Notes under the pieces: model-generated
Database searches by the model: none
Told to the model about the DNA's origin: nothing
What the model saw: only the letters and a program-made list of their open reading frames with translations
Shown here: piece by piece, positions 1 to 63,125 of the stretch
How positions within the stretch are numbered: the first letter of the stretch is position 1
Layout: each line of letters opens with the position of its first letter
Translations under genes and position numbers: made by a program
Source of the DNA: a virus
Reading direction: 5' to 3' (one strand)
Length of the DNA stretch: 63,125 bases
Virus genome (UHGV): UHGV-1373161

Positions 1-11400: not shown

Positions 11401-14400
11401 CTGCTCCTGAGTTTTCCCGCGCTGGGAAATACCCTGAATGGCATTTTTATCAATGACCGCATATTCGGTGCGTCCGCGCGGATCTGTACCGACGACAACG
11501 CCGTAACCTTTCGAAACCAGGTCGTTGATGGTGTTCTCGGAAAGGCGGGTAATGTCCCCTTCTTTCTGGAAAACCTTCGTGCCGGGCTTGATTTTCACGT
11601 CATAGACGGTCGGGGTACCCTCCATCATCCCGGCGTAGCCTTCAGCCTGCGCGGAATCCTTCTCGGAGGTGCCATAGAAACCGCCGTAAACCCGGCCTTT
11701 CTTGCCCTGTTTCTGACCATTGGCGCGAACAATCTGGATATCATCGAGCGTCAGGTTTCCATTTCCTGAACCGTGAACCAGCGTCATACCTTCAGCGCCA
11801 ACGGTATTTTCACTGGTTGACTGTGGTACTTCTTCGGTCAGGGATGCACGCGACTTCTCATTAAGTCGGGTAGCCTCGGCGCTTTCCGCTTGCGTGCGCG
11901 AGTCCTTATTCAGCAACTCTTTCAGGTGGCGATTCTCAGACGGAGTAAGGCCGTTAGCCTGAACGGCTTCGGTATCTATTTCACCCTGCACAGGTGCGTT
12001 TTTCGCGTCAATTTCCTTCTCGACTTCACGGCGGGCTTTCGTCAGGCGCTCGTTCCAGCCGCCGGATGATTTGGCTTGCTGGTGCAGATATTTCAGGCGG
12101 TCGCGCAACTCTGGCTCGGTCATTTCGCTGACGGCCTTCGGCTGGCGTGGCTGCTCTTCAGTTGCCTGCTCTACCTGCTGTGCTGGCTCATTCACCGCCT
12201 GCGCCGGTTGCTGCTGCACAACGTCGGCAGCGGCGTCAGGACGCACTACTTCATGCGGGCCAAACTCCAGGATTTCGCCGTTCTGGTCAGCAACGACAGC
12301 ATTACCGTTACGGTATTCCTGAACGACGGCCGGGAATGCGGACTCCAGATCGTCGGATGGGATAACCATCGTCTCCGCGCCCACCGGCCCCATGAACTCA
12401 TCGGGGGTGTGGTTCTCGGCGGCAGCGGTATTCTGCTGTGCCTGGGCGGCCACATCCTCTGTGGTCTGCTGCACGCCAGCCTGAAGCGCGCGCCCCAGCG
12501 GCCCGGATGGTTTAACCTCCTGTGGCTGCTCGGTCGAAGACTGGCCGTTGCCCTCAGTAATCGTGATGACTGGTCCCCCATCACGCCATTCACCGGTATA
12601 GCCCGGCGGCGGACCATTATCCTCGAACTTCACCGTTGGAATGGAGCTTCCGGAGTCTTCCTGGGTTTGATCGGCGGGATTGCTTTCGCTGACACGCGGC
12701 GCAGCAGCACCCATACCAGCACCCATAAGGCCACCCACGGCCAGACCACCAGCGGCCTGGTTTGCCACACCCTTCATCAGCGGCGTATTCGGATCGGCCT
12801 GCTGCATCGCATAGTTCTGGCTCATCTGCTGCGTGGCAGACTGCGGCATTTCCTCGAAAACGCCCTCACCAATAGCACCGGCCATCGCCGCTTTCAGGCG
12901 GCCACCAGCGCGGTTAGTGATGATTTTAGCCAGCGCTCGATCACCCATGCCGCCGAAAATACCGGTGGAGATACCCGCCAGCATGAAGGCTTGGGAGGAG
13001 GCATTTTCCGCCAGCTGAGCGCGTGCCTGCTCGAAGGACAGGCCGCCGTCCATCAGCGACTTCATCGCATCGGAATTAGCTAGCTGCTCTGGCTTCATCT
13101 TCAGGATGTCTTCTCTCACCTGGCGAGAAGACTGCGCCCCTCCTAAGCTGCCCTCTAATATTCCACCGGCGACGGTAGCGGTACGGGCTGCAGCTTTCGC
13201 GGCCACCTCGCGCGATGCACCGGATGCCAGGGCGCGGCGATATGCCATCTGCGCCAGGCGGCCAGATCCACCCATCGTGAGCGCCATTTCCGGCAGGCTT
13301 TCCAGAATGCCGGACATATACGCGCGCGGATCGGACCAGGCCGGGCCAAAGTTATAGCCGGTGGCCTTCTTACCGTCGCCAAGGTCATCGCCCGGCTCGA
13401 TAACGAAGGACTTCCGGCGCGCGGCCAGCATTTCAGGAGACAGGCGGCGCTCTACGCTCTCATCGTAGGCCTTAAACAGCTCCTGGGATGATTTTCCATT
13501 CGCCCATCGGTCGAAGCGATCAGCAGCATCGACGATAGGTTTACCGATATACGGGATCTTGCCTACCAGCTCCTGCACGTCCTTCGCTGCCGTGTTGAAA
13601 CCAGAGTCGAGAAGCGCCAGCGCATCAGTAAACAGGTTACCGTCTTTGTTGCCTTCCGGCTGCTTCTGCGGTTGCTGCGTGACAGATTGCTGCGCCGTCA
13701 CCGCCTGGCCCGGCTGCACCAGGTCAGGAATATTGATTTCGATAGGCTTACCGCTCTGCATCGCCTGCTGCTGCATTTCCGGCGTGATGTGCTGCGACAG
13801 CTGCTGCATTTCCTCATCAGTGAGTGGGCGGTAGCGGCCTGGCTCTTCCTTGTTCATCTCATCGAGAAGCGCCTGGGTACGCTGGCGCGTCTGCTCCAGG
13901 TTCTCCATTGCGCTCTGCGCTGGCGGGTAATCCTGCGCGATCTGCCCCATGCGGGTTTGTGGTTGGTCCTGCTGCTGGGTCGGCTGACCGGCGGCAACGG
14001 ACTGACCACCGCCCAGGAACTTCTCTGCGCGGCCTAAAACGTCTTTGCCGTACTGCGCTGTTTTCGGCCCCCACTGTTTGCGGTCATCACCACCAAAGTG
14101 CGCCTGAACTGCCTCCTGCATCGAGTAACCTTTATCCAGGCGCTCACGCAGCTGGCGCGCAGCGGCATCGATTGACTGCACAGGATCGTAAGGGTTGATG
14201 CCCATACGCGAGGCGGTGCTATCGATGTACTGCATCAGGCCTTTTGCCCTGCCATATTTGGTAGGCACGCCGATAGCGGTGGGGTTGAAAGAAGACTCCT
14301 GCTCTGCCAGGCCCATCAGGACGTTAAACGGCACGCCGTATTTTTGGGATGCAGAGAGGAATTCAGCCTGGAACGGCACCGCGCCGCCGGTGCTGACGGT

Positions 14401-14490
14401 TTGCGCCTGCGGGCGCTGCGCCCAGTCAGGCAGGCCATAAGACGGCTGCTGGACAAGATCCAGCTCAGACGGCAAAGAGTTTTTAGCCAC
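2431..14490 (-). CDS. Giant multidomain virion/ejection protein (4019 aa): SLT lytic transglycosylase, ParB-like domain, DExH helicase, N6-adenine/N4-cytosine MTase, ART-fold-like segment, HExxH, and a C-terminal TM-containing domain; DarB-like core
   Basis: Single uninterrupted ORF starting at GTG with a GAGGA SD; N-terminal AEQESSFNP (SLT), DGHHQWLAA (ParBc), GTGTGKT and DESH (helicase), VLEPSAGHG and NPPF (MTase), HELFH; sits in the ejection-protein position of the virion module. Confidence 0.85.
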   Translation of the reverse strand: MAKNSLPSELDLVQQPSYGLPDWAQRPQAQTVSTGGAVPFQAEFLSASQKYGVPFNVLMGLAEQESSFNPTAIGVPTKYGRAKGLMQYIDSTASRMGINPYDPVQSIDAAARQLRERLDKGYSMQEAVQAHFGGDDRKQWGPKTAQYGKDVLGRAEKFLGGGQSVAAGQPTQQQDQPQTRMGQIAQDYPPAQSAMENLEQTRQRTQALLDEMNKEEPGRYRPLTDEEMQQLSQHITPEMQQQAMQSGKPIEINIPDLVQPGQAVTAQQSVTQQPQKQPEGNKDGNLFTDALALLDSGFNTAAKDVQELVGKIPYIGKPIVDAADRFDRWANGKSSQELFKAYDESVERRLSPEMLAARRKSFVIEPGDDLGDGKKATGYNFGPAWSDPRAYMSGILESLPEMALTMGGSGRLAQMAYRRALASGASREVAAKAAARTATVAGGILEGSLGGAQSSRQVREDILKMKPEQLANSDAMKSLMDGGLSFEQARAQLAENASSQAFMLAGISTGIFGGMGDRALAKIITNRAGGRLKAAMAGAIGEGVFEEMPQSATQQMSQNYAMQQADPNTPLMKGVANQAAGGLAVGGLMGAGMGAAAPRVSESNPADQTQEDSGSSIPTVKFEDNGPPPGYTGEWRDGGPVITITEGNGQSSTEQPQEVKPSGPLGRALQAGVQQTTEDVAAQAQQNTAAAENHTPDEFMGPVGAETMVIPSDDLESAFPAVVQEYRNGNAVVADQNGEILEFGPHEVVRPDAAADVVQQQPAQAVNEPAQQVEQATEEQPRQPKAVSEMTEPELRDRLKYLHQQAKSSGGWNERLTKARREVEKEIDAKNAPVQGEIDTEAVQANGLTPSENRHLKELLNKDSRTQAESAEATRLNEKSRASLTEEVPQSTSENTVGAEGMTLVHGSGNGNLTLDDIQIVRANGQKQGKKGRVYGGFYGTSEKDSAQAEGYAGMMEGTPTVYDVKIKPGTKVFQKEGDITRLSENTINDLVSKGYGVVVGTDPRGRTEYAVIDKNAIQGISQRGKTQEQVASNEEQNPTLNKDGSQKWFGTERKANEYLQKKGITGTHEIRLVDRRFEIHAKGQDGTLTNEGTTEKAAPSKGKNGPRYNRVKKLLGAEEGDIVTPQEDIGYTTAGRQYRVYQIEKNGIVHLTNLETNGGTTVSLADLERANSRRSGFNRVEAVAEPAPASQKQQQSATSQADSAQELRERANKPKKEQISDLSGNRFEHKGEPLPSKGLVVAAMGNDGAVYVGKKNSVHFQLSQKHPFSERGEWKREGFVNPEGQFLTRSEALTWANRNEGVIKPSENMEGELDAMDYREQAGRRPVESVAEAAPAAQEKQQTGQEWQAFDSESGTLGIPRAEMPQVKAEHRGPMVNFLAARGVTHREGMVPADTLKPTQAEFSPERVARARESNSDRSILVSSDGYVLDGHHQWLAAREKGDNVKAIVLDAPIRDLLPLVHEFPSSLVDTSSASETAKVEPKTAETASIQPKTESEQAKSAQYGASNKLVSQDRAAELRKKLKAKFSQLNSGLDPEILAIGTELAVFHIEAGVRKFADFARAMSADLDVPISRLRPYLRGWFNGARDIMEDSGISIEGMDSHETVRAELAKLDQAPVKEEAPAQTAPKAENQAPVNQPAPASQARSTGSLDDMVNAFDNEVTPNVSGIRTGMEPDSRNAADAVSGNENPVLDGSGRNNRSDEQPGQRAEQERGIGQRDQRVSADGAASRREPGNQPIHQPDGQFESEGRAAGGTERSGSRSDSTARSPVEQQRRRAIVDNAHAAGAGDLASRLKAQKAAKGAPTTWADKASIDAALPLLLPEQRGDVLKIEQRHQVATGVLSTNGTGTGKTATGLGAAKRFYNAGKKNIAIVVPTDKVASDWVKFAGMMDMPLRQLSGIDDAGGSGPIVTTYANFGQNDALYSRQWDLIIPDESHYLSSNANGDSTAALDKLRGLTGHPEGFQHWLIGNNKELHDELTEQRAILNKMNSAQAGYQAQEQKVNRLTEQWQAIEQPARREWQQRWAEQRDLPKVVFLSATPFAYVKNTDYAEGYLFHHTPPAERYTENSTGGYNSANDRERFYMEHFGYRMRYNKLTQPEAGVNTELMEQNFNQWLKDTGALFGRRLDVPFDYDRRFQLIDDAAGKKLDDALRFLNEAENGIYRPIYDEVMRTFDYQRRMFLLESMKARAAVPVIREHLKLGRKVVVFHDYNQGGGFSPFAEALAEMKDLDMRSTASELFQRPMFRINFSGLDSAINTIKKAFPNVLLFNGTVSKGKRRQNADFFNADNSGKNLILVQSDAGREGVSLHDTTGKHQRVEINLGMPTRPVAATQIEGRIYRTGQASDAIFRYMTTGTSWEASTFASKIAERAATAENLALGEEARGLKQSFIDAYNEAEPMQASREDGKGGKERDQALSQNITPFDKAKTFYWAQQKNTKRRDQREGQDYFATPEPVGLKMVEWANIKPGDKVLEPSAGHGAIARFFPAQSDVTMVEPSYDLSQRAALANGTARIINGRFEDLSRANKFDAIVMNPPFGTGGKTAYEHLAKAAKHLRQGGRLVALVPRGGISERRFDQFFGGDEAKGLDLVARIKMPWVTFERAGTKVATEVLVFERHDKSDGSIIPVRPDLSSAQTINELFDRIEGLTLPERQPLTADEAIANAADGTMYSVPGEVVSHQTDTPAFKRWFEGSKVVDENGNPQVMYHGTPEDFTVFNTADRLADGSARNPMNDNIGAFFTSDRPDAEDFSARNASSSAASNIHDVYLAIKNPLVFEDQAEFRSYLRKNSREDMEKAGYDGVIINDVYEEDRAYEFDPDSDEYLNGPKTRWAIAFSPEQVKSASRNNGNFDSSNPDIRFSIAAARESLTEGSIGSAAKELLDAGRLELHSAPPAPEFLSAGGWIDPDGKIHLALYNLRPEDVQPTLMHELFHAGMRNIGGDRRWVNLMDRLGQYYRAAQNGGAKNEWTAAVERIQNAQRQGDRMNDAARDHVIEELGAYAVENFEKMPAGIRKWAESIIGAVKNYLQQTFGLQLGKVTPGQLRALAAGAIRNQKAPATSTSFSTPESSHPPKAAEKQSWFNQRWDEVADLPDNMLKTVMPALLRFTPGRFILKRVGKDIPALGRYADVKLQMDTLRDEWHAKTDQESQKWLKYRVSKPQENAELMGLMHDSTLAQVDPSKDFQSILNAIDLTALREKKRGDPAWDEANQKAQDDAKRKEEHGKLRERYNALSPEGKQIYNRVRDLYSRLADAQEQAIIDNMEKAMDIRSRQVRRKFEDEMQRITDEGLKGKDKEDAIAAAKKALNNGLRKDAWNRRARINQLRSEFESNRLAGPYFPLARFGDFFVTARKKGSGEVVSFSRTETAFAQTRLRKQLEKEGYDVETGIVSKSNDLRKQVPADFVARIEDLLKGIEGTQQTQDQVWQLYLQTMPDYSLRKSRIHRKGRAGFEEDALRAFASHMFHGSHQLARMKYSMELGDLIDQAEREAKRTRSPVRSGLVVEQARMNHDYVMNPTSNRISQVATQGAFMWYLAQSPAAALVNMSQTFIVAPAKLAAFYDKGAAAGIPVALGYLNRAMFDLGMGRTFAEKSARVTPEEKRAVSEAYRMGLITRTQSHDVAGIGDSGVKYSPTRAKLMAAMSFMFHHTERINREATFLAAYRMAKKRGLDPKNAIRKAADLTWDSHYDYQNSSRPAIMHSNVGKTLLVFRNYSLNMLADLAYTAYEMINPRNKQERREARTQMLGLGATLAFNAGIRGLPLYGLLMAIAGMFSDDDEDPEVELKKTMLQYFPKQMVGIMMDGVPGYLSGVELSGRIGFGDLWFRSDDMDREGDSQFLYWAMQVLGASTGIPYNWYRGVSQINDGYTWRGIETMVPKAIKDPMKAWRYYSEGVTTKNGDPIVDDLDGWNIFKQAMGFTPAKVTEQYKMNSYNMNKQTAITEERSKLLGDFYKAWKAGDEKKVDQITDKMRAYSEKYPEMRIDGDAVRSSLTRREKYRGSALGGMNYNQKLVPRLQEEQPGTVYR
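5491..5853 (-). other. Domain candidate: HExxH zincin-like motif (LMHELFHAG), aa ~2880-3000
   Basis: Single HEXXH motif in a predicted helix; no third ligand identified. Confidence 0.3.
5941..6423 (-). other. Domain candidate: H-Y-E type NAD-utilising ART fold (diphtheria toxin/ExoA/PARP/Tpt1-like), aa ~2690-2850
   Basis: VMYHGTPEDF (compare DT SYHGTKPG, ExoA GYHGT), then IGAFFTSD 31 aa later (compare GFYSTDN/GFYIAGD), aromatic +11, downstream acidic cluster VFEDQ/YEEDRAYEFD. Confidence 0.35.
6691..7173 (-). other. Domain: amino-MTase (N6-adenine or N4-cytosine), aa ~2440-2600
   Basis: Motif I VLEPSAGHGAIA followed by motif IV NPPF. Confidence 0.7.
7441..9003 (-). other. Domain: SF2 DExH helicase (SNF2/ResIII-like), aa ~1830-2350
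   Basis: Walker A GTGTGKT, DESH box, C-terminal QSDAGREG motif VI-like. Confidence 0.65.
10111..10365 (-). other. Domain: ParB/Srx-like nuclease domain (ParBc), aa ~1376-1460
   Basis: LKPTQAEFSPERV (box I-like) and ILVSSDGYVLDGHHQWLAAREKG (GHHR-like box II). Confidence 0.6.
14086..14358 (-). other. Domain: soluble lytic transglycosylase (SLT), aa ~45-135 of the giant protein
   Basis: GVPFNVLMGLAEQESSFNP...GLMQYIDSTA, with catalytic Glu in the ES motif; same position as the LT in T7 gp16-type ejection proteins. Confidence 0.7.
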
Positions 14491-14514
14491 TATATTTCCT
14501 CGGAGAATTGGCCG

Positions 14515-15696
14515 TCACTTGACGGGGATCATTACCGGTTTGCCGGTTTTTGTGTCGTAGCCCAGCGCCATACGCGGCTGCGCACCCTGCGTTTGCTGGC
14601 TGGACTGTGGTGTCAGCCCTGCCCCCTGGCCGCCATAGTAGCCGCTTGCCGCATCATCACGCACTTTCAGCTCTTTTACTGCGCGCTCGGTCTTCTCGGA
14701 AGCGCTCAGCTTCTGCCAGTCTTTATCGAGAACGTCTTTATCCTTCTCGGTGATGTAGGTATCGATGCGCTTCGTGATGGGGACGCCCTGATTTTCCAGT
14801 CCGACCATCTGAGGAGCAAGAGATTTAATACGATCCTCTGGCACGCCGTGAGAGCGCAGGTACTCTTCCTTCGCTTTTGCATCGCGCACTACGTTGCTGC
14901 CGCCGCCGTTCCGCAGCTTCTCGGCCTCTTCAGCGCGGCGCAGCTGCGACTGGTTCGCCTGAGATTCCAGCGTGTAACCCTGCTGAAGTCCCATTTTGGC
15001 TACATCCCGGTTCCAGGCCCGATCCTCTTTCTGCACTTCAGCCTTAGCTTTCGTGCTGGCGGCGATCTGCTGGGTTGCGTAATCAAAGACGTTTTTTGGG
15101 TCAGTGAACGGCATCACCGTGCGATAAGCGTCCTCCAGCGTCTTGAAGGTGTGCGTCGTGGTTTCGCCGGTCGCGTCGTTTTTCAGGGTGATATCCATCC
15201 CTGCGGCGTTGCCGTCTTTGTCGCGGGTGAGCTTCGCATTCACAGCCGACCAGCCATTTTCGAAGTATCCCGGCTGATTGAACAGCTTCACCATGCTGCC
15301 CATCGCCCCTTCAGCGTCACCCAGCTGAACGGCACGCATGAAGGATGAACCGTACTTCAGACCCTGCTGAACGTTTTCGTTCTGCATGTAGGTGCGGAAA
15401 GCGTTGGCCTTCTCCACATCCCCATTTTGCAGGTACTGCTGGTAATACTTCGGCACAAACTGCTCGTTGTATACCTTCGCCATGCTATCGATTGTGCCGT
15501 CAGTACCGGCCATCGCCTTCACGGCGTCCTGCCCGATCTGGCGAAGCGCCTGCTGGTCCTGCTGCTGCTGCTCCAGGTTCTTGATCTGCATATCCTGCAG
15601 CTTTTGCCGCGATTTCGCGTTCTGGATGTTCGCATAGGTTTCTGCGCCCTGGCCTAAACCCTGCATAAATGAGCCTAACCCTCCACCGAATGCCAT
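14515..15696 (-). CDS. Virion (ejection-type) protein, 393 aa
   Basis: Gln/Ala-rich, no TM; lies between the S74-domain protein and the giant gene; 4-nt overlap coupling. Confidence 0.45.
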   Translation of the reverse strand: MAFGGGLGSFMQGLGQGAETYANIQNAKSRQKLQDMQIKNLEQQQQDQQALRQIGQDAVKAMAGTDGTIDSMAKVYNEQFVPKYYQQYLQNGDVEKANAFRTYMQNENVQQGLKYGSSFMRAVQLGDAEGAMGSMVKLFNQPGYFENGWSAVNAKLTRDKDGNAAGMDITLKNDATGETTTHTFKTLEDAYRTVMPFTDPKNVFDYATQQIAASTKAKAEVQKEDRAWNRDVAKMGLQQGYTLESQANQSQLRRAEEAEKLRNGGGSNVVRDAKAKEEYLRSHGVPEDRIKSLAPQMVGLENQGVPITKRIDTYITEKDKDVLDKDWQKLSASEKTERAVKELKVRDDAASGYYGGQGAGLTPQSSQQTQGAQPRMALGYDTKTGKPVMIPVK

Positions 15697-15983
15697 TAGC
15701 TGTTACCCCCAAACAAAGATTTGACGAACGCCCAGGAGTTATCTACCTGCGGCTGCGCGGGATGCTGCGGAGATAATCCCGCGCCCTGCTGAGGTGGCTG
15801 CGCCCCCTGTTGCGGAGTCTGCCCCGGTTGCTGGATAGGAATGCCGCCGCCCTGCTGCTGTGTCCCTGGCTGCTGCGTGGCAATCTTGTCCATCATGTCG
15901 TTCTGTTTTTGCTGGGTTTCCATCTTTTTCGCGATGGCCATGCCACCAGCAGCACCCTGAAGAAACGCTCCTAATCCGGCCAT
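15696..15983 (-). CDS. Small Gln/Gly/Pro-rich virion protein, 95 aa
   Basis: Low-complexity QQPGQ repeats; start and stop overlap neighbours (ATGA-type coupling). Confidence 0.35.
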   Translation of the reverse strand: MAGLGAFLQGAAGGMAIAKKMETQQKQNDMMDKIATQQPGTQQQGGGIPIQQPGQTPQQGAQPPQQGAGLSPQHPAQPQVDNSWAFVKSLFGGNS

Positions 15984-17233
15984 TACGCGGCCTCCTTCTT
16001 ACGTTGTGGAAGCCCGCGGCCTTTCGCCAGCGCATCGACTTTCTTATCGAGCTGCTGCACCGCGCCCATAGTGACGCCGACCGCATCCATGAGGTTGATC
16101 ATCTTGCCGTTGCCTTTGCCGGTCGCGGCCTGGAAATCCTCGGCGTATGGCCCGATATGCTCACCACCGTCCGCGATGCCGTCTTTGTACTTCCATTCGC
16201 CAACCGGCATGCGGCGCACTGCTTCAAGCGATCCCGTAGCCGGGCGCTTGTCCTCTTTGAATTCCTTCGAGGAAAACGCCATGAGGCCCATTCCCGCCAG
16301 TGAACCCAGGCCGCCCCACAAGCTGTTAGATTGCTGCTGGTTAGCCTGCCAGGCGTTGAGCTGGTTCTGGTACTGCTGGTTCAGGGTGTTGGCCTGGTTG
16401 CCATATCCTGACATGGCCCCCTGATAGCCCTGGCCCTTAATGCTGGACAGGCCAGCAGCCTGCGCATTGTTCCCGGAAGTGGTTTGCATCGCTGCAGATC
16501 CGGCGCTGGTGGACAGCCCCAGCGACGACGCCGGGTTAACCGCCAGACCTTTACCCATATTGACGGCCTCGGCCTGCAGTGACAGTGCCTGGTTTCGCAC
16601 CGTGTTACGGGCATTATTTTCGGCACCGGCGGCGGCTAGCGCGGTAGCATTTTCGCCAGCACGCTCAACACCGGCATAGCGGCCGCTGGTGGGGTCAACA
16701 CCCATTGACGCCATGTTGCGCTCAGTTGCCTGGCGCTGCTGAGAGGCATTATTCAGCACATCGGCTTTTGCCTCGGAAGCGACCTGCTGCTGACGGTCTG
16801 CGCTATCCCAGTTTTGGGCCTTATTGATGAACTGATCTTCGAGCGGCTTGAAAGTGTTGTTGTAGCGGTCGCGGTCTTCCGTCGCCCACTGCTGAGCCTG
16901 CTTACTGGCATCGAGCTGCTGTTGAGTAACCTGGTTGGCGATTACGTCCTGCTGCTTCTGGCGCTCATTTGCTACGTCAAATTGCTGATTGGCAAATTTT
17001 AGCCATTCTTCACCAAGCTCTGCCTGCTTCATTGCGGCTTTGCCTATGTTCGGATCCGGCGATGGCGCGCTGCCGCCGCCCTTTTTGAACATCAGCAGCT
17101 TTTCCCACGGTTTCTCTTCCGGCTTCTTCTCCGGCTCCTGGTCGCCAGGAGAGATAAACGCATAGGCCAGCTGCGGCTGCATAAACATAGCGACAGCAAT
17201 CAGCAGGGTCAGGATATAGGGGATCTCGTTCAT
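15983..17233 (-). CDS. Virion protein with N-terminal signal/TM segment and C-terminal peptidase_S74-like intramolecular chaperone domain
   Basis: 416 aa; N-term ILTLLIAVAMFMQPQLAYA; C-term SSKEFKEDKRPATGSLEAVRRMPVGEWKYKDG...GEHIGPYAEDFQ matches the S74 CIMCD pattern (SDxRxK...YxYKD...hIGfIAQE). Confidence 0.5.
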   Translation of the reverse strand: MNEIPYILTLLIAVAMFMQPQLAYAFISPGDQEPEKKPEEKPWEKLLMFKKGGGSAPSPDPNIGKAAMKQAELGEEWLKFANQQFDVANERQKQQDVIANQVTQQQLDASKQAQQWATEDRDRYNNTFKPLEDQFINKAQNWDSADRQQQVASEAKADVLNNASQQRQATERNMASMGVDPTSGRYAGVERAGENATALAAAGAENNARNTVRNQALSLQAEAVNMGKGLAVNPASSLGLSTSAGSAAMQTTSGNNAQAAGLSSIKGQGYQGAMSGYGNQANTLNQQYQNQLNAWQANQQQSNSLWGGLGSLAGMGLMAFSSKEFKEDKRPATGSLEAVRRMPVGEWKYKDGIADGGEHIGPYAEDFQAATGKGNGKMINLMDAVGVTMGAVQQLDKKVDALAKGRGLPQRKKEAA

Positions 17234-17236
17234 GGT

Positions 17237-17662
17237 TCATTTCCTGTACATTTCCGGTATGAAACGGCAGTTTTCCCGCAGCATGCCCAGCACGATAAGG
17301 TCGTCATCGGGCAGTGCGTGGCGGATAAAGCCTTCACGCTCAAAGCCCAGGTGCAGATCGAAGCGGAGAGCGGCGGCGTTCTTTGCGGGCACCAGGCCAG
17401 TTACCCGGCGCATGCCCCATTGTACGAAAGGGTGTGAAAAGCTCGCGCAGAGGAAAGCGCGTGAAAGCCAGTTTGGCCCGCCATCACTGGCGATATGCAT
17501 GTTGCAGTCACACTCTGAAAAGCCGTCATAGAGGGTGACAGCGCGCAATTTGCCGTCAGTTTCCCAGCCGATAGCCTTCACATCGGCACGCGGCTGGAAG
17601 TGGATTATCTCGCTGGCCCAGCTGACCAGCTCGGCATCCCGGCCATAGATGATGTTCGCCAT
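17237..17662 (-). CDS. GNAT-family N-acetyltransferase
   Basis: 141 aa from ATG 17662 with GGGG SD; motif-A-like WGMRRVTGLVPAKNAAALRFDLHLGF; palindrome GTTGCC-N5-AGCAAC 12 nt upstream. Confidence 0.5.
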   Translation of the reverse strand: MANIIYGRDAELVSWASEIIHFQPRADVKAIGWETDGKLRAVTLYDGFSECDCNMHIASDGGPNWLSRAFLCASFSHPFVQWGMRRVTGLVPAKNAAALRFDLHLGFEREGFIRHALPDDDLIVLGMLRENCRFIPEMYRK

Positions 17663-17673
17663 ACGTTTGCCCC

Positions 17674-17690
17674 GTTGCCCTTTTAGCAAC
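17674..17690. promoter_or_regulatory. 17-bp palindrome site H (GTTGCCcttttAGCAAC)
   Basis: Member of the recurrent GTTGCY-N5-RGCAAC family; overlaps the RBS region of the GNAT gene. Confidence 0.55.
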
Positions 17691-17728
17691 ATGATAGACA
17701 AAAGGGCAACGCACGACCATTACCAAGT

Positions 17729-17908
17729 TTACGGATTCTGCGCCGCGAGTAACGATTTTACCTGTTTTTCCAGCCGATCGATGCGACGCAGGGCGGCGTC
17801 CAGCTCCTCCGCGCGGACGGCGCGCTTCGGCCTGGCCTTGTCTCCACGCGAGCCGTCGAGCACTTCAACCTTTTCTTTGACCTTTTGCCATTCGCTATCG
17901 CTAACCAT
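17729..17908 (-). CDS. Small coiled-coil protein, 59 aa, not in the ORF track
   Basis: ATG at 17908 overlaps the stop of the 582-aa gene (TAATG); MVSDSEWQKVKEKVEVLDGSRGDKARPKRAVRAEELDAALRRIDRLEKQVKSLLAAQNP. Confidence 0.3.
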   Translation of the reverse strand: MVSDSEWQKVKEKVEVLDGSRGDKARPKRAVRAEELDAALRRIDRLEKQVKSLLAAQNP

Positions 17909-19656
17909 TATGCGCCTCCCGCGATATCTTCAGGTGTGGCCGCCACGGTGACGGCGGTAATCCTCTGGTTGCCGCGCACTTCCAGCTCCAGGGTGGTGTA
18001 CATCCGTTTACCGGGCAGGCGTTCAATCTCGTTGATGCGGTAGATGGTGGCGATCAGCTCACCATCGCCATAGACCGCGCAGGAGAATGACGGGTCGGCG
18101 TCCTCCAACGGCTCCAGCAGACTACCGGCGAAGGTCACAACACCCAGGGCGGCATCGGCCAGCGCGCCATCAGAGTTATCGGCATTCATCCGGACGCGGT
18201 TGCGCGCCCGAACGGCGGCATTCTTCGCCAGGCGCTCCTTGATCTGCTCGTCGCTCGATGCGTCTTCCCCTTCCACCAGGATAGCGCCCCAGTTGTAGTA
18301 GCTGGGTGAAACGAACCGCTTAGAGCGCCAGTACATTTCCGCGTATGGCTCGGATATCGCGTCCCACTCGAAAATCTCCCGGCCGCCGCGCAGCAGGTAC
18401 AGCACGCCGGTGCCAATTTCGAAGAACATGGCGCTGGCGTAGTCGGCGTATCGCTCCAGAAAAGGCTGGGATCCGGAAAGGTCGATGCTGATAATGCCGC
18501 GCCGCTCGATGTTGTCGCTATCCAGGTACGCGTAAGACGCCAGGTAGCGCCCGGCGAACTGCCCGGCGATAAAGCTCTCTGGCTGCATCTGCCGCCACTG
18601 ATCGCGGGTCATCAGGCTGGCGGTAGCGACGGCCGCGCCGTTCTGCGAGATCGTGACCAGCCCCTGCGGCGACGCGTAGGCAACGGAATAGCCCAGGTCA
18701 ACGATGCTCGATGCCGCGATGCATGGATAATTCACCCGGATACGGTCCATCGTCATGTTTTCCGGGGCGGTGCCCTGGGCGACATACGGCGATCCCTTCG
18801 TCATGATGGCAACGGACGTGCCAAAAACGCCCAGGCCGACGATCTCATAGTCGCAGGTCAGAATGTACTTTTCCGGCCACGCATGCGGGCGGTACGGCTC
18901 ACTGAAATATAGCTTCTTCCCGACGAAAGCGGCCATCATGCCGTTTGGCAAGGAAGTAAGTCCCTGCAGGCCATCCGGCGGCGCGTTGTAGTCTGTGCTG
19001 GGCAGCACTTCGTTGATCGGGTTATCCGCCACCACATCCACGAAATCGGCGGCCGTCGCCTCCCGCTCTTTGATGAAATAGAGGGTGGTGACGCCGCTGC
19101 TGCTGGTCTGTGACCGGTAGATGCGCATGCGGTTGATACCTCGCCCGGCCGGTGGCGACTGGAATCCAGACAGGCGAACATCGAGGCCAGGACTCCACAA
19201 AAGCCCGGCTGACAATGGCGCTGGCTCTGATTCCTCGTCCAGCTCCGTTATCCAGGTGTATGTCCAGATGACGGTGGAAGACAGCTCGTCGTCAACGTCG
19301 CCAGAAACGATAGCGGTTGTCAGCGCTACAGACGGGAACGGCACCGCCAGCGGCCAGGTCTTGCCGTTGGCGATAACCTTCGGCACGCCGTCGCCGGTTA
19401 CATAGAGACGATCTTCCGCCACCGGGCCAGGGGCGACACGAACCACGCCGGGCCAGCCCAACCACTCCCCATCGGTGGTTTTGTAGAAGGTTTTGCAGTC
19501 GAAACCGAACCGGTTGACGTAGCGCGCCCTGCGGATCGGCAGTAGCGAGCCGTCTTCCAGTTTCGTGTTCTGCGACACCTGCGCATAGTTGTTGTCCAGC
19601 AACCGGGGGATAACGCGCGGTATCTCCCCGGAAAACGCCGCTATGCGAACGCTCAT
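17908..19656 (-). CDS. Tail structural protein, 582 aa (nozzle/tubular-type candidate)
   Basis: Large protein immediately after the RBP genes in the virion module; no recognisable enzymatic motifs. Confidence 0.45.
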   Translation of the reverse strand: MSVRIAAFSGEIPRVIPRLLDNNYAQVSQNTKLEDGSLLPIRRARYVNRFGFDCKTFYKTTDGEWLGWPGVVRVAPGPVAEDRLYVTGDGVPKVIANGKTWPLAVPFPSVALTTAIVSGDVDDELSSTVIWTYTWITELDEESEPAPLSAGLLWSPGLDVRLSGFQSPPAGRGINRMRIYRSQTSSSGVTTLYFIKEREATAADFVDVVADNPINEVLPSTDYNAPPDGLQGLTSLPNGMMAAFVGKKLYFSEPYRPHAWPEKYILTCDYEIVGLGVFGTSVAIMTKGSPYVAQGTAPENMTMDRIRVNYPCIAASSIVDLGYSVAYASPQGLVTISQNGAAVATASLMTRDQWRQMQPESFIAGQFAGRYLASYAYLDSDNIERRGIISIDLSGSQPFLERYADYASAMFFEIGTGVLYLLRGGREIFEWDAISEPYAEMYWRSKRFVSPSYYNWGAILVEGEDASSDEQIKERLAKNAAVRARNRVRMNADNSDGALADAALGVVTFAGSLLEPLEDADPSFSCAVYGDGELIATIYRINEIERLPGKRMYTTLELEVRGNQRITAVTVAATPEDIAGGA

Positions 19657-20018
19657 GAGGAAATCGCCGCGTCACTGATAACAGCAGTCACCACTGAGGG
19701 ACTTGGTGTACCGTTCTGCAGTTCGTCCATCGCGCCAGCGGTTAAACGCAGCTCACAGAGGTCGCCAGCGCTGAATTCCCGACGCTGGGAGCCTTCAGCT
19801 CCTCGCTGTACGGTGATGCTATCCCCTTCCCTGGCGGTTGCGCGCAGGTACTCGATGTTGCCGGAATCATCCTCCAGCGCCAGCGGAAACCAGTCGCCGG
19901 TATTGGTCAGCACCGGGAACTTGACGCCGTGGCCGACTTTCACGCGGATCACCGTCTCGGAGTCGCTGATTGATACAGCCAGGATGCTACGGGCATTGTT
20001 GGTGAGTTTCAGGCTCAT
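19653..20018 (-). CDS. Small virion/tail protein, 121 aa
   Basis: Overlap-coupled between RBP3 and the 582-aa tail gene. Confidence 0.4.
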   Translation of the reverse strand: MSLKLTNNARSILAVSISDSETVIRVKVGHGVKFPVLTNTGDWFPLALEDDSGNIEYLRATAREGDSITVQRGAEGSQRREFSAGDLCELRLTAGAMDELQNGTPSPSVVTAVISDAAISS

Positions 20019-20020
20019 TG

Positions 20021-22900
20021 TTACCTCACGTTATCTTCAAGCCAACCCTGGGTTTGCACCAGGCGCTCTCTCATGGTTGATGTGCTGATATTGCCGGGGA
20101 TGCCCGCCGGGTATTTCAGCAGGTAGGCAATCGTCGCGATGATCTCGAACTGCCAGAAGCCGAACCATTCCTGGTTATCGTTCGCCCAGGTATGGCGCAT
20201 TGCGTCAGTCTGCCCGGTGCGCCAGCGGCTCTCGATGTACGTCCAGCAGCGCTCGCCAACAGCTTCCACGGTCGCCAGCTGCCCGGATGACAGCAGGCCG
20301 GACAATTTCAGCCAGAGGCAGGCGCGCAGGATAAGAGCTGGCGCGTGCGGCTCCTCATAGAGCTTCTGCGGCGCTCCCTTGCGGGGATCGTCCCAGTCAG
20401 TCGGCATACCGGCGATAGTTCCGTTCAGGTTCGGCCAGACGACGTTAATCCGCTCGATCCAGCTCATCGCCATATCCAGCGCCAGACCGCGAGCGGTTCC
20501 CCATGATGGCGTGCTGCGGGACAGCCAGCAGAGCTTCGCCAGGCTCTCAACGACGCGGGCCTGATAACCCACCCAGCGGGTGTTCGGGTCATCGTTAGTG
20601 TACACCCATGTGTGCGGCGTCGGACTACCGATGCTGATGCGTGCCGGGGTGTTCATCACGAAAGTATGCGCGAATGGCCCGGCCGCGCCGCCGTCTGAGA
20701 TCCACTTATCGCGTGCATGCTTCAGGAATAGCAGCTGTTGCTCGGCCAGCAATGCATTTTTCGTTTTGGCAACACCATTGGCACTAAAAGAAATCGGGTA
20801 GGTGATCGCTCCCGTCGCCTGGTCCGGCACCGGCATATTGACGGCCGGATTAAGGTCCGGGTGGACTGCATCGGCATCGGCCCCCAGGAACCACCACAGA
20901 TCCGGCAGCTGGTAGCCGTGGAAAGGTGAGCCGTTCCAGCCGACAAACTGCTGCTTCACGGTATCGGCGTTGATGGCAAAAGGCATCGCACCGGGGAAAA
21001 ACGGCATTGGTGAGCCGTGGACCGCTTTCGACAGGTTATCCCTCACCCACTGCTCACTCGCGCCGCTAACCGGACGTAGCGCCACGATCTGAAGGCGGTA
21101 CGCGTCGCGCATTTCCATCGATATGCCGAAGTTCTCGAACCGCTGGCCCGCCGGGAGCACGCTGTTATCGCCGTCTTTGCGCCGGAATGACGTGCGAGGG
21201 ATCAGGATATAGCTCGGCTTGTCCGGGCTGGTGGACGGTATCAGCGCCGCGTCCTGCCCGATATCGGCATACCAGCGCGTCGAGGCGTCGTAATATTTGG
21301 TCGAGGACATGAAAACGTAGCAGCGCTCACCCAGCGCCAGGTTCGGCCGCCGGGAGAGTGAAAGCGCCACGAACATAAACTGATCGGCTTCCTGGTAATC
21401 GGTCGCCTGCCGCCAGCTGTCATTGATGCCGCGCCCGATTTGCACCTGGCACACCGTGGCGGCCGCCGGTACGTCAGCGCGGATCGCCCCGTTGAAGAAG
21501 TTCCGGCCGTTGGCTGCTTCTCCCATGTTCGCCGGGGTCCAGGTGAATTCGCCAGGCTTCACGGTGCCGCCGGAACCACCTACGCGGGACCAGAAGTTAT
21601 AGCCGATCCAGCCAGCGTTTGCCCCAGCGCCAATAGCGCCTGGCCCTGGCGGAGTCGCCTGGGGATGGTTCGAATAGCAGAACATGCCAGACGGCTCACC
21701 CTTCGCCGGGATGGCGTCAAACTGCGGCATCGGCTTGATGATCTCGCGGAGGTCGCTGATAGCCTGCCCTTTCACCACCGTGCGCCGCATCGCGTCGCGC
21801 AGCTGCTGCCAGCGCGCCTGCATTCCAGTGCGGGTATCGACTTCCATCGCCAGCGACATCGCGTACTCGAACCAGCGGAACGTGTCAGGCGCACAGGCTG
21901 AATAGCCGGGGTCGATTTTTGTCCAGCACGGATAGGCCTCTTCTGCCTCTCCCTGGCGGATTGTGCCCGCATTGTTGTAGCCATAGACGATGCACCAGTC
22001 GGAGACACCAGATGGCGCGCCAGCCGGGATCGTGATGACCACCGTGCTTCCGTCAAGGCTCCAGTCGTCATCGGTAAGCGTGACACTGGTATCTGCCACC
22101 GGGTGAACGGAGTCGTATGACGGGCTGTAGGGCGACTGGTACAGCAGATAGCTGCTGGCCGGGTAGATCTGCCAGATACGGTAAACGTCAGCCGCGCCTT
22201 TGTGCCCTGGCACGTTGGCCGGGATATACAGCTTGTTGCCGTTCCTGGTGGCGCGGAAAGAGTAGTTGATGGCCTGTGACGGGATATCGCCGCGCGCGGC
22301 GAAGAGCCAGTGCAGCAGCGTGATGGTGTTCTTGTCGTCGGGGATCTGCTGGCGCAGCATCGGCCCGGTTAGCGAACCGCTGCCCATCGCGTCAAGCATG
22401 TTTTGGCCGTTGGCCTTGTACCACTCAGCTGCAGCTTTTTCGTCGGCGGTGCCGGTCGCCAGTACCTGGCTTGCCAGCAGCGATCCCTCGATGCCGATTG
22501 ACTGTCCTTCGCTGGTGCCGGAATTGTGGTGGAAATATCCGCCGCGCCCCTCAACGTTGTGGAATGCGTTGGTCATCAGGCCACGCAGAATAAGCGGCCC
22601 GCCCAGTCCGTCAGTCGAACCTGCAGGAATGAGGGCTATGCCGTCAGAGTCAACGATGGTGCAATTCTGCGCCCGGTAAAGGGTGGTCATGAAGCGCTGC
22701 GCCTGTTCGCCAGGTCGCTCATCACGCACATCAACGGTGATTTGCTTCTCAACCTCTCCCGGAAGGAAAGTCAGCGTCCCACGCTGCGCGGTATAGTCGT
22801 CTGGTGCCGTCGCCGTTATGTCAACGGTCACATAGTCGATCTGCACCTGCTGTGTGCTGGCCTGGGAAAGCCGCACGGTAAACACTGCTTTTCTGGTCAT
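20021..22900 (-). CDS. Receptor-binding protein 3 (tailspike/depolymerase-like, 959 aa) with N-terminal Calx-beta-like domain
   Basis: N-term AVFTVRLSQ...QIDYVTVDITATAPDDYTAQRGTLTFLPGEVEKQITVDV (Calx-beta pattern); large Trp/aromatic-rich C-terminal catalytic-type region. Confidence 0.55.
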   Translation of the reverse strand: MTRKAVFTVRLSQASTQQVQIDYVTVDITATAPDDYTAQRGTLTFLPGEVEKQITVDVRDERPGEQAQRFMTTLYRAQNCTIVDSDGIALIPAGSTDGLGGPLILRGLMTNAFHNVEGRGGYFHHNSGTSEGQSIGIEGSLLASQVLATGTADEKAAAEWYKANGQNMLDAMGSGSLTGPMLRQQIPDDKNTITLLHWLFAARGDIPSQAINYSFRATRNGNKLYIPANVPGHKGAADVYRIWQIYPASSYLLYQSPYSPSYDSVHPVADTSVTLTDDDWSLDGSTVVITIPAGAPSGVSDWCIVYGYNNAGTIRQGEAEEAYPCWTKIDPGYSACAPDTFRWFEYAMSLAMEVDTRTGMQARWQQLRDAMRRTVVKGQAISDLREIIKPMPQFDAIPAKGEPSGMFCYSNHPQATPPGPGAIGAGANAGWIGYNFWSRVGGSGGTVKPGEFTWTPANMGEAANGRNFFNGAIRADVPAAATVCQVQIGRGINDSWRQATDYQEADQFMFVALSLSRRPNLALGERCYVFMSSTKYYDASTRWYADIGQDAALIPSTSPDKPSYILIPRTSFRRKDGDNSVLPAGQRFENFGISMEMRDAYRLQIVALRPVSGASEQWVRDNLSKAVHGSPMPFFPGAMPFAINADTVKQQFVGWNGSPFHGYQLPDLWWFLGADADAVHPDLNPAVNMPVPDQATGAITYPISFSANGVAKTKNALLAEQQLLFLKHARDKWISDGGAAGPFAHTFVMNTPARISIGSPTPHTWVYTNDDPNTRWVGYQARVVESLAKLCWLSRSTPSWGTARGLALDMAMSWIERINVVWPNLNGTIAGMPTDWDDPRKGAPQKLYEEPHAPALILRACLWLKLSGLLSSGQLATVEAVGERCWTYIESRWRTGQTDAMRHTWANDNQEWFGFWQFEIIATIAYLLKYPAGIPGNISTSTMRERLVQTQGWLEDNVR

Positions 22901-22916
22901 AGTCCCCGCTCCGCAT

Positions 22917-22942
22917 ACGAAAAAGCCCCTTTCGGGGCTTTA
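22917..22942 (-). terminator. Rho-independent terminator or attenuator immediately upstream of RBP3
   Basis: Minus strand AAAGCCCC-gaaa-GGGGCTTTTT; lies in the 61-nt gap between the 87-aa gene and the RBP3 start. Confidence 0.5.
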
Positions 22943-22961
22943 GAGTAACATCCTTTTCAAA

Positions 22962-23225
22962 TCAGGACGCAGGAACAGTATAGCCAATCTCATCAGCCAT
23001 AGCGCGCAGATGGTATTCCAGGAAACCGACTTTACCGGTAGCCCAGCTGATCGAGCCTTCAAGACTGTCGGCTTTGTTCTGCGCCTGGGTCGCTTTGTAT
23101 TCAGCAGAGCCAGCGGCATTTGCTGCATACTGAGCTTTGCCATAGATGGCACCCAGGGTGTTCTGCAGGTTGTCCAGTGGCAGATCGTCAATCGGGTCTA
23201 CGGTTACTGCGGTTGCTGCTACCAT
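22962..23225 (-). CDS. Hypothetical 87-aa protein between RBP2 and RBP3
   Basis: ORF with coiled-coil character; possible fibre assembly or adaptor factor. Confidence 0.3.
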   Translation of the reverse strand: MVAATAVTVDPIDDLPLDNLQNTLGAIYGKAQYAANAAGSAEYKATQAQNKADSLEGSISWATGKVGFLEYHLRAMADEIGYTVPAS

Positions 23226-23368
23226 ACAAACTCCTTAATTAATTTTATAAGCAATAAGAATATAGCTGCTCTTAAACTTTATTGAAACAGGACTATCATC
23301 CTGCCTCATATCGTTGAATGAGGTGCGGCTATCAATTTTCATGACAGCCGCACACTCCATTTTCATAT
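23226..23368. repeat. AT-rich intergenic spacer with hairpins GTGCGGCT-N15-AGCCGCAC and CCTCAT-N8-ATGAGG
   Basis: Local AT content far above the flanks; sits between the RBP2 stop and the 87-aa gene, typical of a module junction. Confidence 0.4.
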
Positions 23369-26300
23369 TTAGCTGAGGTACTGCTTATCCAGCAGCGTTA
23401 ATGCAAACTGATTACATACATGCTCGAATCCCTCGTACGCTACAGTAAGCGGATACGTGAGTTGCCGAAAATCAGCCAGATGAGGCTGTGCAATTGGGTC
23501 CACAGACCAGTCCTGTTCAAATCGCTCTAACAACAGATATGCTGCGTTTGTTGTCGATACCCTACCCAGACTCATCAGTCCCACCGCCATCGCCCCGGCC
23601 GTCTCGCAGAACCCGCGGCGGTCCTCTGCCAGCGTAAAATTGAGATAGTCAGGGGAGCCATTACCAAGTGTCGCCATCAGCAGATAGTTGCTGTTATCAA
23701 ACTCCGGTGTGATGTTCAGCAATTTACAGGCCCGCAGATACACGTAGTAGAAATGGCACTCGTAGGACAGCCAGCGATTCATGAATGGGTAAGCGCTAAA
23801 CGTGTCCATTACCGTCGGATGCGCGAAACTTGCGTAGGTGTTTGATTTAATCATCGAAACAATAGTATTGAACGCGGCCAGTTTTGCTCCTTGCGTATCC
23901 AGCCCGGCATATATCCCTAACGCCAGCATCCGCATTCCCTCGGCATTTGAGTTACCGTTTCCCCGATAATTTTGAGAGCCATCCAGAGGCGTTCCGTTTG
24001 ACGCATTTACGCGAGTAACAAGTGCGTCACAAATGCTGGCAATGAATATTTTCAAATCATCCATGACAGCGGTATTGCCTGTTTTCTCAGCGTAACGATA
24101 ATACATTTCGACAGGAGCAAACATCATTCTACCAACGAATTGTAAAACAATCGATCCGCTCAGGTATGCCGTTCCGGCATTGCTGTAGCTGCCGATAATG
24201 TCGGTAATGAATTTTTTGAAATGTACATACTGCGCGTCAAAATCTCCGCCGCTTTTCAGACATTGCAGCAATCCGTAAACCTGCGGGTAGCGGTAGCCAC
24301 TCTTGTCGCTCGCCGATATCTGGCCGTTTTCCGGGTTGGAATACAGGTCAAATATGCCATCAGCCAGCCGTTCCATGAGTCCGTATACCCTCTGTTTCAG
24401 CACGTATGCTGGCACCCCACGGTAAGCCATTCCCACCGGGCGGTTAAATACCCGGTTGCTCAGCTCTCTCTCAGTTGTTCCCAGCGAGTACGGGAAAATC
24501 CAGTGACCAGCGCTCCACGTCCAGTTTTCAGGAACAACATAATTAACGAGACTATCGTCTGTGAGTGATGCGAATGACCAGCCACTGCGCATGCGAATTT
24601 CCTCGCCGGATCGCACTATTGTTCCTAAATTTGGGCGAATAGCACCCCACGTATTTAATCTTGAAGCATCATCACGCCGCTGGTCAGCAATCGAGAACTC
24701 ATTGATCAACGACCAGTTTGTTTCTGTTGCAGCAACATTACGCACTATAGATGCACTGCTGTATATGGATGCGTCCATATTCGTACCGAATGCGAATCCG
24801 AGGTCAAGACGAACCCCGTACAGGCTGTTTGCCGGGATTTTCTGTGTTGCCTGGAACATGTTGAAAACCTGCATAACGCCTGTACTGAACAGGCGGTATC
24901 TCGTAACGCTCCGTACTGCGCCAGCCGGCACGCTGCCCTGCCCGGCATGATACGCAATTTGCTCAACCTCTGCAAAAACAGGCCCGGAATTAACTAGCCG
25001 CAGGCTGAATGATGAATAACCGGTGTTTTCAACCGCCACGCCGTCAGTGATACCAGAGATACGCTTGAGCGTCTGTATTCTCAGTTCAGAATCACCGCGC
25101 GACACTGACCAGGGGCTACCGTTGAGCGCACTAAATTTCCAGGTAAATTCACCAACAGTTATCGAGTAGCGATTTCCCGCCGCGTCATAATTTAGTTTTG
25201 GATAGCCAGATTTAGCAGAATTGAATCCGTAATTGCCGTACACCTCCAGGCGAAATTGTTTCTTCTCTCCGGCTGACATATCTCCGTAGAAAATTATTTC
25301 GCCGGTATTGAAGGAGCCGTCAGTGTAACGCTCCAGGTCGGCGTTTTTCCTCAGATTTGCGTCCATGACTCCGGCAAACTGGCAAGGATAGACATTCCCC
25401 GCGCTGTCTCTCAGTCTCAGAGCTGAATGCTCGGAGACCTCTCCGGGGCTGAACTGTATCTTGATGCTGAGAGGGTGAGTCTCAAAACTATACGCAGAAG
25501 GGTTATAGATATCGGCGTTGTATGTGGATAATTGTGTAGACGGCGTGACGTCTGCGCCTGATTTGCTGGTCAGGACATTAATCACTACATTAACTGTCGG
25601 ATCGATATGGACCGTGATATCGTCGCTCACAGCGCCGTATAACAACACTGGGGATGAAGTGTAGCTATTAGAGCGGTACGTCAGTTTTATCGACGAATAA
25701 GTTGCCAGATAATAAGCGAGTACCCCGTCCAGCGTTAATTCATAACCTGCTGCGATAATGGCCGCATTCGGTATCCCCAGATAAATCGCACCGGAGGTAT
25801 GCCCCACACAAGTCGCTACTGTCGCTGATTCCTGCGCGCCCTGGTTGATAGCAGTAAACCGGCCGTCAAGACTGAAAACAGTACGACTGCCATCAAATGC
25901 CGAGTCTGGTGTCATCGTAGTTTGCAGCGCTAATCGGGTAACGCTCGCCCCAATTAACCGCATAGAAATATCACTGGCATTGCCGCCAAGGGAAATGGTT
26001 TTATACGGAGAGGTTAATACGCCAGAACTGATTGTTTCATCAGGGTACAGGCGCTGCCTAAAAATATCACCACCGGGTTGTGTGGCGTAAATCTCTCCGG
26101 AATCTCCGCCCAGTGCTATAGAGGCGTGATCAACAATAACCAGCGAATCCTGTGCAATACTAACAGCAGTATCCCCGGATGACGAAACAGACGTGGCGAC
26201 AGTCATTGTGCTGGAAAGGGCCACCACGGATTCACTCAGACGCGACTTAATGCTATCCACGGACAACTGCGACGGCATCTTCCGCCCAGTGGCCTCCAGC

Positions 26301-26986
26301 GTCCCGGCATTGTTGATGTACTCGTCTGCAAGCGAACTAGCGTCTGCACTACGCACGTAGGTAGTGCTTCCTTCGGGAATATTCGCGATATCCGCCTGTG
26401 CTGCGGCCAGCGTCGAATATGTTCGACCAAGAGGGGCGAGTGTGTCTCTTACTTCATTTGCCGCATTCTCTGCTGCTACATCAGCAGCGTTCTCCGCTCT
26501 GTTGGCCTCTCTTTCTGCCCTATCAGCAGCAACACCGGCTGCTGTTTCATTCTGAATCCATTCTGATAATGACCCTTCGTAGCCCTGAAGTTTCGCCAGT
26601 TCATATGAGCTAAGGCCTGGGTCTCCTTTCACACCGCGCGGGCCGGTGGCGACCACCAGCGACGTGACAGCGACACCGCTTTCATCAGTGACCTGGATAT
26701 TTACTTCGGTCAGATGCTGGTCAAGGATCGCGTTTTCAGGTGGGTACAGCTGGATGCTGAACGCGCGCGTCTCCGTATCGCCTTCTGCGCGACCGTAGAC
26801 GACAACCTGCACCTGCTTTTCAGTCTGTCCAGGCTCGAACGTTACCGAACCGCTCGCGGCCTCGTAATCGGTGCCAGCTTTCGCGGTGCCGTCTTTAGTC
26901 TGCCAGTCAACGGTAACAGGCACTTCCAGCGCCGTAGAAAGGCGGACAATAAATACGGCAGTAGTAGCGCCAGATAAGTTGCTCAT
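23369..26986 (-). CDS. Receptor-binding protein 2 (tailspike/depolymerase-like, 1205 aa) with N-terminal Calx-beta-like domain and short collagen-like Gly-X-Y run
   Basis: N-term VFIVRLSTALEVPVTVDWQTKDGTAKAGTDYEAASGSVTFEPGQTEKQVQVVV; GPRGVKGDPGL; very large C-terminal region. Confidence 0.55.
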   Translation of the reverse strand: MSNLSGATTAVFIVRLSTALEVPVTVDWQTKDGTAKAGTDYEAASGSVTFEPGQTEKQVQVVVYGRAEGDTETRAFSIQLYPPENAILDQHLTEVNIQVTDESGVAVTSLVVATGPRGVKGDPGLSSYELAKLQGYEGSLSEWIQNETAAGVAADRAEREANRAENAADVAAENAANEVRDTLAPLGRTYSTLAAAQADIANIPEGSTTYVRSADASSLADEYINNAGTLEATGRKMPSQLSVDSIKSRLSESVVALSSTMTVATSVSSSGDTAVSIAQDSLVIVDHASIALGGDSGEIYATQPGGDIFRQRLYPDETISSGVLTSPYKTISLGGNASDISMRLIGASVTRLALQTTMTPDSAFDGSRTVFSLDGRFTAINQGAQESATVATCVGHTSGAIYLGIPNAAIIAAGYELTLDGVLAYYLATYSSIKLTYRSNSYTSSPVLLYGAVSDDITVHIDPTVNVVINVLTSKSGADVTPSTQLSTYNADIYNPSAYSFETHPLSIKIQFSPGEVSEHSALRLRDSAGNVYPCQFAGVMDANLRKNADLERYTDGSFNTGEIIFYGDMSAGEKKQFRLEVYGNYGFNSAKSGYPKLNYDAAGNRYSITVGEFTWKFSALNGSPWSVSRGDSELRIQTLKRISGITDGVAVENTGYSSFSLRLVNSGPVFAEVEQIAYHAGQGSVPAGAVRSVTRYRLFSTGVMQVFNMFQATQKIPANSLYGVRLDLGFAFGTNMDASIYSSASIVRNVAATETNWSLINEFSIADQRRDDASRLNTWGAIRPNLGTIVRSGEEIRMRSGWSFASLTDDSLVNYVVPENWTWSAGHWIFPYSLGTTERELSNRVFNRPVGMAYRGVPAYVLKQRVYGLMERLADGIFDLYSNPENGQISASDKSGYRYPQVYGLLQCLKSGGDFDAQYVHFKKFITDIIGSYSNAGTAYLSGSIVLQFVGRMMFAPVEMYYRYAEKTGNTAVMDDLKIFIASICDALVTRVNASNGTPLDGSQNYRGNGNSNAEGMRMLALGIYAGLDTQGAKLAAFNTIVSMIKSNTYASFAHPTVMDTFSAYPFMNRWLSYECHFYYVYLRACKLLNITPEFDNSNYLLMATLGNGSPDYLNFTLAEDRRGFCETAGAMAVGLMSLGRVSTTNAAYLLLERFEQDWSVDPIAQPHLADFRQLTYPLTVAYEGFEHVCNQFALTLLDKQYLS

Positions 26987-27001
26987 AAATCTTATTTCCT
27001 T

Positions 27002-29482
27002 TTAAGAAAGGCGATACCAGGCGGCCAGGACTACGTAGGCGTTCTTCACGCCCAGCGACTGACCGCTACCCAAGTTCTCTGTTTGACCGGTCACTGCGTG
27101 GTCATGCGCACCGAGATCTACGGTGTGGTCATGCGCACCAGCAGCCGACGTTGTGCCAAATCCGCCTTCTGCTGAACCGGCGACAGGGTTATCGCTACCA
27201 CCCTGTTTCTGCACGCCAGTACCCCATGTGTGGGTATGCTGCCCGTTGTTCGACGTGGTTTTCGTACCCAGGTCTTTGTTCTGCGCGGTACCGCTGATCG
27301 ATACCTGTGTTGCCGGGAGGTTCTCGCGGGCGATAGTTACGCTGTCAGCACCACCGGTCTGCAGCAGGTCGCTGCCGTCCGCTTTCGCCAGCCGGACCGT
27401 CTTCTCCAGTCCCGGAACCAGGATCCAGGTCTGCCCGCTGTATTTGGCGTTCGGGTTAACGTTGGTTGCGAACCAGTGAACCACGCCAGGCTCAAAGGTT
27501 TTGTTGCGTGTGAGAGCCATAAGCTCACTGACGCGCAGGCTGTAGTCAGTGCCGTTGTGGTTGACCAGCAGCAGATCAGCATCGGCAACTTCCGACGCTG
27601 AGATCGGGTTGAGCGAAGTCAGATAGTCGAGGGATACACCAGCCATAATAGGATCCAGTAGTCTGAGTTTGAAAGCCTGTGCGGTCGTCCAGTCGTCATG
27701 GACTATGCCGCCTGTGTCGCCACTGTTTGGGTTGAATGCCCAGTAACAGAAGCTGATACCTTCGCTGCCAGCAGGCAAATCGATATCGCCGTCACCGTCG
27801 AAATCGCCGTTCATGTACAGTTCAAGGTGATAAAGCCACTGGCACTCGTATTCAGCGTGCGGAGCGATGCCCAGCTCGCCAGAGCCATTCGTGCCGAACT
27901 TACCGCCGAACTCGCCAATCCAGACCGGCGCGATACCATTCTCGACGATAAAGCCCCAATGCGAGCGCCATACCTCATAGAGATTCATGGGCCAGTTTGC
28001 TGGAATCGCCTCGCCGTCGTAGGCAAGCCAGGATTGCTGGCCGACCGACTGGCCGTATTCGTGAGGCGAGTAGACGACGCGGTTAGCCTGGTTGAGCTTA
28101 ACCGGTCGAGACGCCACGCCAGCGAGCTGCCCGCCCCACCAGTAGCTTTCGCCGTTGAACGAACCGACACCTTCAACAAAGATCAGCCAGTGAGGCGCAA
28201 TCTGGTGGATGGCATTGCCGCATTGCTCGGCATAATCAGCCCATACCGGCCAGGATAGAGAATACGGCTCGTTATGCAGGTCAGCACCCAGCACATATTC
28301 GTTATCCACGAACTGCTGCGCCAGCGCCTTCCAGTTGGCGATCCACGTTGCCATGGGATACGTGTCGCTGATAGGTGAACCATCAGCGCCACTCCCGGCC
28401 GTGCGGCGGTGGTGGTCAAGGATAACGTAAATTTCTTTCTCTGCGCAGTACGCGATGATGGCGGACAGCACTTCGAGAGCCGTTTTGCCGACCAGCGTCG
28501 GGTTCAGGTCGTAATTGATGACCCCAGCGGCCACGCCTCGCCCGGTAGTCAGCAGATCACCACTGAATGGCAGGCGGACAGAGTTAAAGCCCATCGCCTT
28601 AATCTGGTCGATGATAGCCTTATATCCCCGCGCCCAAAGCCCATGCGGCACATAAACGTCAGTTTCGGCACCGAACCAGTTGATCGAGCGCAGGCGGAAG
28701 TTGTCACCAGCGCCGGTAATCAGCTGGTTCCCGCTGGTGGTGATGCGGGTGCCGATTTCTGCGGTACCGGTGAACGTCGCGTACTGCTTGCCGCCGTCGT
28801 TGATATCGATGGAGATTGAGCCAGAAAAATCACCTGCAGCCTTCGGCTCGAATGTCACCGACAGGGGATATGAATCACCCGGCTGGAGAATTTCTTCGCT
28901 GCCGTTCTTCTGCCGGAAAGCTCCAGCGACGTTGATAGCGCGCAGAAATACCGGGACTTCGCCCGTATTCGTCATAGTCAGCACCTGGGGCGCTGAAACC
29001 TGGTTCACGCCGGTGAGCGGGAATGCCAGAGAAGACGGAGTGACGGTGATTTCAGGCAGCTGAACAGGTTCAGGCTGCTTATCCGGATGAGTGAAGCCTA
29101 CCAGGACTACCGGCGGCCCCAGCAGCTCTACCCGAACGATCATCGGCGCAGTGCCGTGCGTGAAGCACACGAATTGATACTGCAGTACGCGGCGCTCGCT
29201 GGTCATGAACTCCACGATCACAAGCTGGCGGGCATCATCGCCGCCACCTGCCAGCCAGATAACAATGGCGGCATCAGTGAACTGCAGGTTCGTGATGGTC
29301 AGCGGCCCATCTTCCGTGCGCGCGGCGCAGGCGGTTATGCGCTCGTTAGGCTCGATCCAGATTTTGGCATCGAAAGCCCATGCGTGCGTCTCTTCCGCCC
29401 GTTTTACCTGGCGCTCCATAATGCCGTTACCGATATGCAGGACGGCATCATACTGAGATACGGGGAGATAGCCCGACTGCAT
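27002..29482 (-). CDS. Receptor-binding protein 1: tailspike with Ig/ASH-like domain and glycoside hydrolase family 5 catalytic domain; C-terminal HDH repeats
   Basis: Start set at ATG 29482 (MQSGYLP), after the upstream stop at 29499; GH5 motifs INWFGAE, GFNSVRLPF, LHNEPYS (acid/base NEP), IGEFGG (nucleophile); C-term AHDHTVDLGAHDHAV. Confidence 0.65.
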   Translation of the reverse strand: MQSGYLPVSQYDAVLHIGNGIMERQVKRAEETHAWAFDAKIWIEPNERITACAARTEDGPLTITNLQFTDAAIVIWLAGGGDDARQLVIVEFMTSERRVLQYQFVCFTHGTAPMIVRVELLGPPVVLVGFTHPDKQPEPVQLPEITVTPSSLAFPLTGVNQVSAPQVLTMTNTGEVPVFLRAINVAGAFRQKNGSEEILQPGDSYPLSVTFEPKAAGDFSGSISIDINDGGKQYATFTGTAEIGTRITTSGNQLITGAGDNFRLRSINWFGAETDVYVPHGLWARGYKAIIDQIKAMGFNSVRLPFSGDLLTTGRGVAAGVINYDLNPTLVGKTALEVLSAIIAYCAEKEIYVILDHHRRTAGSGADGSPISDTYPMATWIANWKALAQQFVDNEYVLGADLHNEPYSLSWPVWADYAEQCGNAIHQIAPHWLIFVEGVGSFNGESYWWGGQLAGVASRPVKLNQANRVVYSPHEYGQSVGQQSWLAYDGEAIPANWPMNLYEVWRSHWGFIVENGIAPVWIGEFGGKFGTNGSGELGIAPHAEYECQWLYHLELYMNGDFDGDGDIDLPAGSEGISFCYWAFNPNSGDTGGIVHDDWTTAQAFKLRLLDPIMAGVSLDYLTSLNPISASEVADADLLLVNHNGTDYSLRVSELMALTRNKTFEPGVVHWFATNVNPNAKYSGQTWILVPGLEKTVRLAKADGSDLLQTGGADSVTIARENLPATQVSISGTAQNKDLGTKTTSNNGQHTHTWGTGVQKQGGSDNPVAGSAEGGFGTTSAAGAHDHTVDLGAHDHAVTGQTENLGSGQSLGVKNAYVVLAAWYRLS

Positions 29483-29498
29483 CGGGCGTCCCTGGTAC

Positions 29499-30116
29499 TC
29501 AGAAAAAGCTGGCTTTGGTGCGCTTTCTGGCACGCTGCTGCCCTCGCATGTTGTAGGCAAAATTCCGGTCAAGCATTGCGGTGAACCTGGAATCGAACAC
29601 CGCCGCCATCTGCGGGTTAGTGAATGGCTGGTTCGGGATAAGCAGGAGTGTGGACAGGGCACCATCCGCCAGCGCCTGCGCGAACTGCTCAAAAAAGAAC
29701 TGCGGCAGCTCGTCAGCAGTCTGCGACGGTTTCAGCCACATCGAGAGGCGAACCGTTCCAGGACTGCCTGCAGGCATCAGCAGAAGGGTATCCGGCAGCT
29801 GCTGCGAGAACCGGCGTGGAAAGCCGTTGTCGTGAAACAGCATATCTTCTGCGTAGCCAGTCGGCTCCAGCTCCTGCTCTTCGAACCAGGCCTTTTCGAT
29901 CTCATAAAGTGCTGTGCCCGGCACGATGGCCGGGATAACTACACGGCTTTCGCCGTCTGTCTCGAATTCGTCCACGTCGCGCCAGCAGCGCGTGCGCTCA
30001 CATAACGTGATTGCGGCGTCGCGAAGGTGATCGACGGCCAGCGGCTCCGGGCAACCCGGCGCGTACATGAGGACTTTCGGATACAGGTCTTCAATCGGTC
30101 TGTTGGGAGGCATCAT
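29499..30116 (-). CDS. Virion structural protein, 205 aa
   Basis: Late-operon ORF between the neck-region genes and RBP1; overlap-coupled. Confidence 0.4.
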   Translation of the reverse strand: MMPPNRPIEDLYPKVLMYAPGCPEPLAVDHLRDAAITLCERTRCWRDVDEFETDGESRVVIPAIVPGTALYEIEKAWFEEQELEPTGYAEDMLFHDNGFPRRFSQQLPDTLLLMPAGSPGTVRLSMWLKPSQTADELPQFFFEQFAQALADGALSTLLLIPNQPFTNPQMAAVFDSRFTAMLDRNFAYNMRGQQRARKRTKASFF

Positions 30117-30841
30117 TGCTGCGTTACCCCCACAGCACCGCGACCAACGCCGGATTTGACGTTAGGCGACATGTTGGTTTCGACCGTGACCTGAATACCC
30201 AGCTCGTTGGCGTACTGCTGATACCAGGCTGCGGCGCGTGCTGCGGCACCAGCTACCTGGGCGTCCTTCGCGTAAGCGCGGTGGAGGACAAAATACAGCA
30301 GCGCGTTCGAGTAGATTTCATTGACGGTGAGCGGCAGGTCATAGCTTTCGAGGCTGTGAGCGTCCGCACCATCGGCCAGGACGATAGCCTGCGGGATCTC
30401 CGATAATACCGCCTCGATGTAGCCGGTGCCGTCGTTGCCGGGATAGACATAGAATGCGCGCGGGTTAGCCTCATCGAAAACGATGTGCTTCGCCTGCTGG
30501 CGGTACCGCACGGAATCAGGGTCATGCCAGGACGGATTGACGGCATCGAGCGCATCGACGCCGACCACAGAGATGATCTTACGCGGCATCCGGTCCGACT
30601 TATCGCCGCGCATATTCCGCACCACGCGGAGGATGCCGTTATATTTCGTCGGGATGCTCTGATAGGTGCCTTCGTTCAGGGCCAGCGTGACAGTTACCGC
30701 CGTTGCGCTGGGTTTTTGTGTAACGATAGCCAGCAGGCCATCATTCAGCCACTTCAGCAGCTCCGGCAAATCCCAGCGAACGTAGCCCTCATCGAGCAGG
30801 AGGATCCCCGCCCTGTCCAGAAGCTCTTTCGCGGTCTTCAT
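30113..30841 (-). CDS. Virion structural protein, 242 aa (head-tail adaptor candidate)
   Basis: Position downstream of the head genes; overlap-coupled. Confidence 0.4.
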   Translation of the reverse strand: MKTAKELLDRAGILLLDEGYVRWDLPELLKWLNDGLLAIVTQKPSATAVTVTLALNEGTYQSIPTKYNGILRVVRNMRGDKSDRMPRKIISVVGVDALDAVNPSWHDPDSVRYRQQAKHIVFDEANPRAFYVYPGNDGTGYIEAVLSEIPQAIVLADGADAHSLESYDLPLTVNEIYSNALLYFVLHRAYAKDAQVAGAAARAAAWYQQYANELGIQVTVETNMSPNVKSGVGRGAVGVTQQ

Positions 30842-31428
30842 CAGGAGATCCCCAGCAGGGTTTTAGCAGCAGCCTGATCAGCGGCCTGCAGAAGCTGACG
30901 TCCAAACGCGCCGGAGTCGGTTACGTCGATTGCTGCTGGCTTCCAGTTACCGGCCTTCGCCTGGGTAGCGGTGGTGCCGATCACCAGGTTCGAGTTACCA
31001 ATCCCCGCGCCGATGGCTGCGCGCGCTGCGGCTGCATCTGCTGCCTTCAGTACATTCTTGCCAACTGTTGAGGCGTCGGTGATTTGGTCGCTGGTGACTG
31101 TTACCGCTCCACCGCCACCGGTATCGCCGCCCTTTGCCAGCACCATGAAGAAGGTATTCCCTGGTCCAGTCTCGCCACGACCTACCGGGTAAAACCCATC
31201 GTTAATGGCATCGGCAAGCGCCTGGTTGAAACGCACCAGGCCCACAGCCTTAATGACTTTGCAGGCATCGACCGGCGTGCCGGTATCAACCATGACGATG
31301 CTCACATCGCCGTTGGAGATCGGGATTATCGAGCCATGCGGAGAAAAGCCGTCAGTGACAGCAGCAGCGATAAGGCCGTTCAGACGGTCCAGGCCGTCAG
31401 CGGAGATAACTTTGCAAGCATCGATCAT
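30841..31428 (-). CDS. Virion protein, 195 aa, with tandem ~35-aa repeat and fibre-anchor-like C-terminus
   Basis: Repeat IDACKVISADGLDRLNGLIAAAVTDGF / VDACKVIKAVGLVRFNQALADAINDGF; C-term ...AAAKTLLGIS. Confidence 0.4.
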   Translation of the reverse strand: MIDACKVISADGLDRLNGLIAAAVTDGFSPHGSIIPISNGDVSIVMVDTGTPVDACKVIKAVGLVRFNQALADAINDGFYPVGRGETGPGNTFFMVLAKGGDTGGGGAVTVTSDQITDASTVGKNVLKAADAAAARAAIGAGIGNSNLVIGTTATQAKAGNWKPAAIDVTDSGAFGRQLLQAADQAAAKTLLGIS

Positions 31429-31437
31429 GGTTTCCCC

Positions 31438-32091
31438 TTACGCTTCGCTGATTGCGCGCTTCAGGTTGGCGGCAGTCATGCTCTTGGCCGGGTTACGCTT
31501 GAACACTTTCTTGTATTCAGCGCGCAGGGTTTCCAGCTCGTCTTCGGTGTCGATCTGGTCCGGGCCGTTAGAGGACTGCTCACCGGCATCGCCGCCGTTC
31601 TGACCAGCGTCGGCAGAATCATCGGCGCTGTCTTCGTCTTCGCCGTCTTCAGCAGCGGCAGGAGTTCCAGCGACAGCCGTAGGGGCGGCCGGTACAGTGG
31701 CCTGCAGCTCCAGCAGCACCTGGTCGATCCACTCGGTACGGTCTTCGTCGTCCAGCTCGTTCCATTCGTCCGGGGTCTTGCCGGAATCCTTCTGTGCCAT
31801 TTCAACAACGTCAGCCAGCTCGATGGTGCCGCCGGGGATATTGTAGATCGGGCTGTGAAGTGCGCTGGTTTTCAGGTCGATTTTAACGCGTGGCTTCTCT
31901 TCTTCCTGCTCGCCTTCAGCGGAGCGATAGCCCTCAGTGATGCGCAGCAGCGTGGAAATGTGAGAGGCTTCGACCACATCAGCGATATGGCGCGGATCGG
32001 ACTCGCTCGGCTTGAAATGGTACTCAACGCGCGGGGCTTCGAGCTGTACGCGGGAACCGCCAGGGCGATGGAGGATGCATTCAATTTTCAT
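31438..32091 (-). CDS. Acidic virion-module protein, 217 aa, with C-terminal HeH/SAP (Rho_N-like) motif
   Basis: Asp/Glu-rich central region; C-term ETLRAEYKKVFKRNPAKSMTAANLKRAISEA. Confidence 0.4.
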   Translation of the reverse strand: MKIECILHRPGGSRVQLEAPRVEYHFKPSESDPRHIADVVEASHISTLLRITEGYRSAEGEQEEEKPRVKIDLKTSALHSPIYNIPGGTIELADVVEMAQKDSGKTPDEWNELDDEDRTEWIDQVLLELQATVPAAPTAVAGTPAAAEDGEDEDSADDSADAGQNGGDAGEQSSNGPDQIDTEDELETLRAEYKKVFKRNPAKSMTAANLKRAISEA

Positions 32092-32142
32092 GGATATTCC
32101 TCGGAACGATGAAAAGACAGGGGCTTTCGCCCCTGCTGGTGA

Positions 32143-32607
32143 TTACTGCTGGTACTGCGCGATGGAGAGCAGCAGACCGATCTTCTTGCCTGCACCGGCG
32201 GTGACAGCTGCGGAGAACTTCACGCCGATGGAGCGGTCTTTCTGCGTCGGACCGACCAGCAGGGCGGCCGACTTCGCCAGCTGGGTAACTTCAGCGGTCA
32301 GCGCAGCAGCTGCGAACAGCTCGGTACCAACGGTACGGGCGGAACCGTCTTCGTTGGTCGGCTCACCGGTGAGGCCGGACATAAGGCCAACATCAACGGT
32401 CGCCGCGCCCAGGCTTCCCACCGTGATCAGCTTCGCATCAACGATGCGGGCATACGGAGGAAGGATCGCCAGCTCCAGAATATCGTTCGCAGCGATACCA
32501 GCTGCAGGAATATCCATGATGTACAGCTGGCTGTGCGTCGCAAATGCGGTCTGCGGACGCGCGGGCAACAGCATGCCGGTTGCCCACGGAGATTGAAACA
32601 GTGCCAT
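32143..32607 (-). CDS. Head-associated protein, 154 aa (decoration/accessory candidate)
   Basis: Immediately downstream of the major capsid gene. Confidence 0.4.
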   Translation of the reverse strand: MALFQSPWATGMLLPARPQTAFATHSQLYIMDIPAAGIAANDILELAILPPYARIVDAKLITVGSLGAATVDVGLMSGLTGEPTNEDGSARTVGTELFAAAALTAEVTQLAKSAALLVGPTQKDRSIGVKFSAAVTAGAGKKIGLLLSIAQYQQ

Positions 32608-32619
32608 GTGGTGATCCCC

Positions 32620-33723
32620 TTATGCTGCGTTCGGGTCTTTCGCTGCGGTGTCGATAGCCACCACGCCGAAATCGCGCTTGTTGAAACGGGTCTTGCTGAT
32701 GCCGATGATGGTACCGGCGGCAACAGACGGCTCGTTGTCGTAGTCAGCCAGCTTCTCTTTCCAGGTGAAGTTCAGGCCTTTGGTGGTGCCGTAAGCAACC
32801 ACACCAGCCTGGCGGCCCAGGAAGAGCGCGCGGGCGGCTTTGACGTTGGACGCTGCGCCGTAGTCGCTGAAGCGGATAACGTCGCGGTGCTTGTGCAGCA
32901 CGATATCATCGATCATGCCCAGGCCGCCTTTGAAGATGACGTTGGCTTTACCTTCAGCAGCGGCAGCGGCTTTCTGGATATCCAGCCAGCCCGCACCGGC
33001 TTCGGTACGCAGGTCAAACGCCTGGGTCGGGTTCATCACCAGCACGTAGTGGTCGCTTCCGCCGATAGGGATCGGGAGCAGGTTGGCGCTACGCGGGTCA
33101 AGCGCACGCATCATCGCTGCCTTATGGCTCGCCTTCTCAATCAGCAGGCGGGTCATTTTGTCGTCAGCGGTCAGGGTGGCTTTGCTGGTGGCGGAACCAC
33201 CAAACAGCAGGTGCTGGCCGTCCGGGGTGCGGATCGGGTTGCCTGCGTGCCCGGCGTAGTCGGACGGGAACGATTCATAGTTCTCGTTCATGCCGCGAGC
33301 GCCCGACAGGTAGATGAAGAACATCTGGTCGATGTACTGGCCCCACCATTCGGACAGGCGTTTTTTCGCAACGTCACGCAGATCGTGAGCGGTACGCTTG
33401 CGGGTCATCTTGCCGCCGCAGGAAACAGACTTACGCAGCTGGTCAATGATGATTTCGTCGGAGAAGAACTTCAGCTGTTCTTCGTTGCCTTCCAGACGCT
33501 GGTCGCCGGAAACCGGGCCGCCGCGTAACTGGACGGAGAGATCGAAGCTAATGCGGTCGCCCACGTCAGCATCGAGTTCGGTCTTGCGCTGGATTACTGC
33601 GTCATCACCTTTACCGATGAATTTTTCCCAGTAGCTCTTCCCCAGCGTTTCCGCGTAGAGACGCGCCGACCATTTTTTCTGCGCCTGGACATCATTGCCC
33701 CAGGTGATAGTGGTTTGGCTCAT
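32620..33723 (-). CDS. Major capsid protein, 367 aa
   Basis: Follows the scaffold gene; size and composition typical of HK97-fold podophage coat proteins. Confidence 0.65.
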   Translation of the reverse strand: MSQTTITWGNDVQAQKKWSARLYAETLGKSYWEKFIGKGDDAVIQRKTELDADVGDRISFDLSVQLRGGPVSGDQRLEGNEEQLKFFSDEIIIDQLRKSVSCGGKMTRKRTAHDLRDVAKKRLSEWWGQYIDQMFFIYLSGARGMNENYESFPSDYAGHAGNPIRTPDGQHLLFGGSATSKATLTADDKMTRLLIEKASHKAAMMRALDPRSANLLPIPIGGSDHYVLVMNPTQAFDLRTEAGAGWLDIQKAAAAAEGKANVIFKGGLGMIDDIVLHKHRDVIRFSDYGAASNVKAARALFLGRQAGVVAYGTTKGLNFTWKEKLADYDNEPSVAAGTIIGISKTRFNKRDFGVVAIDTAAKDPNAA

Positions 33724-33802
33724 AATGTGCCCTCAAGAACGTGCGGTGTGTCGGGATCGCCGCACGTCTTGCGCAGCATTACGTTTCGATTATCGAATGA
33801 CT

Positions 33803-33821
33803 GTTGCTGAAATGCAAACAC
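33803..33821. promoter_or_regulatory. Palindrome-family variant GTTGCTgaaatGCAAACAC upstream of the coat gene
   Basis: Shares 17 nt (GAAATGCAAACACTCA) with site 40586-40603 and the left arm with the GTTGCT-N5-AGCAAC family. Confidence 0.45.
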
Positions 33822-34031
33822 TCATGTCATGGCAATGGCTGTTTTGCTTGGAATGTCAACCTCCTGTTGCCCCTCTACAGCGCCGGGGCGCTTATCGCAG
33901 TGAATAATTACGCTTTCCGGCGCTTCGATTATAAAGCTGCACCGTTTACCGGCCTTCTTCACCATACGCACGGTTGCGTCGCCAATTTTCAGCACGTCGC
34001 CCTCGCGCAAATCGAATTTAAGTGCCCCCAC
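33822..34031 (-). CDS. CsrA-like small RNA-binding protein, 69 aa
   Basis: GTG start with AGGAG SD 8 nt upstream; aligns to CsrA: LREGDVLKIGDATVRMV..SFIIEAPESVIIH vs VGETLMIGDEVTVTV..RIGVNAPKEVSVH. Confidence 0.5.
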   Translation of the reverse strand: MGALKFDLREGDVLKIGDATVRMVKKAGKRCSFIIEAPESVIIHCDKRPGAVEGQQEVDIPSKTAIAMT

Positions 34032-34042
34032 GCTGTTTCTCC

Positions 34043-34966
34043 TTATCGACGGGTGTATGCGTCGTATTCGTCGGCGCTCATGCGGGCGATAGTCTCCTGG
34101 TACTTCTGAGGATCGCTATCAGCCATGCGGTCGAGCGCTGCGAACTTGCCATCGTCGGTATCTTCCGGCGCGGCGGCTGGCACCTTCGCCAGTGTCGGGG
34201 GGATATCCAGCGCCTTTTGCTGCTGCTTCGGCTGCTGCTGGGCCGCCTGCTCCTGCTTCGGATTTTCGCTCGCCGGTTTCGGCGGTGCAATTCCGCGCTC
34301 ATCGGCCCAAATGCGATACGCCCGCTCAAGGTCAGCTTCACCATAGCGAAGGCCTTGCTCTGCCTTTGCCTTTGTGATGCTCTGCACCAGCAGGTCGAGG
34401 GCTTTAAAGTCCTCTTCGCTGGCGTAAATTTCAGGGTGACGCTCAGCAAACGCCTTCACATCGGCCTGCCACTGGCGCTCGATCTGCTGTTCGACGCTTT
34501 CGCGGTTCAACTCGTCTTTACGCTGCTGCCAGTCCAGATCCCCGCGCTCTTTGTTCAGCTCGCGCAGCTGGGCATTATATTCGCGGGTGGTAAGCTCGCC
34601 CTCTTCGAACTTCTCGATCAGCTCTTCTTCGCGCTTATCGATATCGTCATACTTAGCCTTCAGCTCTTCGGTTGCCACCGGCTTAAATACCGGCTGCGGC
34701 ACCGGTGCTTCAGGCTGCTGGGCTTTCTGCTGCTCCTGTTGGCCCTGCTGCTCTTCCTGCTGCTGCTCTTCCGGCTTCCCATCTTTCTCCGGATCTGGCT
34801 TTTTGTCCGGATCGGTGTCCTGCTCTTCTTCCTGCTGTTGTTGCTGCTGGGCGGCAACCTGATCCAAATCTACCTCCTGGTGCTCGGAATCACTATCCGG
34901 CGCTTCCAGGGCGGCGCGCTCTTCTTCGGTCAGGTTAGCCAGAATGCTTTCATCGATATCAGCCAT
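34043..34966 (-). CDS. Scaffolding protein, 307 aa
   Basis: Highly charged Gln/Glu/Lys-rich coiled coil between portal and coat. Confidence 0.55.
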   Translation of the reverse strand: MADIDESILANLTEEERAALEAPDSDSEHQEVDLDQVAAQQQQQQEEEQDTDPDKKPDPEKDGKPEEQQQEEQQGQQEQQKAQQPEAPVPQPVFKPVATEELKAKYDDIDKREEELIEKFEEGELTTREYNAQLRELNKERGDLDWQQRKDELNRESVEQQIERQWQADVKAFAERHPEIYASEEDFKALDLLVQSITKAKAEQGLRYGEADLERAYRIWADERGIAPPKPASENPKQEQAAQQQPKQQQKALDIPPTLAKVPAAAPEDTDDGKFAALDRMADSDPQKYQETIARMSADEYDAYTRR

Positions 34967-34973
34967 AATTTCC

Positions 34974-37316
34974 TCACTGCTGGGGTTGTGGTTGAGGCAG
35001 GCCAGCGGGCTGCTGTTCCTGCTGTTGCTGCTGGGCGGCCTGTTCCTGCTGGGCCTGTTGCTCCTGCATAGCCTGCTGCTCGGCAGCGGCTTGCTGTTGC
35101 TGCTCGGCCTGCATCACTGCAGCCTGGCGGGCTTCTTCCTCGCCTTCTGTCCGCGAGAGGAAGCTGGATTCATGGAGAATGTTGTCTGCTACCGGAACGG
35201 CGGCAGGTTGTGACAGCGCCATAAGTGCGGCTTCCAGCGCAGCTTTTTGGGTATTGACGTTCTGACCGGCCATTGATGCGAGGATCTGCTGTGCCTGCGC
35301 CTGCTCTTTGCCAGCTGACGCGGCGTTTTTCTGCGCATTGCTCTGTTTGAGCGCGGCGTCCGCCTCGTCTTTGGCAATGGCGGCCAGCTGTGCCCGCTGC
35401 TGCAGCTCTGCCTGCGCCTGCTTGGCCTTCTCGGCGGCAATCTCTTCCGGGGTCGGCTCTTCGGCGTCCGGGTCGCGCATACCAGTGACCTGGCGGATAC
35501 GCTTAACCAGCTCTTCACGGCTGGTGATATCCATCCCTTCGACCAGAATATCCATCATGACCAGTGCCAGCTGCGGTGCTACCGGTGCCAGCTGCTGCAG
35601 CAGGCCGAAAAGCTCTTCGGTCTGCGCCTGGCGGATGGTATTACGCCAGTCTTCTTCGCCAATGACGAAATCAGCCTTCGAGCGAATGATATCATTGTCC
35701 GGATCCCCATCGTTGATGGTGATGTATTCCGGGGTATTGCGCATGTTCGTGATGCGGAATTGCTTCTCTTCGCTGTAGAACTGTTCGATGGCGGATAGCA
35801 GCTTCTCACCATGCACCTGGACGGCATAACGCAGGTTGTCGAAGATAAGCGCCGTAGCCAGACCGCCCTGCTCCTGGCGCGCCGTGATGGCCTTACCGCT
35901 TGATGCGTTCGTTTGGCGGCCCAGGTTCTCATCGGTGACGCCGGAAACCTGCTGAATCATGCCGATAGCTTGGCTCATCATTTGCAGGTGAGAGGCCGCA
36001 AGCTCACGGTCAGCGTTGATGATTAGCTCTTTGCCTTGTTTCTTGACGATAACGGCATCCGGCCGGGCAACCTCTTCCCTGAACTCGTCCAGATCGTCTA
36101 CAGCACCCTCGTCCATGATGGTTTTGTTCGTGGATATGATATGCAGCGCCTTACTGGCACGCTTATTGATATCTTCCTGCATGTCGCGCAGGTTACGGAT
36201 CACGCCATACGGCAGCTTGTCGCGACCACGGCGATAGCACCAGATAGGCGTAAACGGGTATGAGTTGTGCCGGTACGGGCTTGGTCCATCCCAAAGCATG
36301 CCACCGACGCAGAATATTGAGACGCGCATACGCATGGCGCGGGGAATAGTGACCGGATATCCTCGCTGAGCCTCAATGTCAGCCTGGTGGCCGGGTGCCG
36401 GGTCATCCGGGTCGTAGATCTCGCCGTTGAAGTCGCCACCGCGCATTTTTTCCACTTCTTCGGTGACTTTGTGCCAAGCCTCGATGATGCGGACCCGCTC
36501 GCGCTTGAAGGTGGTGACGGCATTGCGGTAGTGCGATGTCTCGTTGAGGCGTTCCTGGCTGTCGGAAGCGTCGTCTCCGTAGTCGTCGATCTCCCAGTCA
36601 TTGGCAGCGCGCGCACACATGCGCAGCAGTCCAGCACGGTCAGGGAACATCGCTTCGGCTACATCGAGATCCACCCACTTAAAGCGGAACACATAGCGGG
36701 CGTCTGACAGGTCCGGCTCTGTGCAGGCGCTATCCCACAGGATGTTTCGCCAGCTCTCGTAGCGGTCATAGACCGGCTCGCCGTCTTCAGGCTGCTGCAG
36801 GCCTTCTTCCATCCAGCCTACGCCTACCTTCGTGCAATCCTCAAAAGCCCGGCTGCGGTGGAATGGTGAGCGGTTGATGTCGCTCAGATACTTCATGAGC
36901 TGGGTCTTGCGCTCTGCGGCCTTACCGGCATCTTTCCGGCGCGGCAGGATTTTCCAGTCCGTGCGTCCGCGCTTTTCGGTGCCGATGATCCAGTTGATGC
37001 TGGTGGCAATGACGTTATAGACCAGCGGCACCTGCCCGCGCTCTCTCAGCGCTGCTGCGTCCTGCTCACGCCACTGGATGCCATCATAGAAATCTTCGTC
37101 CCTGGCCTGCTGCTGGCGGTTATCTGCCTGACGGGCCAGCTCATCCTGGAATATTCCCAGGAGGCGCGCATAGCGATTGACCATATCGGGATGGTCTAAT
37201 TCATGGTCGGGTTTCCCGCGCTCTTCCTCGCTGGCGTATGCTGCGTCTGGTAAGTCATCGAGCGGCACATGTCTGGCGTCGCGCAGGTCAAAGCCCGTAT
37301 CTGGTTTATCAAACAC
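34974..37316 (-). CDS. Portal protein, 780 aa, with long Gln-rich C-terminal helical extension
   Basis: Size and position after terL; C-terminal AAAEQQAMQEQQAQQEQ barrel-like tail as in P22-type portals. Confidence 0.7.
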   Translation of the reverse strand: MFDKPDTGFDLRDARHVPLDDLPDAAYASEEERGKPDHELDHPDMVNRYARLLGIFQDELARQADNRQQQARDEDFYDGIQWREQDAAALRERGQVPLVYNVIATSINWIIGTEKRGRTDWKILPRRKDAGKAAERKTQLMKYLSDINRSPFHRSRAFEDCTKVGVGWMEEGLQQPEDGEPVYDRYESWRNILWDSACTEPDLSDARYVFRFKWVDLDVAEAMFPDRAGLLRMCARAANDWEIDDYGDDASDSQERLNETSHYRNAVTTFKRERVRIIEAWHKVTEEVEKMRGGDFNGEIYDPDDPAPGHQADIEAQRGYPVTIPRAMRMRVSIFCVGGMLWDGPSPYRHNSYPFTPIWCYRRGRDKLPYGVIRNLRDMQEDINKRASKALHIISTNKTIMDEGAVDDLDEFREEVARPDAVIVKKQGKELIINADRELAASHLQMMSQAIGMIQQVSGVTDENLGRQTNASSGKAITARQEQGGLATALIFDNLRYAVQVHGEKLLSAIEQFYSEEKQFRITNMRNTPEYITINDGDPDNDIIRSKADFVIGEEDWRNTIRQAQTEELFGLLQQLAPVAPQLALVMMDILVEGMDITSREELVKRIRQVTGMRDPDAEEPTPEEIAAEKAKQAQAELQQRAQLAAIAKDEADAALKQSNAQKNAASAGKEQAQAQQILASMAGQNVNTQKAALEAALMALSQPAAVPVADNILHESSFLSRTEGEEEARQAAVMQAEQQQQAAAEQQAMQEQQAQQEQAAQQQQQEQQPAGLPQPQPQQ

Positions 37317-37740
37317 GTTCGATTACCTCAGAGTGATGGGTTTTCCCTGTGTCGTGGTCGGTGCGGAATGCATCTGCGACGACGACGCCGGTTGTCGGCT
37401 TGGGAGGGATAGCGATCAGGTCGCCCAGGTGGTCATGAATGAGGGTTACTATCTTCATGGCGGCGAACACGTTGCCGGTGTCCATGTTGTTCATATCGAG
37501 GAAGGCCATGCACATGACGCGGTTCAGTTGCGGCATTGCCTGGGGGTCTTCCGGGTTCCACTGCCAGGCGTCATCGAGGTCGATAATCAGCGGGCGGCAG
37601 CGGTCAGCACCGATGCGATAGGTTGGAACAACAACGAGGCACGGCTGATGCTCGACCCCGTACCATGTACCGTAAATGGTCAGATCCCCGCGCGTATGCA
37701 CGAAATGGTACTGAGTCAGGTCTAAAACGTGCTCTGCCAT
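37309..37740 (-). CDS. Hypothetical protein, 143 aa, between terL and portal
   Basis: ORF overlapping the portal start by 8 nt; palindrome site A just upstream. Confidence 0.4.
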   Translation of the reverse strand: MAEHVLDLTQYHFVHTRGDLTIYGTWYGVEHQPCLVVVPTYRIGADRCRPLIIDLDDAWQWNPEDPQAMPQLNRVMCMAFLDMNNMDTGNVFAAMKIVTLIHDHLGDLIAIPPKPTTGVVVADAFRTDHDTGKTHHSEVIERV

Positions 37741-37771
37741 GATTGCCCTCTGTTGCGTTTATGTCTTATGC

Positions 37772-37788
37772 GTTGCCAGTATAGCAAC
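37772..37788. promoter_or_regulatory. 17-bp palindrome site A (GTTGCCagtatAGCAACac)
   Basis: In the 53-nt gap between the terL stop and the 143-aa gene. Confidence 0.55.
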
Positions 37789-37793
37789 ACTTA

Positions 37794-39413
37794 TCACACA
37801 GCCATACCCGAAGTATTTCGTCTCGGCTTCGCCTTTGTGCGGCGGCGGCCAGCGTTCGGGTCTGATCCGTACACCTGCGCCCACTGACGGAAGGCGTCGG
37901 CGGCCTCACTGTGACCGTCGTCTTTCTCCGGCTGGTCGGTGAAAGTCTGCATTCTGGCATTATATTTTTTCCGGTAGCTATCCAGGTGAGCAACGCCCTC
38001 TTTGCAGGCATCCTTATCGATCCAGGCTGTTGCCATCATGTTCCTGGTAATCTGGATGCCGTGCTGCAGCTCGCTGACGCGCTCAACGATCTCGATGCGG
38101 CGGCGGCCTTCCTTCTCCAGCATTTCTTTCGGCGTCAGGTTGGCATTCTGCCCCTGCCGTACATGGTTGCCGTCGTGAGGCAGATAGTCGGTGCCCCAAA
38201 CGTACCCCAGCTTGTCCAGCTCCCGGACGTAATAGCCGTATGGTTCGTCCCAGCCCTCAATGAAGCCGATAAATCGATGCTCCTGCCCAATGTGCTGGTG
38301 CAGCCAGATAGCCGTTCCGTCGCCACTGCCGATGTCCCAAAACGTGTTGACGGGATAGCCAGGCGTATACGGTACGGTGGTAAGGCGCTTCTCCTTGCGC
38401 ATCTTGACCATCTGTTTGGTGTAGTAGCAGCCCTCGGTCGATTTCTGGAAAGCCTCTTCCGGCGAGCTGGGGTATTCCTGCCACATCTTTTCGTCCTGGC
38501 CGGAATAGACGTTATCACGCGTGCTCACCCACCATGCCCGCTGCTCGATATCGATCATGGTGTCCATTTTGGCTTCTATCTCGTCAAAATATTCGTGCTC
38601 TGTCTTCGAGATATCGACCAGCTCCGGATCCATGCGGTACTGCATGTCCTCCCACCAGGGATAGAAGTGGAAGGCGAACTCCTTGTTCGTGAGCCTGCGC
38701 CCCAGGGCGGCAATCTTCTGCGCACGCTGGCACATCATGAAGAACTCGCCTTCCCGGCCTTCAGCGGTGGACTCGATGAAAATCATGCCCATTTCAGCCG
38801 CCGGGATTGAGCCGGTCACTACCTCATTGGCGCGGTCAGGGAACTTGGCGCAGATTTTACCGAACTCGGAAATGTGCAGGTGGGTCAGCGTACCGCCACG
38901 GAATGAGGTGGCAACGCTCACCTTGCTGCCGTTGTGGGCGAATTCCAGCGCGTCGGCGCGGTCGCGTACCAGCGGCATCACCGCACGCAGAACATCCGGC
39001 AGGTTGTCATAGCCGAACTTCACCTTGTCCCTGAATATCTCCTCAGCCATGTCCTGGTTATGCGCTACGATAGCCGCTGTCGTCGGGTTATTGGCTGGGG
39101 CGAACAAAGCACAGTCGAGAAACAGGATGGCGATGAACGTCGTGAAGCCCAGCTGGCGCGCCTTTAAGATGATGTTGCGCTTGTGCAGTCTCTTCAGCAG
39201 CTTCCGCTGCGCCCGGTTCGGCTTGAATGGCACAATACGGACTTCGCTTTCATCCTCTTCCCCGAACTCATCTCGCGGTTTGGTCTTGATTTTGTACAGC
39301 TGCCCGGAACACAGCCTCCAGTATGGGTCACTGAGGCACTGGAACAGCTCGTCATCGTTCGATGGCACGAAATCGAGCGGCACTGAGCCGGGTTTAGCCG
39401 CCTGCAAACTCAT
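37794..39413 (-). CDS. Terminase large subunit
   Basis: 540 aa from ATG 39413 (MSLQAAK) with GAGGGGG SD; Walker-A-like ARQLGFTTF; C-terminal nuclease acidic residues. Confidence 0.8.
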   Translation of the reverse strand: MSLQAAKPGSVPLDFVPSNDDELFQCLSDPYWRLCSGQLYKIKTKPRDEFGEEDESEVRIVPFKPNRAQRKLLKRLHKRNIILKARQLGFTTFIAILFLDCALFAPANNPTTAAIVAHNQDMAEEIFRDKVKFGYDNLPDVLRAVMPLVRDRADALEFAHNGSKVSVATSFRGGTLTHLHISEFGKICAKFPDRANEVVTGSIPAAEMGMIFIESTAEGREGEFFMMCQRAQKIAALGRRLTNKEFAFHFYPWWEDMQYRMDPELVDISKTEHEYFDEIEAKMDTMIDIEQRAWWVSTRDNVYSGQDEKMWQEYPSSPEEAFQKSTEGCYYTKQMVKMRKEKRLTTVPYTPGYPVNTFWDIGSGDGTAIWLHQHIGQEHRFIGFIEGWDEPYGYYVRELDKLGYVWGTDYLPHDGNHVRQGQNANLTPKEMLEKEGRRRIEIVERVSELQHGIQITRNMMATAWIDKDACKEGVAHLDSYRKKYNARMQTFTDQPEKDDGHSEAADAFRQWAQVYGSDPNAGRRRTKAKPRRNTSGMAV

Positions 39414-39439
39414 CGCGCCCCCTCGAAAAGCAACGATGT

Positions 39440-39470
39440 GAAGATATTGCACAGAAAACCGCTATAATGC
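39440..39470 (+). promoter_or_regulatory. Candidate promoter of the XRE gene (perfect TATAAT at 39462-39467)
   Basis: TATAAT 45 nt upstream of ATG 39512; the -35 is weak or ambiguous (TTGCAC at a 10-nt spacer). Confidence 0.3.
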
Positions 39471-39511
39471 GGTGAGGCAAGTGCATTTATTTCACTTTGA
39501 GGATATCGAAT

Positions 39512-39730
39512 ATGGGCGGATTTGAACTGAAACTCTGGCGCAATGGCCTGGGCTGGTCCCAGGAACGGGCAGCTGAAGAGCTGGGAGTGAGCAGACGGAC
39601 TTACCTTACGTGGGAACAGAAAGGCACCTCCCGCGTGGTCGAACTTGCCACGCAGGCGCTGTCCATCAAAGCCGAATGGCCTGAAACCGCCAAAAAGCTG
39701 AATAGGCTGTCCACTCTCGCGAAACACTAA
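39512..39730 (+). CDS. XRE-family HTH regulator, 72 aa, antisense between terS and terL
   Basis: GAGGA SD 7 nt upstream; LGWSQERAAEELGVSRRTYLTWEQKG is a canonical HTH_3; stop overlaps the terS stop convergently. Confidence 0.5.
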   Translation: MGGFELKLWRNGLGWSQERAAEELGVSRRTYLTWEQKGTSRVVELATQALSIKAEWPETAKKLNRLSTLAKH

Positions 39731-40509
39731 GTATCCTCTTTGTCCTGCTTAACTGGGGTGATAAGCGCGCCGGGCAGCTGCTGTAGCAGAACTTGCAATG
39801 GGTTCTGCTCATCCCCTTTAAGTGTCAGCTTATCATTGAACATGCCCAGGTGCCTCGCAATCTGGTCGAGCGCTGCTTTCTGGTCATGCATTTTTACTTC
39901 CAGCCCCTCTTTCGACTGCTTCACGCCTGCGAATAGAGCCAGCGCTGCCGGTGAAAGGTTGCGGGTGTCCTGAAAGTAGGTGCTCAGATGGCCGTCGCCG
40001 TGACACTCCGGGCATTTGGCGTGCGGAGAGAGTGAGGAGTCGAATCCATAACCACCTTCATCGGTGATATCGCGTGGCGGCCTATCTTCCTGTTGTGCTG
40101 CCATAGCCTCGCGCGCTTTGGCGTTCTCGAACTCGGCCTCATCCTTCCACTGGAATGCATGGTCAATGCCATAGCAGTGACGGCAGCACGTCCGGCGCAG
40201 CTGTGTCAGCTCGTTCGGGTTGGCGGTCGCTATCATCCAGTACCGCTGTAACACCATGTCCTGGGTGATTTTGGTGCGCTCTGAGCGCTTCTCCATGCCA
40301 GCCAGGATCGCAGCGTAGACCAGAGGCTTCACCTTACCATTGCTGACCCACATGTAGGCTTTCGTTCGGGCAACGGTGGCGCTATAACCGGCCGCAAGTG
40401 CAGCCCGTTCCGGTGACAAATCGATTAGATATTCGTCCACAAAGCGTTTATCGCGTGCTGATAGCTTTGTGGCCTTTGCTGTAGGCGTCTTGGTTTGTTT
40501 CCTGTTCAT
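39727..40509 (-). CDS. Terminase small subunit (Terminase_2/P27-like)
   Basis: KRFVDEYLIDLSPERAALAAGYS motif; first gene of the late operon. Confidence 0.7.
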   Translation of the reverse strand: MNRKQTKTPTAKATKLSARDKRFVDEYLIDLSPERAALAAGYSATVARTKAYMWVSNGKVKPLVYAAILAGMEKRSERTKITQDMVLQRYWMIATANPNELTQLRRTCCRHCYGIDHAFQWKDEAEFENAKAREAMAAQQEDRPPRDITDEGGYGFDSSLSPHAKCPECHGDGHLSTYFQDTRNLSPAALALFAGVKQSKEGLEVKMHDQKAALDQIARHLGMFNDKLTLKGDEQNPLQVLLQQLPGALITPVKQDKEDT

Positions 40510-40589
40510 AACGTGTCCTTGCGGGTTGACATATCCGCATGCATCGGGAATCGCTCCCGGATCGCTTTGTTGCGATTGTAGAAACAGGG

Positions 40590-40607
40590 GTTACGAAATG
40601 CAAACAC
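40590..40607. promoter_or_regulatory. Palindrome-family variant GTTACgaaatGCAAACAC in the terS / plus-island divergent region
   Basis: 17-nt identity with 33806-33824; overlaps the start codon of 40598 and lies about 80 nt upstream of terS. Confidence 0.4.
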
Positions 40608-40864
40608 TCAAGCCGATAGATGGGCGGTGGCTTTACTGGCAGCAGGTAGACCTGGCAAACGGTGTTTTCCGTGTGCAGGGCGCTGAATGGCGTACGGAAT
40701 GTCCAGACTTAACCGAATGGGTTGACTGGACCGGTTCGGCGCAGCTGGAAGAAGAGATCGGCCTGGCTCTCGATATGCTTGGCGCGTACATGCTTGGTAA
40801 ATGGGTTGGCTTCGGACGGACGATAGACGGCATCTGTCATGGTATAGCCTGGATGGTGTCCTGA
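40598..40864 (+). CDS. Hypothetical protein, 88 aa (first gene of the plus-strand island)
   Basis: ATG with AGGGGT SD; Trp-rich, no known motif. Confidence 0.4.
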   Translation: MQTLKPIDGRWLYWQQVDLANGVFRVQGAEWRTECPDLTEWVDWTGSAQLEEEIGLALDMLGAYMLGKWVGFGRTIDGICHGIAWMVS

Positions 40865-41008
40865 TGCGTGACCACTATTGTCCGTGGATAGGCAACACTT
40901 GCTAAGCGCTTTGTTGCCATATCGCACCATCTGATTGCATATTTACAATACTTTTCTGGCGTTACCGCTAACGCTATATTATGATTACCTTGTACCGCGC
41001 AATATGCG

Positions 41009-41019
41009 CCAATAACAAC
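41009..41019 (+). promoter_or_regulatory. Leader motif CCAATAACAAC, 12 nt upstream of the 41032 start
   Basis: Same 11-mer precedes the starts at 57587 and 58137. Confidence 0.4.
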
Positions 41020-41031
41020 GAGGTAACACCC

Positions 41032-41355
41032 ATGACTACCGAATGCACCGCTCTGCGTACTGATGGCTTTATAACCAATATCAAATCACGCAATCCATTC
41101 GATGTTATCCGCGCCGATGTAGTGCTGGAACGGCTGCATAAGCAGGCTTACCAGGGCTGTGGCCTGTACTATGAGATTTATGAGGCCCGGCTGTTAGGTA
41201 TGGCCATCGCCCATCTTGAATTGCTGCCTCAGAAAGACCGTCAGACGTTCATCGCTGCAGCTGAAAAGAAAGGTTTCACGCTGAGCATGGAAGAGCTGGA
41301 ACGCGCTGACGAAGCGCGTGCAGATGTTATGAGAGAAATTCGAGCTGATTACTGA
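41032..41355 (+). CDS. Hypothetical protein, 107 aa
   Basis: ATG with GAGG SD. Confidence 0.45.
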   Translation: MTTECTALRTDGFITNIKSRNPFDVIRADVVLERLHKQAYQGCGLYYEIYEARLLGMAIAHLELLPQKDRQTFIAAAEKKGFTLSMEELERADEARADVMREIRADY

Positions 41356-41367
41356 GCAGGTGCCAAC

Positions 41368-41532
41368 ATGCCAAAATTACCAAGCGTTTTCCCGATTATT
41401 CATGACCACGGCACTGATGCCAAAGGCGCGGAGCGTCACTGCCTGTCACTGGTGAAAGGCGGCTGGTCTGCAAAACTTGTGCGCCCTGCCGGTCGCGGCT
41501 GGCGCGTCGTTATCTCCGGATATCGCGGATAA
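41368..41532 (+). CDS. Small basic protein, 54 aa, not in the ORF track
   Basis: MPKLPSVFPIIHDHGTDAKGAERHCLSLVKGGWSAKLVRPAGRGWRVVISGYRG; weak SD. Confidence 0.25.
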   Translation: MPKLPSVFPIIHDHGTDAKGAERHCLSLVKGGWSAKLVRPAGRGWRVVISGYRG

Positions 41533-41566
41533 AACCTCTTACAGCCCGCAGGGCTAAGGATCATAT

Positions 41567-41833
41567 GTGAACAGCACTACACCGCGCACCCAGCGCAGAC
41601 GCCAGCCACCGCTGGAAGTAAATCAGAGCCTGATTGAAAAGCTGAATGGATTTGTCGAAAGCGCCCGCAAGGGCGAGCAGGATACCGATTACGAATACGC
41701 GATCCGCATGTGGCGCTTCGCTATCCAGATCGTGGAGCAGTTGAGCCACCGGGAAGCTGAGAAGCGTGTGCCGTATTACCTGAACCGCATCGACTTCTGC
41801 GAGAAAATGGTGAAGCGGGGTAAGCGGTCATGA
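41567..41833 (+). CDS. Hypothetical protein, 88 aa
   Basis: GTG start 7 nt after AAGGA. Confidence 0.4.
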   Translation: MNSTTPRTQRRRQPPLEVNQSLIEKLNGFVESARKGEQDTDYEYAIRMWRFAIQIVEQLSHREAEKRVPYYLNRIDFCEKMVKRGKRS

Positions 41834-42072
41834 TTACGATCCCCGTCACCGGCTACGCAATCGTCCTGGCGTGCTCAATTAACGCTGGCACGCCGGATTG
41901 CATCGAGCAGCTGGCTACCGGCTATGTGTGGGCCAATGCCCAGCGCTGCCAGGAAGAGCTGGACCACGCGAAAATACCTGGCGCGCAGTGCCAGAGCCTT
42001 TCCGGCATCACCGTTTCTGATGAAGGCACCGGCCCGGCACTGGCACGCATGATCGACGTGGAGGGTATGTGA
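41830..42072 (+). CDS. Small exported/lipoprotein-like protein, 80 aa
   Basis: N-term hydrophobic ITIPVTGYAIVLAC (lipobox-like VLAC); ATGA coupling. Confidence 0.35.
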   Translation: MITIPVTGYAIVLACSINAGTPDCIEQLATGYVWANAQRCQEELDHAKIPGAQCQSLSGITVSDEGTGPALARMIDVEGM

Positions 42073-42290
42073 CTAAACCAAATCCCGGCGCGCTGCGAGC
42101 GCGGAGCTACACCAAACGTCGCCAGGATCAGGGGGACGTTAAAACTACCGTGTGGCTGAAAGGAAAGACAAACGCTGTCATTCAGGAGCTGGCGAAGCAG
42201 GAGGGAGTAACACGCGATGAGCTGATAGAGCGCATCTGTAACGGCTACATCGAGTTTAAAACCAGACCAGTGACCCAACCCCACGAATAA
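42069..42290 (+). CDS. Ribbon-helix-helix-like small protein, 73 aa
   Basis: KTTVWLKGKTNAVIQELAKQEGVTRDELIERI has strand-helix-helix architecture; GTG start in GTGA overlap. Confidence 0.35.
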   Translation: MTKPNPGALRARSYTKRRQDQGDVKTTVWLKGKTNAVIQELAKQEGVTRDELIERICNGYIEFKTRPVTQPHE

Positions 42291-42328
42291 ACAGCAGGAG
42301 CGCCCGTAAGCGCTCCTGTTTCGTTTTA
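42289..42328. terminator. Bidirectional rho-independent terminator between convergent operons
   Basis: AACAGCAGGAGCGC-ccgtaa-GCGCTCCTGTT followed by TTCGTTTTAT on plus and a T-rich run on minus. Confidence 0.6.
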
Positions 42329-43078
42329 TGGGGCATCCTCCCTCTTTCGCTCTTCATCCATCGCCAGCGCCTGGGCAACTACCTCATCGCGGTGCGCTTC
42401 AAACTTCTGCCGCGCCTCCTGGCGCTGCCTGGCCTGCTCTGCTTCGGCATCGTATTCCGCCTGGCGCATCGATTCACGCCAGGTTCGCATTAGCTCAGCC
42501 ATGCGGGCGCGGTTGTCCTTCACCTGTTCAGGGCTTAGGTTCGGCAGCGCCAGCGCATCCTCTTGGCGCTGCGGAGGCAAAAGCCCACGGTTAACAGCCT
42601 GATCGACAGCGACGGCACGCAGCTGCTTATCCCATCCTTCGGAAACCTCGATGTTAGGAGCACCACCAGCTGCCTTTGCGATTGATACACTGCGGTCGTA
42701 GGCAGCAATGAAGGCCATGCGCGCCCCGATCTTGTCTCCCTCCTCCAGCAGCGGCAGTGCGATATTGAAAGCGTCCCGCGCCTCCCTGGTCCACACCACC
42801 GTGTTTCGCTCGTCAGCGGCTGGCAGCGCCAGTGACCAAGCCTCATTAGCGGACAGCCAGTCCCTGCCCGGTGACAACATGTCGATGATCGCCTTCAGCG
42901 TCAGTCTGCCGGTCGCCTCCTTCCGGACGCGGTTCAGCGCGGTCATCACTTCGTGGAAAGGGTATTCATCCAGATCCTGCGCCATCACCAGCGCGGTGGT
43001 GGGCTTCATTTCACCCCCCATCACTTCGGCGGTCGCCACCAGCGTGCGCAGGACGTGTTCTTTCTCTTCGAGCGTCAT
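42326..43078 (-). CDS. Replication protein, 250 aa (helicase-loader/P-like candidate)
   Basis: Immediately downstream of and overlapping the O-like initiator gene; no Walker motif seen. Confidence 0.35.
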   Translation of the reverse strand: MTLEEKEHVLRTLVATAEVMGGEMKPTTALVMAQDLDEYPFHEVMTALNRVRKEATGRLTLKAIIDMLSPGRDWLSANEAWSLALPAADERNTVVWTREARDAFNIALPLLEEGDKIGARMAFIAAYDRSVSIAKAAGGAPNIEVSEGWDKQLRAVAVDQAVNRGLLPPQRQEDALALPNLSPEQVKDNRARMAELMRTWRESMRQAEYDAEAEQARQRQEARQKFEAHRDEVVAQALAMDEERKREDAP

Positions 43079-43956
43079 TCTCTGCCCTCCCGCTCCCTCA
43101 GCATGCGGATAGCTTCATCGGCGGCATTCGCGTTGGTTTGAGTGCTGTCAATCTGGCGGGCGCGGCCAGCGGTCATTGTCCGGCCAGTGATCCACTGGGT
43201 GCGGTATACCTCGGCGTCTTTCACCAGAAGCTCCAGCGTGTGCATGCGGCGAATGACATAGGACTCATTCACGTTCTGGACGTAGAAGCGGGCAACGCCG
43301 GGCGCTTCCTTGCCCAGCCGCTTAATCAGCTCCTTCACATGCGTGTTGGTTTTGGCATTGCGCGGGAAGGTGGTGCCGTAGCGTGTCAGGTATGCAGCGT
43401 CGAACCACTCCCAAAAGACTTCCCGGATCCGTTCGTAGCTGGGGCCGTTGTTCCTTTCGTCGTGCTGTTGCTGTTCCGACAACACTGCAGGCACGTTAAA
43501 ACCACCAGCGGCCGGGGCGGGATTTCCCGCACCGGTTAAAGGTTCACTTCCTGGTTCTACTTCCTGGTTAATATTACTGTTTTGTAGCTCACTGTGAACC
43601 GACCCGTCAGCCGTCTGTGACCCTACCACTCCCCCTGATTTTGAACCTACCCCAGTCTTTTTCTGAACTGGGTGGGTTCTCTGTGAACTGACGTCAAGAT
43701 GCAGGTGATACTGGTTCGGCAGACTGACGCCGTTTAGCTCTCTGTGCTCGATGGTCAGCAGGCCAGCAGCCTCCAGTTTCTCGATGCAGCGCTTCAACGT
43801 TGACAGGCTCATGCCGCATTCGCGCGCCAGGCGCTTATGTGCCGGATCGCAGCGCCCGGTATCGTGGTTGCAGCGGTTGGCCAGCATCACCAGCACGATT
43901 TTCTCGTTTGCCTTCAGCTCCTGCTCGGTGGCCCATGTCATTGCCTGGAAGCTCAT
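43075..43956 (-). CDS. Replication initiator/replisome organiser (O-like) with N-terminal winged HTH
   Basis: N-term KIVLVMLANRCNHDTGRCDPAHKRLARECGMSLSTLKRCIEKLEAAGLL is the phage replisome-organiser N-terminal pattern. Confidence 0.5.
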   Translation of the reverse strand: MSFQAMTWATEQELKANEKIVLVMLANRCNHDTGRCDPAHKRLARECGMSLSTLKRCIEKLEAAGLLTIEHRELNGVSLPNQYHLHLDVSSQRTHPVQKKTGVGSKSGGVVGSQTADGSVHSELQNSNINQEVEPGSEPLTGAGNPAPAAGGFNVPAVLSEQQQHDERNNGPSYERIREVFWEWFDAAYLTRYGTTFPRNAKTNTHVKELIKRLGKEAPGVARFYVQNVNESYVIRRMHTLELLVKDAEVYRTQWITGRTMTAGRARQIDSTQTNANAADEAIRMLREREGRE

Positions 43957-44426
43957 ATCACCCCCGACAAGTTCAGCTCAGGGATCAGCGCCTCCTTGCG
44001 ACCGGCGGCCACAACGCCGTAGCCAGTCTCGAAGAAGCTCAATCGGCCTTTCAACGGCTGGAAAGGCAGCGGCTTCGAGCCGGAAAGCTGGAAGCCTACC
44101 GGGCCAAAGAACCAGGGCGACGCGCTTTCGCGTGTGGTGCCGGTGATGTGCGTATAGCCGACGATGCCGCCGCGCTCGATCCCTTTGTGCCCAGGCCAGT
44201 TTTGCGGCACGCTGAAATCGTTCCAGCTGGGGAAATTTACATCGTAGAGCTTGTTTTTCAGCAGAATGTCGATTACCGCGCGGTGGTCATCCATCGACGG
44301 CTTTGCTGCGCTGGCGTGGATCAGAACCGCGCCGCGATACTTCGTGTCCCAGCTCCGGTTCTCAATGTCCTTAAAGCCGTTGACGATGAGCCACGCCCAG
44401 GGCTGGCGGATGGAGATTGCTTTCAT
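43953..44426 (-). CDS. ASCH-domain protein
   Basis: MKAISIRQPWAWLIVNGFKDIENRSW is the ASCH signature. Confidence 0.6.
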   Translation of the reverse strand: MKAISIRQPWAWLIVNGFKDIENRSWDTKYRGAVLIHASAAKPSMDDHRAVIDILLKNKLYDVNFPSWNDFSVPQNWPGHKGIERGGIVGYTHITGTTRESASPWFFGPVGFQLSGSKPLPFQPLKGRLSFFETGYGVVAAGRKEALIPELNLSGVI

Positions 44427-44782
44427 AGGCGCACCCCCTTCATGAACGCAGCTCTGAAACGATCCTGGTCAACCTTGACCGTGTTGCTAAGTGGATCGTC
44501 GTACAGGCAGGCCAGCAGCGCGTCGTATTTTTCCTTCTGCTGACGCATAGGATCCGGCCCCATGCAAGGCTCAGAAGCAGCCTTTCCACCGAGCATGGCC
44601 CCACAACTCATGCACTGCTCACCACCGAAATACGTGCGGTGCGAACGGTGTGCTTTCGGAATGGATTTCTCTCGAAGTGAGTTTTCCTCCATCCAAAGGC
44701 GAATTTCATACAGCCTAAGCTCCAGCCCATATATTTTCTCACGCATTTTCCGGCGCTGGTTTCGACCAAATCGTTTGCTCAT
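44423..44782 (-). CDS. Hypothetical Cys-containing protein, 119 aa
   Basis: CMSCGAM...CMGPDP; palindrome site B about 60 nt upstream. Confidence 0.4.
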   Translation of the reverse strand: MSKRFGRNQRRKMREKIYGLELRLYEIRLWMEENSLREKSIPKAHRSHRTYFGGEQCMSCGAMLGGKAASEPCMGPDPMRQQKEKYDALLACLYDDPLSNTVKVDQDRFRAAFMKGVRL

Positions 44783-44828
44783 GCTTTTGCCTTAGCCGCT
44801 CTACGGCGGCGATCCATTGCTGTTTTGA

Positions 44829-46421
44829 TTATTCAGTTGCTGTAATAGCAACACTAGCCGCGTGAATAGCTGAAAGGATCCTGTTTCCTATCCAGCGCAT
44901 CACGGGTACTGCCATTGAATTTCCAATAGCCTTGTAGCGAGGCCCGTCAGCCGCCAGGCGGTGAGCTTCCTCCGCCGTCATGTTCGGGAAATGGTGGCGC
45001 AGGTACGCGTATTCCTCAGCGGTGATCTGCTTGCGCTTCTCTGTAGGGATTAGTGTGTGGTTATCCGGGAATCCCTGAAGGCGCTCGCACTCCACTGGCG
45101 TTAGGCGACGAACTGCCATCTGATGGGAAACAGCTATCCCTTGTGCCGTGTCGAGTGTGTGAGTGATGTTCTCCTGGACGCCCCAGCCATTACTGCTTGT
45201 GTTAGCTGTGCGGATGCCGTAGGCAATGTGTGGAAACTGGTCACTCATTCCTCTGCCGTGGTCAGATTTCAGCGTCGGGAAGACTTCTTCGCTCGGAGCC
45301 GCTCCAGCGGCTCTAGTGCAGTTTCCAGGCTGGAATGCAACCGCCAGCGTCTCATGGTCTGCGCCAGATTTTGCGCGTAGAGCACTCACTCCAGGTGCAA
45401 AAGAAGCGTGTCCGTTACTGCTGAACACAATCGAAACTATCTGCTGCTCACTAATCCCTTTGGCACAATGCAATGTATTTGCCATATCACCTGTCAACTG
45501 AATGCCAGAACCCCGCGTATCTCCCCTGGTGTCAGTAAAGCAACTGGCGACAATCGGCGCTTCGTGGTTGCAGGTGAGCGTAGGCGCGGAATCGTCCGTT
45601 TTAATCTCGGCTCCGCCCTGTCCGTGCGCCATTGCAATCAGGTGTCCTGCTTGTCCCCGGTTATCGTCTGCGCTACGGACTCCAATGCAGTTTGAAGTAA
45701 GGGGGGAAGCTGCCTTCCCCGCGCTTCTGCTCGGCGCAATATCCCGGCGCACGCCATCGGACTCAAAAAGTATTTTGGTGGGATCAATATCGGTTCGAGC
45801 ACTTGCGACAACAAACACACGGCGGCGTCGTTGGGCCACTCCGAAATATTGGGCATCAAGGATCCGCCACGCGATTGTTCTTTTGGGGCCGCGCACATAA
45901 CCAGCGTTCTCCCAGCGCTTCCCTGGTGGTTGTAGCTCACAGTCTTCGCCGGCAAGCAGTCCAAGGAAGGCTCCGAAAGCGTTATCTTTTGAGCTGAGGA
46001 CTCCGGGAACGTTTTCCCAGACGATAATAGCTGGTGGAATTCCTGCTGCTGCTCTGCGGTCGTCGATGGCATCCGCTAATTCTCCGTATGAAATAGTGAG
46101 TTGACCGCGAGGGTCTGAAAGGCCAGCGCGAGCACCGGCCACAGAAAACGCCTGGCATGGCGTGCCGCCGACAAGGATATCCGGCGCGTCCATTTCCCCT
46201 GCGCGCATTTTGGCGGCGAGTTTGGTCATGTCGCCCAGGTTGGGCACTTCAGGCCAGTGGTGCGCCAGAACGGCAGACGGAAAGTCAGGGCCGTTTTTGT
46301 ATTTGTGCTCAGGATCGAACTGAGAGAACCATGCCGGGCTAAAGCCCAGCACTTCCCACGCCACGCTGGCCGCTTCGATGCCGCTGCACACAGAGCCATA
46401 ACTTATCGTGTTGCTTGTCAC
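44829..46421 (-). CDS. DNA cytosine-5 methyltransferase (Dcm-like)
   Basis: GTPCQAFSVAG (motif IV), IVWENV (motif VI), QRRRRVFVV (motif VIII); GTG start at 46421 overlapping the upstream TGA stop, GGAGGG SD. Confidence 0.75.
   Translation of the reverse strand: MTSNTISYGSVCSGIEAASVAWEVLGFSPAWFSQFDPEHKYKNGPDFPSAVLAHHWPEVPNLGDMTKLAAKMRAGEMDAPDILVGGTPCQAFSVAGARAGLSDPRGQLTISYGELADAIDDRRAAAGIPPAIIVWENVPGVLSSKDNAFGAFLGLLAGEDCELQPPGKRWENAGYVRGPKRTIAWRILDAQYFGVAQRRRRVFVVASARTDIDPTKILFESDGVRRDIAPSRSAGKAASPLTSNCIGVRSADDNRGQAGHLIAMAHGQGGAEIKTDDSAPTLTCNHEAPIVASCFTDTRGDTRGSGIQLTGDMANTLHCAKGISEQQIVSIVFSSNGHASFAPGVSALRAKSGADHETLAVAFQPGNCTRAAGAAPSEEVFPTLKSDHGRGMSDQFPHIAYGIRTANTSSNGWGVQENITHTLDTAQGIAVSHQMAVRRLTPVECERLQGFPDNHTLIPTEKRKQITAEEYAYLRHHFPNMTAEEAHRLAADGPRYKAIGNSMAVPVMRWIGNRILSAIHAASVAITATE
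44836..44852. promoter_or_regulatory. 17-bp palindrome site B (GTTGCTgtaatAGCAACac), perfect arms
   Basis: In the 46-nt gap between the dcm stop and the next gene. Confidence 0.6.
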
Positions 46422-46990
46422 TCTTCTGTGCCCTCCGTTGCCGAAACAGCAACACTCTTCCCGCACTTAGGGCAGAACTTCACGCCGTTCTCTTCCGGGC
46501 CGTCTTCCATGAACTGGAATTGATAGCCGCAATCGCTGTGCCAGTTGTTTATGTCTTCTTCGCAGTGCCAAGTGCAGCTATCCGGAATTACCGGAGAGTT
46601 GCCAGGATGGACCGGACACGGCCAGCGCAGTGAACCATCGCCGCTGGGGCAGGTGCAAACAGGAGCTACCGGCGCTGGCTGTGCGTTAGCCGCCGAGCGG
46701 AGCCGGAATGGCAAGTCGAACCACACACCTGCACCTGTCCTGTCTTTAGTGGTAAGCAGGTCTTCAATTGCTGATGCCGCCGTATGAAGCAGGTCTGCGC
46801 TGACTACCGGCGCTGGCGGATAATTTGCCAGCTCGGGCTGAAGCGCCACCGGATAGCTGCCCACTGAGGCCACCAGCTGCCGCAGCGCTTCCAGATAAAA
46901 CTGCTCTTTAAGCGATAGCTCGCCAGCAGATTCCAGGGCCGCGATACGCTCTTTCACTGCTTCTGGTGTGATTTTAATTGTCATCGCCAA
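46418..46990 (-). CDS. Hypothetical protein with C-terminal zinc-ribbon (CPxCG), 190 aa
   Basis: C-term FCPKCGKSV and CTCPSGDG cysteine clusters. Confidence 0.45.
   Translation of the reverse strand: MAMTIKITPEAVKERIAALESAGELSLKEQFYLEALRQLVASVGSYPVALQPELANYPPAPVVSADLLHTAASAIEDLLTTKDRTGAGVWFDLPFRLRSAANAQPAPVAPVCTCPSGDGSLRWPCPVHPGNSPVIPDSCTWHCEEDINNWHSDCGYQFQFMEDGPEENGVKFCPKCGKSVAVSATEGTEE
46437..46453. promoter_or_regulatory. 17-bp palindrome site C (GTTGCCgaaacAGCAACac)
   Basis: Lies within the last codons of the 190-aa gene, 16-32 nt upstream of the dcm start. Confidence 0.55.
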
Positions 46991-47165
46991 TCGCCTTATT
47001 CAGTTGGGTCAGGACGATATCCGTCATGATGCCTTTGCCGTTCAGTTTGACGTGGGCCTGTATCTCGCTGCGCGCAGCTTTGAGCGTGCCGATATTGACC
47101 ATTACCCGGCGCTCGTTTTCTACGTTTATCGCGCGCAGGCGCTCCAGTGGGGTTTGTTCTTTCAT
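46974..47165 (-). CDS. Small hypothetical protein, 63 aa
   Basis: ORF track only. Confidence 0.3.
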   Translation of the reverse strand: MKEQTPLERLRAINVENERRVMVNIGTLKAARSEIQAHVKLNGKGIMTDIVLTQLNKAIGDDN

Positions 47166-47401
47166 GGTTTCACCTGCCCGGTAAGAGCTTCCTGTGAAGC
47201 CTTCGCAATGTACTCAAGACGATTGATGCCAGCCTTTACATTCGGCAACGTCGCAGCAAGGTGGGCGGCATGTAGGCCGCGCTTCAGGCGACTGTTTTCG
47301 TTTCTGAGGCGGCAATTTTCTGCGCTCAAGCGCATTGCATCTGCCTGAAACTCGTTGAACAACCGCCACCAGCCGGGGAAAAGCCACTGAATCATTTTCA
47401 T
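47162..47401 (-). CDS. Hypothetical protein, 79 aa
   Basis: ORF track; overlap-coupled. Confidence 0.35.
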   Translation of the reverse strand: MKMIQWLFPGWWRLFNEFQADAMRLSAENCRLRNENSRLKRGLHAAHLAATLPNVKAGINRLEYIAKASQEALTGQVKP

Positions 47402-47550
47402 GGCGTCACCTGCTTAATCAGCTCAATGACTTTCACCGCCAGGATTGCTCCCGGCACCCAAAACCCCAGCACGCAGACCACAATCGCGATAACCAGAGAG
47501 CGCCACATGCGTGCGTTTTCTGCTTTGAATTGCTCGATTTCGTTGTTCAT
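47398..47550 (-). CDS. Small single-TM protein, 50 aa, not in the ORF track
   Basis: MNNEIEQFKAENARMWRSLVIAIVVCVLGFWVPGAILAVKVIELIKQVTP; ATGA overlap with the downstream gene. Confidence 0.25.
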   Translation of the reverse strand: MNNEIEQFKAENARMWRSLVIAIVVCVLGFWVPGAILAVKVIELIKQVTP

Positions 47551-47840
47551 TCGGCACCGCCTTTGATGCTGGTAATCAGATCTTCGATATCGCCTTCGAT
47601 AAAGTCGCTCACAGTTTCTTCAATGTATGCGTTCTGAACGTCACCCAAAGAGCGTGCCATAGCGATAACATCCTCCAGCGCAGACAGCAGCTCATCGCGC
47701 TGGGCGCTGATGTGTTCAATCTGGTGCTCTGCATCGTGGCGGCTTACCCACTCCCCGGCGTCATCGGGAATCATTACCGGACGCACTCCGCCGATATCGT
47801 GTCCCTGTCTTTGCTTGAAAGCCTGAAGTTTTTTCATCAT
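47547..47840 (-). CDS. Hypothetical acidic protein, ~97 aa
   Basis: ATG 47840 overlaps the Dam stop (ATGA) with GGGAGG upstream. Confidence 0.4.
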   Translation of the reverse strand: MMKKLQAFKQRQGHDIGGVRPVMIPDDAGEWVSRHDAEHQIEHISAQRDELLSALEDVIAMARSLGDVQNAYIEETVSDFIEGDIEDLITSIKGGAE

Positions 47841-48514
47841 GCCTCCCGTTTGAGGGGGTTGTTGTCGTTGGCCCAATCAATACCCATGACGGTGCCGGGC
47901 AGCAGGGCGATATCATTACGGGGGTTCTCGTTGCCCCAGTGGTCCCATCCTGGCGCGTCGCCGCGACTGAAAAGCTCGATGCGCGGCACGTCGCCATAAA
48001 GCAACTCCAGTCGGTGGCGAACCTCCCAGGGTTTTGCGCTGTGCTCACCCAGGCAGCTGTAAACCACCTGTTTGATGTTCCGCGCCTGGCGCTCCAGACC
48101 GGCACCGCGAACCGCGAAAAGCACGTCCTCAGTGTTGGCGCGCGTGTAATTGCCGCCGTTCATGCGGGATTGCTTATTCAGCATGTCCAGCAGGTCGTAG
48201 AAGTCCTGGATCTGGCCTTCGCGCAGCGCCTTATTGAAATGCTCGTCCGCCAGCTCGTTGAACTTCACCCAGGTAAAGCCCTTGATGGTGCGCACGTCGA
48301 AGCCCCAGGCCTTCGCCAGCTGGTGGGCCTCCTCGATGTGCGTGCTGGTGTACCACATAGCCAGTACGGCATCGTCGGCGGCCAGCTCCCACACCGGCAG
48401 GCGCTTAATGTCCTCGATCTTCATTGTGTCGTAGTGGTCGCTGGCTGCGCCGTTGCTGGCCTTGTTCTGGTAGTTCCACGGCGGATCGGCATAAATCAGG
48501 GAGTAGCGCTTCAT
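47837..48514 (-). CDS. DNA N6-adenine methyltransferase, MT-A70 family
   Basis: IYADPPWNY (DPPW catalytic motif). Confidence 0.8.
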   Translation of the reverse strand: MKRYSLIYADPPWNYQNKASNGAASDHYDTMKIEDIKRLPVWELAADDAVLAMWYTSTHIEEAHQLAKAWGFDVRTIKGFTWVKFNELADEHFNKALREGQIQDFYDLLDMLNKQSRMNGGNYTRANTEDVLFAVRGAGLERQARNIKQVVYSCLGEHSAKPWEVRHRLELLYGDVPRIELFSRGDAPGWDHWGNENPRNDIALLPGTVMGIDWANDNNPLKREA

Positions 48515-48849
48515 TCAGCTTCCCCCTCTTCCGGGCGGCGCTCTTCCTCGATGTACACCAGCGAGTGGTCGTAAAGCTCTTCCAGGGGGAAGCCGCGCAG
48601 GGTCTTTGTGTCCGGCATGCCATACGGGCGCTTCAGCTTGTAGCCGTGCTTCTTGATGACGTCGCCCACCAGCACCGGGCCGCCCTGCTCCACCAGCCAC
48701 TGGTGAATGTCGCGGGCCTGCTGGCTCAGATCCAGCGGGTAGGTACCCACGGCAACGGCCACGACGTGTTTGCCGACCTGAATGACCTTCACACCGCCAG
48801 GCTCATGATTCAGGGCTGGCTTGAACGTCGAAAGGTAGTTTGGTTGCAT
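48511..48849 (-). CDS. Hypothetical protein, ~112 aa
   Basis: Second in-frame ATG has AGGGA SD; palindrome site D about 50 nt upstream. Confidence 0.4.
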   Translation of the reverse strand: MQPNYLSTFKPALNHEPGGVKVIQVGKHVVAVAVGTYPLDLSQQARDIHQWLVEQGGPVLVGDVIKKHGYKLKRPYGMPDTKTLRGFPLEELYDHSLVYIEEERRPEEGEAE

Positions 48850-48900
48850 GAACATTCCCTATCGCCTTACGGCGAATCATATTGCTAATCTGCACCGCGC

Positions 48901-48917
48901 GTTGCTAAAACAGCAAC
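48901..48917. promoter_or_regulatory. 17-bp palindrome site D (GTTGCTaaaacAGCAACac), perfect arms
   Basis: In the 70-nt gap between the HNH gene stop and the next gene. Confidence 0.6.
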
Positions 48918-48926
48918 ACCGTGCGC

Positions 48927-49463
48927 CTAAAAATTTTGCCAGAGTTTGCCGTTAGCGATTTTGCTGATAACGGCTTCGGAAACATTCAGCTCGCGCGCCA
49001 GTCGGGAATTTGTCCCGTCTTTCCCGTGCTTTCTATTCGCGATTTCGTTTCTGATATAAGCAACGTCCTTCGCAGACAGCTTTACGTTAGGGTGAGTTTC
49101 GCCGGGCATTCCAAGGCTAACCCCTCTCCCCTTCGCGATCATGTCCGCAACATTATCGGCCTGTGACCCTAAAAACAGGTGGTCGATGTTGATGCACTTA
49201 GGGTTATCGCAGGTATGGCAAACCTTCACCCCATCGGGTATTTCCCCGCGCTCAAGCGTCCAGGTTAGACGATGAGCCAGCCAGCTGCGGCACTTGTAAG
49301 AAACGGTGCCGTAGCCGTCTTTATTAGTCCGCCGATTCCACTCAATGCAGCCATTTGAAGCAATAGAGCTGTACTTCTTCAGCCTTTCGCGAATATTTAC
49401 GAAACTTCTTTGTCCGCGCTTCCTAACAGGGCCAACAAATTCAGTAGTGCTTATTTCACCCAT
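48927..49463 (-). CDS. HNH endonuclease (HNH_3/AP2-type) with C-terminal HTH
   Basis: GYGTVSY...AHRLTW...CHTCDNPKCINIDHL. Confidence 0.7.
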   Translation of the reverse strand: MGEISTTEFVGPVRKRGQRSFVNIRERLKKYSSIASNGCIEWNRRTNKDGYGTVSYKCRSWLAHRLTWTLERGEIPDGVKVCHTCDNPKCINIDHLFLGSQADNVADMIAKGRGVSLGMPGETHPNVKLSAKDVAYIRNEIANRKHGKDGTNSRLARELNVSEAVISKIANGKLWQNF

Positions 49464-49885
49464 TTAAATTCCCATCCTCCACCGTAAGTTTTTTTCTTCG
49501 GCATAACCATCGCAACCGGCCAGGGGAACTTGTCAGCAGCAACTTTCAGCTTCACAAGCGCATCATCCATCACCACTGCTGAGCTTCCCTTCACGTCGAT
49601 GGCCTGAAGCTCGCCGCTCGACAGCATGATGAAAAAATCAATGGTGATCCGGCAGTCGTCCGCAATCTTCAGCGTGATAGCCTCGAAGCACCACCACACT
49701 ATTTCACCAGCCAGGACGCGAGGTGCGATCCACTCGGCGTGGAAGCGGGACTCGGTTTTGTTCATCTGCCCAGTTTTCAGCCTGCCCAGCGCTTGCAATT
49801 TATCTTTGCTGGTGGGCTTCTTCGGACTTTTGCTCTTCTCCTGGCGGGCCTGCAGCTGGTTGAATTCCTCTTCGGTAAATCTCAT
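49451..49885 (-). CDS. Putative PD-(D/E)xK nuclease (DUF1064/VRR-NUC-like)
   Basis: ESRFHAEW ... ITIDFF ... ELQAIDVKG pattern (E..H..W, D, E.K). Confidence 0.4.
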   Translation of the reverse strand: MRFTEEEFNQLQARQEKSKSPKKPTSKDKLQALGRLKTGQMNKTESRFHAEWIAPRVLAGEIVWWCFEAITLKIADDCRITIDFFIMLSSGELQAIDVKGSSAVVMDDALVKLKVAADKFPWPVAMVMPKKKTYGGGWEFKWVK

Positions 49886-49887
49886 CG

Positions 49888-50712
49888 TTAAATGCCTTCA
49901 GGGCGTGATTCCACTACGGCAAAGCACTTCGCAGAGTGATACTTCGCCAGCACAATGCCGCCCGGCTTGCCGTCGAAATAAACATAGTTCTCACGGCCAA
50001 TGCGCTGATCGTGGAACCTGATGCGGTACTTCTTCCCTTCCGGCCATTCGTCGGTAGCGGTGAAGGTTTCTTCCGGTTTCTCTTTGTTCCAGCCCGGCAC
50101 GTAGTCGGCGGTGATCGTCGTCCAGTTACCGTTCACCCACTGGTTTACGTGGACGTAGTGAGTGCGGGCCTGGAAGTGGCGGAACTGGTGATCAAACTCT
50201 TCCTGTGTCGGCGGGCGGCTGAAGTTTTCCACCCAGCTGTTGCGATGGTTTTTATTGCGGTCGGAAACCATTATGCGCCAGTCATAACCGTCTTCATGGG
50301 CGAAGCTATCGGACTCGAAGGAGTCGGGAACCTCGACCACACCGCCGATGGGGCGCTTATTTTCAGCGCTTTCCGCCCATGCCATTTGCGCAAGCACATC
50401 GGGATTGATGCCGTGTTTTTTGGCGGCTTCTGCAATCTGTTCCTGCGAAGAAAATACCTTGCACGGTGGAGTTTCGGTCAGTACGTGCTTGTCATGGCAG
50501 GTGCAAAAACCAGCTGGGCACCCGCAAATGTCGCGCGGCGTTTCCTCCAGCATCTTGCTGAGAGGATTGATTGTAACCACAGTGGTTAGCGCCGTGCGCA
50601 CTGACTGTTTAATCAGCGTCTCCATCCAGGGGAAATCCACCCACTCGCCGCTTTCGATCTTGGTCAGTACCGCTTTCTGTGCCGCTTCGTTAAATTGCTT
50701 CGCAAATTCCAT
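49888..50712 (-). CDS. Hypothetical protein, 274 aa, with Cys cluster
   Basis: CGCPAGFCTCHDKH. Confidence 0.4.
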   Translation of the reverse strand: MEFAKQFNEAAQKAVLTKIESGEWVDFPWMETLIKQSVRTALTTVVTINPLSKMLEETPRDICGCPAGFCTCHDKHVLTETPPCKVFSSQEQIAEAAKKHGINPDVLAQMAWAESAENKRPIGGVVEVPDSFESDSFAHEDGYDWRIMVSDRNKNHRNSWVENFSRPPTQEEFDHQFRHFQARTHYVHVNQWVNGNWTTITADYVPGWNKEKPEETFTATDEWPEGKKYRIRFHDQRIGRENYVYFDGKPGGIVLAKYHSAKCFAVVESRPEGI

Positions 50713-50725
50713 AACCTTTCCTCGG

Positions 50726-51037
50726 TTAGTCAGTTAATCCCAGCTCTTGCCGGGTACGTTCATACAGCTCTTCTTCGGTGCCGAACTGCTCGATGAAGGC
50801 GCGTTTCGCCATGTGGATGCTGGCAATGTCCGGGTGATGCGTGCCGCGATGGTGCGCCGGGCAAAGCGCCAGACTTTTCTGGTGATCACTGCGCTGCCCG
50901 CGCCCCTGGCCCGCCCGAATATGATGGATTTCGGCGGGCGTTCCCGGCGTCCCTTGCACCAGGCAGGCGATACAGCCCAGCTCGGTGATGGCCGCCATCC
51001 ACTCGTTATCTGATTTAGTGCGGTGTTTCGTTGCCAC
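50726..51037 (-). CDS. HNH-family nuclease (Ref-like/DUF968-type)
   Basis: LGCIACLVQG...EIHHI...LCPAHHRG. Confidence 0.5.
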   Translation of the reverse strand: MATKHRTKSDNEWMAAITELGCIACLVQGTPGTPAEIHHIRAGQGRGQRSDHQKSLALCPAHHRGTHHPDIASIHMAKRAFIEQFGTEEELYERTRQELGLTD

Positions 51038-51046
51038 GGTTCCGCC

Positions 51047-51187
51047 TTAGCCTTTACGGCTGCATTTTTTCACGATGGCGCGGCGAATTTCCGCATCGCG
51101 CTCGTCAGAACGCCCACTGAAGTAGCCGATAGCGAAAAATACGGCCGCCACAGTCATGCACAGGGCAAATATGCTATCTCCGCTCAT
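51047..51187 (-). CDS. Small single-TM protein, 46 aa, downstream of cro, not in the ORF track
   Basis: ATG overlaps the cro stop (ATGA); MSGDSIFALCMTVAAVFFAIGYFSGRSDERDAEIRRAIVKKCSRKG. Confidence 0.25.
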   Translation of the reverse strand: MSGDSIFALCMTVAAVFFAIGYFSGRSDERDAEIRRAIVKKCSRKG

Positions 51188-51468
51188 TTCTTCACCTCAT
51201 TGACTTCTGGTGTACCAGGCGAAAGAAGAGCCACAGCCTCAGCAAGTAATTTCCTTGCCTTAGTCACGGCATCATCTTTCTCCCCGTAAGTTTCAAGAAC
51301 CAGAAGACGCAGCGAATCCGTCAGTATCTTCTGCCCGCTTTCAATCCGGCATCCCGTACCTTTCGATACGTGGATGGCCTCCCAGAAATCACGCTGAGAA
51401 ATGCCCTTCTCTTTGCGGTACTGCCGCAGCGTGATCGGGGTGATGTCGTTAATCGATTTAAAAGTCAT
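51184..51468 (-). CDS. Cro-like lytic regulator (XRE HTH), 94 aa
   Basis: Start MTFKSINDITPITLRQYRKEKGISQRDFWEAIHVSKGTGCRIESGQ (HTH_3); divergent from the CI-like gene. Confidence 0.6.
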   Translation of the reverse strand: MTFKSINDITPITLRQYRKEKGISQRDFWEAIHVSKGTGCRIESGQKILTDSLRLLVLETYGEKDDAVTKARKLLAEAVALLSPGTPEVNEVKK

Positions 51469-51481
51469 ATTGCCTCGCCGT

Positions 51482-51530
51482 GTTGTCCTCATAGCAACTA
51501 TGTTGGCAAAAAATAATGCCAAAAGCAAAC
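51482..51530. promoter_or_regulatory. Immunity-region operator cluster: GTTGtcctcatAGCAAC, GTTGGC-N11-GCCAAA, GCAAAC, AGCAACGCAAC half-sites
   Basis: 129-nt divergent cI/cro intergenic region carrying degenerate versions of the genome-wide palindrome. Confidence 0.5.
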
Positions 51531-51597
51531 GCATGATTGCAATTTAGCAACGCAACGGGTAGGAACGTGATCCAAAGTGAAGTACCGGGAGGCGCGT

Positions 51598-52194
51598 ATG
51601 CCTGTGAACAAAAAATATTTTGACGACCTGATGAAAGACCGCCGGATCTCCCTTCGGGCCATCGCCAGGGAAATGAACTGCTCACCGTCACAGCTCTCCA
51701 GAACGTTCGGCGGGTACCGGCGCATGCAGCTGGCAGAAGCCGCAACCATCGCCAGAATGCTCGGCGTACCGGTGGTTGAGGTCATGGTGAATGCCGGTAT
51801 CGAGGAAGTGCGGGGTGAGCGGAAGTACGCCAAAGTGATCGGCTTCCTGAAAGGGGATTTGACCGTCTCCCCTGTCCCTGATGACGTTCGGGAACGGGTG
51901 CCACTTCCGATAGCAGACCTGCCGCCGGATACCGTCGCCATCCAGGCCCGCACAGCGAATACGCCGTTCTCCTTTCTGGATGGATGGGTGTTCTTTGTCG
52001 GCCCAAGGGTGGATGCCAGCGACGAGATCGGCAGCTACTGCGTGGCGCACGTCGAGGGCGGAGACAAGATAATCGGCACGCTTTCGAAGGGCTATCAGCG
52101 CGGGACATACAACGTCACCGGCGCGGCGGGCATCGCAAGGCAGAGTATGAAAGTCGATTGGGTTCGTAGGATTTATTTCACGCAACACGCCTAA
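51598..52194 (+). CDS. CI-like repressor (N-terminal XRE HTH, C-terminal oligomerisation domain, no S24 motif)
   Basis: GGGAGG SD; ISLRAIAREMNCSPSQLSRTFGG HTH; no GDSM/Ser-Lys autoprotease signature. Confidence 0.55.
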   Translation: MPVNKKYFDDLMKDRRISLRAIAREMNCSPSQLSRTFGGYRRMQLAEAATIARMLGVPVVEVMVNAGIEEVRGERKYAKVIGFLKGDLTVSPVPDDVRERVPLPIADLPPDTVAIQARTANTPFSFLDGWVFFVGPRVDASDEIGSYCVAHVEGGDKIIGTLSKGYQRGTYNVTGAAGIARQSMKVDWVRRIYFTQHA

Positions 52195-52217
52195 AAGTGT
52201 TGCCGTTCTCAAATATA

Positions 52218-52235
52218 TTGTTCTAATATAGCAAC
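52218..52235. promoter_or_regulatory. Palindrome-family half-site ATTGTTctaatatAGCAACac downstream of cI
   Basis: Right arm AGCAACAC perfect, left arm degenerate; upstream of the 52295 gene. Confidence 0.35.
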
Positions 52236-52294
52236 ACAGGATTGCAGCGGTTAAATGATGACCGCTCACATAATCACCGTCAAAAGGGGGATTT

Positions 52295-52618
52295 ATGCCG
52301 CAAGGTGCGCGGCGCTGGACCGACGAGGAAAAGGCCTGGTTGGCCTCCAATGCTCACCGGTTCTCTGCTGAATACATCGGGCTGCGCCTGAAGCGCACAG
52401 CAGAGGGCGTAAGATGCAAAGCAGAGCGGATGGGCGTCCGCTTTACCCGGTGGCCAGACGAAGATATCCGCTTCTTACGCAAGAATGCAGCGCGGATGAC
52501 AGCGAGAGAAATAGCCGACGCGCTGGGGAAAGATAAAGGTCAGGTTGTTTATAAAGCGAAGACGGAAGGTATCCTCTTCGGACCAACACGCAGAAAATTC
52601 ACCGCCCTACAGGGCTAA
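52295..52618 (+). CDS. Hypothetical protein, 107 aa (possible SANT/Myb-like DNA-binding)
   Basis: WTDEEKAWLASNAHRF... Confidence 0.4.
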   Translation: MPQGARRWTDEEKAWLASNAHRFSAEYIGLRLKRTAEGVRCKAERMGVRFTRWPDEDIRFLRKNAARMTAREIADALGKDKGQVVYKAKTEGILFGPTRRKFTALQG

Positions 52619-52626
52619 GGAAAGGT

Positions 52627-53151
52627 ATGAACGTTAATGAACTTCCGCAGTACAAATGCCATAAGGTAGTTCGCGCTGGCAAGATTCTTGCGACCGCCCG
52701 CAACCCCAATGAAGATGCCATTTTTCTTGATGTTGATGGGGTGGTTAATAAATGGCTTTTTGCGCCAACTGGGTGGCTTAATAAACATAACCCGGATATT
52801 GGCGGCTATCTCGTGGCTTATGAGGACGGATATCTGTCCTACTCACCGGCGGCGGCCTTTGAGGCTGGCTATTCGCTCATCATCGACAAAGATAGCAATG
52901 GAACCGTGCTCGCGCAGAAAGCGGACGGAACGGAAACCCTCACCTTCCAGGACAGCACGCGTCCGGCATGGCAGCAGCGCTTACTGGAAGAGAAGAACGA
53001 GCTGAACGGGCGCATTCACAAACTTTCTGACTATATCGCTGGGCCTGTCTTCCGGGTTCTTCTGCCCGCTGACCAGCGCCTGCTGTCGGTGCAGCTGTCC
53101 ACAATGAAGGCTTTATCCGAAGTGCTGGAGCTTCGGGCGGCGCGCTTCTGA
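52627..53151 (+). CDS. Hypothetical protein, 174 aa
   Basis: ORF track; C-terminal coiled coil. Confidence 0.4.
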   Translation: MNVNELPQYKCHKVVRAGKILATARNPNEDAIFLDVDGVVNKWLFAPTGWLNKHNPDIGGYLVAYEDGYLSYSPAAAFEAGYSLIIDKDSNGTVLAQKADGTETLTFQDSTRPAWQQRLLEEKNELNGRIHKLSDYIAGPVFRVLLPADQRLLSVQLSTMKALSEVLELRAARF

Positions 53152-53390
53152 TGAAAATCGAAGTGGGACGCGCCGCTGTATGGCAGCACGCAGAAGAAGC
53201 CGACCTGCAGGATATGATCCGCAAGGTGGCCGCCCACTTCGAAATAGCTGACATCGCGATTTTTACGCCGGGCAAGCTCACCTATGTGAACGAGCCTCCC
53301 CGGAGATATCACCGTATCAGGCCATTCGAGAGCGATCACCGCTTCGATACCGCAACCGGAAAATTAGTAAGGAAAGGCAATGGGAAATGA
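53151..53390 (+). CDS. Hypothetical protein, 79 aa
   Basis: ATGA coupling. Confidence 0.35.
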   Translation: MKIEVGRAAVWQHAEEADLQDMIRKVAAHFEIADIAIFTPGKLTYVNEPPRRYHRIRPFESDHRFDTATGKLVRKGNGK

Positions 53391-53589
53391 AATAGCGGTC
53401 TATCACTACTCCGCATGGTTCAACAACGCACGCGGCACCGTCCATCATGACGGCGTTCTGCTGCTGCCGGTTATCAGCAATACCGAAAGCTATTTCGCGG
53501 CCCGCCAGGCTATCGCGAACGACCTGGGGATCCGCGTCGAAGTGCTCAACGTGAATTCTTTCGCCTACATCGGCCCGGCTTCTGTCTGA
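53380..53589 (+). CDS. Hypothetical protein, 69 aa
   Basis: ORF track. Confidence 0.3.
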   Translation: MGNEIAVYHYSAWFNNARGTVHHDGVLLLPVISNTESYFAARQAIANDLGIRVEVLNVNSFAYIGPASV

Positions 53590-53598
53590 GGAAAGGAT

Positions 53599-54408
53599 AT
53601 GTCTACCGAAAACAATATTTCTACCAGCCTGGCGAATGCCATCAATGAGCACTGCCGCCAGTTTGAAGCGTCTACCGAGTTCAATGAAATGGTCGCTAAG
53701 CACGTTCGCGATCTGTACGAAAACGCCATCAAAGACACGTTCCGCTGGGGCAAATTCCCGGACGCGGTGAAAAAGGCGCTGGAAGAAGCACTGCCAGCCA
53801 ACATCACCGAAATTGTCGATCTCCCTCGCTATAACCTCCTGCTGGCGCGCACGCTCGATGAGCAGTGGAAAACCAATGCCGTCAGCGACCGCCTGGTAAC
53901 GCAGATGCAGGAGCTGGTGAAAGACTTCATTGAGCAGGATCAAACGCCGAAATATATCAAAGCGTCTGACCTGTGGGCTGCATACATCGAAGAGCACCAG
54001 GAAGAGGCGGCGCATGAAGGATGGGAACGCCCGCAGGTTATCATTGCTGAACCGGATGAAGACTGGCAGCAAAACTACTTCCAGATAGGACTTGAAAAGC
54101 AACCATACGAGTCATCGCGATGGAGCACATCGCGGGAGAAGACGCATTACTTCCAGTGCGAAACATACCTTTGTTTCCGTAAATTGACCACCCGTGAAGA
54201 TCGTAAAGACATTCTGGTACTGCATGAAGGTCATGAGGTTGGTTCGCTTTATACCGGCCAACTTGACGGCAGCGATGCGCTGGGGAAAAAACCGGTTCAA
54301 TTCCGCAGCAAGTTCGAAAAGCTGGTAGGCGCTCTGTACTACGGCGACAGCCTGCTGCTGCTCGATGCCTGCGATGCAGACGATATCTATTACCCGTCGG
54401 CATACTGA
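53599..54408 (+). CDS. Hypothetical protein, 269 aa
   Basis: ORF track. Confidence 0.45.
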   Translation: MSTENNISTSLANAINEHCRQFEASTEFNEMVAKHVRDLYENAIKDTFRWGKFPDAVKKALEEALPANITEIVDLPRYNLLLARTLDEQWKTNAVSDRLVTQMQELVKDFIEQDQTPKYIKASDLWAAYIEEHQEEAAHEGWERPQVIIAEPDEDWQQNYFQIGLEKQPYESSRWSTSREKTHYFQCETYLCFRKLTTREDRKDILVLHEGHEVGSLYTGQLDGSDALGKKPVQFRSKFEKLVGALYYGDSLLLLDACDADDIYYPSAY

Positions 54409-54821
54409 TGAAGCGGGTAGCCTTTTACCGCCGGGCTGGGGATCAGACCACCAGCCTGGCGGGCACTAAAGAGCGGGTGGCGTGGCGCTTATCCAAAGGC
54501 CCAGCCACCGGCACCGAGCTGGCGGAAATTTTCGGTATCACCAGAGTGCAGATGAACCACATCGCCTCGAAGTGGAAACCTGATGAAGCCACCAGCTCGA
54601 TCAAAGCGTCTGAGTGGTTCCAGCTGCCGGACGGCGGCAGAGACAGGACTTACAGCCTGGAGCGCAAGCCGAGGCGGGTAACACCGAGCGGCGAAACGCC
54701 TCGATACACGCGAAAGACCTTCCTCACCGCCAGTAAGGAAACCAAGCGCCTCAACACTGAGCGCGCAAAACGCCGGGCGAGGCTTATCGCTGCCGGGCTT
54801 TATATTGACGAATTTAATTGA
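54408..54821 (+). CDS. Hypothetical basic protein, 137 aa (winged-helix-like)
   Basis: ATGA coupling; Lys/Arg-rich C-terminus. Confidence 0.4.
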   Translation: MKRVAFYRRAGDQTTSLAGTKERVAWRLSKGPATGTELAEIFGITRVQMNHIASKWKPDEATSSIKASEWFQLPDGGRDRTYSLERKPRRVTPSGETPRYTRKTFLTASKETKRLNTERAKRRARLIAAGLYIDEFN

Positions 54822-54829
54822 GGTCTATT

Positions 54830-55000
54830 GTGGAAAAATTGCCAGAGCTGCACTGCCAGTGCGGTGCTACGCCAAAAATGAACATCACCAGCGAGGGTGG
54901 CAAGACAAAGTATTACGTCAGCTGCTCCGCTTGTGGGCGTTCCGGTCCAATCAGTAAGCAGCCAGCGCGTGCCGCTGAGCGCTGGAATGAGAAGGGCTGA
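54830..55000 (+). CDS. Lar-family restriction-alleviation-like protein, 56 aa
   Basis: GTG with GAGG SD; HCQCG...YYVSCSACGRSGP...AAERWN matches the Lar CxC..CxxC..AxxWN pattern. Confidence 0.45.
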   Translation: MEKLPELHCQCGATPKMNITSEGGKTKYYVSCSACGRSGPISKQPARAAERWNEKG

Positions 55001-55147
55001 AAAAAATGAATAATCGTCAGCTCATGATCGATGCATCCCGCTTTCGCGATGCAAAAGAGCGCCGCACTTTCTGGAGTGATCTGGCTATCACCATCGTGTG
55101 CGGTTCGGCGGCCGCCGTCTTTTTTACTCTCATTTGACGGGAGGGGT

Positions 55148-55393
55148 ATGCTCAAAAAACGACACCTGGGCGCACCGGCCCAGCCGAAATATCACATCGG
55201 CGCAAAGGTGAACTACCGCGACCATCGCGGCAAAGAAGTACGGGGGACCATCGTATCAGCTACCGCTAACTGGTTCGGCTATCACGATGGGGAAGCATTC
55301 ACGCTGACGTATGCGCTGACGCATCCGACATCGAGCCGCCACGAGCACCACGGCGACGACGACATTATCGGTGAAGTCTCGGAGGGGTTATGA
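55148..55393 (+). CDS. Hypothetical protein, 81 aa
   Basis: GGGAGGGG SD. Confidence 0.4.
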   Translation: MLKKRHLGAPAQPKYHIGAKVNYRDHRGKEVRGTIVSATANWFGYHDGEAFTLTYALTHPTSSRHEHHGDDDIIGEVSEGL

Positions 55394-55611
55394 ACCAGGA
55401 ACCAATGACTAATCAGGAACTGGTGGATGCCGCTATCGAGCTGGCGGGCGAGTTCTATGCGATGCAGGGCTACACGCATCGCCCAGGCTTTAAATACTGG
55501 CAATCTCCGCACCCTCATGAGCGGTTGTGCTTCACGATGGCTTGCCGGGCTTTCGAAGTTATTCGCGGTTCTGATGTGATGAGCGCTGTAGATGATCTGG
55601 AGGATGAATGA
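55390..55611 (+). CDS. Hypothetical protein, 73 aa
   Basis: ATGA coupling. Confidence 0.35.
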   Translation: MNQEPMTNQELVDAAIELAGEFYAMQGYTHRPGFKYWQSPHPHERLCFTMACRAFEVIRGSDVMSAVDDLEDE

Positions 55612-56144
55612 GCTACTGGAAATTTACCAGCGCTGAATCCCTGGCCGCCTGGGATGAAATGGTGCGCCAGGAAGAAGAGCTGAAGAAGCAGGGATCGACG
55701 TTTGCGGCCCTGTTTGACGGCAAACCGGTCTATCAAAAGACCATGTGCGACTGGCGCTTTTATGGCGTTCGCTTCGACGGCCATGTGTACGTTGCCGCTG
55801 ACCTGTGGACGAAGCCCACCAGCAAGAACGGCTACGCGCAGCAGCCGCGCGTTAAGGTGCCTGCAGCACTGAAACGTGAATCAGAGGCGCTGTGGCAGCT
55901 GTGGAATGACCAGCGGCCGCATATCACAGCCGACCGCGAAGCGTTCTATGAGTCTATCGGTCTGGACTGGGGCAACCTCATGTTTTGCGGCTTCGCCTCG
56001 TTCCGTCATGGCGACGTGATCTACGTCGAAACTGGGGCCACGCCGAAACCTGAAGCCGGTGGCGTGGAAATTCTCGGAAGTGAATACGCCGCAGCTGAGC
56101 GCGCGGCTAAGGCTGGTGACAATGTGCCAGGCGCTGGTTCTTAA
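55608..56144 (+). CDS. Hypothetical protein, 178 aa
   Basis: ATGA coupling. Confidence 0.45.
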   Translation: MSYWKFTSAESLAAWDEMVRQEEELKKQGSTFAALFDGKPVYQKTMCDWRFYGVRFDGHVYVAADLWTKPTSKNGYAQQPRVKVPAALKRESEALWQLWNDQRPHITADREAFYESIGLDWGNLMFCGFASFRHGDVIYVETGATPKPEAGGVEILGSEYAAAERAAKAGDNVPGAGS

Positions 56145-56433
56145 ATATTCAAACGCCGACCCGGAGCAGCTACTGGGAGTCATCCCGCTGGAAGAAGTGG
56201 TCGAACTAATGCGCCACCGCATTCGCCAGCAAGTGCGTGATGAGGTCGAGTTAGAGCTTCGGGACCGGATAGCTGAAGCAGAAGAAGAGGCCAGCCGCGA
56301 GGGAGGACGAGCAGACGACTGGCAGCAGGATGCTGAATGGCTATACCGGGCTATAAAGGAGGCGCTGGAGCAGGACTGGGAGACAGCGCAGGAAACGCTA
56401 CGGGAAGCACTTAAAAGCTCAGAAGCAGGTTAA
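56122..56433 (+). CDS. Hypothetical acidic coiled-coil protein, ~103 aa
   Basis: Start uncertain (track gives 56059). Confidence 0.3.
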   Translation: MCQALVLKYSNADPEQLLGVIPLEEVVELMRHRIRQQVRDEVELELRDRIAEAEEEASREGGRADDWQQDAEWLYRAIKEALEQDWETAQETLREALKSSEAG

Positions 56434-56568
56434 CCGGGAGGTACGCATGCGGGAAGAAGAGATTAAGCGTCTCGATCCCCTTAACCGCATAGGTTGACGG
56501 GGCCAGGCATCCGTTACCACCTGAAACATTATCATCAACCACCGCCCCCAGGGGCTAAAGAGAAAGGC

Positions 56569-57546
56569 ATGACTACCGAAAATATTGTTCAAGACACTGA
56601 AGAAAGCCGTATCGCACAGCAAAAGCGCGAAACGCTTCACTCGCTGCTTTACATCATGGCTGAGTGTGCGCCTTCGGCAGAAAAATTCATGGGCATCGAC
56701 GTGAAGGCGCTGGCCCGGAAGGTGAACGAAGCCTACGACCAGTTAGGCAACAGCTATACCGTTGAAGCGGATCCAGCAGCCAATCCGCTTGCCGGTCTGG
56801 TGGTTCCCGGCAATAACGTCCTGGCTATGCATGCTGGATCTACCGGCGTCGCAGAAGGGGTAAATCTGGGTTCATCGTTCAAAGCCAGCAAAAAAGAGTA
56901 CGCCAAATTCCCTTCGCATCTGAAAATCGTTTCCTTTGGCGAGATCCAGGATATTGACGGCCAGCTGAGAATGGAGGCACGGATTTACTGGGATGATGGT
57001 TCTAAGACCGAAAAATCTGTGTGGTGCGGAAGCCTTGGCACGCCGAAAGACGAAGCTGAGCGCATCGCTCGCAATCGTATTTTGCTGTATGCCTCCACAA
57101 AAGACGAGCGCGATTTGGAAGAGTGCGCGAGTGCCGAAGAGACGAAAAAAGGCACCCCTACCGTTCTGATCGCACTGCCTGCAGGCGCTGGTATGTCACT
57201 CACCCCGGAGCAGGCCAGCTTCAATCTTCCAGAGGGGATCTCCACCGGCCAGATCTCGGACGGCTATCACACGTTCGATGAGCTGTACGCGCACCGCGTC
57301 CGCCTGTTCTCTACCCTGATGCGCGCTCACCAGGATAAATCATGGTGGAGCTTCAAACACCATGACGGCAGCGTGTGGGATGGCTGGATTATCGCTGGCA
57401 TCGATACACCCGCAGGCCCGGCGACATATCACCTACCGGTGTCAGAGATCGAATTCTTCAACGAAGGTGTTCGCCAGCTGCGCAGGGGTAAGGAGTGGGA
57501 CGGTCACACCGCCGATGACGTGCTGGAGCGCCTGAAGTCTCTCTGA
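56569..57546 (+). CDS. Hypothetical protein, 325 aa
   Basis: AAAGAGAAAGG SD; largest gene of the early plus-strand block. Confidence 0.45.
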   Translation: MTTENIVQDTEESRIAQQKRETLHSLLYIMAECAPSAEKFMGIDVKALARKVNEAYDQLGNSYTVEADPAANPLAGLVVPGNNVLAMHAGSTGVAEGVNLGSSFKASKKEYAKFPSHLKIVSFGEIQDIDGQLRMEARIYWDDGSKTEKSVWCGSLGTPKDEAERIARNRILLYASTKDERDLEECASAEETKKGTPTVLIALPAGAGMSLTPEQASFNLPEGISTGQISDGYHTFDELYAHRVRLFSTLMRAHQDKSWWSFKHHDGSVWDGWIIAGIDTPAGPATYHLPVSEIEFFNEGVRQLRRGKEWDGHTADDVLERLKSL

Positions 57547-57559
57547 TGCCGGATACCGG

Positions 57560-57586
57560 CCAATAACAACCCACAAAGGGGGAAAC
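57560..57586 (+). promoter_or_regulatory. Leader motif CCAATAACAACCCACAAAGGGGGAAAC immediately upstream of ATG 57587
   Basis: Near-identical 25-mer at 58109-58136 and an 11-mer at 41009-41019. Confidence 0.45.
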
Positions 57587-58093
57587 ATGCAAAAGATTCA
57601 ACCGATGGAGCCGCAGCGCGATAGCTATGGCTATTGGTGCCACCCGGATATGCCGGAAATTGAAACCAATGAGCAGTTTGATAACTGGATCGCCGCTCAG
57701 GGGTTGCAGTATGCGATTCACTGTCTTGATGGTGATGACGGGATCGGTGCGGAAGATGCCAATCAGCGCTACGACGCTGGCGATATAGATATTCTTGTGT
57801 GGCAACCATCTAAGCCCCAGGGTGAAGGCTGGTTTATCGTGTCAATTTACGACACGGAAGACGGCCCTATATGTCTGTGGGTTCGTCACCCGACCGAAGA
57901 GCAGCTGCGCGAAGCGGAAGAGCGCAAAAAGCTGCAGGCGCTGAAAGAGGACTTCCTGGCGAAGCACCGCGCCTGTGAGAAGGCCGCCTATGAGTATTTC
58001 GCAGCCTGCCCGGAAGGCGATGAGCGTGTTTTTGCCAGTGAGGTCTATCAGCGCGTTCGTCTTGCCACGTCCCGGAGCGGGAAAGGCGCGTAA
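57587..58093 (+). CDS. Hypothetical acidic protein, 168 aa
   Basis: ORF track. Confidence 0.45.
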   Translation: MQKIQPMEPQRDSYGYWCHPDMPEIETNEQFDNWIAAQGLQYAIHCLDGDDGIGAEDANQRYDAGDIDILVWQPSKPQGEGWFIVSIYDTEDGPICLWVRHPTEEQLREAEERKKLQALKEDFLAKHRACEKAAYEYFAACPEGDERVFASEVYQRVRLATSRSGKGA

Positions 58094-58108
58094 CCGGCAA
58101 TTACTGGC

Positions 58109-58136
58109 TCAATAACAACCCATAAGGGGAATATCG
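58109..58136 (+). promoter_or_regulatory. Leader motif TCAATAACAACCCATAAGGGGAATATC immediately upstream of GTG 58137
   Basis: Shared with 57560-57586. Confidence 0.45.
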
Positions 58137-58301
58137 TGGAAATCACCAAAAAATTTGTTTCGTGGGAAGAGTGGTACGCCGAGCTGCGAAAGGTAGCCAC
58201 ACAAAAAGGCGGCAGCGCTGCCGACGCCGAAGCCTGGCGCGAGGATTATGACGCCGGTCGCACGCCGGAACAGGCCTGGTTTGAAGCCTGGGGCGAATAA
58301 G
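58137..58301 (+). CDS. Small protein, 54 aa, not in the ORF track
   Basis: GTG start after the AAGGGGA motif; MEITKKFVSWEEWYAELRK... Confidence 0.3.
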
Positions 58302-58361
58302 TAGGATGGTGGGGAAGTTCACGCTTCCCCCTTTTCAGACTGTTTCGCCCTTGTTAATACC

Positions 58362-58378
58362 GTTGCTGAAACAGCAAC
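58362..58378. promoter_or_regulatory. 17-bp palindrome site F (GTTGCTgaaacAGCAACag), perfect arms
   Basis: Ends 14 nt upstream of the AlpA/Xis-like start; followed directly by the AGGAG SD. Confidence 0.6.
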
Positions 58379-58392
58379 AGGAGCGAATCAGG

Positions 58393-58599
58393 ATGAGCAA
58401 GAAAAGGTATCTCACGCAGGACGAAGTAGCAGACCGGTACCGGGGGCTGATTTCAGTCAGAACGCTTTGCAATTGGAGATCGCTTCGCATTGGCCCCCCT
58501 TATTGCAAAATCGGAAAGACGGTTCTCTACGACGAAGCAGAGCTGGACGCGTGGGATCAACGTAATACCGTTAAATGCGCACCATCGGTGCGGGAGTAA
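58393..58599 (+). CDS. AlpA/Vis/excisionase-like HTH protein, 68 aa
   Basis: MSKKRYLTQDEVADRYRGLISVRTLCNWR...GKTVLYDEAELDAW fits the HTH_17 (AlpA/Xis) pattern; typical partner of P4-type integrases. Confidence 0.5.
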   Translation: MSKKRYLTQDEVADRYRGLISVRTLCNWRSLRIGPPYCKIGKTVLYDEAELDAWDQRNTVKCAPSVRE

Positions 58600-58601
58600 G
58601 A

Positions 58602-58838
58602 ATGAAAACAGCCTCCACCAGAGAGCGCATCGCCTACTGGCTCCTGCTCCTGAAGCCGGGCCAGTGCATGGAGTTCTCCCCGGATGACTACGGGATCAGC
58701 CCGAAAACGCTTCTGGCCTATCTGGAAGCGATAAGCGACGCCTCTATCGACCGCCGGTACAAGATGTGCAGCGCGGGGTTCCGCAAAATCGGCGTGCGGC
58801 GGCTGCGGGACTGGCCGTTTAGCGGCAAGGCGGCCTGA
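58602..58838 (+). CDS. Hypothetical protein, 78 aa
   Basis: GGAGT SD. Confidence 0.35.
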   Translation: MKTASTRERIAYWLLLLKPGQCMEFSPDDYGISPKTLLAYLEAISDASIDRRYKMCSAGFRKIGVRRLRDWPFSGKAA

Positions 58839-59131
58839 TGGCTACGAAAGCTGAGCTGCAGGCCCGCATTGAAATGCTGGAGAAGGTGAACGCTGATTTA
58901 GAGCGGATGCTGGCGCGGGCGCAGCGCGAGCTGGAGGGCAGGCTGCTGCCGGAAGAAGAGCAGCCGAACGATATCACAAACACCGTCCGGAAGTGGATGC
59001 ACGAATACCAGCTACCCTGGGAGGTGTTCTGGTGCGCCGACCATCACCAGTGGGTCGATGAGCTGTGCAGCAGCTTCCCATACGACATTTACGCAGAGTG
59101 CCCCGGTTGCCGGGGTGAGGATAAAACGTGA
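58838..59131 (+). CDS. Hypothetical protein, 97 aa
   Basis: ATGA coupling; C-terminal Cys pair CPGC. Confidence 0.4.
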   Translation: MATKAELQARIEMLEKVNADLERMLARAQRELEGRLLPEEEQPNDITNTVRKWMHEYQLPWEVFWCADHHQWVDELCSSFPYDIYAECPGCRGEDKT

Positions 59132-59319
59132 ACAGACTGAAGATGTGCATGGTGGCCGTGCTGGGCCTGGTTGGCGCGCCGGTGAAGTGGACGCCGACGC
59201 CAGAGGTCCAGGCACTGGCCGAACCTACCGGCGGCTATCCGGTCACTGATCGCCATACCGGAAAGGCCAGAGAACGCCGTGAAGCAAAGCGCCGTCGCCG
59301 CGCTAAGGGGAGAAAGTGA
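59128..59319 (+). CDS. Hypothetical basic protein, 63 aa
   Basis: GTGA coupling. Confidence 0.3.
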   Translation: MNRLKMCMVAVLGLVGAPVKWTPTPEVQALAEPTGGYPVTDRHTGKARERREAKRRRRAKGRK

Positions 59320-59486
59320 GCATAACCGATGAAAGAAAACCAGATGGCGGCCTGCAAGCATGGATCGAGGTTCTGGAGGATTACCCAGTAGACGCAGAAG
59401 AGGTGGAACTTCTGATGCTGCTTATCGAGCTGCGTCGTCGTCGTGAAAATGATAGCCGCCAGCCTGGCGGTAAGGGGAATATGTGA
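59316..59486 (+). CDS. Small hypothetical protein, 56 aa, not in the ORF track
   Basis: GTGA coupling on both sides. Confidence 0.25.
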   Translation: MSITDERKPDGGLQAWIEVLEDYPVDAEEVELLMLLIELRRRRENDSRQPGGKGNM

Positions 59487-59686
59487 AGAAGCTAATCCTG
59501 CTGGTGGCCGTTATGGTCCTCACCGGCTGTGACAAGGTTATCGTGCCTACGGGCGTCAATTCCACAGAGGCACTTACCCGCTACGTCGACAAAGAAAACG
59601 GCGTCGTCTGCTATCAGGCGGCAAATAGCAAAGCCGCGTTCAGCTGCGTGAAGGTGCGTGAGGTGCCGTATGGCAAAGCACCCTAA
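59483..59686 (+). CDS. Small lipoprotein, 67 aa
   Basis: MKKLILLVAVMVLTGC signal peptide with lipobox. Confidence 0.45.
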   Translation: MKKLILLVAVMVLTGCDKVIVPTGVNSTEALTRYVDKENGVVCYQAANSKAAFSCVKVREVPYGKAP

Positions 59687-59930
59687 GCCGCATTTTGTTC
59701 GGTGTAACGGGAAGTGGCAGGCCTGCTACGGCAATCGGTCGAAGGGCAGCAAGTTCCGTTTCCAGATGGTCATAGCGGAGGATGAGAACGCCTTAGCTGC
59801 TCACAGAAAATACCTGGAAGCGCTGCGACTGGAGGAAGCGCGTCAGCAAGCTGTAAGGGCTGGGAGGGGTGGAAAAGTCATCCTTAGCGGCCTGCGCATA
59901 GCCTATCTACGGTTAAGGGGGAATATGTGA
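59670..59930 (+). CDS. Hypothetical protein, 86 aa
   Basis: ORF track, start moved to MAKHPKP. Confidence 0.3.
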   Translation: MAKHPKPHFVRCNGKWQACYGNRSKGSKFRFQMVIAEDENALAAHRKYLEALRLEEARQQAVRAGRGGKVILSGLRIAYLRLRGNM

Positions 59931-60024
59931 CTGCATTACAGTGGGGGCTGATTATCGGATTTACGATTGGCCTAACAGTAGCCAAGACCGCCGCGACGTT
60001 CGGCATGTTTTCAGGATGGTGAAT

Positions 60025-60270
60025 ATGAGTAAACGAGATATCAAAGCGAAACGCTGGGGTCGCAAATCAGCGAAGCGTCAGATGGCAGTCGAGCCGGTAA
60101 TTGTTGATGGGTTTCCGAGAGGGCCGCAGCTGCGTTTTCTGACGCAGTACCGGAAGTTTGGCGATGGAAGGGAGCAGCTGCGCGACGGCGTGCCTGATTT
60201 TCGCGGTGGCTCAGCGGTGATGTGGGGAGACTGGTTCGATGTGCGTGGGGGTGAGCGTGTCCAGGGTTAA
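60025..60270 (+). CDS. Hypothetical basic protein, 81 aa
   Basis: ORF track, start moved to MSKRDIKAKRW. Confidence 0.3.
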   Translation: MSKRDIKAKRWGRKSAKRQMAVEPVIVDGFPRGPQLRFLTQYRKFGDGREQLRDGVPDFRGGSAVMWGDWFDVRGGERVQG

Positions 60271-60876
60271 CGGGCGCAGGCCGCCTACGTTATCCCCGCT
60301 CCCGCAGCCGGTAGAGCCAAAGAAGATCGGCTGCGGAAAAAGCCTCGGTGGTTACATGGATCAGAGCGTGCCTGACAGATGCGGCGCGGTGGGCCTGGAT
60401 GGACTACATCTGTGCAGCGAGTGCTATCAAACCGTACAGGATATTGCAGGTGGTGAGCATGGTAACAGGTAGCGATCTGCTGGATATCCTCATCGCGATA
60501 CCGGCACTGATTTGCATCGGCCTGGCGTTGAAAGATATGTAGCGGTAATGCTGGTGACGGTCTGGTGCTGAACGGGAATATGCGAGAGGTCAAAACGAAA
60601 CCAGCACCAGTCCGCTACACCAGTTAGGCGGCATAACAGGCTAAAGGGTTTGAAAACACAGCGGAATTTAGAACTGGTAAGTGTGGTCCACAATCACCCT
60701 ACTGCCAGTTTTTAGTTCACGCTGGTTCACGTTCAAACCCTTTGATTACCGGACTTTTTTTAAGATATTGACTGGTAGCGGCTCCCGATCAATAAACGGG
60801 GTGCGTCGGGCAAACCGACACCAGCAACAGCACCACCAGCCACCCCCTAACTGCCACCAGCGAGGACTACCGAAGA

Positions 60877-62142
60877 ATGCCAGCACTCACAGATGGACAG
60901 ATAAAAAACGCGCTGAAGCGCGTCGCCAAATCGCAGAAACCTGAAACCCTGGCCGACGGCGAAGGGCGCGGCACCGGCCGCCTTGTGCTGGTCATTAAGC
61001 CTATGCCGACCCGCGTCACGTCGAACTGGTTCGCGCAGCAGTGGCTGGAGGGGAAGCGCAAACTGAAGAAGCTGGGCGAATACCCGCACATGAGCCTGGC
61101 GGACGCCCGCGAGGTGTTCACCCGCGACTTTTCCGCCGCCATCAATAAGGGGGCATCGATCAAGGTCCAGGGCGACACCCGGCCCGGCACCGTGGGCGAC
61201 CTGTTCGAAGGCTACGCCGACTGGCTGCGGGACAGCGGCAAAATGAGCCACAAAGAGGCCAGGAAAGGCCTGAACAAGATTGCCGACGAGCTGGGCCGCA
61301 ACCGGCTGGCGCGCGACATCGAGCCGATTGACGTGCTGAACGTCCTGCGCCCCATCTATGAGCGCGGGAAGAAGGCTATGGCTGACCACGTGCGCAGCTA
61401 CGTGCGCAGCGCCTACAGCTGGGGCATGAAGAGCGAGAACGACTATCGATCCACCAGCCCCAGGCGGTTCAACCTGGTGAGCAACCCGGCAGCTGGGATC
61501 CCCACCGAACCGAAGAAGCCGGGCGAGCGCTGGCTGCGTGAAGAGGAATGGGTGAAGATGTGGCGCTGGTTACAAAATCCTGACGTGGCTATCCATCCCT
61601 CCTATCCCCGCGCCATCATGCTGCTGATGCTGACCGGCCAGCGCGTGCAAGAGATTTGCACCCTGCACGTTGACCAGTACGACCGCGATGAAGGCATGAT
61701 CGACTGGTCAAAGACGAAGAACGGGAAGCCTCATGCCATCCCCCTGCCCGGCCTGGCCATCGAGCTGCTGAACAGCCTCACGCCGAATGAGCATGGCTGG
61801 TTTTTCCCCGGCAGTAAGGATCCGTCGCTCTCGGTCCAGCACCAGACGCTCTATTCCTTCCTGTGGCGGCAGCGCGACCGGGGCGTTATCCCGCACGTCA
61901 CGAACCGCGACATGCGCCGCACCTGGAAGACCCTGGCGGGCAAGGCCGGACTGACGAAAGAGATCCGCGACCGGCTGCAGAACCACACCCTGCAGGACGT
62001 ATCGAGCAAGAGCTATGACCGGTACAGCTATATCTCGGAGAAGCGCGAGGCGATGGAGATTTGGGATAAGTTCGTGCGGGAAATGATCCGTGATAAGACA
62101 CCGCCAAGGCTGACGGTTATCGCCGGAACGGAAGCAGCATAA
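60877..62142 (+). CDS. int: Tyrosine integrase, P4-type (N-terminal DUF4102-like arm-binding domain)
   Basis: N-term TDGQIKNALK...GRGTGRLVLVIKP; catalytic region with conserved R/H/R and the Tyr-bearing KSYDRYSY segment; 421 aa. Confidence 0.85.
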   Translation: MPALTDGQIKNALKRVAKSQKPETLADGEGRGTGRLVLVIKPMPTRVTSNWFAQQWLEGKRKLKKLGEYPHMSLADAREVFTRDFSAAINKGASIKVQGDTRPGTVGDLFEGYADWLRDSGKMSHKEARKGLNKIADELGRNRLARDIEPIDVLNVLRPIYERGKKAMADHVRSYVRSAYSWGMKSENDYRSTSPRRFNLVSNPAAGIPTEPKKPGERWLREEEWVKMWRWLQNPDVAIHPSYPRAIMLLMLTGQRVQEICTLHVDQYDRDEGMIDWSKTKNGKPHAIPLPGLAIELLNSLTPNEHGWFFPGSKDPSLSVQHQTLYSFLWRQRDRGVIPHVTNRDMRRTWKTLAGKAGLTKEIRDRLQNHTLQDVSSKSYDRYSYISEKREAMEIWDKFVREMIRDKTPPRLTVIAGTEAA

Positions 62143-62172
62143 AAAAAGCCCCTTCGGGGGCTTTCTTTTTAG
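62143..62172. terminator. Bidirectional rho-independent terminator after int
   Basis: AAAAAGCCCC-ttc-GGGGGCTTTCTTTTT. Confidence 0.7.
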
Positions 62173-62444
62173 ATGAGAGCGCGAAGCTCTGCCTGCATAT
62201 CACGAAGCTCAATAATCGCTCGTTCTTCTCTCGCAAGTTCTCTTTCAAAACGCTCAAGAATACCGCATGAAGGTGGTGCCAATTTATCTTCATCACGGGC
62301 AGTCGGTACCTCACCGCGAAGACGAATCAGCGCCTCACGGATTCCGCCGATCATTTCATACAAGTCATCCGTCTGACGCTCTTTTACTTTCAACGCCGCT
62401 TCGAGTCTGGAGTTACTTTGCATTTCATAGTCGCCGATAGCCAT
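62169..62444 (-). CDS. Hypothetical coiled-coil protein, 91 aa, convergent with int
   Basis: ORF track; may be prophage cargo or flanking host. Confidence 0.35.
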   Translation of the reverse strand: MAIGDYEMQSNSRLEAALKVKERQTDDLYEMIGGIREALIRLRGEVPTARDEDKLAPPSCGILERFERELAREERAIIELRDMQAELRALI

Positions 62445-62545
62445 AGGTATTTCCTCGGTTGGTTGTCGAGGTTATTTTCCTCACTCTGAGGATAAGTGTC
62501 TAACGAGGGATTTTTGCTGTAGCGATAAGCGAGACTTGTTGAAAA

Positions 62546-62738
62546 AGCGCCCCTGGCGGTCAGAACATTTATCCTCTTCCTCCTGTGTGGTTGGTGGAAG
62601 ACCCCGCCAGGGCGAATAGACCAATCAAACGACTGTTATGGATACCGCGCCATAACGCAGGGCACCCTCCAGGCTGATTTAACGCCAAAACCTCATTGAG
62701 AGATCGGAGTTCCTGAAAGATGCCCTGCGTTATGCGTT
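62546..62738. repeat. Two nested long-range inverted repeats (CGCCCCTGGCGG/CCGCCAGGGCG, and CATAACGCAGGGCA/TGCCCTGCGTTATG 55 nt apart)
   Basis: 14-bp perfect arms at 62651-62664 and 62720-62733, plus an 11-bp pair at 62546-62557 and 62600-62610, in a region with no convincing ORF. Confidence 0.4.
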
Positions 62739-63125
62739 GTGGCGGTGGTGCCTCCACCTGCCGGTTTTAGCCAATGACCGGCGACGTCACACTGCCCGGA
62801 AACGTATTCCTTGAACGGGTTGGCTCGCCGCGTGCGCATAGCCGCAATTACCACAACGGAAAGAGCACTGGCTAACCAGGCACGCCGACTCTTCACGATT
62901 ATCGGCTCAATGCTCTGACCTGTTGCGTGCCGGGATTCCACCGACTCCCATCTGTTTTTTAAGCCACTCAGATATCGTCTGGGCTTGTTGTGATGGCCGG
63001 TGCTGAACTCCGGCTTTCCCTGCTAAACTAGTGTCGACGCTTTGACACCCCTCGGTCAGAAGCTCGGGAATGCGACCGCCCGCTACATTGCGCATCAGCC
63101 TGCGCACTCACCACAACGAGTAGCT

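Follow-up and report, generated by a model that had tools for sequence, protein, structure and literature searches.

Recurrent 17-bp palindromes in a Lastavirus-type phage genome as candidate operators of a lambda-repressor-like protein

Why does one 17-bp palindrome, GTTGCY-N5-RGCAAC, recur ahead of genes along this phage genome, and which factor, if any, would recognise it? The window, i.e., the whole stretch of 63,125 nucleotides that was analysed, is a Lastavirus-type Klebsiella phage or prophage, a Bcep22-like podovirus, and is 94% coding and ~6% non-coding in the curated gene map. The pattern has exactly six matches in it against 0.01 expected, a number reached in 0 of 100 shuffles, and 12 matches against 0.75 expected when one mismatch is allowed. 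The initial annotation had placed the six at 17674, 37772, 44836, 46437, 48901 and 58362 and had considered them too rare to arise by chance, and both statements are borne out. An unbiased palindrome count, which took in all 5-bp arms at spacings 1-11, returned GTTGC-N7-GCAAC as the most over-represented palindrome in the window, in SopranoGao and in LASTA. The six are the best-matching members of a 17-mer family with at least 17 members. With up to two mismatches there are 30 matches, nine of them intergenic and two more within the final codons of an ORF. The exhaustive scan that had been proposed does not give equal density in coding sequence, as 14 of the 29 17-mers of the form G[TA]T-N11-AAC lie in the small intergenic part; a motif scan did not find the pattern in 80 distant prophage loci (L015-L094). 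The palindrome is real and conserved.

The six perfect sites lie, in order of position, 11, 31, 53, 15, 45 and 14 nt from a start codon, within the range of 10-60 nt proposed earlier, and the trailing AC is present at four of the six, not at nearly all. That the sites fill every gap of the early minus-strand operon is only partly correct: sites 44836 and 46437 are not intergenic but encode the ends of the upstream ORFs, and no site lies in the 146-nt 'gap' after cro, where an unlisted ORF of 46 aa is present. None of the six is followed by a T-run on either strand and a terminator scan called none there, and they are rejected as intrinsic terminators.

The first perfect site (17674-17690; GTTGCTAAAAGGGCAAC on the minus, i.e., sense, strand) precedes the ATG (17662) of a GNAT-like gene (17237-17662, minus strand) and has orthologues in SopranoGao, LASTA, ZX1, Parlo and two IMG/VR contigs. 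Its partner, the 17-mer GTTGCCCTTTTGTCTAT with a 3-bp gap (17691-17710, minus strand), holds a -10-like TATCAT (17691-17696) that abuts the palindrome and is kept as TATCAT/TATGAT in Parlo, L011 and L013. The methylase/portal element (37752-37788, minus strand) lies between terL and a 143-aa gene preceding the portal gene, and consists of the perfect site 37772-37788 (GTTGCTATACTGGCAAC), gca and TAAGACATAAACGCAAC; it has a promoter-like form, TTGCTA-18-CATAAA-C-GCAAC, and this architecture is kept in L095, L096, L099, L105, L108 and PEp14, at terL identities of 59-99%. In the 44836 element (44816-44852, minus strand), the perfect site 44836-44852 is joined through tga to ATAATCAAAACAGCAAT; the site lies within the last 8 codons of a C5-methylase ORF (..SVAITATE-stop) ahead of gene 44423-44782, and its upstream-side flank shows three versions among four Lastavirus genomes. 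The site at 46437-46453, perfect and without a promoter-like partner, lies within the last codons of ORF 46418-46990 (..SVAVSATEGTEE-stop); GGAGGG and the GTG start (46421) of a C5 cytosine methylase come after it. The 48901 element (48881-48917, minus strand; perfect site 48901-48917, gcg, CGGTGCAGATTAGCAAT) lies between an HNH endonuclease gene (48927-49463) and gene 48511-48855, with an MT-A70 methylase coming next, and its site has orthologues in L192 and L193. In the last element (58342-58378, plus strand), which an intrinsic terminator immediately precedes, the partner GTTTCGCCCTTGTTAAT comes first, then acc, the perfect site 58362-58378, AGGAG and the ATG (58393) of a 68-aa HTH_17 gene; the partner holds TGnTAATAC, an extended -10-like element.

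Degenerate copies had been noted between cI and cro, after cI, before the coat gene and at terS, and all are genuine family members; a further one, unnamed earlier, lies upstream of the lysis cassette (2248-2264). The cI/cro intergenic region, a putative operator region (51482-51551), holds GTTGTCCTCATAGCAAC (51482-51498), GTTGGCAAAAAATAATG (51502-51518) and GATTGCAATTTAGCAAC (51535-51551), and a two- or three-site layout recurs there in every relative examined (L181-L189, L192-L197). After cI, a putative PL-like promoter (52199-52235, plus strand; GTTGCCGTTCTCAAATA, tat, TGTTCTAATATAGCAAC) reads as -35 TTGCCG, an 18-nt spacer, -10 TAATAT and then A-GCAAC; its counterparts in relatives carry an intact 17-mer, and the family occupies both the cI/cro region and the post-cI promoter in the window as well as in over 15 relatives. 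Three further putative promoters, all on the minus strand, have the same composition: that of terS (40569-40605; GTTTGCATTTCGTAACC, cct and the core GTTTCTACAATCGCAAC, identical in Parlo and PEp14), that of the coat gene (33783-33819; GTTTGCATTTCAGCAAC, agt, CATTCGATAATCGAAAC), whose site has orthologues in Parlo and PEp14, and that of the lysis cassette (2228-2264; GTTGTGGTTATGGCAAC, gct, CGGTCTAAAATCGAAAC), which is placed after an intrinsic terminator and corresponds to GTTGTGATAATGCAAAC, gct and CATTCTATAATCAGAAC in Parlo. The coat and lysis leaders also have a hairpin in common, which is a T-run terminator in Parlo and PEp14.

Most family sites share one layout, i.e., a 17-mer, a 3-bp gap and a second 17-mer that holds a -10 hexamer. 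At 7 of the 11 sites compared, a GMAAY pentamer lies exactly 15 nt past the 17-mer (20-bp register), with the -10-like hexamer at positions 9-14 of the 15-nt interval; the HTH_17 site read on the opposite strand also has it (GAAAC, 58342-58346). The GMAAY behind the -10 could be a promoter or start-site feature, not a second operator. A sigma-70 scan independently finds the terS (TTTGCA-18-TACAAT), coat (TTTGCA-18-GATAAT) and lysis elements, and the -10-like hexamers at 37772, 44836 and 48901 (CATAAA, CAAAAC and CAGATT) are weak and uncalled by the consensus scan. At seven sites the flanking GT and the second 17-mer point along the direction of transcription, and at the GNAT and HTH_17 genes they point the other way. 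Since sites 2248 and 58362 come after intrinsic terminators, a promoter is needed at both.

SopranoGao, LASTA and ZX1 have sites at orthologous positions, as do more distant relatives. In six orthologous site groups from 4-5 genomes, variation within Lastavirus is absent from all 60 outer-arm columns and present in 9 of the 42 inner ones (Fisher p = 2e-4); selection acts on the sequence of the arms, not on the centre, nor on pairing. In the Serratia phage Parlo nearly all orthologous sites (cro, PL, GNAT, HTH_17, two early and lysis) end in GCAAAC, and the coat site ends in CGAAAC, where those of the window end in RGCAAC. Among the phages compared, the CI helix and the right arm of the site at the HTH_17 gene vary together, with ..CAAC/..TAAC where the helix reads SRT/SRS and GCAAAC where it reads SLT, as in GTTTCGATTTCAGCAAC of L186 versus GTTTCGATTTTGCAAAC of Parlo; across genera the identity of the proteins is 79-87% for HTH_17, 41-45% for CI and 28-33% for Cro. 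The recognition helices of CI and Cro both track the arm type, so the two candidates are inseparable by this measure.

The CI-like repressor gene (51598-52194, plus strand) encodes 198 residues with an N-terminal HTH (Pfam HTH_31/HTH_26) and a C-terminal beta domain. The protein models as a lambda-repressor fold (AlphaFold2, pLDDT 90): the best PDB matches have E-values down to 1.6e-7, with full-length lambda repressor (3bdn, 7jvt) and its C-terminal domain (2ho0, 8gmu, 1kca) at the top. Proteins with the lambda CI fold dimerise and bind adjacent operators cooperatively. Divergent from cI, the Cro-like gene (51184-51468, minus strand; 94 aa) encodes an RsaL-like HTH (PF22495, E = 2e-11) and is the second candidate, and the pair of a two-domain repressor and a small cro-like HTH gene forms the lambda-type arrangement. 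Among 31 homologues of the CI-like protein, the residues of a putative Ala-Gly cleavage site are kept, A66 being nearly invariant and G67 invariant, while no Ser or Lys of the C-terminal domain is; without an invariant Ser/Lys pair, RecA-type self-cleavage is doubtful.

On balance we lean towards the palindromes being double-stranded DNA operators of the CI-like repressor, and probably of the Cro-like protein too; binding, repression and the promoters themselves are what we infer from the sequence pattern. The initial annotation had proposed operators of one dimeric HTH regulator and a phage-wide regulon, which is favoured by the copies at cI/cro and PL, the register, the conserved arms and the joint change of arms and helix; of the three regulators it named, the CI-like and Cro-like proteins remain. 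Each would bind as a dimer, with one HTH per arm. In a first placement, predicted for seven elements (lysis, coat, methylase/portal, terS, 44836, 48901 and PL), the 17-mer would lie over the -35 and the spacer, and a second segment of 17-mer length would hold the -10 and end in GMAAY just ahead of the expected start point; in the mirrored placement of the GNAT and HTH_17 genes, the palindrome would cover the expected start point, right after the conserved -10. An occupied site would block initiation and, within operons, perhaps elongation as well, and a single repressor could thereby silence every prophage transcription unit directly, beyond PL and PR. Several observations count against such operators. 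The cI/cro and PL copies of the window fit the consensus less well than the dispersed copies, and its PL has only separated arms; the 46437 site has no promoter-like partner, and the -10s are weak at three sites. Furthermore, LASTA lacks the cI gene and keeps all six perfect sites, which would be consistent with a function for Cro or some other factor, or with cI having been lost recently.

Another phage protein could bind the sites instead, and their retention in LASTA without cI would fit this; candidates are, e.g., a late-gene activator or a Q-like antiterminator with its element between -35 and -10, the antisense XRE protein (39512-39730) or the HTH_17 protein (58393-58599). Binding elements of Q and AlpA are located between -35 and -10 (PMC9371919), where the 17-mer sits in the terS, coat and lysis promoters; the hairpin shared by the coat and lysis leaders fits as well, and the XRE and HTH_17 genes are kept in all relatives. 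We nevertheless regard such a binder as unlikely. The same 17-mer family occurs at cI/cro and at PL, which must run on host polymerase alone, the PL operon yielded no Q-like protein, and the GNAT- and HTH_17-gene sites are downstream of the -10. The HTH_17 protein is nearly invariant although the arms change, and the terS-terL XRE protein, the third regulator named at the outset, is disfavoured because its recognition-helix types (SRR versus S/T/V-LR) do not track the arms: L102 combines SRR with Parlo-type arms, and L099 and L108 combine LR with GTTGC.

The palindromes could instead act in the transcript, as hairpins with a 6-bp stem and a 5-nt loop in translation, stability or processing, as had also been suggested. 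As RNA they are predicted to fold at -6.5 to -13.2 kcal/mol, with z-scores that drop below -3 for some of them, which counts against the operator reading; four sites end 11-15 nt before the start codon and abut the Shine-Dalgarno sequence, positions 6/12 form U-A or U.G on the sense strand at all six window sites, and the phage encodes a CsrA-like protein. However, compensatory changes are found nowhere, the arms being invariant and the loop free to vary, and many members cannot form the hairpin, which makes an RNA role unlikely. Members at orthologous sites, e.g., GTTTCGATTTTGCAAAC and GTTTGCAAAATCGAAAC, are unable to pair at positions 5-6; pairs 5-13 and 6-12 are lost as the arms diverge between genera; and two sites depart from the U.G bias, SopranoGao 45240 and that of cro, which has C.A in the sense orientation of cro. 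For the GNAT and HTH_17 genes, the start of the transcript would fall inside the palindrome, given the conserved -10 (TATCAT; TGnTA) directly upstream, and the accessory element stays on the same absolute side regardless of the direction of transcription. No Rfam family matched, and the loops are without GGA, the CsrA signature. The short stem, the 5-nt loop and, on one strand, the loop GAAAC (cf. GAAAA) recall lambda nut boxB; unlike boxB, which occurs twice, in a single orientation relative to transcription and beside boxA, GAAAC loops here would read GUUUC once the minus-strand operon is transcribed, and covariation is absent.

Equally improbable in our judgement is that nothing dedicated binds the sites, and that they are promoter-core or boundary repeats kept by common descent and as short homologies for module recombination. 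Mosaic junctions do fall at them: the window, SopranoGao, LASTA and ZX1 have different upstream neighbours at the 44836-type and 48901-type sites, and homology ends at most 3 nt from the palindrome. Two copies (44836 and 46437) bracket the C5-methylase cassette, where SopranoGao and ZX1 have one hybrid copy, and an HNH endonuclease gene adjoins 48901. Recombination, however, leaves unexplained the dyad symmetry, the arms that stay invariant around a variable centre, the constant register relative to the -10s and the way in which the arms of all sites in a genome change in concert with one another and with the repressor helix, and it is the expected by-product of conserved regulatory repeats. 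In T4-type phages, PeSLs (promoter-stem-loop cassettes) combine early promoters with stem-loops and have no repressor; there too, repeated regulatory sequences flank variable genes and fall at module junctions, whereas here the junction role looks secondary. A ParB/parS-type centromere is rejected, as the ParB-like domain ascribed to the 4019-aa giant virion protein was not found in it at E<=1e-3 (its domains being SLT, helicase, methyltransferase, ART-PolyVal and LPD39). The giant protein of one relative carries ddrB-ParB.

Viewed as operators, the sites resemble lambda OR1-3/OL1-3 in being partly symmetric 17-bp sequences, several per control region, that lie between divergent cI-like and cro-like genes, overlap -35 and -10 and are spaced about two helical turns apart, with a repressor that has the CI two-domain fold by model. 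Unlike in lambda, the best copies are outside the immunity region, at late, lysis, accessory and intra-operon positions that make up no fewer than 8 additional loci; neighbouring sites are separated by 3 bp, which puts their centres 20 bp apart, and the CI-like C-terminal domain shows no invariant Ser/Lys pair. The repressor of L5 and other cluster A phages has more than 20 sites genome-wide ('stoperators'), at promoters and in short intra-operon gaps, which are proposed to halt transcription during initiation as well as elongation and which evolve in step with the repressor (PMC9283540, PMC6550527); they are asymmetric, 13 bp long, in one orientation only and bound by a monomer with two DNA-binding domains (PMC9283540). 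Many sites here likewise lie beyond the immunity region (2248, 17674, 33803, 37772, 40589, 44836, 46437, 48901 and 58362), but they are dyad-symmetric 17-mers and the repressor models as lambda-CI-like, which does not fit the L5 type of asymmetric site and monomeric repressor. The repressors of P1 (C1) and phiC31 have many operators dispersed upstream of separate operons, asymmetric in P1, and in phiC31 17-bp intergenic 'conserved inverted repeats' (CIRs) confined to the early region; many dispersed putative operators for a single repressor are common to these systems and the present one, whose repressor family and hosts are unrelated.

The principle of dispersed repressor sites is therefore already known from L5 stoperators, P1 C1 and phiC31 CIRs, and the motif itself appears to be undescribed for the Lastavirus/Bcep22-like group. 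A bolder proposal, which we put forward only tentatively, is that one lambda-type repressor directly silences all transcription units of a Gram-negative podophage through more than 10 paired operators, which, as portable promoter-operator units, would also be the joints for cassette swaps between phages. The units concerned would include the terS, coat and lysis promoters and the early-operon junctions, and the cassettes would be methylases, a homing endonuclease and Eaa-like genes. Candidate therapeutic phages that are being isolated for Klebsiella, Serratia, Erwinia and Burkholderia include Lastaviruses and their Bcep22-like relatives, whose regulation is unstudied. If the sites are operators, they would directly chart the promoters of each phage and its immunity specificity, which would help to predict homo- and hetero-immunity and to engineer obligately lytic derivatives; they would also be a lambda-CI-type case among the few phages in which the whole genome is silenced directly, and would explain the positions of module junctions in the group. 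The sole motif search in the literature, on LASTA/SJM3, described another repeat, which is probably coding (PMC10052179).

Over most of its length, the window shares ~94% identity with SopranoGao, LASTA/SJM3 and vB_KpnP_ZX1, Klebsiella phages of the genus Lastavirus; Serratia phage Parlo and Erwinia phage PEp14 are more distant relatives. All are podophages of the Bcep22-like type and have a giant virion protein. The 17-bp palindrome GTTGCY-N5-RGCAAC occurs in the window six times where 0.01 matches are expected by chance, and the sites described in the initial annotation (named by first nucleotide 17674, 37772, 44836, 46437, 48901 and 58362) are all exact; tolerating one mismatch raises the count to 12 against 0.75 expected. 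When every 5-bp arm is counted without bias at spacings of 1–11, GTTGC-N7-GCAAC is the commonest palindrome in the window, SopranoGao and LASTA. On the curated gene map, which is 94% coding, 14 of the 29 looser 17-mers (G[TA]T-N11-AAC) are intergenic, as are 9 of 30 copies with at most two mismatches, another two of which fall within the final codons of an ORF; the exact pattern is absent from 80 distant prophage loci (L015–L094). Nothing comparable to the enrichment of the exact palindrome is seen in distant Bcep22-like prophages (terL ± 10 kb), and a terL search of genome contigs added distant relatives only, without any more copies from Enterobacterales. In its sharp form, the palindrome characterizes the Lastavirus–PEp14–Parlo branch.

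Four transcription blocks make up the window, in which no tRNAs were found. The long late block on the minus strand extends from terS (39727..40509) via terL, portal, coat and tail genes and the 4019-aa virion protein to the lysis cassette, and is accompanied by a short plus-strand block (40598..42290), the minus-strand early operon from cro (51184..51468) to 42326, and a plus-strand operon from the cI-like gene (51598..52194) to the integrase gene (60877..62142). Sites had been assigned to every intergenic gap of the early operon, which does not hold for 44836 and 46437, both coding for C-terminal residues of the upstream ORFs, nor for the apparent gap after cro, which is filled by an unlisted 46-aa ORF without a site (51046–51186, minus strand, MSGDSIFALCMTVAAVFFAIGYFSG...), located before the RecA-dependent nuclease gene and probably encoding a small membrane peptide. 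Site 46437 lies 15 nt ahead of the GTG start of the C5 methylase and has no promoter-like partner. The dinucleotide AC, said usually to follow the sites, does so at four of the six. As to the suggestion that a ParB-like domain in the giant virion protein (2431–14490, minus strand) could recognize the sites, Pfam assigns SLT transglycosylase, ResIII/helicase, methyltransferase, ART-PolyVal ADP-ribosyltransferase and LPD39 domains to this protein, and no ParB domain at E<=1e-3; ddrB-ParB is present in the giant protein of the relative L198.

Orthologous site positions are found in SopranoGao, LASTA, ZX1 and one IMG/VR contig with 74% terL identity. Across six orthologous groups, outer-arm columns are variable in 0 of 60 cases and inner columns in 9 of 42 (Fisher p = 2e-4), which assigns selection to the arm sequence and not to the central five to seven bases. 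A dimeric DNA-binding protein would be expected to leave this pattern, and a protein that reads an RNA loop the opposite one. Between terL and the following gene, the site retains the arrangement GTGTTGC-N7-GGCAAC-N15-(G/A)NAAC-SD-ATG in contigs with terL identities of only 59–74%, and in PEp14. The terS promoter core GTTTCTACAATCGCAAC (window 40569–40585; Parlo 23374–23392; PEp14 genome end) is identical in three genera, with terL only ~60% identical.

Three 17-mers belonging to the palindrome family lie in the cI/cro intergenic region (51482, 51502 and 51535). A gap of 3 bp, as within the dispersed units, separates 51482 from 51502. Arrays of two or three sites between cI and cro are likewise present in the relatives L181–L189 and L192–L197, where a 17-mer also covers the -35 of the promoter that follows cI; the switch-region copies in the window are poorer than the dispersed ones, and its promoter after cI (PL, 52199..52235, plus strand) has separated arms only. 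Parlo has the complete set of orthologues, namely at cro, PL, terS, coat, GNAT, the HTH_17 gene and lysis, plus two early sites; its right arm is nearly always GCAAAC, i.e., GCAAC with an extra A, as opposed to RGCAAC in the window. Among the phages compared, the right arm before the HTH_17 gene (58393..58599), 7 kb from cI, tracks the recognition helix of CI: helices ending in SQLSRT or ALSRS accompany ..CAAC/..TAAC, and those ending in SQLSLT accompany GCAAAC, the contrast being clear between L186 (GTTTCGATTTCAGCAAC) and Parlo (GTTTCGATTTTGCAAAC). The Cro helices split in nearly the same way relative to arm type, and CI and Cro are therefore inseparable as candidate binders. The HTH_17 protein is 79–87% identical across genera, and the helix of the antisense XRE-type HTH protein (72 aa, phrog_6962; 39512–39730, plus strand, between terS and terL) does not track arm type, making both poor candidates. 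The proposal of one dimeric HTH regulator with a phage-wide regulon would be retained for the CI-like and Cro-like proteins, and is disfavoured for the XRE protein. The XRE-type gene is 46–75% identical across the relatives checked, and 52–75% in all but L109; the ORF is conserved in Parlo, but an opposite-strand ORF is annotated instead. LASTA lacks cI and yet keeps all sites, which may point to a role of Cro or a further factor, or to a recent loss of cI.

Modelled with a mean pLDDT of 90, the CI-like protein finds its closest counterparts in the PDB in full-length lambda repressor and the lambda C-terminal domain; proteins of this fold dimerize and bind neighbouring operators cooperatively. 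The family is small (36 clusters), and most members seen on long contigs sit on contigs of ~60–63 kb. In the homologues, A66 is nearly invariant and G67 invariant, and no Ser or Lys is invariant in the C-terminal domain, so that induction may proceed via an antirepressor, such as is annotated in ZX1.

In the orientation of the downstream gene, seven elements follow one plan: (A/G)GT, a 17-mer whose left arm provides a -35-like TTGCnn or TTTGCA, a 3-bp gap, and a second 17-nt segment that carries a -10-like hexamer, spaced 18 nt from the -35, and a terminal GMAAY. The latter falls just ahead of the expected start point, and may be a start-site feature instead of an operator arm. Good -10-like hexamers are found at terS (TACAAT; 40569..40605), coat (GATAAT; 33783..33819) and lysis (TAAAAT; 2228..2264), all on the minus strand, and at PL (TAATAT), and weak ones at 37772, 44836 and 48901; a consensus promoter scan independently picked up the terS and coat elements. 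The lysis and 58362 elements each come after an intrinsic terminator, and thus a promoter is required there. At the GNAT-like gene (17237..17662, minus strand) and the HTH_17 gene the unit is mirrored, i.e., partner 17-mer, -10, palindrome, Shine-Dalgarno sequence and ATG, with the -10 kept across genera (TATCAT/TATGAT; TGnTA), which places the predicted transcript start within the palindrome.

At the late promoters, it is possible that a late regulator or Q-like antiterminator is bound between -35 and -10. Their leaders have a common hairpin, which in Parlo and PEp14 is followed by a T-run and constitutes a leader terminator, and this hints at antitermination control of the late genes. An identical 25-nt leader, GCTGCGCAAGACGTGCGGCGATCCC, follows the lysis and coat promoters (2192–2216 and 33753–33777, minus strand) and forms this hairpin, with 6 bp and the loop AAGAC.

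It is improbable that the palindromes act in the transcript as RNA hairpins, the alternative offered in the initial annotation. The predicted folding energies (-6.5 to -13 kcal/mol) accord with it, as they must for any palindrome, and four copies abut a Shine-Dalgarno sequence; however, the palindromes lack compensatory change, and pairing at positions 5–6 is impossible in orthologous family members, e.g., GTTTCGATTTTGCAAAC and GTTTGCAAAATCGAAAC. Furthermore, SopranoGao 45240 and the cro site run counter to the sense-strand U.G bias, the accessory segment stays on one absolute side regardless of transcription direction, and no known RNA family in Rfam matches the palindromes. Short GC-rich hairpins directly 5' of UAAGG(A) ribosome sites represent a separate structural pattern in many intergenic gaps (window 44790–44815 and 48858–48880; Parlo 20219–20249 and 20662–20693; L192 2142–2175). 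Their stems do vary between phages in a compensatory manner (CGCC/GGCG versus CCCC/GGGG), and genuine RNA structure in these phages thus looks unlike the palindromes.

A sigma-70 promoter with its -10 in the palindrome 'loop' fits well at 37772 (TGCTATACT), but orthologous sites do not keep the hexamer (TATTAC, CATTTC and TATTCC). Apparent plus-strand (antisense) promoters that would use an upstream TTGC as their -35 are better explained by minus-strand elements, whose second 17-mer they represent. A restriction or methylation target leaves the placement at promoters unexplained. Sigma-54, ECF-sigma, MerR-type and lambda CII (TTGC-N6-TTGC) readings misfit in spacing or sequence, and no such factor is encoded. 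The antiterminator element of P. aeruginosa AlpA does not apply, since AlpA has its HTH at residues ~128–142, far beyond the 68 residues of the HTH_17 protein, and binds a single GGGACG (PMC9371919); the two proteins are unrelated. The likeness to integron attC-like sites (GTT...AAC) is superficial, with no integron integrase present, and intrinsic terminators are dismissed because the palindromes have no T-runs.

With operators for the CI-like and Cro-like proteins as the preferred reading, the working would be similar to that of the lambda CI/Cro operators, the difference being that the best sites here are spread over the genome; the P1 C1 operators and the conserved inverted repeats of phiC31 show a similar spread. 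L5 stoperators are alike in the genome-wide spread of sites, but are defined by an asymmetric site bound by a monomer, a feature that the palindromes do not share (PMC9283540). The LASTA/SJM3 paper gives only a different PHIRE consensus (PMC10052179), and no description of GTTGCY-N5-RGCAAC was found. The system is best filed as real, conserved and testable, with predicted binding, and as not conceptually new.

On their upstream side, the 44836-type and 48901-type sites have neighbours that vary between the four Lastavirus genomes, with homology breaking within 3 nt of the palindrome. The 1.6-kb C5 cytosine-methylase cassette (44829–46466) is flanked by the palindromes 44836 and 46437, whereas SopranoGao and ZX1 lack the cassette and have one hybrid site, which accounts for the tail SVAxxATE* common to unrelated upstream genes. 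A gene for an HNH_3 homing endonuclease (48927–49463) adjoins site 48901. We read these mosaic junctions as recombination at regulatory repeats, incidental to the conservation of these repeats. Another 17-mer resembling the family, GATTGCAAATTTAGAAC (267–283, plus strand), lies near the left edge of the window, beside a strong terminator past the end of the lysis cassette.

What the first reader, a model, noticed from the sequence alone, without database searches (positions are those of the whole stretch)
33803..40607. A second shared 17-20-nt element, GTT(G/A)C-GAAATGCAAACACTCA, upstream of the coat gene and at the terS / plus-island divergent promoter
33806-33824 and 40586-40603 are identical over 17 nt (GAAATGCAAACACTCA plus flanks). 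Both begin with the GTTGC left arm of the palindrome family. One lies ~85 nt upstream of the major capsid start, just after the CsrA-like gene. The other covers the start codon of gene 40598 and lies ~80 nt upstream of terS. A perfect TTGACA at 40526-40531 lacks a -10. Together these look like a dedicated late-promoter or activator site variant.
Basis: seen in the sequence. Interest (0 to 1): 0.55.

Follow-up and report, generated by a model that had tools for sequence, protein, structure and literature searches.

The report
Paired late-gene promoters, shared -35 box
The repeated 16-base element is most likely the upstream (-35) half of two matching host-type promoters that drive this Klebsiella phage's DNA-packaging and capsid genes; the feature is real and conserved in related phages but ordinary in kind.

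Summary
A single 16-mer repeat in 63 kb is near chance, so the evidence comes from context. Read on the minus strand (TGAGTGTTTGCATTTC), both copies lie upstream of minus-strand genes, terS and the major capsid gene. Each forms TTGCAT-17 bp-TACAAT or GATAAT, followed by CGNAAC and a purine. The same architecture with invariant spacing sits at both syntenic positions in Serratia phage Parlo, Erwinia phages PEp14 and Pavtok, Pseudomonas phage Itty13 and six uncultivated contigs (17 sites). A matrix built only from other genera ranks these two window sites first (49 and 44 bits; shuffle maximum 18.5). The phage group has no RNA polymerase gene. Best reading: two sigma70-type structural-gene promoters, P_terS and an internal P_MCP, with the 16-mer as an extended -35 box (-43 to -28). 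Late timing and any activator are inferred, not shown. The link to the GTTGC palindrome family holds partly for the capsid copy only. Related finds are a third promoter before the endolysin gene and a conserved leader hairpin shared by the capsid and endolysin mRNAs.

The parts
40595..40610 (-). 16-mer copy B, minus strand TGAGTGTTTGCATTTC. This is the extended -35 box of P_terS (about -43 to -28). It contains the ATG (40598-40600) of the divergent + strand ORF.
33809..33824 (-). 16-mer copy A, minus strand TGAGTGTTTGCATTTC. This is the extended -35 box of P_MCP. Its first three bases are the TGA stop of the CsrA-like gene.
40568..40607 (-). P_terS core: GTGTTTGC box, -35 TTGCAT (40603-40598), 17-bp spacer, -10 TACAAT (40580-40575), CGCAAC, predicted +1 A at 40568.
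   Evidence: (49.4 bits with a matrix from other genera)
33782..33821 (-). P_MCP core: GTGTTTGC box, -35 TTGCAT (33817-33812), 17-bp spacer holding GCAAC (imperfect dyad with the box), -10 GATAAT (33794-33789), CGAAAC, predicted +1 G at 33782.
   Evidence: (44.5 bits)
33760..33776 (-). Leader hairpin HP1 (CUGCGC-AAGAC-GUGCGG) in the capsid mRNA leader. It is part of a 25-nt block identical to the endolysin leader.
2227..2266 (-). Third related promoter, P_lys, upstream of the endolysin gene: GTTGTGGTTATGGCAAC, 8 nt, TAAAAT, CGAAAC, A. It follows a strong terminator at 2303-2280.
   Evidence: (21.3 bits)
2199..2215 (-). Second copy of leader hairpin HP1, in the endolysin leader.
40526..40553 (+). 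Divergent promoter-like site for the + strand island: TTGACA, 16 nt, GAATCG. Its predicted start (~40560) faces the predicted P_terS start (40568).
   Evidence: Conservation of TTGAC(A/T)-N16/17-GAATC(A/G) was read from the terS leaders. The start sites are inferred.
39727..40509 (-). terS, the first gene downstream of P_terS.
   Evidence: Terminase_2, E 2.6e-25
32620..33723 (-). Major capsid gene, downstream of P_MCP.

Best explanation
The two copies are the upstream halves of two paralogous promoters of the host sigma70 type. They fire leftward on the minus strand. P_terS heads the structural-gene operon (terS, terL, portal and onward). P_MCP is an internal booster promoter placed between the CsrA-like gene and the major capsid gene. 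Each promoter reads (G)AGTGTTTGCAtTT, which contains a -35 TTGCAT, then a 17-bp spacer, then a -10 (TACAAT for terS, GATAAT for capsid), then C-G-N-A-A-C and a purine that is the likely start site. The 16-mer covers about -43 to -28.

Shown: the sequence architecture, its uniqueness in the genome and its conservation at both syntenic positions across genera. Inferred: that host RNA polymerase starts at about 40568 and 33782, that these are 'late' promoters, and that the conserved non-consensus bases flanking the -35 (GTG upstream, T at -29) are contacts for something beyond sigma region 4, possibly a phage factor.
For: (1) The ungapped alignment of the two upstream regions shares the 16-mer. 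It also shares TTC-A-AATCG-AAC at the same offset.

(2) The promoter scan calls both sites on the minus strand. TTTGCA-N18-NANAAT matches only these two sites (0.10 expected). AATCGNAACR matches only these two plus the endolysin upstream site.

(3) Serratia phage Parlo, Erwinia phages PEp14 and Pavtok and Pseudomonas phage Itty13 carry the same box, the same spacing and the same -10. They follow the same rule of GATAAT before capsid and TACAAT before terS.

(4) A matrix built only from Parlo, PEp14 and Itty13 sites ranks the two window sites first at 49.4 and 44.5 bits. The shuffle maximum is 18.5.

(5) An IMG/VR pattern scan plus tblastn finds six further uncultivated contigs with the motif about 100 nt upstream of capsid or terS homologues. 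Across 17 sites, G-37 TTTGC-32, T-29, A-11, AATC (-9 to -6) and AAC (-3 to -1) are invariant.

(6) GTGTTTGC occurs only twice in each of the PEp14 and Itty13 genomes, at these two sites.

(7) More distant relatives (Skulduggery, Bcep22, Ralstonia p2110, Ochrobactrum POI1126, Sinorhizobium PBC5) keep a TTGnnn-17 bp-(-10) pair at the same place before the capsid gene, with different sequences. This is the turnover expected of host-polymerase promoters.

(8) terS has a divergent gene upstream, so it needs its own promoter. No other candidate lies in the 88-nt gap.

(9) The group has no phage RNA polymerase gene (PMC10052179), and the giant gene is DarB-like (PMC6606913).

(10) The coding overlap does not explain the conservation.
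- Two synonymous positions of the opposite-strand Gln and Thr codons never vary.
- Itty13 keeps the box at terS without an overlapping gene.
- The capsid copies have no + strand ORF.
Against: There are no transcription data, so start sites and timing are inferred. The -35 matches the TTGACA consensus at only 3-4 of 6 positions, and there is no extended -10 TG. The invariance of a non-consensus box across hosts exceeds what sigma70 contacts normally impose, so host polymerase alone may not suffice. In the capsid copies the box is also one arm of an imperfect inverted repeat, and the -10 lies in a small dyad. Both could be operator or RNA features superimposed on the promoter. The identical 86-nt distance to both ATGs is peculiar to this lineage and carries no weight.
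Confidence: 0.75

Rival explanations
1. The box is mainly the binding site of a phage-encoded factor: a class II-type activator, a sigma-appropriation partner or a repressor. Under this reading the promoters are silent or mis-timed with host sigma70 polymerase alone. The 16-mer is then a dedicated late-control site rather than just a -35 element.
For: - Twelve positions around the -35 (-40 to -29) are conserved across phages of Klebsiella, Serratia, Erwinia and Pseudomonas, including bases outside the hexamer and a non-consensus hexamer.
- Within a genome the two copies tend to agree over more bases than the cross-genus core: 16, 13, 11 and 8 nt.
- Capsid-type copies carry a dyad, GAGTGTT(T)GC-N6-GCAACACTC, that is 78% paired across 11 sequences.
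- Conserved small regulator-like genes lie nearby. One is an HTH gene antisense between terS and terL. The others are the small genes of the + strand island.
Against: - No factor has been identified.
- The box is not a palindrome at the terS copies.
- The HTH gene and the gp27-like gene are missing from Itty13, which keeps the box.
- The architecture is a complete sigma70 promoter with optimal 17-bp spacing.
- Distant relatives replace the box with other TTGnnn hexamers.
Confidence: 0.2
2. The element acts in RNA, as a hairpin or processing site in the long structural transcript. An example would be a site that separates the csrA-like cistron from the capsid cistron.
For: The capsid copy forms an imperfect inverted repeat directly after the csrA-like stop codon. 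The capsid leader is highly structured.
Against: The terS copy lies upstream of the first gene of the operon, where no minus-strand transcript is expected, and it lacks the second arm. There is little covariation in the dyad. No Rfam family matches. This reading does not explain the conserved -10 at fixed spacing.
Confidence: 0.03
3. The repeat is a chance match, a by-product of overlapping coding sequence, or a + strand feature (a shared translation start ATG-CAA-ACA-CTC).
For: About 0.5 exact direct repeats of at least 16 nt are expected by chance in this window. Copy B does cover a real start codon, and Parlo's homologue also begins M-Q-T-L.
Against: - The box is conserved across genera at both sites.
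- Parlo's capsid copy has no ATG on the + strand, and the window's 31-codon + strand ORF at copy A is antisense to the csrA-like gene.
- PEp14's unrelated divergent ORF still begins TTG CAA ACA CTG. The DNA therefore appears to dictate the peptide, not the reverse.
Confidence: 0.02

Closest known systems
Host sigma70-dependent phage structural or late promoters, for example lambda pR' (from my own knowledge)
   Same: A -35/-10 pair with 17-bp spacing read by host polymerase, placed at the head of the packaging and head genes. The phage has no polymerase of its own.
   Different: There is a second, near-identical internal copy directly before the capsid gene. The conserved box extends beyond the hexamer. 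No Q/qut-like arrangement was identified. Timing control is unknown.
T4 middle promoters with a MotA box (sigma appropriation by MotA/AsiA; from my own knowledge)
   Same: A sigma70 -10 combined with a conserved non-canonical box of similar sequence (TTTGCATTT here, TTTGCTTTA in T4) in place of a consensus -35.
   Different: Here the box ends 15 bp from the -10, against 11-13 bp for a MotA box centred at -30. No MotA or AsiA gene is annotated in this phage group. Resemblance only.
Lambda CII / P22 C1-activated promoters (TTGC-N6-TTGC; from my own knowledge)
   Same: TTGC at the -35 position of a promoter with a weak consensus match.
   Different: The second TTGC repeat is absent. The sequence 6 nt downstream is GCAA at the capsid copy and TAAC at the terS copy.
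Face-to-face or overlapping divergent switch promoters of temperate phages, for example P2 Pe/Pc and 186 pR/pL (from my own knowledge)
   Same: At copy B, the predicted start of P_terS (40568, leftward) and that of the island promoter (~40560, rightward) face each other. Two polymerases therefore could not occupy both promoters at once.
   Different: The arrangement is entirely inferred from sequence. No repressor or operator is defined, and the -10 of the island promoter (GAATCG) is poor.

Membership tests
sigma70-type promoter | -35 hexamer resembling TTGACA | tested here: met
   TTGCAT (3 of 6) or TTTGCA (4 of 6) at both sites. The TTG is invariant in 17 sites.
sigma70-type promoter | -10 hexamer resembling TATAAT, with A at position 2 and T at position 6 | tested here: met
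   GATAAT and TACAAT, each 5 of 6. A-11 and T-7 are invariant.
sigma70-type promoter | Spacer of 16-18 bp, with the promoter on the coding strand upstream of a gene | tested here: met
   The spacer is 17 bp (18 in the tool's register) and invariant in 17 sites. The sites lie 60-75 nt upstream of the terS and capsid start codons.
sigma70-type promoter | Transcription start mapped downstream, dependent on sigma70 holoenzyme | not testable with these tools
   No transcript data exist for this phage group in the searched literature.
Phage late promoter (temporal class) | Activity restricted to late infection, or dependent on a late regulator | not testable with these tools
   Only the nature of the downstream genes (terS, capsid, endolysin) suggests late expression.
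T4 MotA-box middle promoter | (a/t)(a/t)(a/t)TGCTTtA box centred at -30, 11-13 bp from the -10 | tested here: not met
   The similar 9-mer TTTGCATTT ends 15 bp from the -10.
T4 MotA-box middle promoter | MotA and AsiA encoded by the phage | not tested
   None is annotated in the LASTA or SopranoGao records. No systematic profile search of all ORFs was done.
Lambda CII-type activated promoter | Direct repeat TTGC-N6-TTGC across the -35 | tested here: not met
   TTGC-ATTTCA-GCAA at the capsid copy and TTGC-ATTTCG-TAAC at the terS copy.
sigma54 promoter | GG at -24 and GC at -12, 10 nt apart (TGGCAC-N5-TTGCA) | tested here: not met
   TTGCA is present, but the position 12 nt upstream of the GC is AC, not GG (read).
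Lastavirus GTTGC-N7-GCAAC palindrome family | Both 5-nt arms with a 7-nt spacer | tested here: inconclusive
   Copy A (33803-33819) matches with 2 mismatches and resembles members closely (TTTCAGCAAC shared with the 58362 site). Copy B's 16-mer is not a member; a 1-mismatch member (40569-40585) lies over its -10 instead.
Lastavirus GTTGC-N7-GCAAC palindrome family | Same distribution among phages as the family | tested here: not met
   The family is absent from the Parlo and Itty13 loci, and there is a single hit in PEp14. The promoter box is present in all three.

The most novel reading that the evidence does not exclude
The (G)AGTGTTTGCAtTT box, the invariant C-G-N-A-A-C start region and the GCGC-ANGAY-GUGC leader hairpin together mark a dedicated late-expression system. 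It would be shared by PEp14-, Parlo- and Lastavirus-like podophages and, for the hairpin, by Bcep22-like phages of beta- and alpha-proteobacteria. In this system an unidentified phage factor would recognise the box and switch transcription from the facing island promoter to terS. The phage's own CsrA-like protein, always encoded immediately upstream of P_MCP, would bind the hairpin to time capsid and endolysin translation.
Probability: 0.2. Interest if true: 0.6.

Novelty: new member of a known kind. Interest (0 to 1): 0.35.

Why it matters
It gives the first specific, testable map of structural-gene transcription for Lastavirus, a Klebsiella phage group under study for therapy, and its relatives. 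The map has three promoters (terS, capsid, endolysin) with predicted start sites, where the published regulatory-element search (PHIRE) returned only what looks like a coding repeat. It also corrects two annotations. It points to a conserved mRNA leader hairpin next to the phage csrA-like gene, which the literature treats as a moron gene with no known target. The promoter pair itself is ordinary biology.

Tried and rejected
- **Rfam.** A scan of the whole window at gathering thresholds gave no hits.
- **Literature.** Searches for the phage names and for the motif strings found no description of these promoters or of the hairpin. The Bcep22 paper was not held.
- **+ strand ORF at copy A.** There is a 31-codon ORF starting at the ATG at 33812. 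I rejected it because it is antisense to the csrA-like gene and Parlo has no ATG there.
- **sigma54, sigma28, CII, MotA and Ogr-type motifs.** I checked these by eye. sigma54, sigma28, CII and MotA do not fit. The Ogr-type TGT-N12-ACA element was only glanced at, not tested thoroughly.
- **pac site.** Rejected because there is a copy at the capsid gene.
- **gp27-like protein (40598-40864) as the regulator.** It has no Pfam, PHROG or NCBIfam family. Only 2 close homologues were found, too few for a useful structure model. It is absent from PEp14 and Itty13.
- **Equal 86-nt distance to both ATGs.** It is not conserved in other genera, so it is not evidence.
- **Covariation in HP1 and in the promoter dyad.** It is not statistically convincing.
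- **IMG/VR pattern hits.** About half of the 41 hits have no capsid or terS homologue nearby and are probably chance matches.
Full report
**What the window is.** The window is a Klebsiella podophage of the genus Lastavirus. It is 95-96% identical over 10 kb to SopranoGao, vB_KpnP_ZX1, LASTA and SJM3. Structural genes run on the minus strand from terS (39727-40509; Terminase_2) through terL, portal, a CsrA-like gene (33822-34031) and the major capsid gene (32620-33723). They continue to a 4019-aa DarB-like gene and the lysis cassette. According to the LASTA paper the genomes carry no RNA polymerase gene (PMC10052179). The giant gene is regarded as a DarB homologue (PMC6606913).

**The observation.** GAAATGCAAACACTCA occurs exactly twice, at 33809-33824 and 40595-40610.
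- The identity is 16 nt, and the flanking GTTGC/GTTAC need a 1-nt gap.
- In a first-order Markov model of the window, about 0.5 exact direct repeats of at least 16 nt are expected. Five are observed.
- The repeat on its own is therefore not compelling, and the case rests on context.

**Anatomy.** On the minus strand the element reads TGAGTGTTTGCATTTC.
- An ungapped alignment of the two upstream regions also shares TTC-A-AATCG-AAC 12 nt further on.
- The consensus scan independently calls both sites as TTTGCA-18-GATAAT (capsid) and TTTGCA-18-TACAAT (terS) on the minus strand. The equivalent reading is TTGCAT with a 17-bp spacer.
- The pattern TTTGCA-N18-NANAAT has only these two matches in 63 kb (0.10 expected).
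- AATCGNAACR has three matches: these two plus a site before the endolysin gene.
- With the -10 at -12 to -7, the 16-mer spans about -43 to -28. The likely start is the purine after C-G-N-A-A-C, at 33782 and 40568.

**Comparative evidence.** Serratia phage Parlo belongs to a different genus, and only terL was detectable at the DNA level. It nevertheless keeps the element at both syntenic positions with identical spacing. So do Erwinia phages PEp14 and Pavtok and Pseudomonas phage Itty13.
- A matrix built only from the Parlo, PEp14 and Itty13 sites scores the two window sites at 49.4 and 44.5 bits. The third-ranked site scores 21.3, and the shuffle maximum is 18.5.
- An IMG/VR scan with GTGTTTGC-N20-ANAATCNNAAC returned 41 stretches. 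tblastn showed which of them have capsid or terS homologues about 100 nt downstream. About half have neither, close to my rough estimate of the chance background.
- This added six uncultivated contigs.
- Across 17 non-redundant sites, G-37 TTTGC-32, T-29, A-11, AATC (-9 to -6) and AAC (-3 to -1) are invariant.
- Capsid sites always use GATAAT and terS sites always use TACAAT.
- GTGTTTGC occurs exactly twice in each of the PEp14 and Itty13 genomes.
- More distant relatives keep a TTGnnn-17 bp-(-10) pair at the same place before the capsid gene, with other sequences. These are Skulduggery, Bcep22, Ralstonia p2110, Ochrobactrum POI1126 and Sinorhizobium PBC5. This is the turnover expected of promoters read by each host's housekeeping sigma factor.

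**Coding overlap is not the cause.** At copy B the box overlaps the first codons (M-Q-T-L) of the divergent ORF.
- The synonymous third positions of the Gln and Thr codons never vary among homologues that are only 42-60% identical.
- PEp14's unrelated divergent ORF still begins TTG CAA ACA CTG.
- Itty13 keeps the box at terS with no overlapping gene.
- The capsid copies overlap only a stop codon.

**Interpretation.** The best-supported reading is a pair of sigma70-type promoters. P_terS heads the structural operon; terS has a divergent neighbour and needs its own promoter. P_MCP is an internal promoter that would boost capsid expression. The 16-mer is their extended -35 box.
- Start sites, late timing and any dependence on a phage factor are inferences.
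- Conservation of a non-consensus hexamer and of bases outside it across four host genera leaves room for a dedicated factor (about 0.2).
- None could be identified. The nearby gp27-like protein has no family and almost no homologues.
- The gp27-like protein and the conserved antisense HTH gene are both absent from Itty13.
- The identical 86-nt distance to both ATGs is lineage-specific.

**Relation to the palindrome family.** GTTGC-N7-GCAAC has six perfect sites in the window. A seventh hit of the relaxed N5-9 pattern, at 34840, has a 9-nt spacer (0.64 expected for the relaxed pattern).
- Most perfect sites are preceded by GTG, giving GTGTTGC.
- The capsid copy resembles a member with one extra T: GTGTTTGC-ATTTCA-GCAAC, sharing TTTCAGCAAC with the 58362 site.
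- Capsid-type sites in other genera also carry the second arm, (G/A)CAACAC. The dyad is 78% paired with little covariation.
- The terS copies lack the second arm.
- The family itself is essentially absent from Parlo, Itty13 and PEp14.
- The promoter box is therefore older than, or independent of, the family.

**Related features found on the way.**

(a) A third promoter of the same design lies before the endolysin gene, after a strong terminator at 2303-2280. Its sequence is GTTGTGGTTATGGCAAC-N8-TAAAAT-CGAAAC-A, at 2266-2227. PEp14 has the equivalent site. A weaker fourth site precedes the methyltransferase and portal genes (37790-37752).

(b) The longest exact repeat in the window is a 25-nt block, GCTGCGCAAGACGTGCGGCGATCCC. 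It lies in the predicted leaders of the capsid and endolysin mRNAs.
- Its hairpin, CUGCGC-AAGAC-GUGCGG, is conserved in capsid leaders from gamma-, beta- and alpha-proteobacterial phages.
- The loops seen are AAGAC, AUGAC, UGGAU, AGGAU, AGGA and AUGA.
- It is also conserved in the endolysin leaders of PEp14, Itty13 and PBC5.
- A covariance model finds exactly two copies per genome.
- Covariation is not significant, and Rfam has no match.
- In capsid leaders the 3' arm can instead pair with CCGCA(C/U) just before the Shine-Dalgarno sequence. This is the minimum-energy fold in the window, with a z-score of -2.9.
- The csrA-like gene sits immediately upstream in the gamma- and beta-proteobacterial members. 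Some loops carry the GGA typical of CsrA sites. This suggests, but does not show, that the hairpin is its target.

(c) At copy B, a conserved TTGAC(A/T)-N16/17-GAATC(G/A) on the + strand probably serves the divergent island. Its predicted start faces that of P_terS, so the two promoters would exclude each other. This is inference.

**Verdict.** This is a real, conserved regulatory element of a familiar kind. The promoter pair has not been described for this phage group in the literature I could search. It is not surprising in itself. The leader hairpin and the facing-promoter arrangement are the more interesting leads.

Noticed in passing
window 33752-33776 (-) and 2191-2215 (-): A 25-nt identical block, GCTGCGCAAGACGTGCGGCGATCCC, is the longest exact repeat in the window. 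It lies in the predicted leaders of the capsid and endolysin mRNAs. Its hairpin GCGC-ANGAY-GUGC is conserved in capsid and/or endolysin leaders of phages infecting gamma-, beta- and alpha-proteobacteria. There are exactly two copies per genome and no Rfam family. It may be the target of the adjacent CsrA-like protein, or a stabiliser or antitermination signal.
   Followed up: partly
window 33725-33776 (-): In the capsid leader, the hairpin's 3' arm GUGCGG can alternatively pair with CCGCAC just upstream of the Shine-Dalgarno sequence. This is the minimum-energy fold (-25.4 kcal/mol, z -2.9). The alternative pairing is possible in all capsid leaders inspected. Parlo, PEp14 and Pavtok have a U-run directly after the first hairpin, which looks terminator-like. 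The window does not.
   Followed up: partly
window 2227-2303 (-): A strong intrinsic terminator (2303-2280) after the DarB-like gene is followed by a promoter-like site before the endolysin gene (GTTGTGG...GCAAC-N8-TAAAAT-CGAAAC-A). The site shares the -10 and start module with the two 16-mer promoters. PEp14 has the equivalent.
   Followed up: partly
window 37752-37790 (-): GTGTTGCTATACTGGCAAC-N8-CATAAA-CGCAACA lies just before the Shine-Dalgarno sequence and ATG of the methyltransferase gene (37740). It has the same layout as the other promoters but a poor -10.
   Followed up: no
window 17674, 37772, 44836, 46437, 48901, 58362 (+), and near-members at 2248, 40569, 43467, 51482: The palindrome family GTTGC-N7-GCAAC has six perfect sites (0.64 expected for the relaxed N5-9 pattern). 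Most are preceded by GTG and sit in short gaps just upstream of start codons. The family is essentially confined to Lastavirus among the relatives examined. Its function is unknown.
   Followed up: partly
window 40526-40553 (+): TTGACA-16 nt-GAATCG is conserved in relatives as TTGAC(T/A)-N16/17-GAATC(A/G). It is probably the promoter of the + strand island. Its predicted start faces that of P_terS within about 10 nt, so the two promoters should interfere with each other.
   Followed up: partly
window 39497-39730 (+), versus ORF 39410-39727 (-): A 77-aa helix-turn-helix protein gene lies antisense between terS and terL (HTH_3; phrog_6962, E 1e-34). It is conserved at 58-74% identity in Parlo, PEp14 and three uncultivated contigs. 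The overlapping same-strand ORF annotated in Parlo (gp57) is only 30-37% conserved and looks like a shadow ORF.
   Followed up: partly
window 52188-52243: The early divergent control region carries a long palindrome, GTGTTGC-N25-GCAACAC. It encloses a TTGCCG-18-TAATAT promoter-like site. The GTGTTGC and GCAACA motifs therefore bracket at least one probable early promoter too.
   Followed up: no
window 33822-34031 (-): The CsrA-like protein is only 74-77% identical to those of SopranoGao, ZX1 and LASTA, whereas the neighbouring capsid protein is 99-100% identical. It is a local hotspot of divergence.
   Followed up: no
whole window: ARAGORN and Rfam find no tRNA gene, although the LASTA record annotates a tRNA-Arg(tct).
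   Followed up: no
window 33783-33797 (-) and the same position in relatives: The -10 of capsid-type promoters sits in a small dyad, N-GATAATC-N'. The flanking pair is C/G in 5 sequences, T/A in 4 and unpaired in 2 of 11. In the window it extends to TTCGAT-A-ATCGAA. The meaning is unknown.
   Followed up: partly

Follow-up and report, generated by a model that had tools for sequence, protein, structure and literature searches.

What does a phage do with a CsrA-like protein made from its head-gene cluster? In the viral genome UHGV-1373161, of which the whole stretch of 63,125 nucleotides was analysed (the window), a 69-codon open reading frame (ORF) on the minus strand precedes the major capsid gene. 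An earlier reading made from the letters alone, here called the sequence-only reading, had taken the product for an RNA-binding protein of the CsrA type. It was suggested to titrate or mimic host CsrA late in infection or, alternatively, to control translation of the scaffold and coat messages on either side of its gene.

The gene and its setting

Along the minus strand, large terminase is followed by a 143-aa gene, portal, a 307-aa gene, the 69-aa ORF, a 98-nt spacer and the major capsid gene. The features around the ORF are as follows.

34974-37316, minus strand: portal gene
34043-34966, minus strand: upstream gene, putative scaffold, 307 aa, acidic and Q/E-rich; PHROG 8246, function unknown
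34039-34044, minus strand: Shine-Dalgarno (SD) sequence AAGGAG of the CsrA-like gene, 7 nt upstream of the GTG and overlapping the stop codon of the upstream gene
33822-34031, minus strand: CsrA-like gene, 69 aa, GTG start (34029-34031); predicted beta-core residues 1-45, variable tail 46-69
32620-33723, minus strand: major capsid protein gene; PHROG 334, N4 gp56 family

The location between scaffold and coat genes was upheld, with the major capsid gene downstream and the 307-aa gene, which has no match in Pfam, labelled as scaffold by position and composition only. The SD sequence noted earlier for the small gene was likewise found, at the position listed. From 32000 to 37500, identity to Klebsiella phage SopranoGao is 96.4%, and to LASTA, SJM3 and vB_KpnP_ZX1 it is 93–94%; the source phage can be assigned to the Klebsiella Lastaviruses, which are Bcep22-like podoviruses.

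Since 8 kb contain 61 ORFs of 40 aa or more, an ORF of 69 codons is not evidence of a gene by its size alone. The ORF is confirmed as a real gene because it is intact and syntenic (portal, putative scaffold, gene, major capsid) across five phage genera, namely Lastavirus, Parlovirus (Serratia), Ittyvirus and Skulduggeryvirus (Pseudomonas) and Lessievirus (Burkholderia), and because its dN/dS of 0.22–0.26 among Lastaviruses indicates purifying selection. That it is a non-functional chance ORF in the spacer can practically be dismissed. Small ORFs are frequent in the GC-rich DNA here, but this one is conserved intact in all relatives, with a dN/dS of 0.25, an SD sequence, a confidently predicted fold and more than 130 clustered family proteins. 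A search with the family HMM gave a hit at E ≤ 1e-3 within 700 nt upstream of 88 of 114 capsid loci, and most of the remaining loci have a more divergent CsrA-like copy that this first search missed.

Relationship of the product to CsrA

HMMER recovered the alignment of the 69-aa protein to CsrA on which the sequence-only reading had drawn. Searched as a single sequence, the protein matched CsrA chains in the PDB at E of about 1 and Pfam PF02599 at E = 0.0095 (16.3 bits, below the gathering cut-off of 27 bits). PHROG 8397, 'CsrA-like regulator', was matched at E = 3.7e-13, with residues 3–62 on profile positions 2–61 of 64. Among 60 sampled relatives, 57 matched PF02599 at E ≤ 0.01 (best, 8.5e-11). 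When a profile of 60 relatives was compared with the PDB, the nine best matches were all CsrA or RsmE (4.5e-9 to 3e-6), and only CsrA chains fell below E = 0.1. At the family-profile level the product is thus homologous to CsrA/RsmA. Searching with a five-genus alignment gave 138 clustered relatives of 55–70 aa, many on contigs of about 60 kb. A profile search of genome contigs with a smaller alignment returned only two prophage loci.

An AlphaFold2 model built on the family alignment has a pLDDT of about 90 over residues 1–45. Its 14 best Foldseek matches in the PDB were all CsrA, RsmA or RsmE, with rmsd of 0.9–1.7 Å over 44–46 residues and TM scores (target) of 0.54–0.80. The model is that of a monomer, whereas CsrA is an interleaved dimer. 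The five-stranded beta-core fold of CsrA/RsmA is predicted to be present, and sequence and model together support a divergent CsrA homologue with the CsrA beta-core. The CsrA-like nature claimed at the outset, and with it the prediction of a CsrA fold, were therefore borne out. Two other assignments, an AbrB/SpoVT-type fold (sole basis PHROG 5527, E = 0.0035) and PolD DP2 (matches at E of about 1), were rejected, since the fold search gave only CsrA above noise.

Compared with CsrA, RsmA and RsmE (PF02599; PDB 1Y00, 2JPP and 1VPZ), a beta-core of about 45 residues superposes, homology is found at profile level, and equivalents of G9, IGD, G27, AP, V40 and V42 are shared. The phage protein differs in its identity of about 30%, in its fixed place in a phage head-gene cluster and in being without the C-terminal alpha-helix. 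After beta5 the AlphaFold2 model shows no confident helix, residues 46–69 have a pLDDT of 50–73, and this tail differs between lineages of the family.

L4 and Arg44 are the CsrA residues most critical for RNA binding, and R44A abolishes both RNA binding and regulation (PMC7652899). In this phage the equivalent of L4 is Phe6 (Ile or Leu in relatives) and that of Arg44 is Cys45; R6 is replaced by Leu and T5 by Asp. Of 118 relatives, 77 have R at position 44, 13 have K, 21 have G and 4 have C. The R6 position is Leu/Ile and the T5 position Asp/Glu in all 118, and the R7 position remains Arg/Lys. Arg9, the equivalent of R7, is retained in the product of this gene together with the fold residues.

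Known relatives and the question of a host target

The annotation is not new, and by sequence the protein adds one more allele to a phage family already known. RefSeq uses the name 'CsrA-like regulator' for the orthologues of SopranoGao, LASTA, Parlo, Itty13, BcepMigl and Skulduggery. A 2020 survey of 30 phages with CsrA homologues includes SopranoGao gp25, Parlo, Bcep22, BcepIL02, BcepMigl and DC1 (PMC7366521). The members of PHROG 8397 (a Bcep22 gp, BcepMigl gp35, JC1 gp47, Parlo gp62, Itty13 gp22, SopranoGao gp25 and LASTA gp20) are direct orthologues, of equal size, with the RefSeq annotation and the same place between portal/scaffold genes and capsid gene. Membership of the present protein is indicated by its full-length HMM match and by its position before an N4-gp56-type capsid gene, as in Bcep22-like phages. 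The JC1 orthologue was treated as a moron, and one peptide of it was detected in purified virions (PMC9144972). In the literature searched, no functional study of the phage CsrA-like gene and no paper with the phrase 'phage-encoded CsrA' were found. As an annotation the gene adds nothing new; its potential importance lies in its function.

Titration or mimicry of host CsrA was the first function to be suggested. A host-directed mimic or competitor would bind host GGA mRNAs or CsrB/CsrC sRNAs and reprogram late host translation. It would agree with the CsrA homology and fold, and with the finding that CsrA homologues occur on phages and plasmids, phage carriage correlating with host carriage overall (PMC8450108; PMC7366521). 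Nevertheless, Arg44 is replaced by Cys and the protein lacks the C-terminal helix. The chromosomes of Burkholderia cepacia and B. cenocepacia are without csrA (PMC7366521), yet the syntenic gene is retained in phages of such csrA-less Burkholderia hosts. In many genera it has a fixed place before the capsid leader, which points to a function within the phage itself. Pseudomonas phage CsrA/RsmM proteins (F116, H66 and others) and CsrT of a Legionella ICE are also CsrA homologues on mobile elements (PMC7366521). The phage RsmM-type proteins, however, are close copies of bacterial CsrA, with 55% identity to E. coli CsrA (PMC7366521), against about 30% identity to host CsrA for the family studied here, and neither RsmM nor CsrT has been reported in a head-gene position. 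The host mimic is the least supported idea and is considered quite improbable.

The element downstream of the gene

The sequence-only reading had also pointed to a shared element just downstream of the gene. This 16-mer, GAAATGCAAACACTCA, occurs in exactly two copies, one at 33809-33824, where it overlaps the stop codon of the CsrA-like gene, and one at 40595-40610. The following promoters were predicted there.

33789-33818, minus strand: sigma-70-like promoter of the capsid gene, TTTGCA-18-GATAAT, with its -35 part inside the 16-mer 33809-33824
40575-40604, minus strand: second promoter copy, TTTGCA-18-TACAAT, before the small terminase gene 39727-40509

One promoter-like site was found per region, against 0.1–0.2 expected, and other genera have equivalent promoter hexamers at the same place. 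The two copies are thus real, but the element is read as the -35 region of a sigma-70-like promoter and not as a protein operator beside the gene.

The leader of the capsid gene

Control of the flanking messages had been offered as the alternative to a host target. For the scaffold message this did not hold, as the scaffold-like gene starts 7 nt past the portal stop and is without any leader. The coat message has a conserved, covarying leader predicted to sequester the ribosome-binding site (RBS), with a 5' arm resembling a CsrA site. Its features are as follows.

33721-33787, minus strand: predicted capsid-gene leader hairpin, -27.7 kcal/mol, z -3.5
33762-33774, minus strand: conserved 5' leader motif GCGCAAGACGUGC, predicted to pair as a mini-hairpin or in a long helix

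Within the outer helix (33776-33782 paired with 33722-30) lie the AUG and the 3' end of the GAGGG SD (33730-33734). The 3' arm of the inner helix (33735-33746) abuts the SD, which is only partly covered, its last base being paired. The motif GCGCAAGACGUGC can form a 4-bp mini-hairpin with the loop AAGAC; alternatively, 33760-33770 can pair with 33735-33746. The spacer of four Lastaviruses is 100% identical but for one substitution in SopranoGao, whereas many sites differ in the middle of the CsrA-like gene.

Capsid loci were gathered by similarity of the capsid protein, independently of the small gene, which gave 83 distinct leaders. All but one of these contain GCGCA-N-GA-(N)-GUGC about 50 nt before the capsid AUG. 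Two mutually exclusive pairings of the motif, the long helix and the mini-hairpin, are supported by comparison of the leaders. In the long helix, N-GA-(N)-GUGC pairs with a segment adjoining or overlapping the SD and AUG, as in GGAAGUGCC/GGCACUUCC-AUG, GGAGCUGCC/GGUAGCUCC, AAGAUGUGC/GCACAUCU and, with the start codon included, CAUGAUGU/ACAUCAUG. In a MAFFT-only alignment of 24 leaders, a seed set chosen as those carrying the optional motif base, 85.7% of cells were paired versus 19–51% for slid partners, and UA, GC, CG and AU all occur at one of the pairs. The covariation score of the long helix was 0.273 versus 0.10 and was reached by none of 500 shuffles. Counts from 61 model-aligned leaders (83% paired, 38 double-change cells) lean to the structure of the covariance model used for fitting. 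Folded singly, the leaders had a mean z of -2.8, and the motif paired into the last 22 nt before the AUG in 77 of 82.

RNAalifold, applied to a plain MAFFT alignment of the 83 leaders, found only the GCG/UGC mini-stem. The long helix was missed because loop and spacer lengths differ; a more uniform subset was then used, together with a covariance model built from the alignment of 24 leaders. In 403 kb the covariance model matched 59 capsid leaders and only four other sites, all weakly. Rfam gave no match in 33000-41500 at E ≤ 1. A TGCGG-N-CCGCA hairpin, considered as a repeated element, was set aside because the five found in the window, versus 4.4 expected, are at chance level.

The mini-hairpin GCGC/GUGC, with the loop A-N-G-A-(N), is 97.6% paired. 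For three of its four pairs, pairing is kept in every rare variant (G-C to A-U or U-A, C-G to A-U), the variants being ACGC...GUGU, UCGC...GUGA, GAGC...GUUC, GCAC...GUGC and GCGC...GCGC. In eight leaders the two bases of the fourth pair (columns 48/54) do not pair. The motif sequence would be invariant while adjacent helix positions covary because GUGC must pair with two partners.

In a CsrA site, A(N)GGA is presented in the loop of a stem no longer than 4 bp, and the CsrB repeat reads CAGGA(U/A/C)G (PMC7652899). Leaders of the GGA class read CAGGA(U/A/C/G)G, like the CsrB repeat. A GGA-containing site in or beside the 5' arm, present in GGA-class relatives as CAGGAUG and similar, is absent in this phage, whose 125-nt spacer region contains no GGA anywhere. 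Since Cys45 stands in place of Arg44 and the leader has AAGAC instead of GGA, recognition here would not be canonical, and GGA recognition of the canonical kind is taken to be excluded for this pair of protein and leader. RNA binding by the protein of this phage may even be lost.

The leader resembles those of ymdA in E. coli and hmsE in Yersinia pestis, which CsrA activates and in which a hairpin sequesters the SD, a CsrA site lying within or adjoining the 5' arm of the hairpin. CsrA binding opens the hairpin of ymdA (PMC7492729; PMC7652899). An RBS-sequestering hairpin of the ymdA type is predicted here with the energy and z given above, and its helix is conserved and covarying. Unlike in ymdA and hmsE, the putative regulator is phage-encoded and would serve one or two leaders, and the site in this phage is without GGA. 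When the motif was blocked in silico across all leaders, the probability that the RBS is unpaired rose from 0.37 to 0.52, against 0.44 for a block of the adjacent segment.

A second copy of the motif before the endolysin gene

A further copy of the motif was found in the window, before another late gene.

1605-2177, minus strand: endolysin gene, N-acetylmuramidase PF11860, E 5.8e-59
2175-2232, minus strand: endolysin leader with the second motif copy (2201-2213); predicted hairpin -25.3 kcal/mol, z -2.9

The endolysin and capsid leaders have 25 identical nucleotides (2192-2216 and 33753-33777). In the predicted endolysin hairpin the motif pairs with the endolysin AUG, and the best two covariance-model matches in the window were the capsid leader and then the endolysin leader (2172-2213). 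The second copy is located after the terminator of a 4019-aa gene. SopranoGao has an identical arrangement, and the Parlo endolysin leader also has the motif, as GCGCUGGACGUGCGG. In the whole genome of BcepMigl the full motif was found in leader context at the capsid gene only; the lysis leader there is without it, and the second copy is therefore lineage-specific. The small-terminase leader shares the promoter, has no motif and is not unusually structured (z -0.6). Matches to the motif with one mismatch, at 4078, 13575, 26920, 40186, 43046 and 61338, lie inside coding sequence and were taken as chance. A motif common to two unlinked late leaders fits a trans-acting factor.

Co-variation of residue 44 and the leader

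For 78 distinct loci the residue at position 44 was set against the class of the leader. A GGA leader goes with Arg/Lys at the R44 position in 41 of them and with another residue in one; a non-GGA leader (AGA or UGA) goes with Arg/Lys in six and with another residue in 30, Gly, Cys, Asn, His, Leu, Ile, Val, Thr and Glu among them, an association that rests largely on one large GGA clade, with 5 and 6 changes by Fitch parsimony on the capsid tree. At non-GGA/other loci the residues at this position spread over 11 types. There are few independent contrasts. Skulduggery, with GGA and Arg among Gly/Val neighbours, agrees with the association, and one locus with GGA and Ser disagrees. What is left after the clade is allowed for appears to be a difference in constraint, residue 44 being basic and invariant in the diverse GGA group and free elsewhere.

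Sampled phages of csrA-less Burkholderia hosts retain the canonical pair, Arg with CAGGAUG. Three of four sampled phages of hosts with a Csr/Rsm system (Klebsiella, Serratia and P. aeruginosa) changed both partners, to Cys/Gly/Lys with AGA, the exception being Skulduggery on P. fluorescens. The paired change may insulate the module from the host Csr network. As far as the searches show, the capsid/endolysin leader and its co-variation with residue 44 are undescribed. The link between protein and leader is indirect. It is suggested by this co-variation, by the resemblance to a CsrA site and by adjacency, nearly all capsid loci having the small gene immediately upstream of the leader.

Alternatively, the protein of this lineage might no longer bind RNA, its CsrA fold being kept for a protein-binding, assembly or virion role. 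The hairpins would then be opened by host RNase III cleavage, by another phage factor or by ribosome standby. Cys45 in place of Arg44 would agree with this, as would the non-basic residues of many types in 30 of 36 non-GGA loci, as if constraint had been lifted. The leader motif is retained at six capsid loci whose upstream flank is complete and has no CsrA-like gene within 1.5 kb, and the hairpins, of about 20 bp and interrupted, are long enough for RNase III. The JC1 virion peptide points the same way, and so do Cys31 and Cys45, which are retained in all seven Lastavirus-type alleles while neighbouring residues vary. On the other hand, the gene is under purifying selection (dN/dS 0.25) and its product retains Arg9 and the fold residues. 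RNase III leaves the invariance of GCGCA..GA..GUGC unexplained, given the free covariation of the adjacent helix, and the motif has been duplicated onto a second late leader in just these lineages. Loss of RNA binding is therefore judged unlikely; lost recognition in this phage, together with RNase III processing of the hairpins, is still the main rival to the proposal that follows.

Proposed regulation of late messages

The reading preferred here, with a probability of about 0.45, is that the protein is a phage-autonomous post-transcriptional regulator of late mRNAs, which binds and activates the capsid and endolysin leaders. This value applies to the target, and confidence in the sign, activation, is lower. 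Gene, synteny, predicted fold, leader structure with its covariation, the second motif copy and the co-variation of residue 44 with GGA are directly established. As the last cistron of the portal-scaffold unit, the CsrA-like protein would be translated at a low level from its GTG start. Its binding site would be the conserved stem-loop GCGC-ANGAN-GUGC, located 5' in the capsid leader and, for this phage, in the endolysin leader as well. Locked in the protein-bound mini-hairpin, the motif could not pair with the ribosome-binding region. The SD and AUG would be freed and translation activated, by analogy with CsrA and ymdA. Capsid (and lysis) translation would in this way be tied to earlier expression of portal and scaffold, with coat synthesis ordered afterwards.

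Activation is favoured because the RBS of the most abundant late protein is closed and the putative regulator is the last, poorly initiated (GTG/TTG) cistron. Sequestration of the capsid AUG, and in part of the SD, in a hairpin of such stability would call for an activator. Several observations count against the proposal. The motif is base-paired in the minimum-energy fold, and canonical CsrA binds less tightly to a site that is base-paired (PMC7652899). Alternatively, the long hairpin could serve as a substrate for RNase III. The family-wide changes at R6 and T5, the six motif loci without a nearby gene and the JC1 virion peptide also speak against it.

The same leader could be the target with the opposite sign. 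The protein would then repress or buffer capsid translation, in a partner switch like that of CsrA, FliW and flagellin, for homeostasis of unassembled coat. Free capsid or scaffold protein would bind the variable C-terminal tail and release the mRNA. In Bacillus subtilis and Campylobacter, CsrA is likewise in an assembly operon and controls the main structural subunit; it represses by SD occlusion and is antagonised by FliW, whereas a FliW-like partner is not known for the phage system. The gene and its putative target belong to one structural operon, much as csrA is found within flagellar operons (PMC7652899). A lineage-specific C-terminal tail replaces the helix, and FliW binds a C-terminal extension of CsrA (PMC7652899). 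The JC1 virion peptide suggests contact with capsid components, and GGAG in the capsid SD of some relatives would allow a two-site bridge. Nevertheless, this second GGA site at the SD is not conserved (GAGGG or AAGGC in many), and the RBS is already closed by RNA structure without protein, so that a repressor adds little. Repression is accordingly given only a small chance.

Carried further, the activation proposal becomes a self-contained riboregulatory module of Bcep22-like phages, a version that is possible but doubtful. A minimal CsrA-fold protein and a three-element leader switch (GCGC / GUGC / GCAC-UC) would form a morphogenetic checkpoint, with co-evolution of Arg44 and GGA. The switch would act on the major capsid mRNA; Lastavirus and Parlovirus would have a copy of it on the endolysin mRNA as well. 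The main late proteins would then depend for their translation on earlier portal-scaffold expression.

If the protein is the trans-acting factor of the capsid/endolysin leader, the phage would encode a CsrA relative that is devoted to the translation of structural genes. Such a regulator would provide a simple ordering of head assembly and lysis, parallel to the flagellar CsrA-FliW checkpoint. The matched protein and RNA variants (Arg with GGA, Cys/Gly with AGA, Asn/His with UGA) would form a natural series for change in CsrA-type RNA specificity, and the protein/leader pairs could serve as orthogonal translational switches. The conserved leader and the co-variation of residue 44 render the function directly testable.

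The allele of this phage

The protein encoded here is 75–78% identical to published Lastavirus proteins, and its flanks are 96–99% identical. At the DNA level the gene is 82% identical to that of SopranoGao, with a dS of 0.52; the flanking scaffold-like and capsid genes are 97–99% identical, with dS of 0.06–0.12. Since dS is raised too, the allele is most readily explained as a recombination patch, that is, a mosaic replacement, and not as a fast-evolving protein; positive selection was rejected on the same ground. Two metagenomic proteins are intermediate.

Gene order in relatives

In a distant phage group (L012, L021, L024 and L037), whose capsid protein shows about 28% identity, the CsrA-like gene (PHROG 8397 family) lies downstream of the capsid gene, at a distance of about 1.7 kb, and immediately precedes a small ORF and an endolysin gene (PHROG 315). 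At these four loci, it thus adjoins the lysis genes and not the capsid gene. At two further loci, the CsrA-like and capsid genes are separated by an extra, inserted gene.

Gene order variants in relatives
L024 2447-2683, PHROG 8397 gene of the distant group (example)
L011 2471-3553, region with an extra gene of 201 aa between the CsrA-like and capsid genes
L038 2498-4689, region with an extra gene of 578 aa between the CsrA-like and capsid genes

The promoter and leader remain with the capsid gene in both L011 and L038. The motif common to relatives' capsid leaders was also present at six capsid loci (L099, L100, L112, L124, L129 and L131), and no scaffold-like or CsrA-like gene was found within 1.5 kb upstream of these.

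Endolysin cassette and late promoters

The endolysin gene of the window has its own terminator–promoter–leader cassette, and a single 4019-aa ORF lies upstream.

Features of the endolysin region
2165-2300, minus strand, terminator–promoter–leader cassette of the endolysin gene
2280-2303, strong intrinsic terminator after the 4019-aa ORF
2431-14490, minus strand, single ORF of 4019 aa, a DarB-like antirestriction protein according to the annotation of relatives

The endolysin and capsid leaders of the window share 25 identical bases, among them the GCGCAAGACGUGC motif. The endolysin AUG (cassette 2165-2300, minus strand) is concealed in a leader hairpin of -25.3 kcal/mol. The lysis-gene promoters of Klebsiella (window 2240-2275) and Burkholderia (L150 30545-30585) phages have in common the pattern TTGTGGTTATG...CAAC...(T/C)A(A/C)AATCG, and a conserved CG(A/C)AAC follows the -10 hexamer in all three late promoters of the window. 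Many of the capsid leaders in alignment A6 carry a (U)YAAC(C) element 15–20 nt before the SD, towards the 3' side of the loop. The small-terminase leader of the window (UGUCAACCCGCAAGGACAC) is similar to the 3' half of Itty13-type capsid leaders.

The CsrA-like gene

The CsrA-like gene of the window (33822-34031) is a mosaic patch. Compared with L001-L003, it showed 82% DNA identity to the SopranoGao allele (dS 0.52) versus 97–99% for the flanking genes, and the spacer immediately 3' of it is nearly invariant. Across five genera, most loci checked have a GTG or TTG start and some have ATG (window 34029-34031, L004-L007 and L019 included); the prevalence of GTG/TTG suggests that translation of the gene is deliberately low.

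Cysteine codons of the CsrA-like gene
33897-33899, Cys45
33939-33941, Cys31

All seven Lastavirus-type alleles retain the two cysteines as well as the His44-Cys45-Asp46 triplet, with variable adjacent residues, and a disulfide or metal site is conceivable. FlbT is a regulator of flagellin translation. Weak matches to Pfam FlbT (best E 0.0011) were also obtained from 9 of the 60 CsrA-like family members in alignment A4.

Follow-up and report, generated by a model that had tools for sequence, protein, structure and literature searches.

Organization of the terS–terL interval

The window, that is the whole stretch of DNA analyzed here, is the 63,125-bp genome of a Lastavirus-type Klebsiella phage. 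Its terminase locus is 97–98% identical to those of vB_KpnP_ZX1, LASTA, SJM3 and SopranoGao, and its structural arm matches the same four phages as well. An intact tyrosine-type integrase of 421 aa is encoded at 60877–62142. ZX1 has been described as temperate, LASTA and SJM3 have been reported as virulent with a truncated integrase (PMC10052179), and the relatives PEp14 and Pavtok are regarded as temperate phages that package by a headful mechanism. On the minus strand, terS (39727–40509, 260 aa) was identified by its Terminase_2 domain (Pfam PF03592, E = 2.6e-25) and terL (37794–39413, 539 aa) by tblastn with the annotated TerL proteins of LASTA, Parlo, PEp14, F116 and others, its start codon being placed by inference from conserved N-termini. 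The terL start is preceded by the Shine-Dalgarno (SD) sequence GAGGGGG at 39418–39424.

Between the two terminase genes lies an interval of 313 nt (39414–39726), and on the plus strand an XRE-family helix-turn-helix (HTH) gene of 72 codons plus stop occupies positions 39512–39730, its product beginning MGGFELKLWRNGLGWSQERAAEELGVSRRTYLTWEQKG. The SD sequence GAGGA is located at 39499–39503, 8 nt 5′ of the ATG, and SD-like GAGG or GGGG sequences are found at the equivalent place upstream of the HTH genes of relatives. The TAA stop codon (39728–39730) overlaps the TAG of terS (39729–39727 on the minus strand), and the gene converges on terS, antisense in the path of late transcription. In all of these respects the first-pass annotation of this DNA, which had reported a canonical 72-aa HTH_3 gene with its ribosome-binding site and convergent stop within the 313-nt interval and antisense to late transcription, was confirmed. 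The gene is monocistronic, with no plus-strand partner ORF and with neighbors, terS and terL, that are both on the other strand. No plus-strand terminator was found 3′ of it.

The late strand of the same interval also carries an ORF, here called the bridge ORF, of 105 codons (39410–39727, minus strand). It begins with a GTG that shares bases with the terS stop codon (TAGTG) and ends with a TGA that shares bases with the terL ATG (ATGA), and the entire HTH gene lies within it in antisense orientation and codon-aligned phase. As read from the DNA, the picture of the locus is one of two predicted reading frames that are fully overlapping and oppositely oriented. According to the first-pass annotation, its proposal would be countered if the gap served a minus-strand function that is conserved; since the interval is occupied by a coupled ORF shared among the relatives, such a function is indicated, and the HTH gene nevertheless stands.

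The antisense gene encodes a conserved XRE-type protein

The HTH protein matches Pfam HTH_3 (PF01381) with E = 1.3e-6 and 28.7 bits against a cutoff of 23, and HTH_31 (PF13560) with a score of 27.3 against a threshold of 27. It also matches phrog_6962 (E = 7.6e-35) over residues 1–72 on a 73-position profile, PHROG 6962 being a family without assigned function. A search of 5.8 billion sequences yielded 29 HTH protein clusters, mostly on phage contigs of ~61–63 kb. The AlphaFold2 model (pLDDT 85) predicts a fold of four helices (residues 3–12, 17–24, 28–37 and 41–71), of which the C-terminal one is long, and Foldseek returned generic XRE folds with probabilities of 0.99–1.0. Neighbors by fold or sequence include C.BclI, HipB, SinR, HigA2, Aca1 and Aca2, the best full-length structural match being the N-terminal part of Aca2 (TMq 0.71). 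Pairwise differences at codon positions 1, 2 and 3 of the HTH frame (0.33, 0.285 and 0.575, respectively) indicate purifying selection. There is thus good support for a genuine small XRE-type HTH protein encoded on the plus strand. By itself the gene is an ordinary, previously annotated member of the XRE class: it is labeled "transcriptional regulator" in the GenBank records of LASTA, SopranoGao and ZX1, and is left undiscussed in the papers on LASTA and SJM3, ZX1 and Parlo.

The presence of HipB, HigA2, Aca1 and Aca2 among these neighbors, and of HTH homologues elsewhere that adjoin HigB/RelE-like pairs, would be expected if the HTH were an orphan regulator of an antitoxin-like or Aca-like, anti-defence type that neutralizes or represses a host or partner function, the terminase context then being irrelevant. 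This is highly improbable given that the HipB, HigA2 and Aca matches are generic XRE-fold hits (E 0.003–0.2) and that the monocistronic unit contains no toxin or acr-like gene. Membership of the HipB/HigA-like type II antitoxins was rejected on the same ground, the absence of an adjacent co-transcribed toxin gene.

Throughout the clade of Lastavirus, Pavtokvirus and Parlovirus, all members examined carry an HTH gene between terS and terL, and its product is 52–100% identical at the equivalent position in all related loci. It is 100% identical in LASTA and SJM3, whilst antisense genes of 52–75% identity are present at the terS–terL position in the Erwinia phages PEp14, Pavtok and Stean, the Serratia phage Parlo and many metagenomic contigs, these metagenomic relatives being phage contigs of ~61–63 kb. 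The Pseudomonas phage Skulduggery carries a 33%-identical analogue at the equivalent place. The gene is absent from more distant phages with the same TerL type, namely Itty13, F116, Bcep22, JC1 and UAM5. The terS and terL genes of F116 are 3 nt apart, the Itty13 interval contains sense-strand genes, one of which we take from a sequence motif to resemble a GIY-YIG endonuclease, and in Bcep22, JC1 and UAM5 other small sense-strand genes lie between terS and terL.

The GC content of the HTH gene (0.571) equals that of the genome (0.571). A recent insert or moron was therefore rejected on composition and clade-wide distribution, and with it the earlier description of the gene as "inserted" and as a possible "moron", terms that may also sit poorly with the lack of a recognized terminator of its own. 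The comparison with related phages for presence or absence of the insert, which that description had called for, found the gene throughout the three genera and missing from distant relatives only. A role confined to lysogeny is unlikely because the gene is intact in the reportedly virulent LASTA and SJM3. Its integrity in these two phages is, for its part, no proof of a lytic role.

A conserved −10 element lies between paired dyads

The hexamer TATAAT is located at 39463–39468 on the plus strand and is the sole plus-strand TATAAT in the 63-kb window. The gene had previously been credited with its own perfect −10 at 39462–39467; the hexamer holds as a conserved −10, the coordinates are shifted by one and a −35 is absent. 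A sigma-70 consensus scan did not call this TATAAT, there being no acceptable −35, and it is retained as a promoter element solely because of its comparative conservation. In relatives the −10 located between the dyads described below reads TATAAT, TAGAAT or TATACT, several being of the extended TGn type.

Two dyads flank this element. The first, O1 (GTGAA-gatat-TGCAC, GTGAAgatatTGCAC, 39438–39452), covers the −35 zone and is separated by ~25 bp from the terL ATG, and the second, O2 (GTGCA-tttat-TTCAC, GTGCAtttatTTCAC, 39481–39495), lies at or just past the expected transcription start. In aligned terL–HTH spacers the dyads take the 15-bp form rYGCA-N5-TGCRy, and the exact core GCA-N5-TGC occurs 21 times in 16 spacers compared with 0.41 expected from shuffles. 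Half-site centers are 10 bp apart, as for an HTH dimer. The distance from O1 to O2 is exactly 43 bp, or approximately four helical turns, in 15 of the 17 loci tabulated, and this spacing is constant although the dyads lie at lineage-dependent distances from the ATG and from the −10. A clear O2 was not seen in Pavtok and PEp14, and the motif is absent from the Skulduggery spacer. Strict and relaxed searches of the 63-kb window found no second pair of dyads 43 bp apart, and the relaxed motif showed no enrichment across it.

Pairing of O1 with O2 in RNA was considered and rejected: no covariation is seen between the N5 spacers of O1 and those of O2, which favors protein operators over an RNA helix. 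A weak terminator-like hairpin on the minus strand (39458–39473, ACCGC-ATTATA-GCGGT followed by TTTTCT), in which the TATAAT forms the loop, was likewise rejected as a late-strand attenuator and is probably incidental because it is conserved in the closest relatives only. An Rfam scan of 38900–41100 at E ≤ 1 returned nothing. The 98 nt upstream of the HTH ATG consist of promoter and putative operator sequence and contain stop codons in the HTH frame. These features give good support to an arrangement in which the predicted HTH promoter lies between putative operators O1 and O2, the classic layout for autorepression by a dimeric HTH protein. The HTH would accordingly be an autorepressed monocistronic regulator whose only recognizable sites lie 25–80 bp before the terL start.

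Two putative sites on one face of the helix, in a position conserved within the terminase module of phages that package by a headful mechanism, could also be taken to mark or bend DNA for terminase, the HTH and its phased dyads acting as a pac-site accessory in the manner of IHF at lambda cosB. The chance of this is very small. The dyads flank the HTH promoter and are already explained by autoregulation, and the antisense orientation and host-type promoter suggest a timing of expression unlike that of the terminase genes.

The late-strand bridge ORF is fixed at both terminase junctions

An SD-like GAGGA (39734–39738, minus strand) lies 6 nt before the start of the bridge ORF, within the last codons of terS, and GAGG(A/G) is found 6–10 nt 5′ of the bridge ATG in nearly all relatives. 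In Parlo the bridge ORF is annotated as CPT_Parlo_057, called there in place of the HTH gene. Bridge starts take the form TAGTG or TAATG at the terS stop codon. The final codon of the HTH gene is correspondingly His (CAT or CAC, which read as ATG or GTG starts on the other strand) in all terminase-context loci except Pavtok, where the bridge starts with TTG two bases later; among homologues from other contexts a final His was found in 0/34 in one listing and 1/71 in another. The bridge ORF always ends at the terL start, with ATGA or TTGA in five lineages and with an overlap of 8–17 nt in others. Both junctions are therefore of the coupling type, with a start on the upstream stop and a stop on the downstream start. 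In Skulduggery the HTH gene is a different one that does not touch the terS stop, and the bridge ORF, of 152 codons and in the same phase, has a start that overlaps the terS stop as ATGA and terminates 3 nt short of the terL ATG.

Long codon-aligned antisense ORFs are common in this genome, since TTA, CTA and TCA, the codons that place a stop on the opposite strand, make up 1.35% of codons; at this frequency the chance that 72 codons contain none of them is P = 0.375. The bridge ORF was therefore tested comparatively. The frame is open across the HTH gene and spacer in all of the 15 first-round loci and all of the 7 further metagenomic loci. None of the 198 Leu and Ser codons (138 Leu, 60 Ser) in terminase-context HTH genes is TTA, CTA or TCA, compared with 22.8 expected from the usage of the flanking terL and terS genes (Poisson 1.3e-10), and the loci are nearly independent given that their third-position identity is mostly 30–50%. 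Within the spacer, stops are absent from the bridge frame in 14/14 loci and number 16–33 in each of the other five frames. Conversely, HTH homologues in non-terminase contexts contain antisense stops in 9/9, 33/34 and 68/71 cases, and the difference between terminase context and controls is significant at 1e-16 by Fisher's exact test. The landmarks from O2 to the HTH ATG differ between lineages by non-multiples of three and the frame is still open. Codon bias was rejected as the cause of the open frame, since further non-optimal codons such as CTT, AGA, AGG and GGA do occur in the HTH genes.

The high background of open antisense frames in this genome is what would lead one to regard the minus-strand ORF as an untranslated and unselected shadow of HTH codon bias. 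This view is barely credible in light of the comparative data: all lineages are open although synonymous sites are near-saturated, the non-coding spacer is likewise open and in the bridge frame only, controls from other contexts are not open, and at its junctions with terS and terL the ORF has an exactly conserved start and stop.

The conserved start, SD sequence, open frame and stop position, together with gene calls for the ORF in Parlo and a single metagenome-assembled genome (MAG), might instead point to a functional protein such as a packaging accessory factor, and hence to a true antisense overlapping gene pair. The sequences of the ORF make this improbable. Pairwise amino-acid identity is 34% for the bridge ORF compared with 57% for the HTH, and variation in the bridge ORF falls mostly at its own first codon positions. 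Its length ranges from 100 to 152 aa, and the tail that does not overlap the HTH gene is unrelated across lineages. No family was found in Pfam and PHROG searches, and a search of 5.8 billion proteins recovered a single near-identical MAG protein only, so that homologues are confined to near-identical phages. Itty13 gp604 gave a short match (E = 2e-5) to the C terminus of the Skulduggery bridge, which was rejected as protein homology and attributed to nucleotide conservation near the terL ribosome-binding site.

An open, initiated and properly terminated frame of unconserved sequence implies that the frame is kept and not the protein. There is good support for the view that selection probably keeps the bridge frame free of stops but does not keep its amino-acid sequence. 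Untranslated stretches within an operon invite Rho-dependent polarity, and overlapping stop-start junctions couple translation (review PMC12548453). The terS–terL interval is accordingly likely to be translated as the bridge ORF, and the most economical reading is that ribosomes would cross the interval and so preserve coupling from terS to terL. It should be added that terL has a strong SD of its own and coupling may therefore not be essential.

A model for the terS–terL interval

Taking the two strands together, the best overall explanation, to which we assign a probability of roughly 0.55, is that an autoregulated HTH protein would gate terL in cis while a ribosome bridge maintains coupling between terS and terL. 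Ancestral insertion of the HTH cassette would have broken a direct terS–terL junction resembling that of F116, and the bridge ORF would be the accommodation of the operon to this event. Ribosome transit would then be what is selected in the bridge ORF, and such transit could shield late mRNA from Rho-dependent polarity over an otherwise untranslated stretch. On the plus strand, HTH dimers bound to O1 and O2 would repress their own promoter. Bound dimers and convergent transcription from this promoter would also limit any weak or leaky read-through that reaches terL and the head genes beyond it, either early in infection or in a lysogen, until strong late transcription runs over the HTH promoter and silences it.

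For the HTH, the likeliest function would be that of a cis-acting gate on terL. Such a gate is favored because the only putative operator pair in the phage lies in the path from terS to terL, and because this position has been kept in phages of Klebsiella, Erwinia, Serratia and Pseudomonas despite the cost of upkeep of the bridge. Putative operators located just before terL are a better fit to a local brake than to a regulator acting in trans. The argument for the gate is a purely positional one, and descent by itself could conserve synteny. In its specific form, with a ribosome bridge whose product is irrelevant and an HTH that sets a threshold in cis for terL and the head genes, the proposal is tentative and falls a little short of even odds.

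Among the roles put forward in the first-pass annotation, a repressor of packaging genes and an antisense brake on terminase expression are both plausible. The proposed gate accords in spirit with the second of these.

The main competing view is that the HTH regulates in trans, with targets outside the phage such as host genes or superinfecting relatives, its position being a historical accident that the bridge ORF makes tolerable. HTH homologues are indeed widespread in quite different contexts in islands, plasmids and other phages of Enterobacterales, this phage group is temperate or formerly so (with an intact integrase in the window and temperate ZX1, PEp14 and Pavtok), and few sites are common for small autoregulated HTH proteins. 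We nevertheless consider regulation in trans unlikely, if far from negligible, as the phage genome has no more operator-like sites, the position has been kept across all four host groups even at 33% HTH identity, and the protein is unchanged in the virulent LASTA and SJM3.

Implications

Fully nested antisense coding pairs are rare and disputed in bacteria and phages, because antisense ORFs are usually dismissed as gene shadows. At the terS–terL locus, homologues of the same family from other contexts serve as controls for the comparative signal, which consists of stop avoidance, a start and stop pinned to both junctions and an independent replicate in Skulduggery. If true, this would be a clear and comparatively proven opposite-strand overlap in which the two frames are selected in different ways. 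The results indicate that translation itself is selected in the bridge frame, the protein not being selected, and suggest a general route by which an essential coupled operon could absorb an insertion on the opposite strand.

There are consequences for annotation also. GenBank is inconsistent at this locus, with the sense ORF called in Parlo and the HTH gene in other phages, and gene callers always drop one of two overlapping ORFs. With regard to phage therapy, a regulator at the entrance to terL could bear on the unusually long latent period of LASTA, SJM3 and ZX1. What is new here is the pair of putative operators around the promoter and the stop-free bridge ORF on the late strand. The main interest lies in the architecture, in which a conserved regulator is antisense within a conserved relay ORF and phased putative operators stand at the entrance to terL.

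Comparison with known systems

The controller proteins of restriction-modification (R-M) systems, such as C.AhdI, C.BclI and C.Esp1396I, are XRE dimers of ~70–80 aa that autoregulate via two dyad operators, and the HTH is similar in these respects; C proteins are also among its fold matches (2b5a, 1y7y). However, C-protein operators are adjacent, whereas the HTH dyads stand 43 bp from each other with the −10 between them. The HTH unit contains no restriction or modification gene and no C-box motif, its neighbors are terminase genes, and the gene forms a monocistronic unit embedded antisense within a late operon. Membership of the controller family was rejected on these grounds. Aca1 and Aca2 are small phage HTH autorepressors that act on inverted repeats at their own promoter, a layout like that of the HTH. 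Here, in contrast, there is no acr gene upstream in the operon, the 98-nt upstream region being promoter and putative operator, the C-terminal domain of Aca2 is absent and sequence similarity is marginal (E 0.4), and membership of the Aca family was likewise rejected.

The immI region of the temperate podophage P22 (mnt, arc, ant and sar RNA) places regulatory genes in the late region, with opposed or convergent transcription and antisense RNA effects. The terS–terL HTH locus resembles it in having late-region regulators and opposed transcription. The immI proteins are ribbon-helix-helix proteins, however, the region is not located between terS and terL, and its genes hold space of their own whereas the HTH gene is nested inside a sense-strand ORF.

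Full antisense nesting, as seen here, is a feature of the embedded antisense genes of Escherichia coli described in two reports (PMC9927249; bioRxiv 10.1101/2020.11.18.388249). In the cases presented there the embedded ORF is the young and poorly conserved partner, whereas here the embedded HTH is the conserved gene. The enclosing ORF is here conserved solely as an open, coupled frame, and its support is comparative rather than expression-based. The nearest counterpart to the junction itself is that of F116, which has the same terminase type and likewise links the terS stop to the terL start; there the two genes lie 3 nt apart, and here the connection would be made by a relay ORF of 105 codons that crosses an antisense gene.

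The terS-terL junction in related phages

Insertions seem to recur at the terS-terL junction of related phages, since in the Pseudomonas phage Itty13 the interval (L004 3198-3976) lacks the antisense HTH gene and carries two sense-strand genes in its place. One of these looks, by sequence motif alone, like a GIY-YIG endonuclease. In IMGVR_UViG_3300011523_000001 approximately 640 additional nucleotides (L021 2250-2887) separate terL from the stop of the bridge ORF, the minus-strand frame running from the terS stop to the terL start. The additional sequence contains an ORF on the minus strand that includes an HTH-like segment (YLSGKSVREIAKATG), and it has the appearance of a homing-endonuclease-type insertion.

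Three problems of annotation are evident in relatives. In Parlo the sense bridge ORF is annotated (L013 2202-2519) and the HTH gene is left out. Pavtok gp2 (L002 3894-4223) is annotated as a 110 aa protein, although the conserved start is MGGYELKLW at position 4002. For the terL gene of Skulduggery (L005), the probable start codon is the ATG at position 3490 (MAARVID...) rather than position 3469.

The product of the HTH gene (39512-39730, plus strand) is a member of a wider family (MTGYELRLWRKGMxWxQERAAEELG...), represented by loci L008, L009, L028-L034, L037-L070 and L079-L150. Homologues are common in the genomic islands of Enterobacterales, on plasmids and in other phages. HigB/RelE-like toxin-antitoxin pairs are often found close by.

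Other candidate regulatory elements and phage lifestyle

An exact repeat of 25 nt, GGGATCGCCGCACGTCTTGCGCAGC, is present in two copies in the window against an expectation of zero. The copies, at 2192-2216 and 33753-33777, each lie a short way upstream of a minus-strand gene, these being an ORF at 1605-2204 and the major capsid gene at 32620-33723 respectively, and may represent a late leader, promoter or RNA element common to both genes. LASTA has an annotated CsrA-like gene (L001 14527-14736) that separates the major capsid gene from the head gene upstream of it, the equivalent region of the window lying near 33800-34040.

Approximately five small plus-strand genes are located at 40981-42290, with the minus-strand replication genes on one side and terS on the other. 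Some of them carry the label 'transcriptional regulator' or 'ANR family regulator' in the LASTA annotation. The small plus-strand genes, which diverge from the terS promoter region, are candidate late-gene regulators.

The window also encodes an intact tyrosine integrase of 421 aa (60877-62142) with arm-binding, central and catalytic domains, whereas only a 258-bp integrase remnant is reported in LASTA and SJM3 (PMC10052179), close Lastavirus relatives described as virulent. The window phage is therefore probably temperate.

Follow-up and report, generated by a model that had tools for sequence, protein, structure and literature searches.

Does the repressor of a phage act only at its own immunity switch, or also at sites spread over the rest of the genome? 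The question is raised by the region (51469-51597) that lies between the divergent cro-like and CI-like genes of the genome described here. An earlier note on this DNA had seen in it degenerate copies of a palindrome that recurs along the genome, and had proposed that the CI-like and/or Cro-like protein recognises all of them, so that the repressor would directly control genes far from the switch.

The window, by which the whole analysed stretch of 63,125 nucleotides is meant, is a complete 63-kb Lastavirus-like Klebsiella phage genome, with an immunity region 93-95% identical to those of the Klebsiella phages SopranoGao, vB_KpnP_ZX1, LASTA and SJM3 (genus Lastavirus). Its minus-strand genes run from cro (51468) down to the lysis cassette (~366) and comprise early, replication, methylase, terS/terL, portal, capsid and tail genes, a gene for a 4019-aa PLxRFG protein, and lysis; the plus-strand genes run from CI (51598) through the integrase (60877-62142). 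With the portal protein as query, ~60-kb podophages with a giant virion protein were retrieved, namely Serratia phage Parlo, Erwinia phages PEp14 and Pavtok, Pseudomonas phage Itty13 and Bcep22-like phages. A search of IMG/VR with a neighbouring protein returned SopranoGao and LASTA and no others, and no match was found in the E. coli genomes searched. Eleven comparison lineages from Serratia, Erwinia, Pseudomonas and metagenomes were used: Parlo, PEp14, Itty13 and eight reached through CI homologues and their contigs, for which only 11-21 kb around each CI was recovered.

A dispersed palindrome with members in the cI/cro gap

An unbiased scan that took in each 5-mer inverted repeat with 0-14 nt between its arms gave GTTGC-N7-GCAAC as the sole outlier, with 6 copies observed against 0.094 expected (P ~1e-9). 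In the whole window, the longer form GTTGCT-N5-AGCAAC occurs in 3 exact copies (0.01 expected) and in 15 copies if up to two mismatches are allowed (2.95 expected), which confirms the genome-wide palindrome of the earlier note with far more copies than chance would give. Its best form is read as the 19-mer TGTTGCY-N5-RGCAACA.

A symmetrised matrix of this 19-mer was trained on ten dispersed copies (starting at 2247, 17673, 33802, 37771, 40568, 43466, 44835, 46436, 48900 and 58361), with the switch region excluded, and scanned over 63,107 positions. Outside the training set, only seven matches in 63 kb scored 12.9 or more: 24719, 10924 and 10483, all three intragenic, 22808, 52218, 51481 and 51534. 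The last two are the sites O1 (score 14.9) and O3 (score 12.9) of the cI/cro gap (Table 1), and 52218-52236, past the CI stop, ranked 14 of 63,107. Among 20,000 dinucleotide-preserving shuffles of the 129-nt gap, two scores of at least 12.9 were obtained with P = 5e-5; the corresponding test of the 100-nt gap past CI gave P = 0.0008. O1 and O3 are members of the dispersed family, as identified by a matrix that was blind to them.

Table 1. Genes, operator candidates and promoter elements of the window, with their coordinates
Feature	Position	Strand	Description
Lysis-cassette site	2247-2265	-	Upstream of the cassette; putative -35 in the palindrome, -10 TAAAAT, then distal half-site GAAAC
GNAT site	17673-17691	-	11 nt upstream of acetyltransferase ATG (17662); half-site GGCAAC at 17705-17710
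Capsid site	33802-33820	-	Between CsrA-like and major capsid genes; putative -10 GATAAT (33789-33794), then half-site CGAAAC
Post-terL site	37771-37789	-	Upstream of gene 37309-37740; distal half-site GCAAC (plus-strand GTTGC) at 37752-37756
terS site	40568-40586	-	Upstream of terS; upstream half-site TGTTTGCA as putative -35; -10 TACAAT at palindrome centre
Replication site	43466-43484	-	Within the O-like replication initiator gene
C5-methyltransferase cassette, downstream end	44835-44853	-	Upstream of gene 44423-44782
C5-methyltransferase cassette, upstream end	46436-46454	-	Dispersed site
MT-A70 site	48900-48918	-	Upstream of the MT-A70 methylase operon; adjoins an inserted HNH endonuclease gene
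Cro-like gene	51184-51468	-	94 aa, RsaL-like HTH; Pfam HTH_92, E=2e-11; heads a long leftward operon
O1	51481-51499	.	TGTTGTC-CTCAT-AGCAACT; matrix rank 15 of 63,107; shuffle P = 0.0018 for a maximum of at least 14.9; ~-6 to +13 of the predicted cro promoter; 13 nt upstream of cro ATG
O2	51501-51519	.	TGTTGGC-AAAAA-ATAATGC; left half good, right half degenerate
Invariant box AAAAGCAA	51521-51528	-	Minus-strand TTGCTT as predicted cro -35; contains GCAAAC
O3	51534-51552	.	TGATTGC-AATTT-AGCAACG; matrix rank 17 of 63,107; family matrix score 15.9
CI-like gene	51598-52194	+	198 aa; Pfam HTH_26, HTH_31
Post-cI operator/promoter module	52199-52236	+	Adjoins CI stop; faces the rightward early operon starting at 52295
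Xis-like site	58361-58379	+	14 nt upstream of ATG (58393) of the Xis-like HTH_17 gene

Probable operators and predicted promoters of the switch region

The gap that separates the start codons of the cro-like gene (ATG at 51468, minus strand) and the CI-like gene (ATG at 51598, plus strand) is exactly 129 nt long. All the strings listed by the earlier note were located in it, i.e. GTTGTCCTCATAGCAAC at 51482-51498, GTTGGC at 51502-51507, GCCAAA at 51518-51523, GCAAAC at 51525-51530 and AGCAACGCAAC at 51546-51556, but the spacer between GTTGGC and GCCAAA is of 10 nt instead of 11. Their description as half-sites of a single family held for GTTGTCCTCATAGCAAC and for AGCAAC, the latter with TGATTGC as its left partner, but not for GTTGGC and GCCAAA, which do not form a palindromic member as a pair. 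By alignment to the relatives, GTTGGC is the left half of O2. GCAAAC falls in an invariant box that is more readily taken for the -35 of a cro promoter. The sequence TTGGCA-N8-TGCCAA was also considered as a separate operator and rejected, as the palindrome is broken in SopranoGao and LASTA (TGCTAA); its pairing in the window is probably fortuitous.

O1 is kept in SopranoGao and LASTA, and equivalent sites were aligned in nine lineages. O3 is the best-conserved block of the gap across all lineages of a 10-lineage alignment. O2, located 20 bp from O1, gave no score as a site by itself with the dispersed-copy matrix; its aligned homologues are the perfect palindromes TGTTTGC-ATAAC-GCAAACA (L021) and TGTTTGC-ATTAT-GCAAACG (L023), and it is through this homology that O2 is supported as a putative third operator.

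As a stringent scan found no sigma-70 promoter in the cI/cro gap, the switch promoters were deduced from conserved hexamers. The leftward cro promoter would consist of TTGCTT (51528-51523), a 17-nt spacer and the extended -10 TGC-CAACAT (minus strand, 51508-51500), which is overlapped by O2. Its -35 lies in the box AAAA(G/T)CAA, in which columns A57-59, C61, A62 and A63 of alignment A2 are invariant (10 lineages); an alternative cro promoter, TTGCAA-N18-CATTAT, is less conserved. The rightward cI promoter would consist of TTGCAA (51537-51542), a 17-nt spacer and TAGGAA (51560-51565). O3 overlaps this -35, with a geometry that matches that of the dispersed promoter-operator units.

Past the CI stop, the half-site GTTGCC provides a putative -35 (TTGCCG, 52200-52205), followed by an 18-nt spacer and a -10 (TAATAT, 52224-52229) contained in the 19-mer TTGTTCT-AATAT-AGCAACA. 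Syntenic sites past the CI stop are present in Parlo, PEp14, Itty13, L017, L019, L021, L023 and L024.

Paired sites and promoter-like units

When the window, SopranoGao and LASTA were compared, the ten bases of the core half-sites carried 1 substitution in 190 comparisons versus 7 in 95 for the five central bases (P = 0.002). Such conserved arms and variable centre fit a helix-turn-helix dimer that would leave the centre uncontacted.

Around 70 strong sites from 11 genomes, matrix scores rise only at +/-20 bp, and at +/-34 bp for the pairs of the CI/cro gap; at +/-20 bp, 11 positions scored above 0 against ~0.14 expected. Many palindromes have an apparent third half-site at a distance of 20 bp; it belongs to a second, weaker 19-mer, of which it is the distal half, and which can lie on either side. 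A plus-strand orientation bias that hinted at packaging or injection was explained away by this tandem-site reading.

In the orientation of the gene that follows it, the paired unit has the layout of a promoter: the TTGC of the first site as -35, an 18-bp spacer, and a -10 centred in the second site, the strong palindrome being either member of the pair. The putative -10 is TACAAT at terS and GATAAT at the capsid gene, each in four of four genera, and at the lysis cassette it is TAAAAT in the window, TATAAT in both Parlo and PEp14, and TAGAAT in Itty13. In total, promoter-like hexamers are overlapped by at least 4-7 of 11 sites. No convincing -10 was found at 43466, 44835, 46436 and 58361 (4 of the 11 modules), which may be weak promoters or stoperator-like roadblocks. 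All promoters described here are predictions from sequence.

A conserved leader hairpin, GCGCAAGACGTGCGG, follows the capsid and lysis promoters and may point to an additional level at which late genes are controlled separately. N4-like hairpin promoters for a virion RNA polymerase were dropped as a candidate, since the 4019-aa ORF is a PLxRFG or DarB-like protein by the annotation of its relatives, and not a polymerase. Intrinsic terminators or a known RNA family as the identity of the sites were ruled out: no T-runs were present 3' of the sites, a terminator scan of 51100-52400 gave nothing at the sites there, and no Rfam family matched in the window.

The same layout in other lineages

Unbiased palindrome scans of whole genomes were also carried out in the relatives, revealing TGTTT-N9-AAACA in Parlo (4 observed versus 0.036 expected), TGTT-N11-AACA in PEp14 (7 versus 0.62) and GTTT-N9-AAAC in Itty13 (6 versus 0.10). 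These palindromes share with the window a single 19-mer frame, TGTTnnn-N5-nnnAACA. In the three phages, copies are located in the CI/cro gap (two copies 34 bp apart in Parlo and in Itty13), directly past the CI stop (one copy) and at the junctions used in the window, the common ones being upstream of terS, between the CsrA-like and capsid genes, after terL, upstream of the GNAT gene, upstream of the lysis genes, within the O-like gene and upstream of the Xis-like gene.

The conservation reaches the details of individual sites. The 19-mer of terS and its ACAAT centre are identical or near-identical in Parlo, PEp14 and Itty13, where the GNAT site is also syntenic, and the capsid layout palindrome-N7-GATAAT-C-GNAAC is kept in all four genera. 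The site in the replication gene has an equivalent place in Parlo, PEp14, L017, L018, L019 and L024, and that of the Xis-like gene is syntenic in Parlo, PEp14, L017, L022 and L024.

Seven of the eight lineages reached through CI homologues repeat the pattern in the 11-21 kb around CI. The exception, L020, keeps CI and has an AlpA-type protein in the position of Cro, with just 2 family matches in 20 kb; three TGGTTCG direct repeats occupy its CI/cro gap instead, and no clear dispersed motif was found in the 20 kb around its CI. Either the CI of L020 would read a diverged site, or Cro would matter more than assumed.

The CI-like and Cro-like proteins

The Cro-like gene is homologous to the genes in the cro position of Parlo, Itty13 and PEp14. 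The CI-like protein has an N-terminal Cro/C1-type helix-turn-helix and a C-terminal lambda-CI/LexA-like beta domain. Its AlphaFold model (pLDDT 89) was matched by Foldseek to lambda repressor (7jvt, E=1e-7; 2ho0; 8gmu) and to LexA (1jhe), and the predicted structure is that of the two-domain fold of lambda repressor.

No invariant Ser or Lys was found beyond CI residue 70 in an alignment of 19 sequences, and by sequence alignment 'DGW' occupies the expected place of a GDSM-like motif. Therefore, induction probably does not proceed by self-cleavage. An annotated anti-repressor gene is present in ZX1.

In LASTA and SJM3, the CI gene is internally deleted, and both phages are virulent by experiment (PMC10052179). 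Every site is retained in LASTA in spite of the loss of CI; this deletion is probably recent.

Which protein reads the sites

The half-site has a lineage-specific flavour, which is common to the switch and the dispersed sites and follows helix 3 of CI in 12 lineages. The helix SPSQLSRT (window, L024, L018 and L017) goes with the half-site triplet GCT/GCC, WPAALSRS or WPAGLSRA (PEp14, L022 and L019) with GTC, and LPSQLSLT (Parlo, Itty13, L021 and L023) with TGC/TCG; for GHSQLSLT (L020), there are too few sites to assign a triplet. The frequency of G at position 5 of the half-site is 0.79, 0.79, 0.80, 0.40, 0.59, 0.67 and 0.56 in the seven lineages with Arg, and 0.37, 0.15, 0.21, 0.19 and 0 in the five with Leu. 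The Arg range (0.40-0.80) and the Leu range (0-0.37) are thus disjoint across the 12 lineages, among which there is kinship; as the lineage classes nearly coincide with clades, the covariation reflects only two or three independent changes. A contact between the Arg of CI helix 3 and this G would be chemically sensible.

The recognition helix of Cro also varies with the flavour of the sites, with Arg in the window, L024, L018 and PEp14, so that Cro alone could read the dispersed sites. In such a case, CI would bind only at the switch and the post-cI site, and Cro would read the dispersed sites, perhaps as a lytic-phase modulator or activator. The low number of family matches in L020, which has CI and an AlpA-type protein in place of Cro, would agree with this, as would the retention of all the sites in LASTA without CI. 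CI and Cro co-vary, which makes their parts hard to tell apart. Against a reading by Cro alone, Cro splits the lineages less cleanly: Arg or Leu in CI separates them fully, whereas the Arg and non-Arg classes of Cro overlap (0.67 and 0.56 in L019 and L022 versus 0.59 in PEp14). The LASTA deletion is, moreover, probably recent, and sites placed over -35 to +1 of strong predicted promoters fit repression in the lysogen, when Cro is not made. We consider that Cro is unlikely to be the only reader.

Another phage factor, either the Xis-like HTH_17 protein or a late regulator that has escaped recognition, might bind the sites, with the switch copies as cross-talk. The Xis-like protein is 79-93% identical among the window, Parlo and PEp14, compared with ~60% for the portal protein and 40-48% for CI, and in each phage its gene is directly preceded by a perfect site. 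The position of the palindrome between -35 and -10 elements spaced 18 bp apart also recalls MerR-type activators. However, a homologue of the Xis-like protein was absent from Itty13 by tblastn, although this phage has 13 family matches at syntenic places, and Xis-like proteins are near-identical between phages whose sites differ in flavour. The Xis-like protein was rejected as the binder because Itty13 has the sites without the gene, and a factor of this kind as a whole is regarded as improbable.

Equally improbable is that no dedicated regulator exists and that the palindromes are promoter elements, RNA hairpins at operon junctions, or sites for a host transcription factor. The half-sites do contain the TTGC of a -35, and RNA hairpins could form at the several copies that precede a start codon by 11-14 nt. 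Against this stand the strict dyad symmetry over 19 bp, in which the arms are conserved and the A/T-rich centre varies, the neighbour site 20 bp away and the lineage-specific flavour shared with the switch region; the 6-bp stem is weak, and the absence of T-runs and of Rfam matches also speaks against RNA structures. Presumably, the dispersed motif is unlike the consensus of LexA, PurR and Cra, which counts against a host factor.

The least probable reading, which we judge very doubtful, is that the sites are attC-like or boundary sequences at which cassettes are exchanged. In its favour, the C5-methylase cassette (44853-46436) has a site at each flank; SopranoGao lacks the cassette and has a single hybrid site, and LASTA has a shorter methylase in its place. 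An HNH gene is also inserted beside site 48900. However, of the 84 BLAST breakpoints that separate the window from SopranoGao or LASTA, only 4 are located 30 nt or less from a site (1.3 expected, P = 0.04), the mosaic junctions are mostly elsewhere and no dedicated recombinase is evident. The role as cassette boundaries was rejected on this weak excess, which is more plausibly a by-product of the presence of short conserved sequences.

Position, covariation and the exclusion of the Xis-like protein point to the immunity proteins as the readers of the sites. The proposal that the CI-like and/or Cro-like protein recognises the dispersed copies is supported by the matrix, by synteny and by the covariation of flavour. 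On the balance of these data, the 19-bp palindrome is probably the operator of the immunity proteins, i.e. of the lambda-fold CI, which likely shares its sites with the RsaL-like Cro.

Proposed regulation

In this model, O1 and O2 would cover the -10 and the start region of the cro promoter, and O3 the -35 of the cI promoter. The fourth copy, past the cI stop, would cover the promoter of the rightward early operon, so that cI would be flanked by operators as in lambda. At least ten further copies would act at the lysis, GNAT/tail, capsid, post-terL and terS junctions, in the replication gene, at both ends of the methylase cassette, at MT-A70 and at the Xis-like gene, each strong site being accompanied by a weaker neighbour exactly 20 bp off, about two helical turns.

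In the lysogen, dimers would bind the site pairs co-operatively and occlude RNA polymerase at these promoters, while at sites that lack an evident promoter they would stop elongation; the late genes would be silenced directly, without a cascade. For the dispersed sites that span -38 to +1 of sigma-70-like promoters, the best explanation is that they are repressor operators through which those promoters are silenced in the lysogen. What the analysis shows is the site family with its statistics, its synteny, its covariation and its promoter-like geometry, and the fold of CI. We infer binding, co-operativity, repression and the respective parts of CI and Cro at the dispersed sites, and it is position that suggests a direct control of the individual downstream genes, as the earlier note had proposed.

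More tentatively, and with some doubt, a 'flat' plan can be proposed for Lastavirus, Parlovirus, Pavtokvirus, Ittyvirus and their relatives, in which tandem 19-bp operators for a single lambda-fold repressor would form part of all the major promoters, from early left and early right to those for replication, packaging, capsid, tail, lysis and excision. Silencing of the late genes in the lysogen would then be direct and would not depend on withholding a late activator or antiterminator, and the unit of promoter and operator would serve as a portable module, bringing newly acquired cassettes under the control of immunity.

If true, the proposed regulation would provide a regulatory map for a group of phages that is otherwise largely unannotated, and which includes Klebsiella phages considered for therapy (LASTA, SJM3 and ZX1). 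It would also explain how the loss of a single gene, CI, leads to virulence, as in LASTA. The correspondence of Arg and Leu with G and T would suit a simple specificity swap, and the conserved sites would offer a practical route to the prediction of immunity groups from sequence data.

Comparison with known systems

The switch resembles those of lambda, 434 and P22 in its divergent repressor and cro genes, in the short operator-bearing gap between them (129 nt here) and in the helix-turn-helix of both proteins. In lambda-type switches, about three dyad operators of 17-19 bp overlap two back-to-back promoters; in the window, O1 and O3 are significant as sites, O2 is supported through homology, and the two promoters are predicted from conserved hexamers. 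An additional candidate operator/promoter is found beyond cI, in the manner of OL and OR. CI likewise combines a helix-turn-helix N-domain with a LexA-like C-domain, and the spacing of adjacent sites by about two turns is suggestive of dimers that co-operate. In lambda-type switches, CI and Cro bind the same operators with opposite preference; here the one hint of this is that both recognition helices vary with the flavour of the sites. In contrast to lambda-type phages, the window has at least ten operator candidates beyond the equivalents of OL and OR, late promoters included; the C-domain of its CI lacks, by its sequence, the conserved Ser/Lys pair for RecA-stimulated self-cleavage; and its Cro is an RsaL-like HTH_92 protein.

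In phage P1, the C1 operators control genes of diverse function, and the late genes are under Lpa and not under direct control by the repressor. The window is similar to P1 in that operators for the immunity repressor appear to be many and genome-wide, with at least ten copies at the sequence level that are kept in relatives. It differs in the nature of the sites and the repressor, 19-bp dyads and a lambda-CI fold versus an asymmetric 17-mer in P1, for which 22 dispersed C1 operators with the consensus ATTGCTCTAATAAATTT have been described (PMC8546580).

The stoperators of cluster A mycobacteriophages are asymmetric, lie mostly off promoters and have a motif that tracks the divergence of the repressor (PMC6550527, PMC9283540). 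As in L5 and Bxb1 of this cluster, the putative repressor sites of the window are found genome-wide at gene junctions, with a motif that varies by lineage together with the repressor. Stoperators are, however, oriented with transcription and bound by monomers that block elongation, whereas the sites of the window are symmetric, paired at 20 bp and, in several cases, located within promoter-like sequences.

Neither operators nor palindromes come up in the published descriptions of LASTA/SJM3, ZX1 and JC1. Genome-wide immunity operators as such are already known from P1 and the cluster A mycobacteriophages; in the present case, a dimeric repressor of the lambda fold would be combined with dyad operators that come in pairs and form part of promoters, apparently late ones among them. 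If true, these phages would represent a third and mechanistically distinct case of genome-wide immunity operators after P1 and cluster A, based on a classical dimeric repressor of the lambda fold.

Conserved leader hairpin

Downstream of the putative minus-strand promoters of the lysis and capsid genes, a hairpin (GCTGCGCAAGACGTGCGGCG) was detected as a second conserved element, with exactly two occurrences in the window, each located ~14 nt after the inferred start. The hairpin was kept at equivalent positions in phages of other genera (Parlo, PEp14 and Itty13), where it was often followed on its 3' side by a T-run, giving it a terminator-like appearance. It is possible that this leader hairpin acts as a boxB-like or antitermination element, or that it is a target of the CsrA-like protein encoded by the phage.

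Features of the window and of the distant lineage L020
Feature	Coordinates	Strand	Remarks
Leader hairpin	2199-2213 and 33760-33774	minus	
CsrA-like protein gene	33822-34031		just upstream of capsid promoter
Motif-like 19-mers (two)	10483-10501 and 10924-10942		inside 4019-aa ORF 2431-14490 (PLxRFG)
C5 cytosine methyltransferase cassette	44835-46454		545-aa product; predicted operator copy at either end
HNH endonuclease gene (PF13392)	48927-49463	minus	inserted beside site 48900
Rightward early operon genes matching anti-defence families	52627-53151 and downstream	plus	
Xis-like HTH_17 protein gene	58393-58599		
Cro-position region of L020	L020 9883-10000		

Sequences associated with the predicted operators

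The two 19-mers resembling the predicted CI/Cro operator within the giant PLxRFG gene are 441 bp apart, and each is preceded 20 bp upstream by GTTGC. Their flanks also resemble each other, so the pair may stem from repetition of a coding segment and not represent operators.

The C5 methyltransferase cassette is lacking in the close relative SopranoGao, which carries one hybrid site instead, at 45240, and is replaced in LASTA by a shorter methylase. Genome-wide, 4 of 84 mosaic breakpoints were located at sites, only a weak excess (P = 0.04). The HNH endonuclease gene, probably a mobile insertion of the homing type, was not found at the corresponding position in SopranoGao, LASTA or ZX1.

Early genes and the lysogeny module

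In the rightward early operon, genes matched the Sequestin and WDGH domains, recently described anti-defence families, and related loci gave Tad2-like and Acb2/Tad1 anti-defence matches. The Xis-like HTH_17 protein showed 79-93% identity between genera, compared to ~60% for the portal and 40-48% for CI, and despite this high conservation it was absent from Itty13. In the distant lineage L020, where family palindromes are scarce, the Cro position is occupied by a 63-aa AlpA-family protein, and the CI-side gap contains three TGGTTCG direct repeats with 10-bp spacing.

In LASTA (sequences L003/L007), the CI gene is internally deleted, with ATGCCTGTG joined to GGGCGGCGACAAGATAAT (corresponding to window 51607-52055), and the integrase is truncated; every predicted operator copy is still present. 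Deletion of CI and truncation of the integrase fit the virulent lifestyle of this phage, which has been shown experimentally (PMC10052179).
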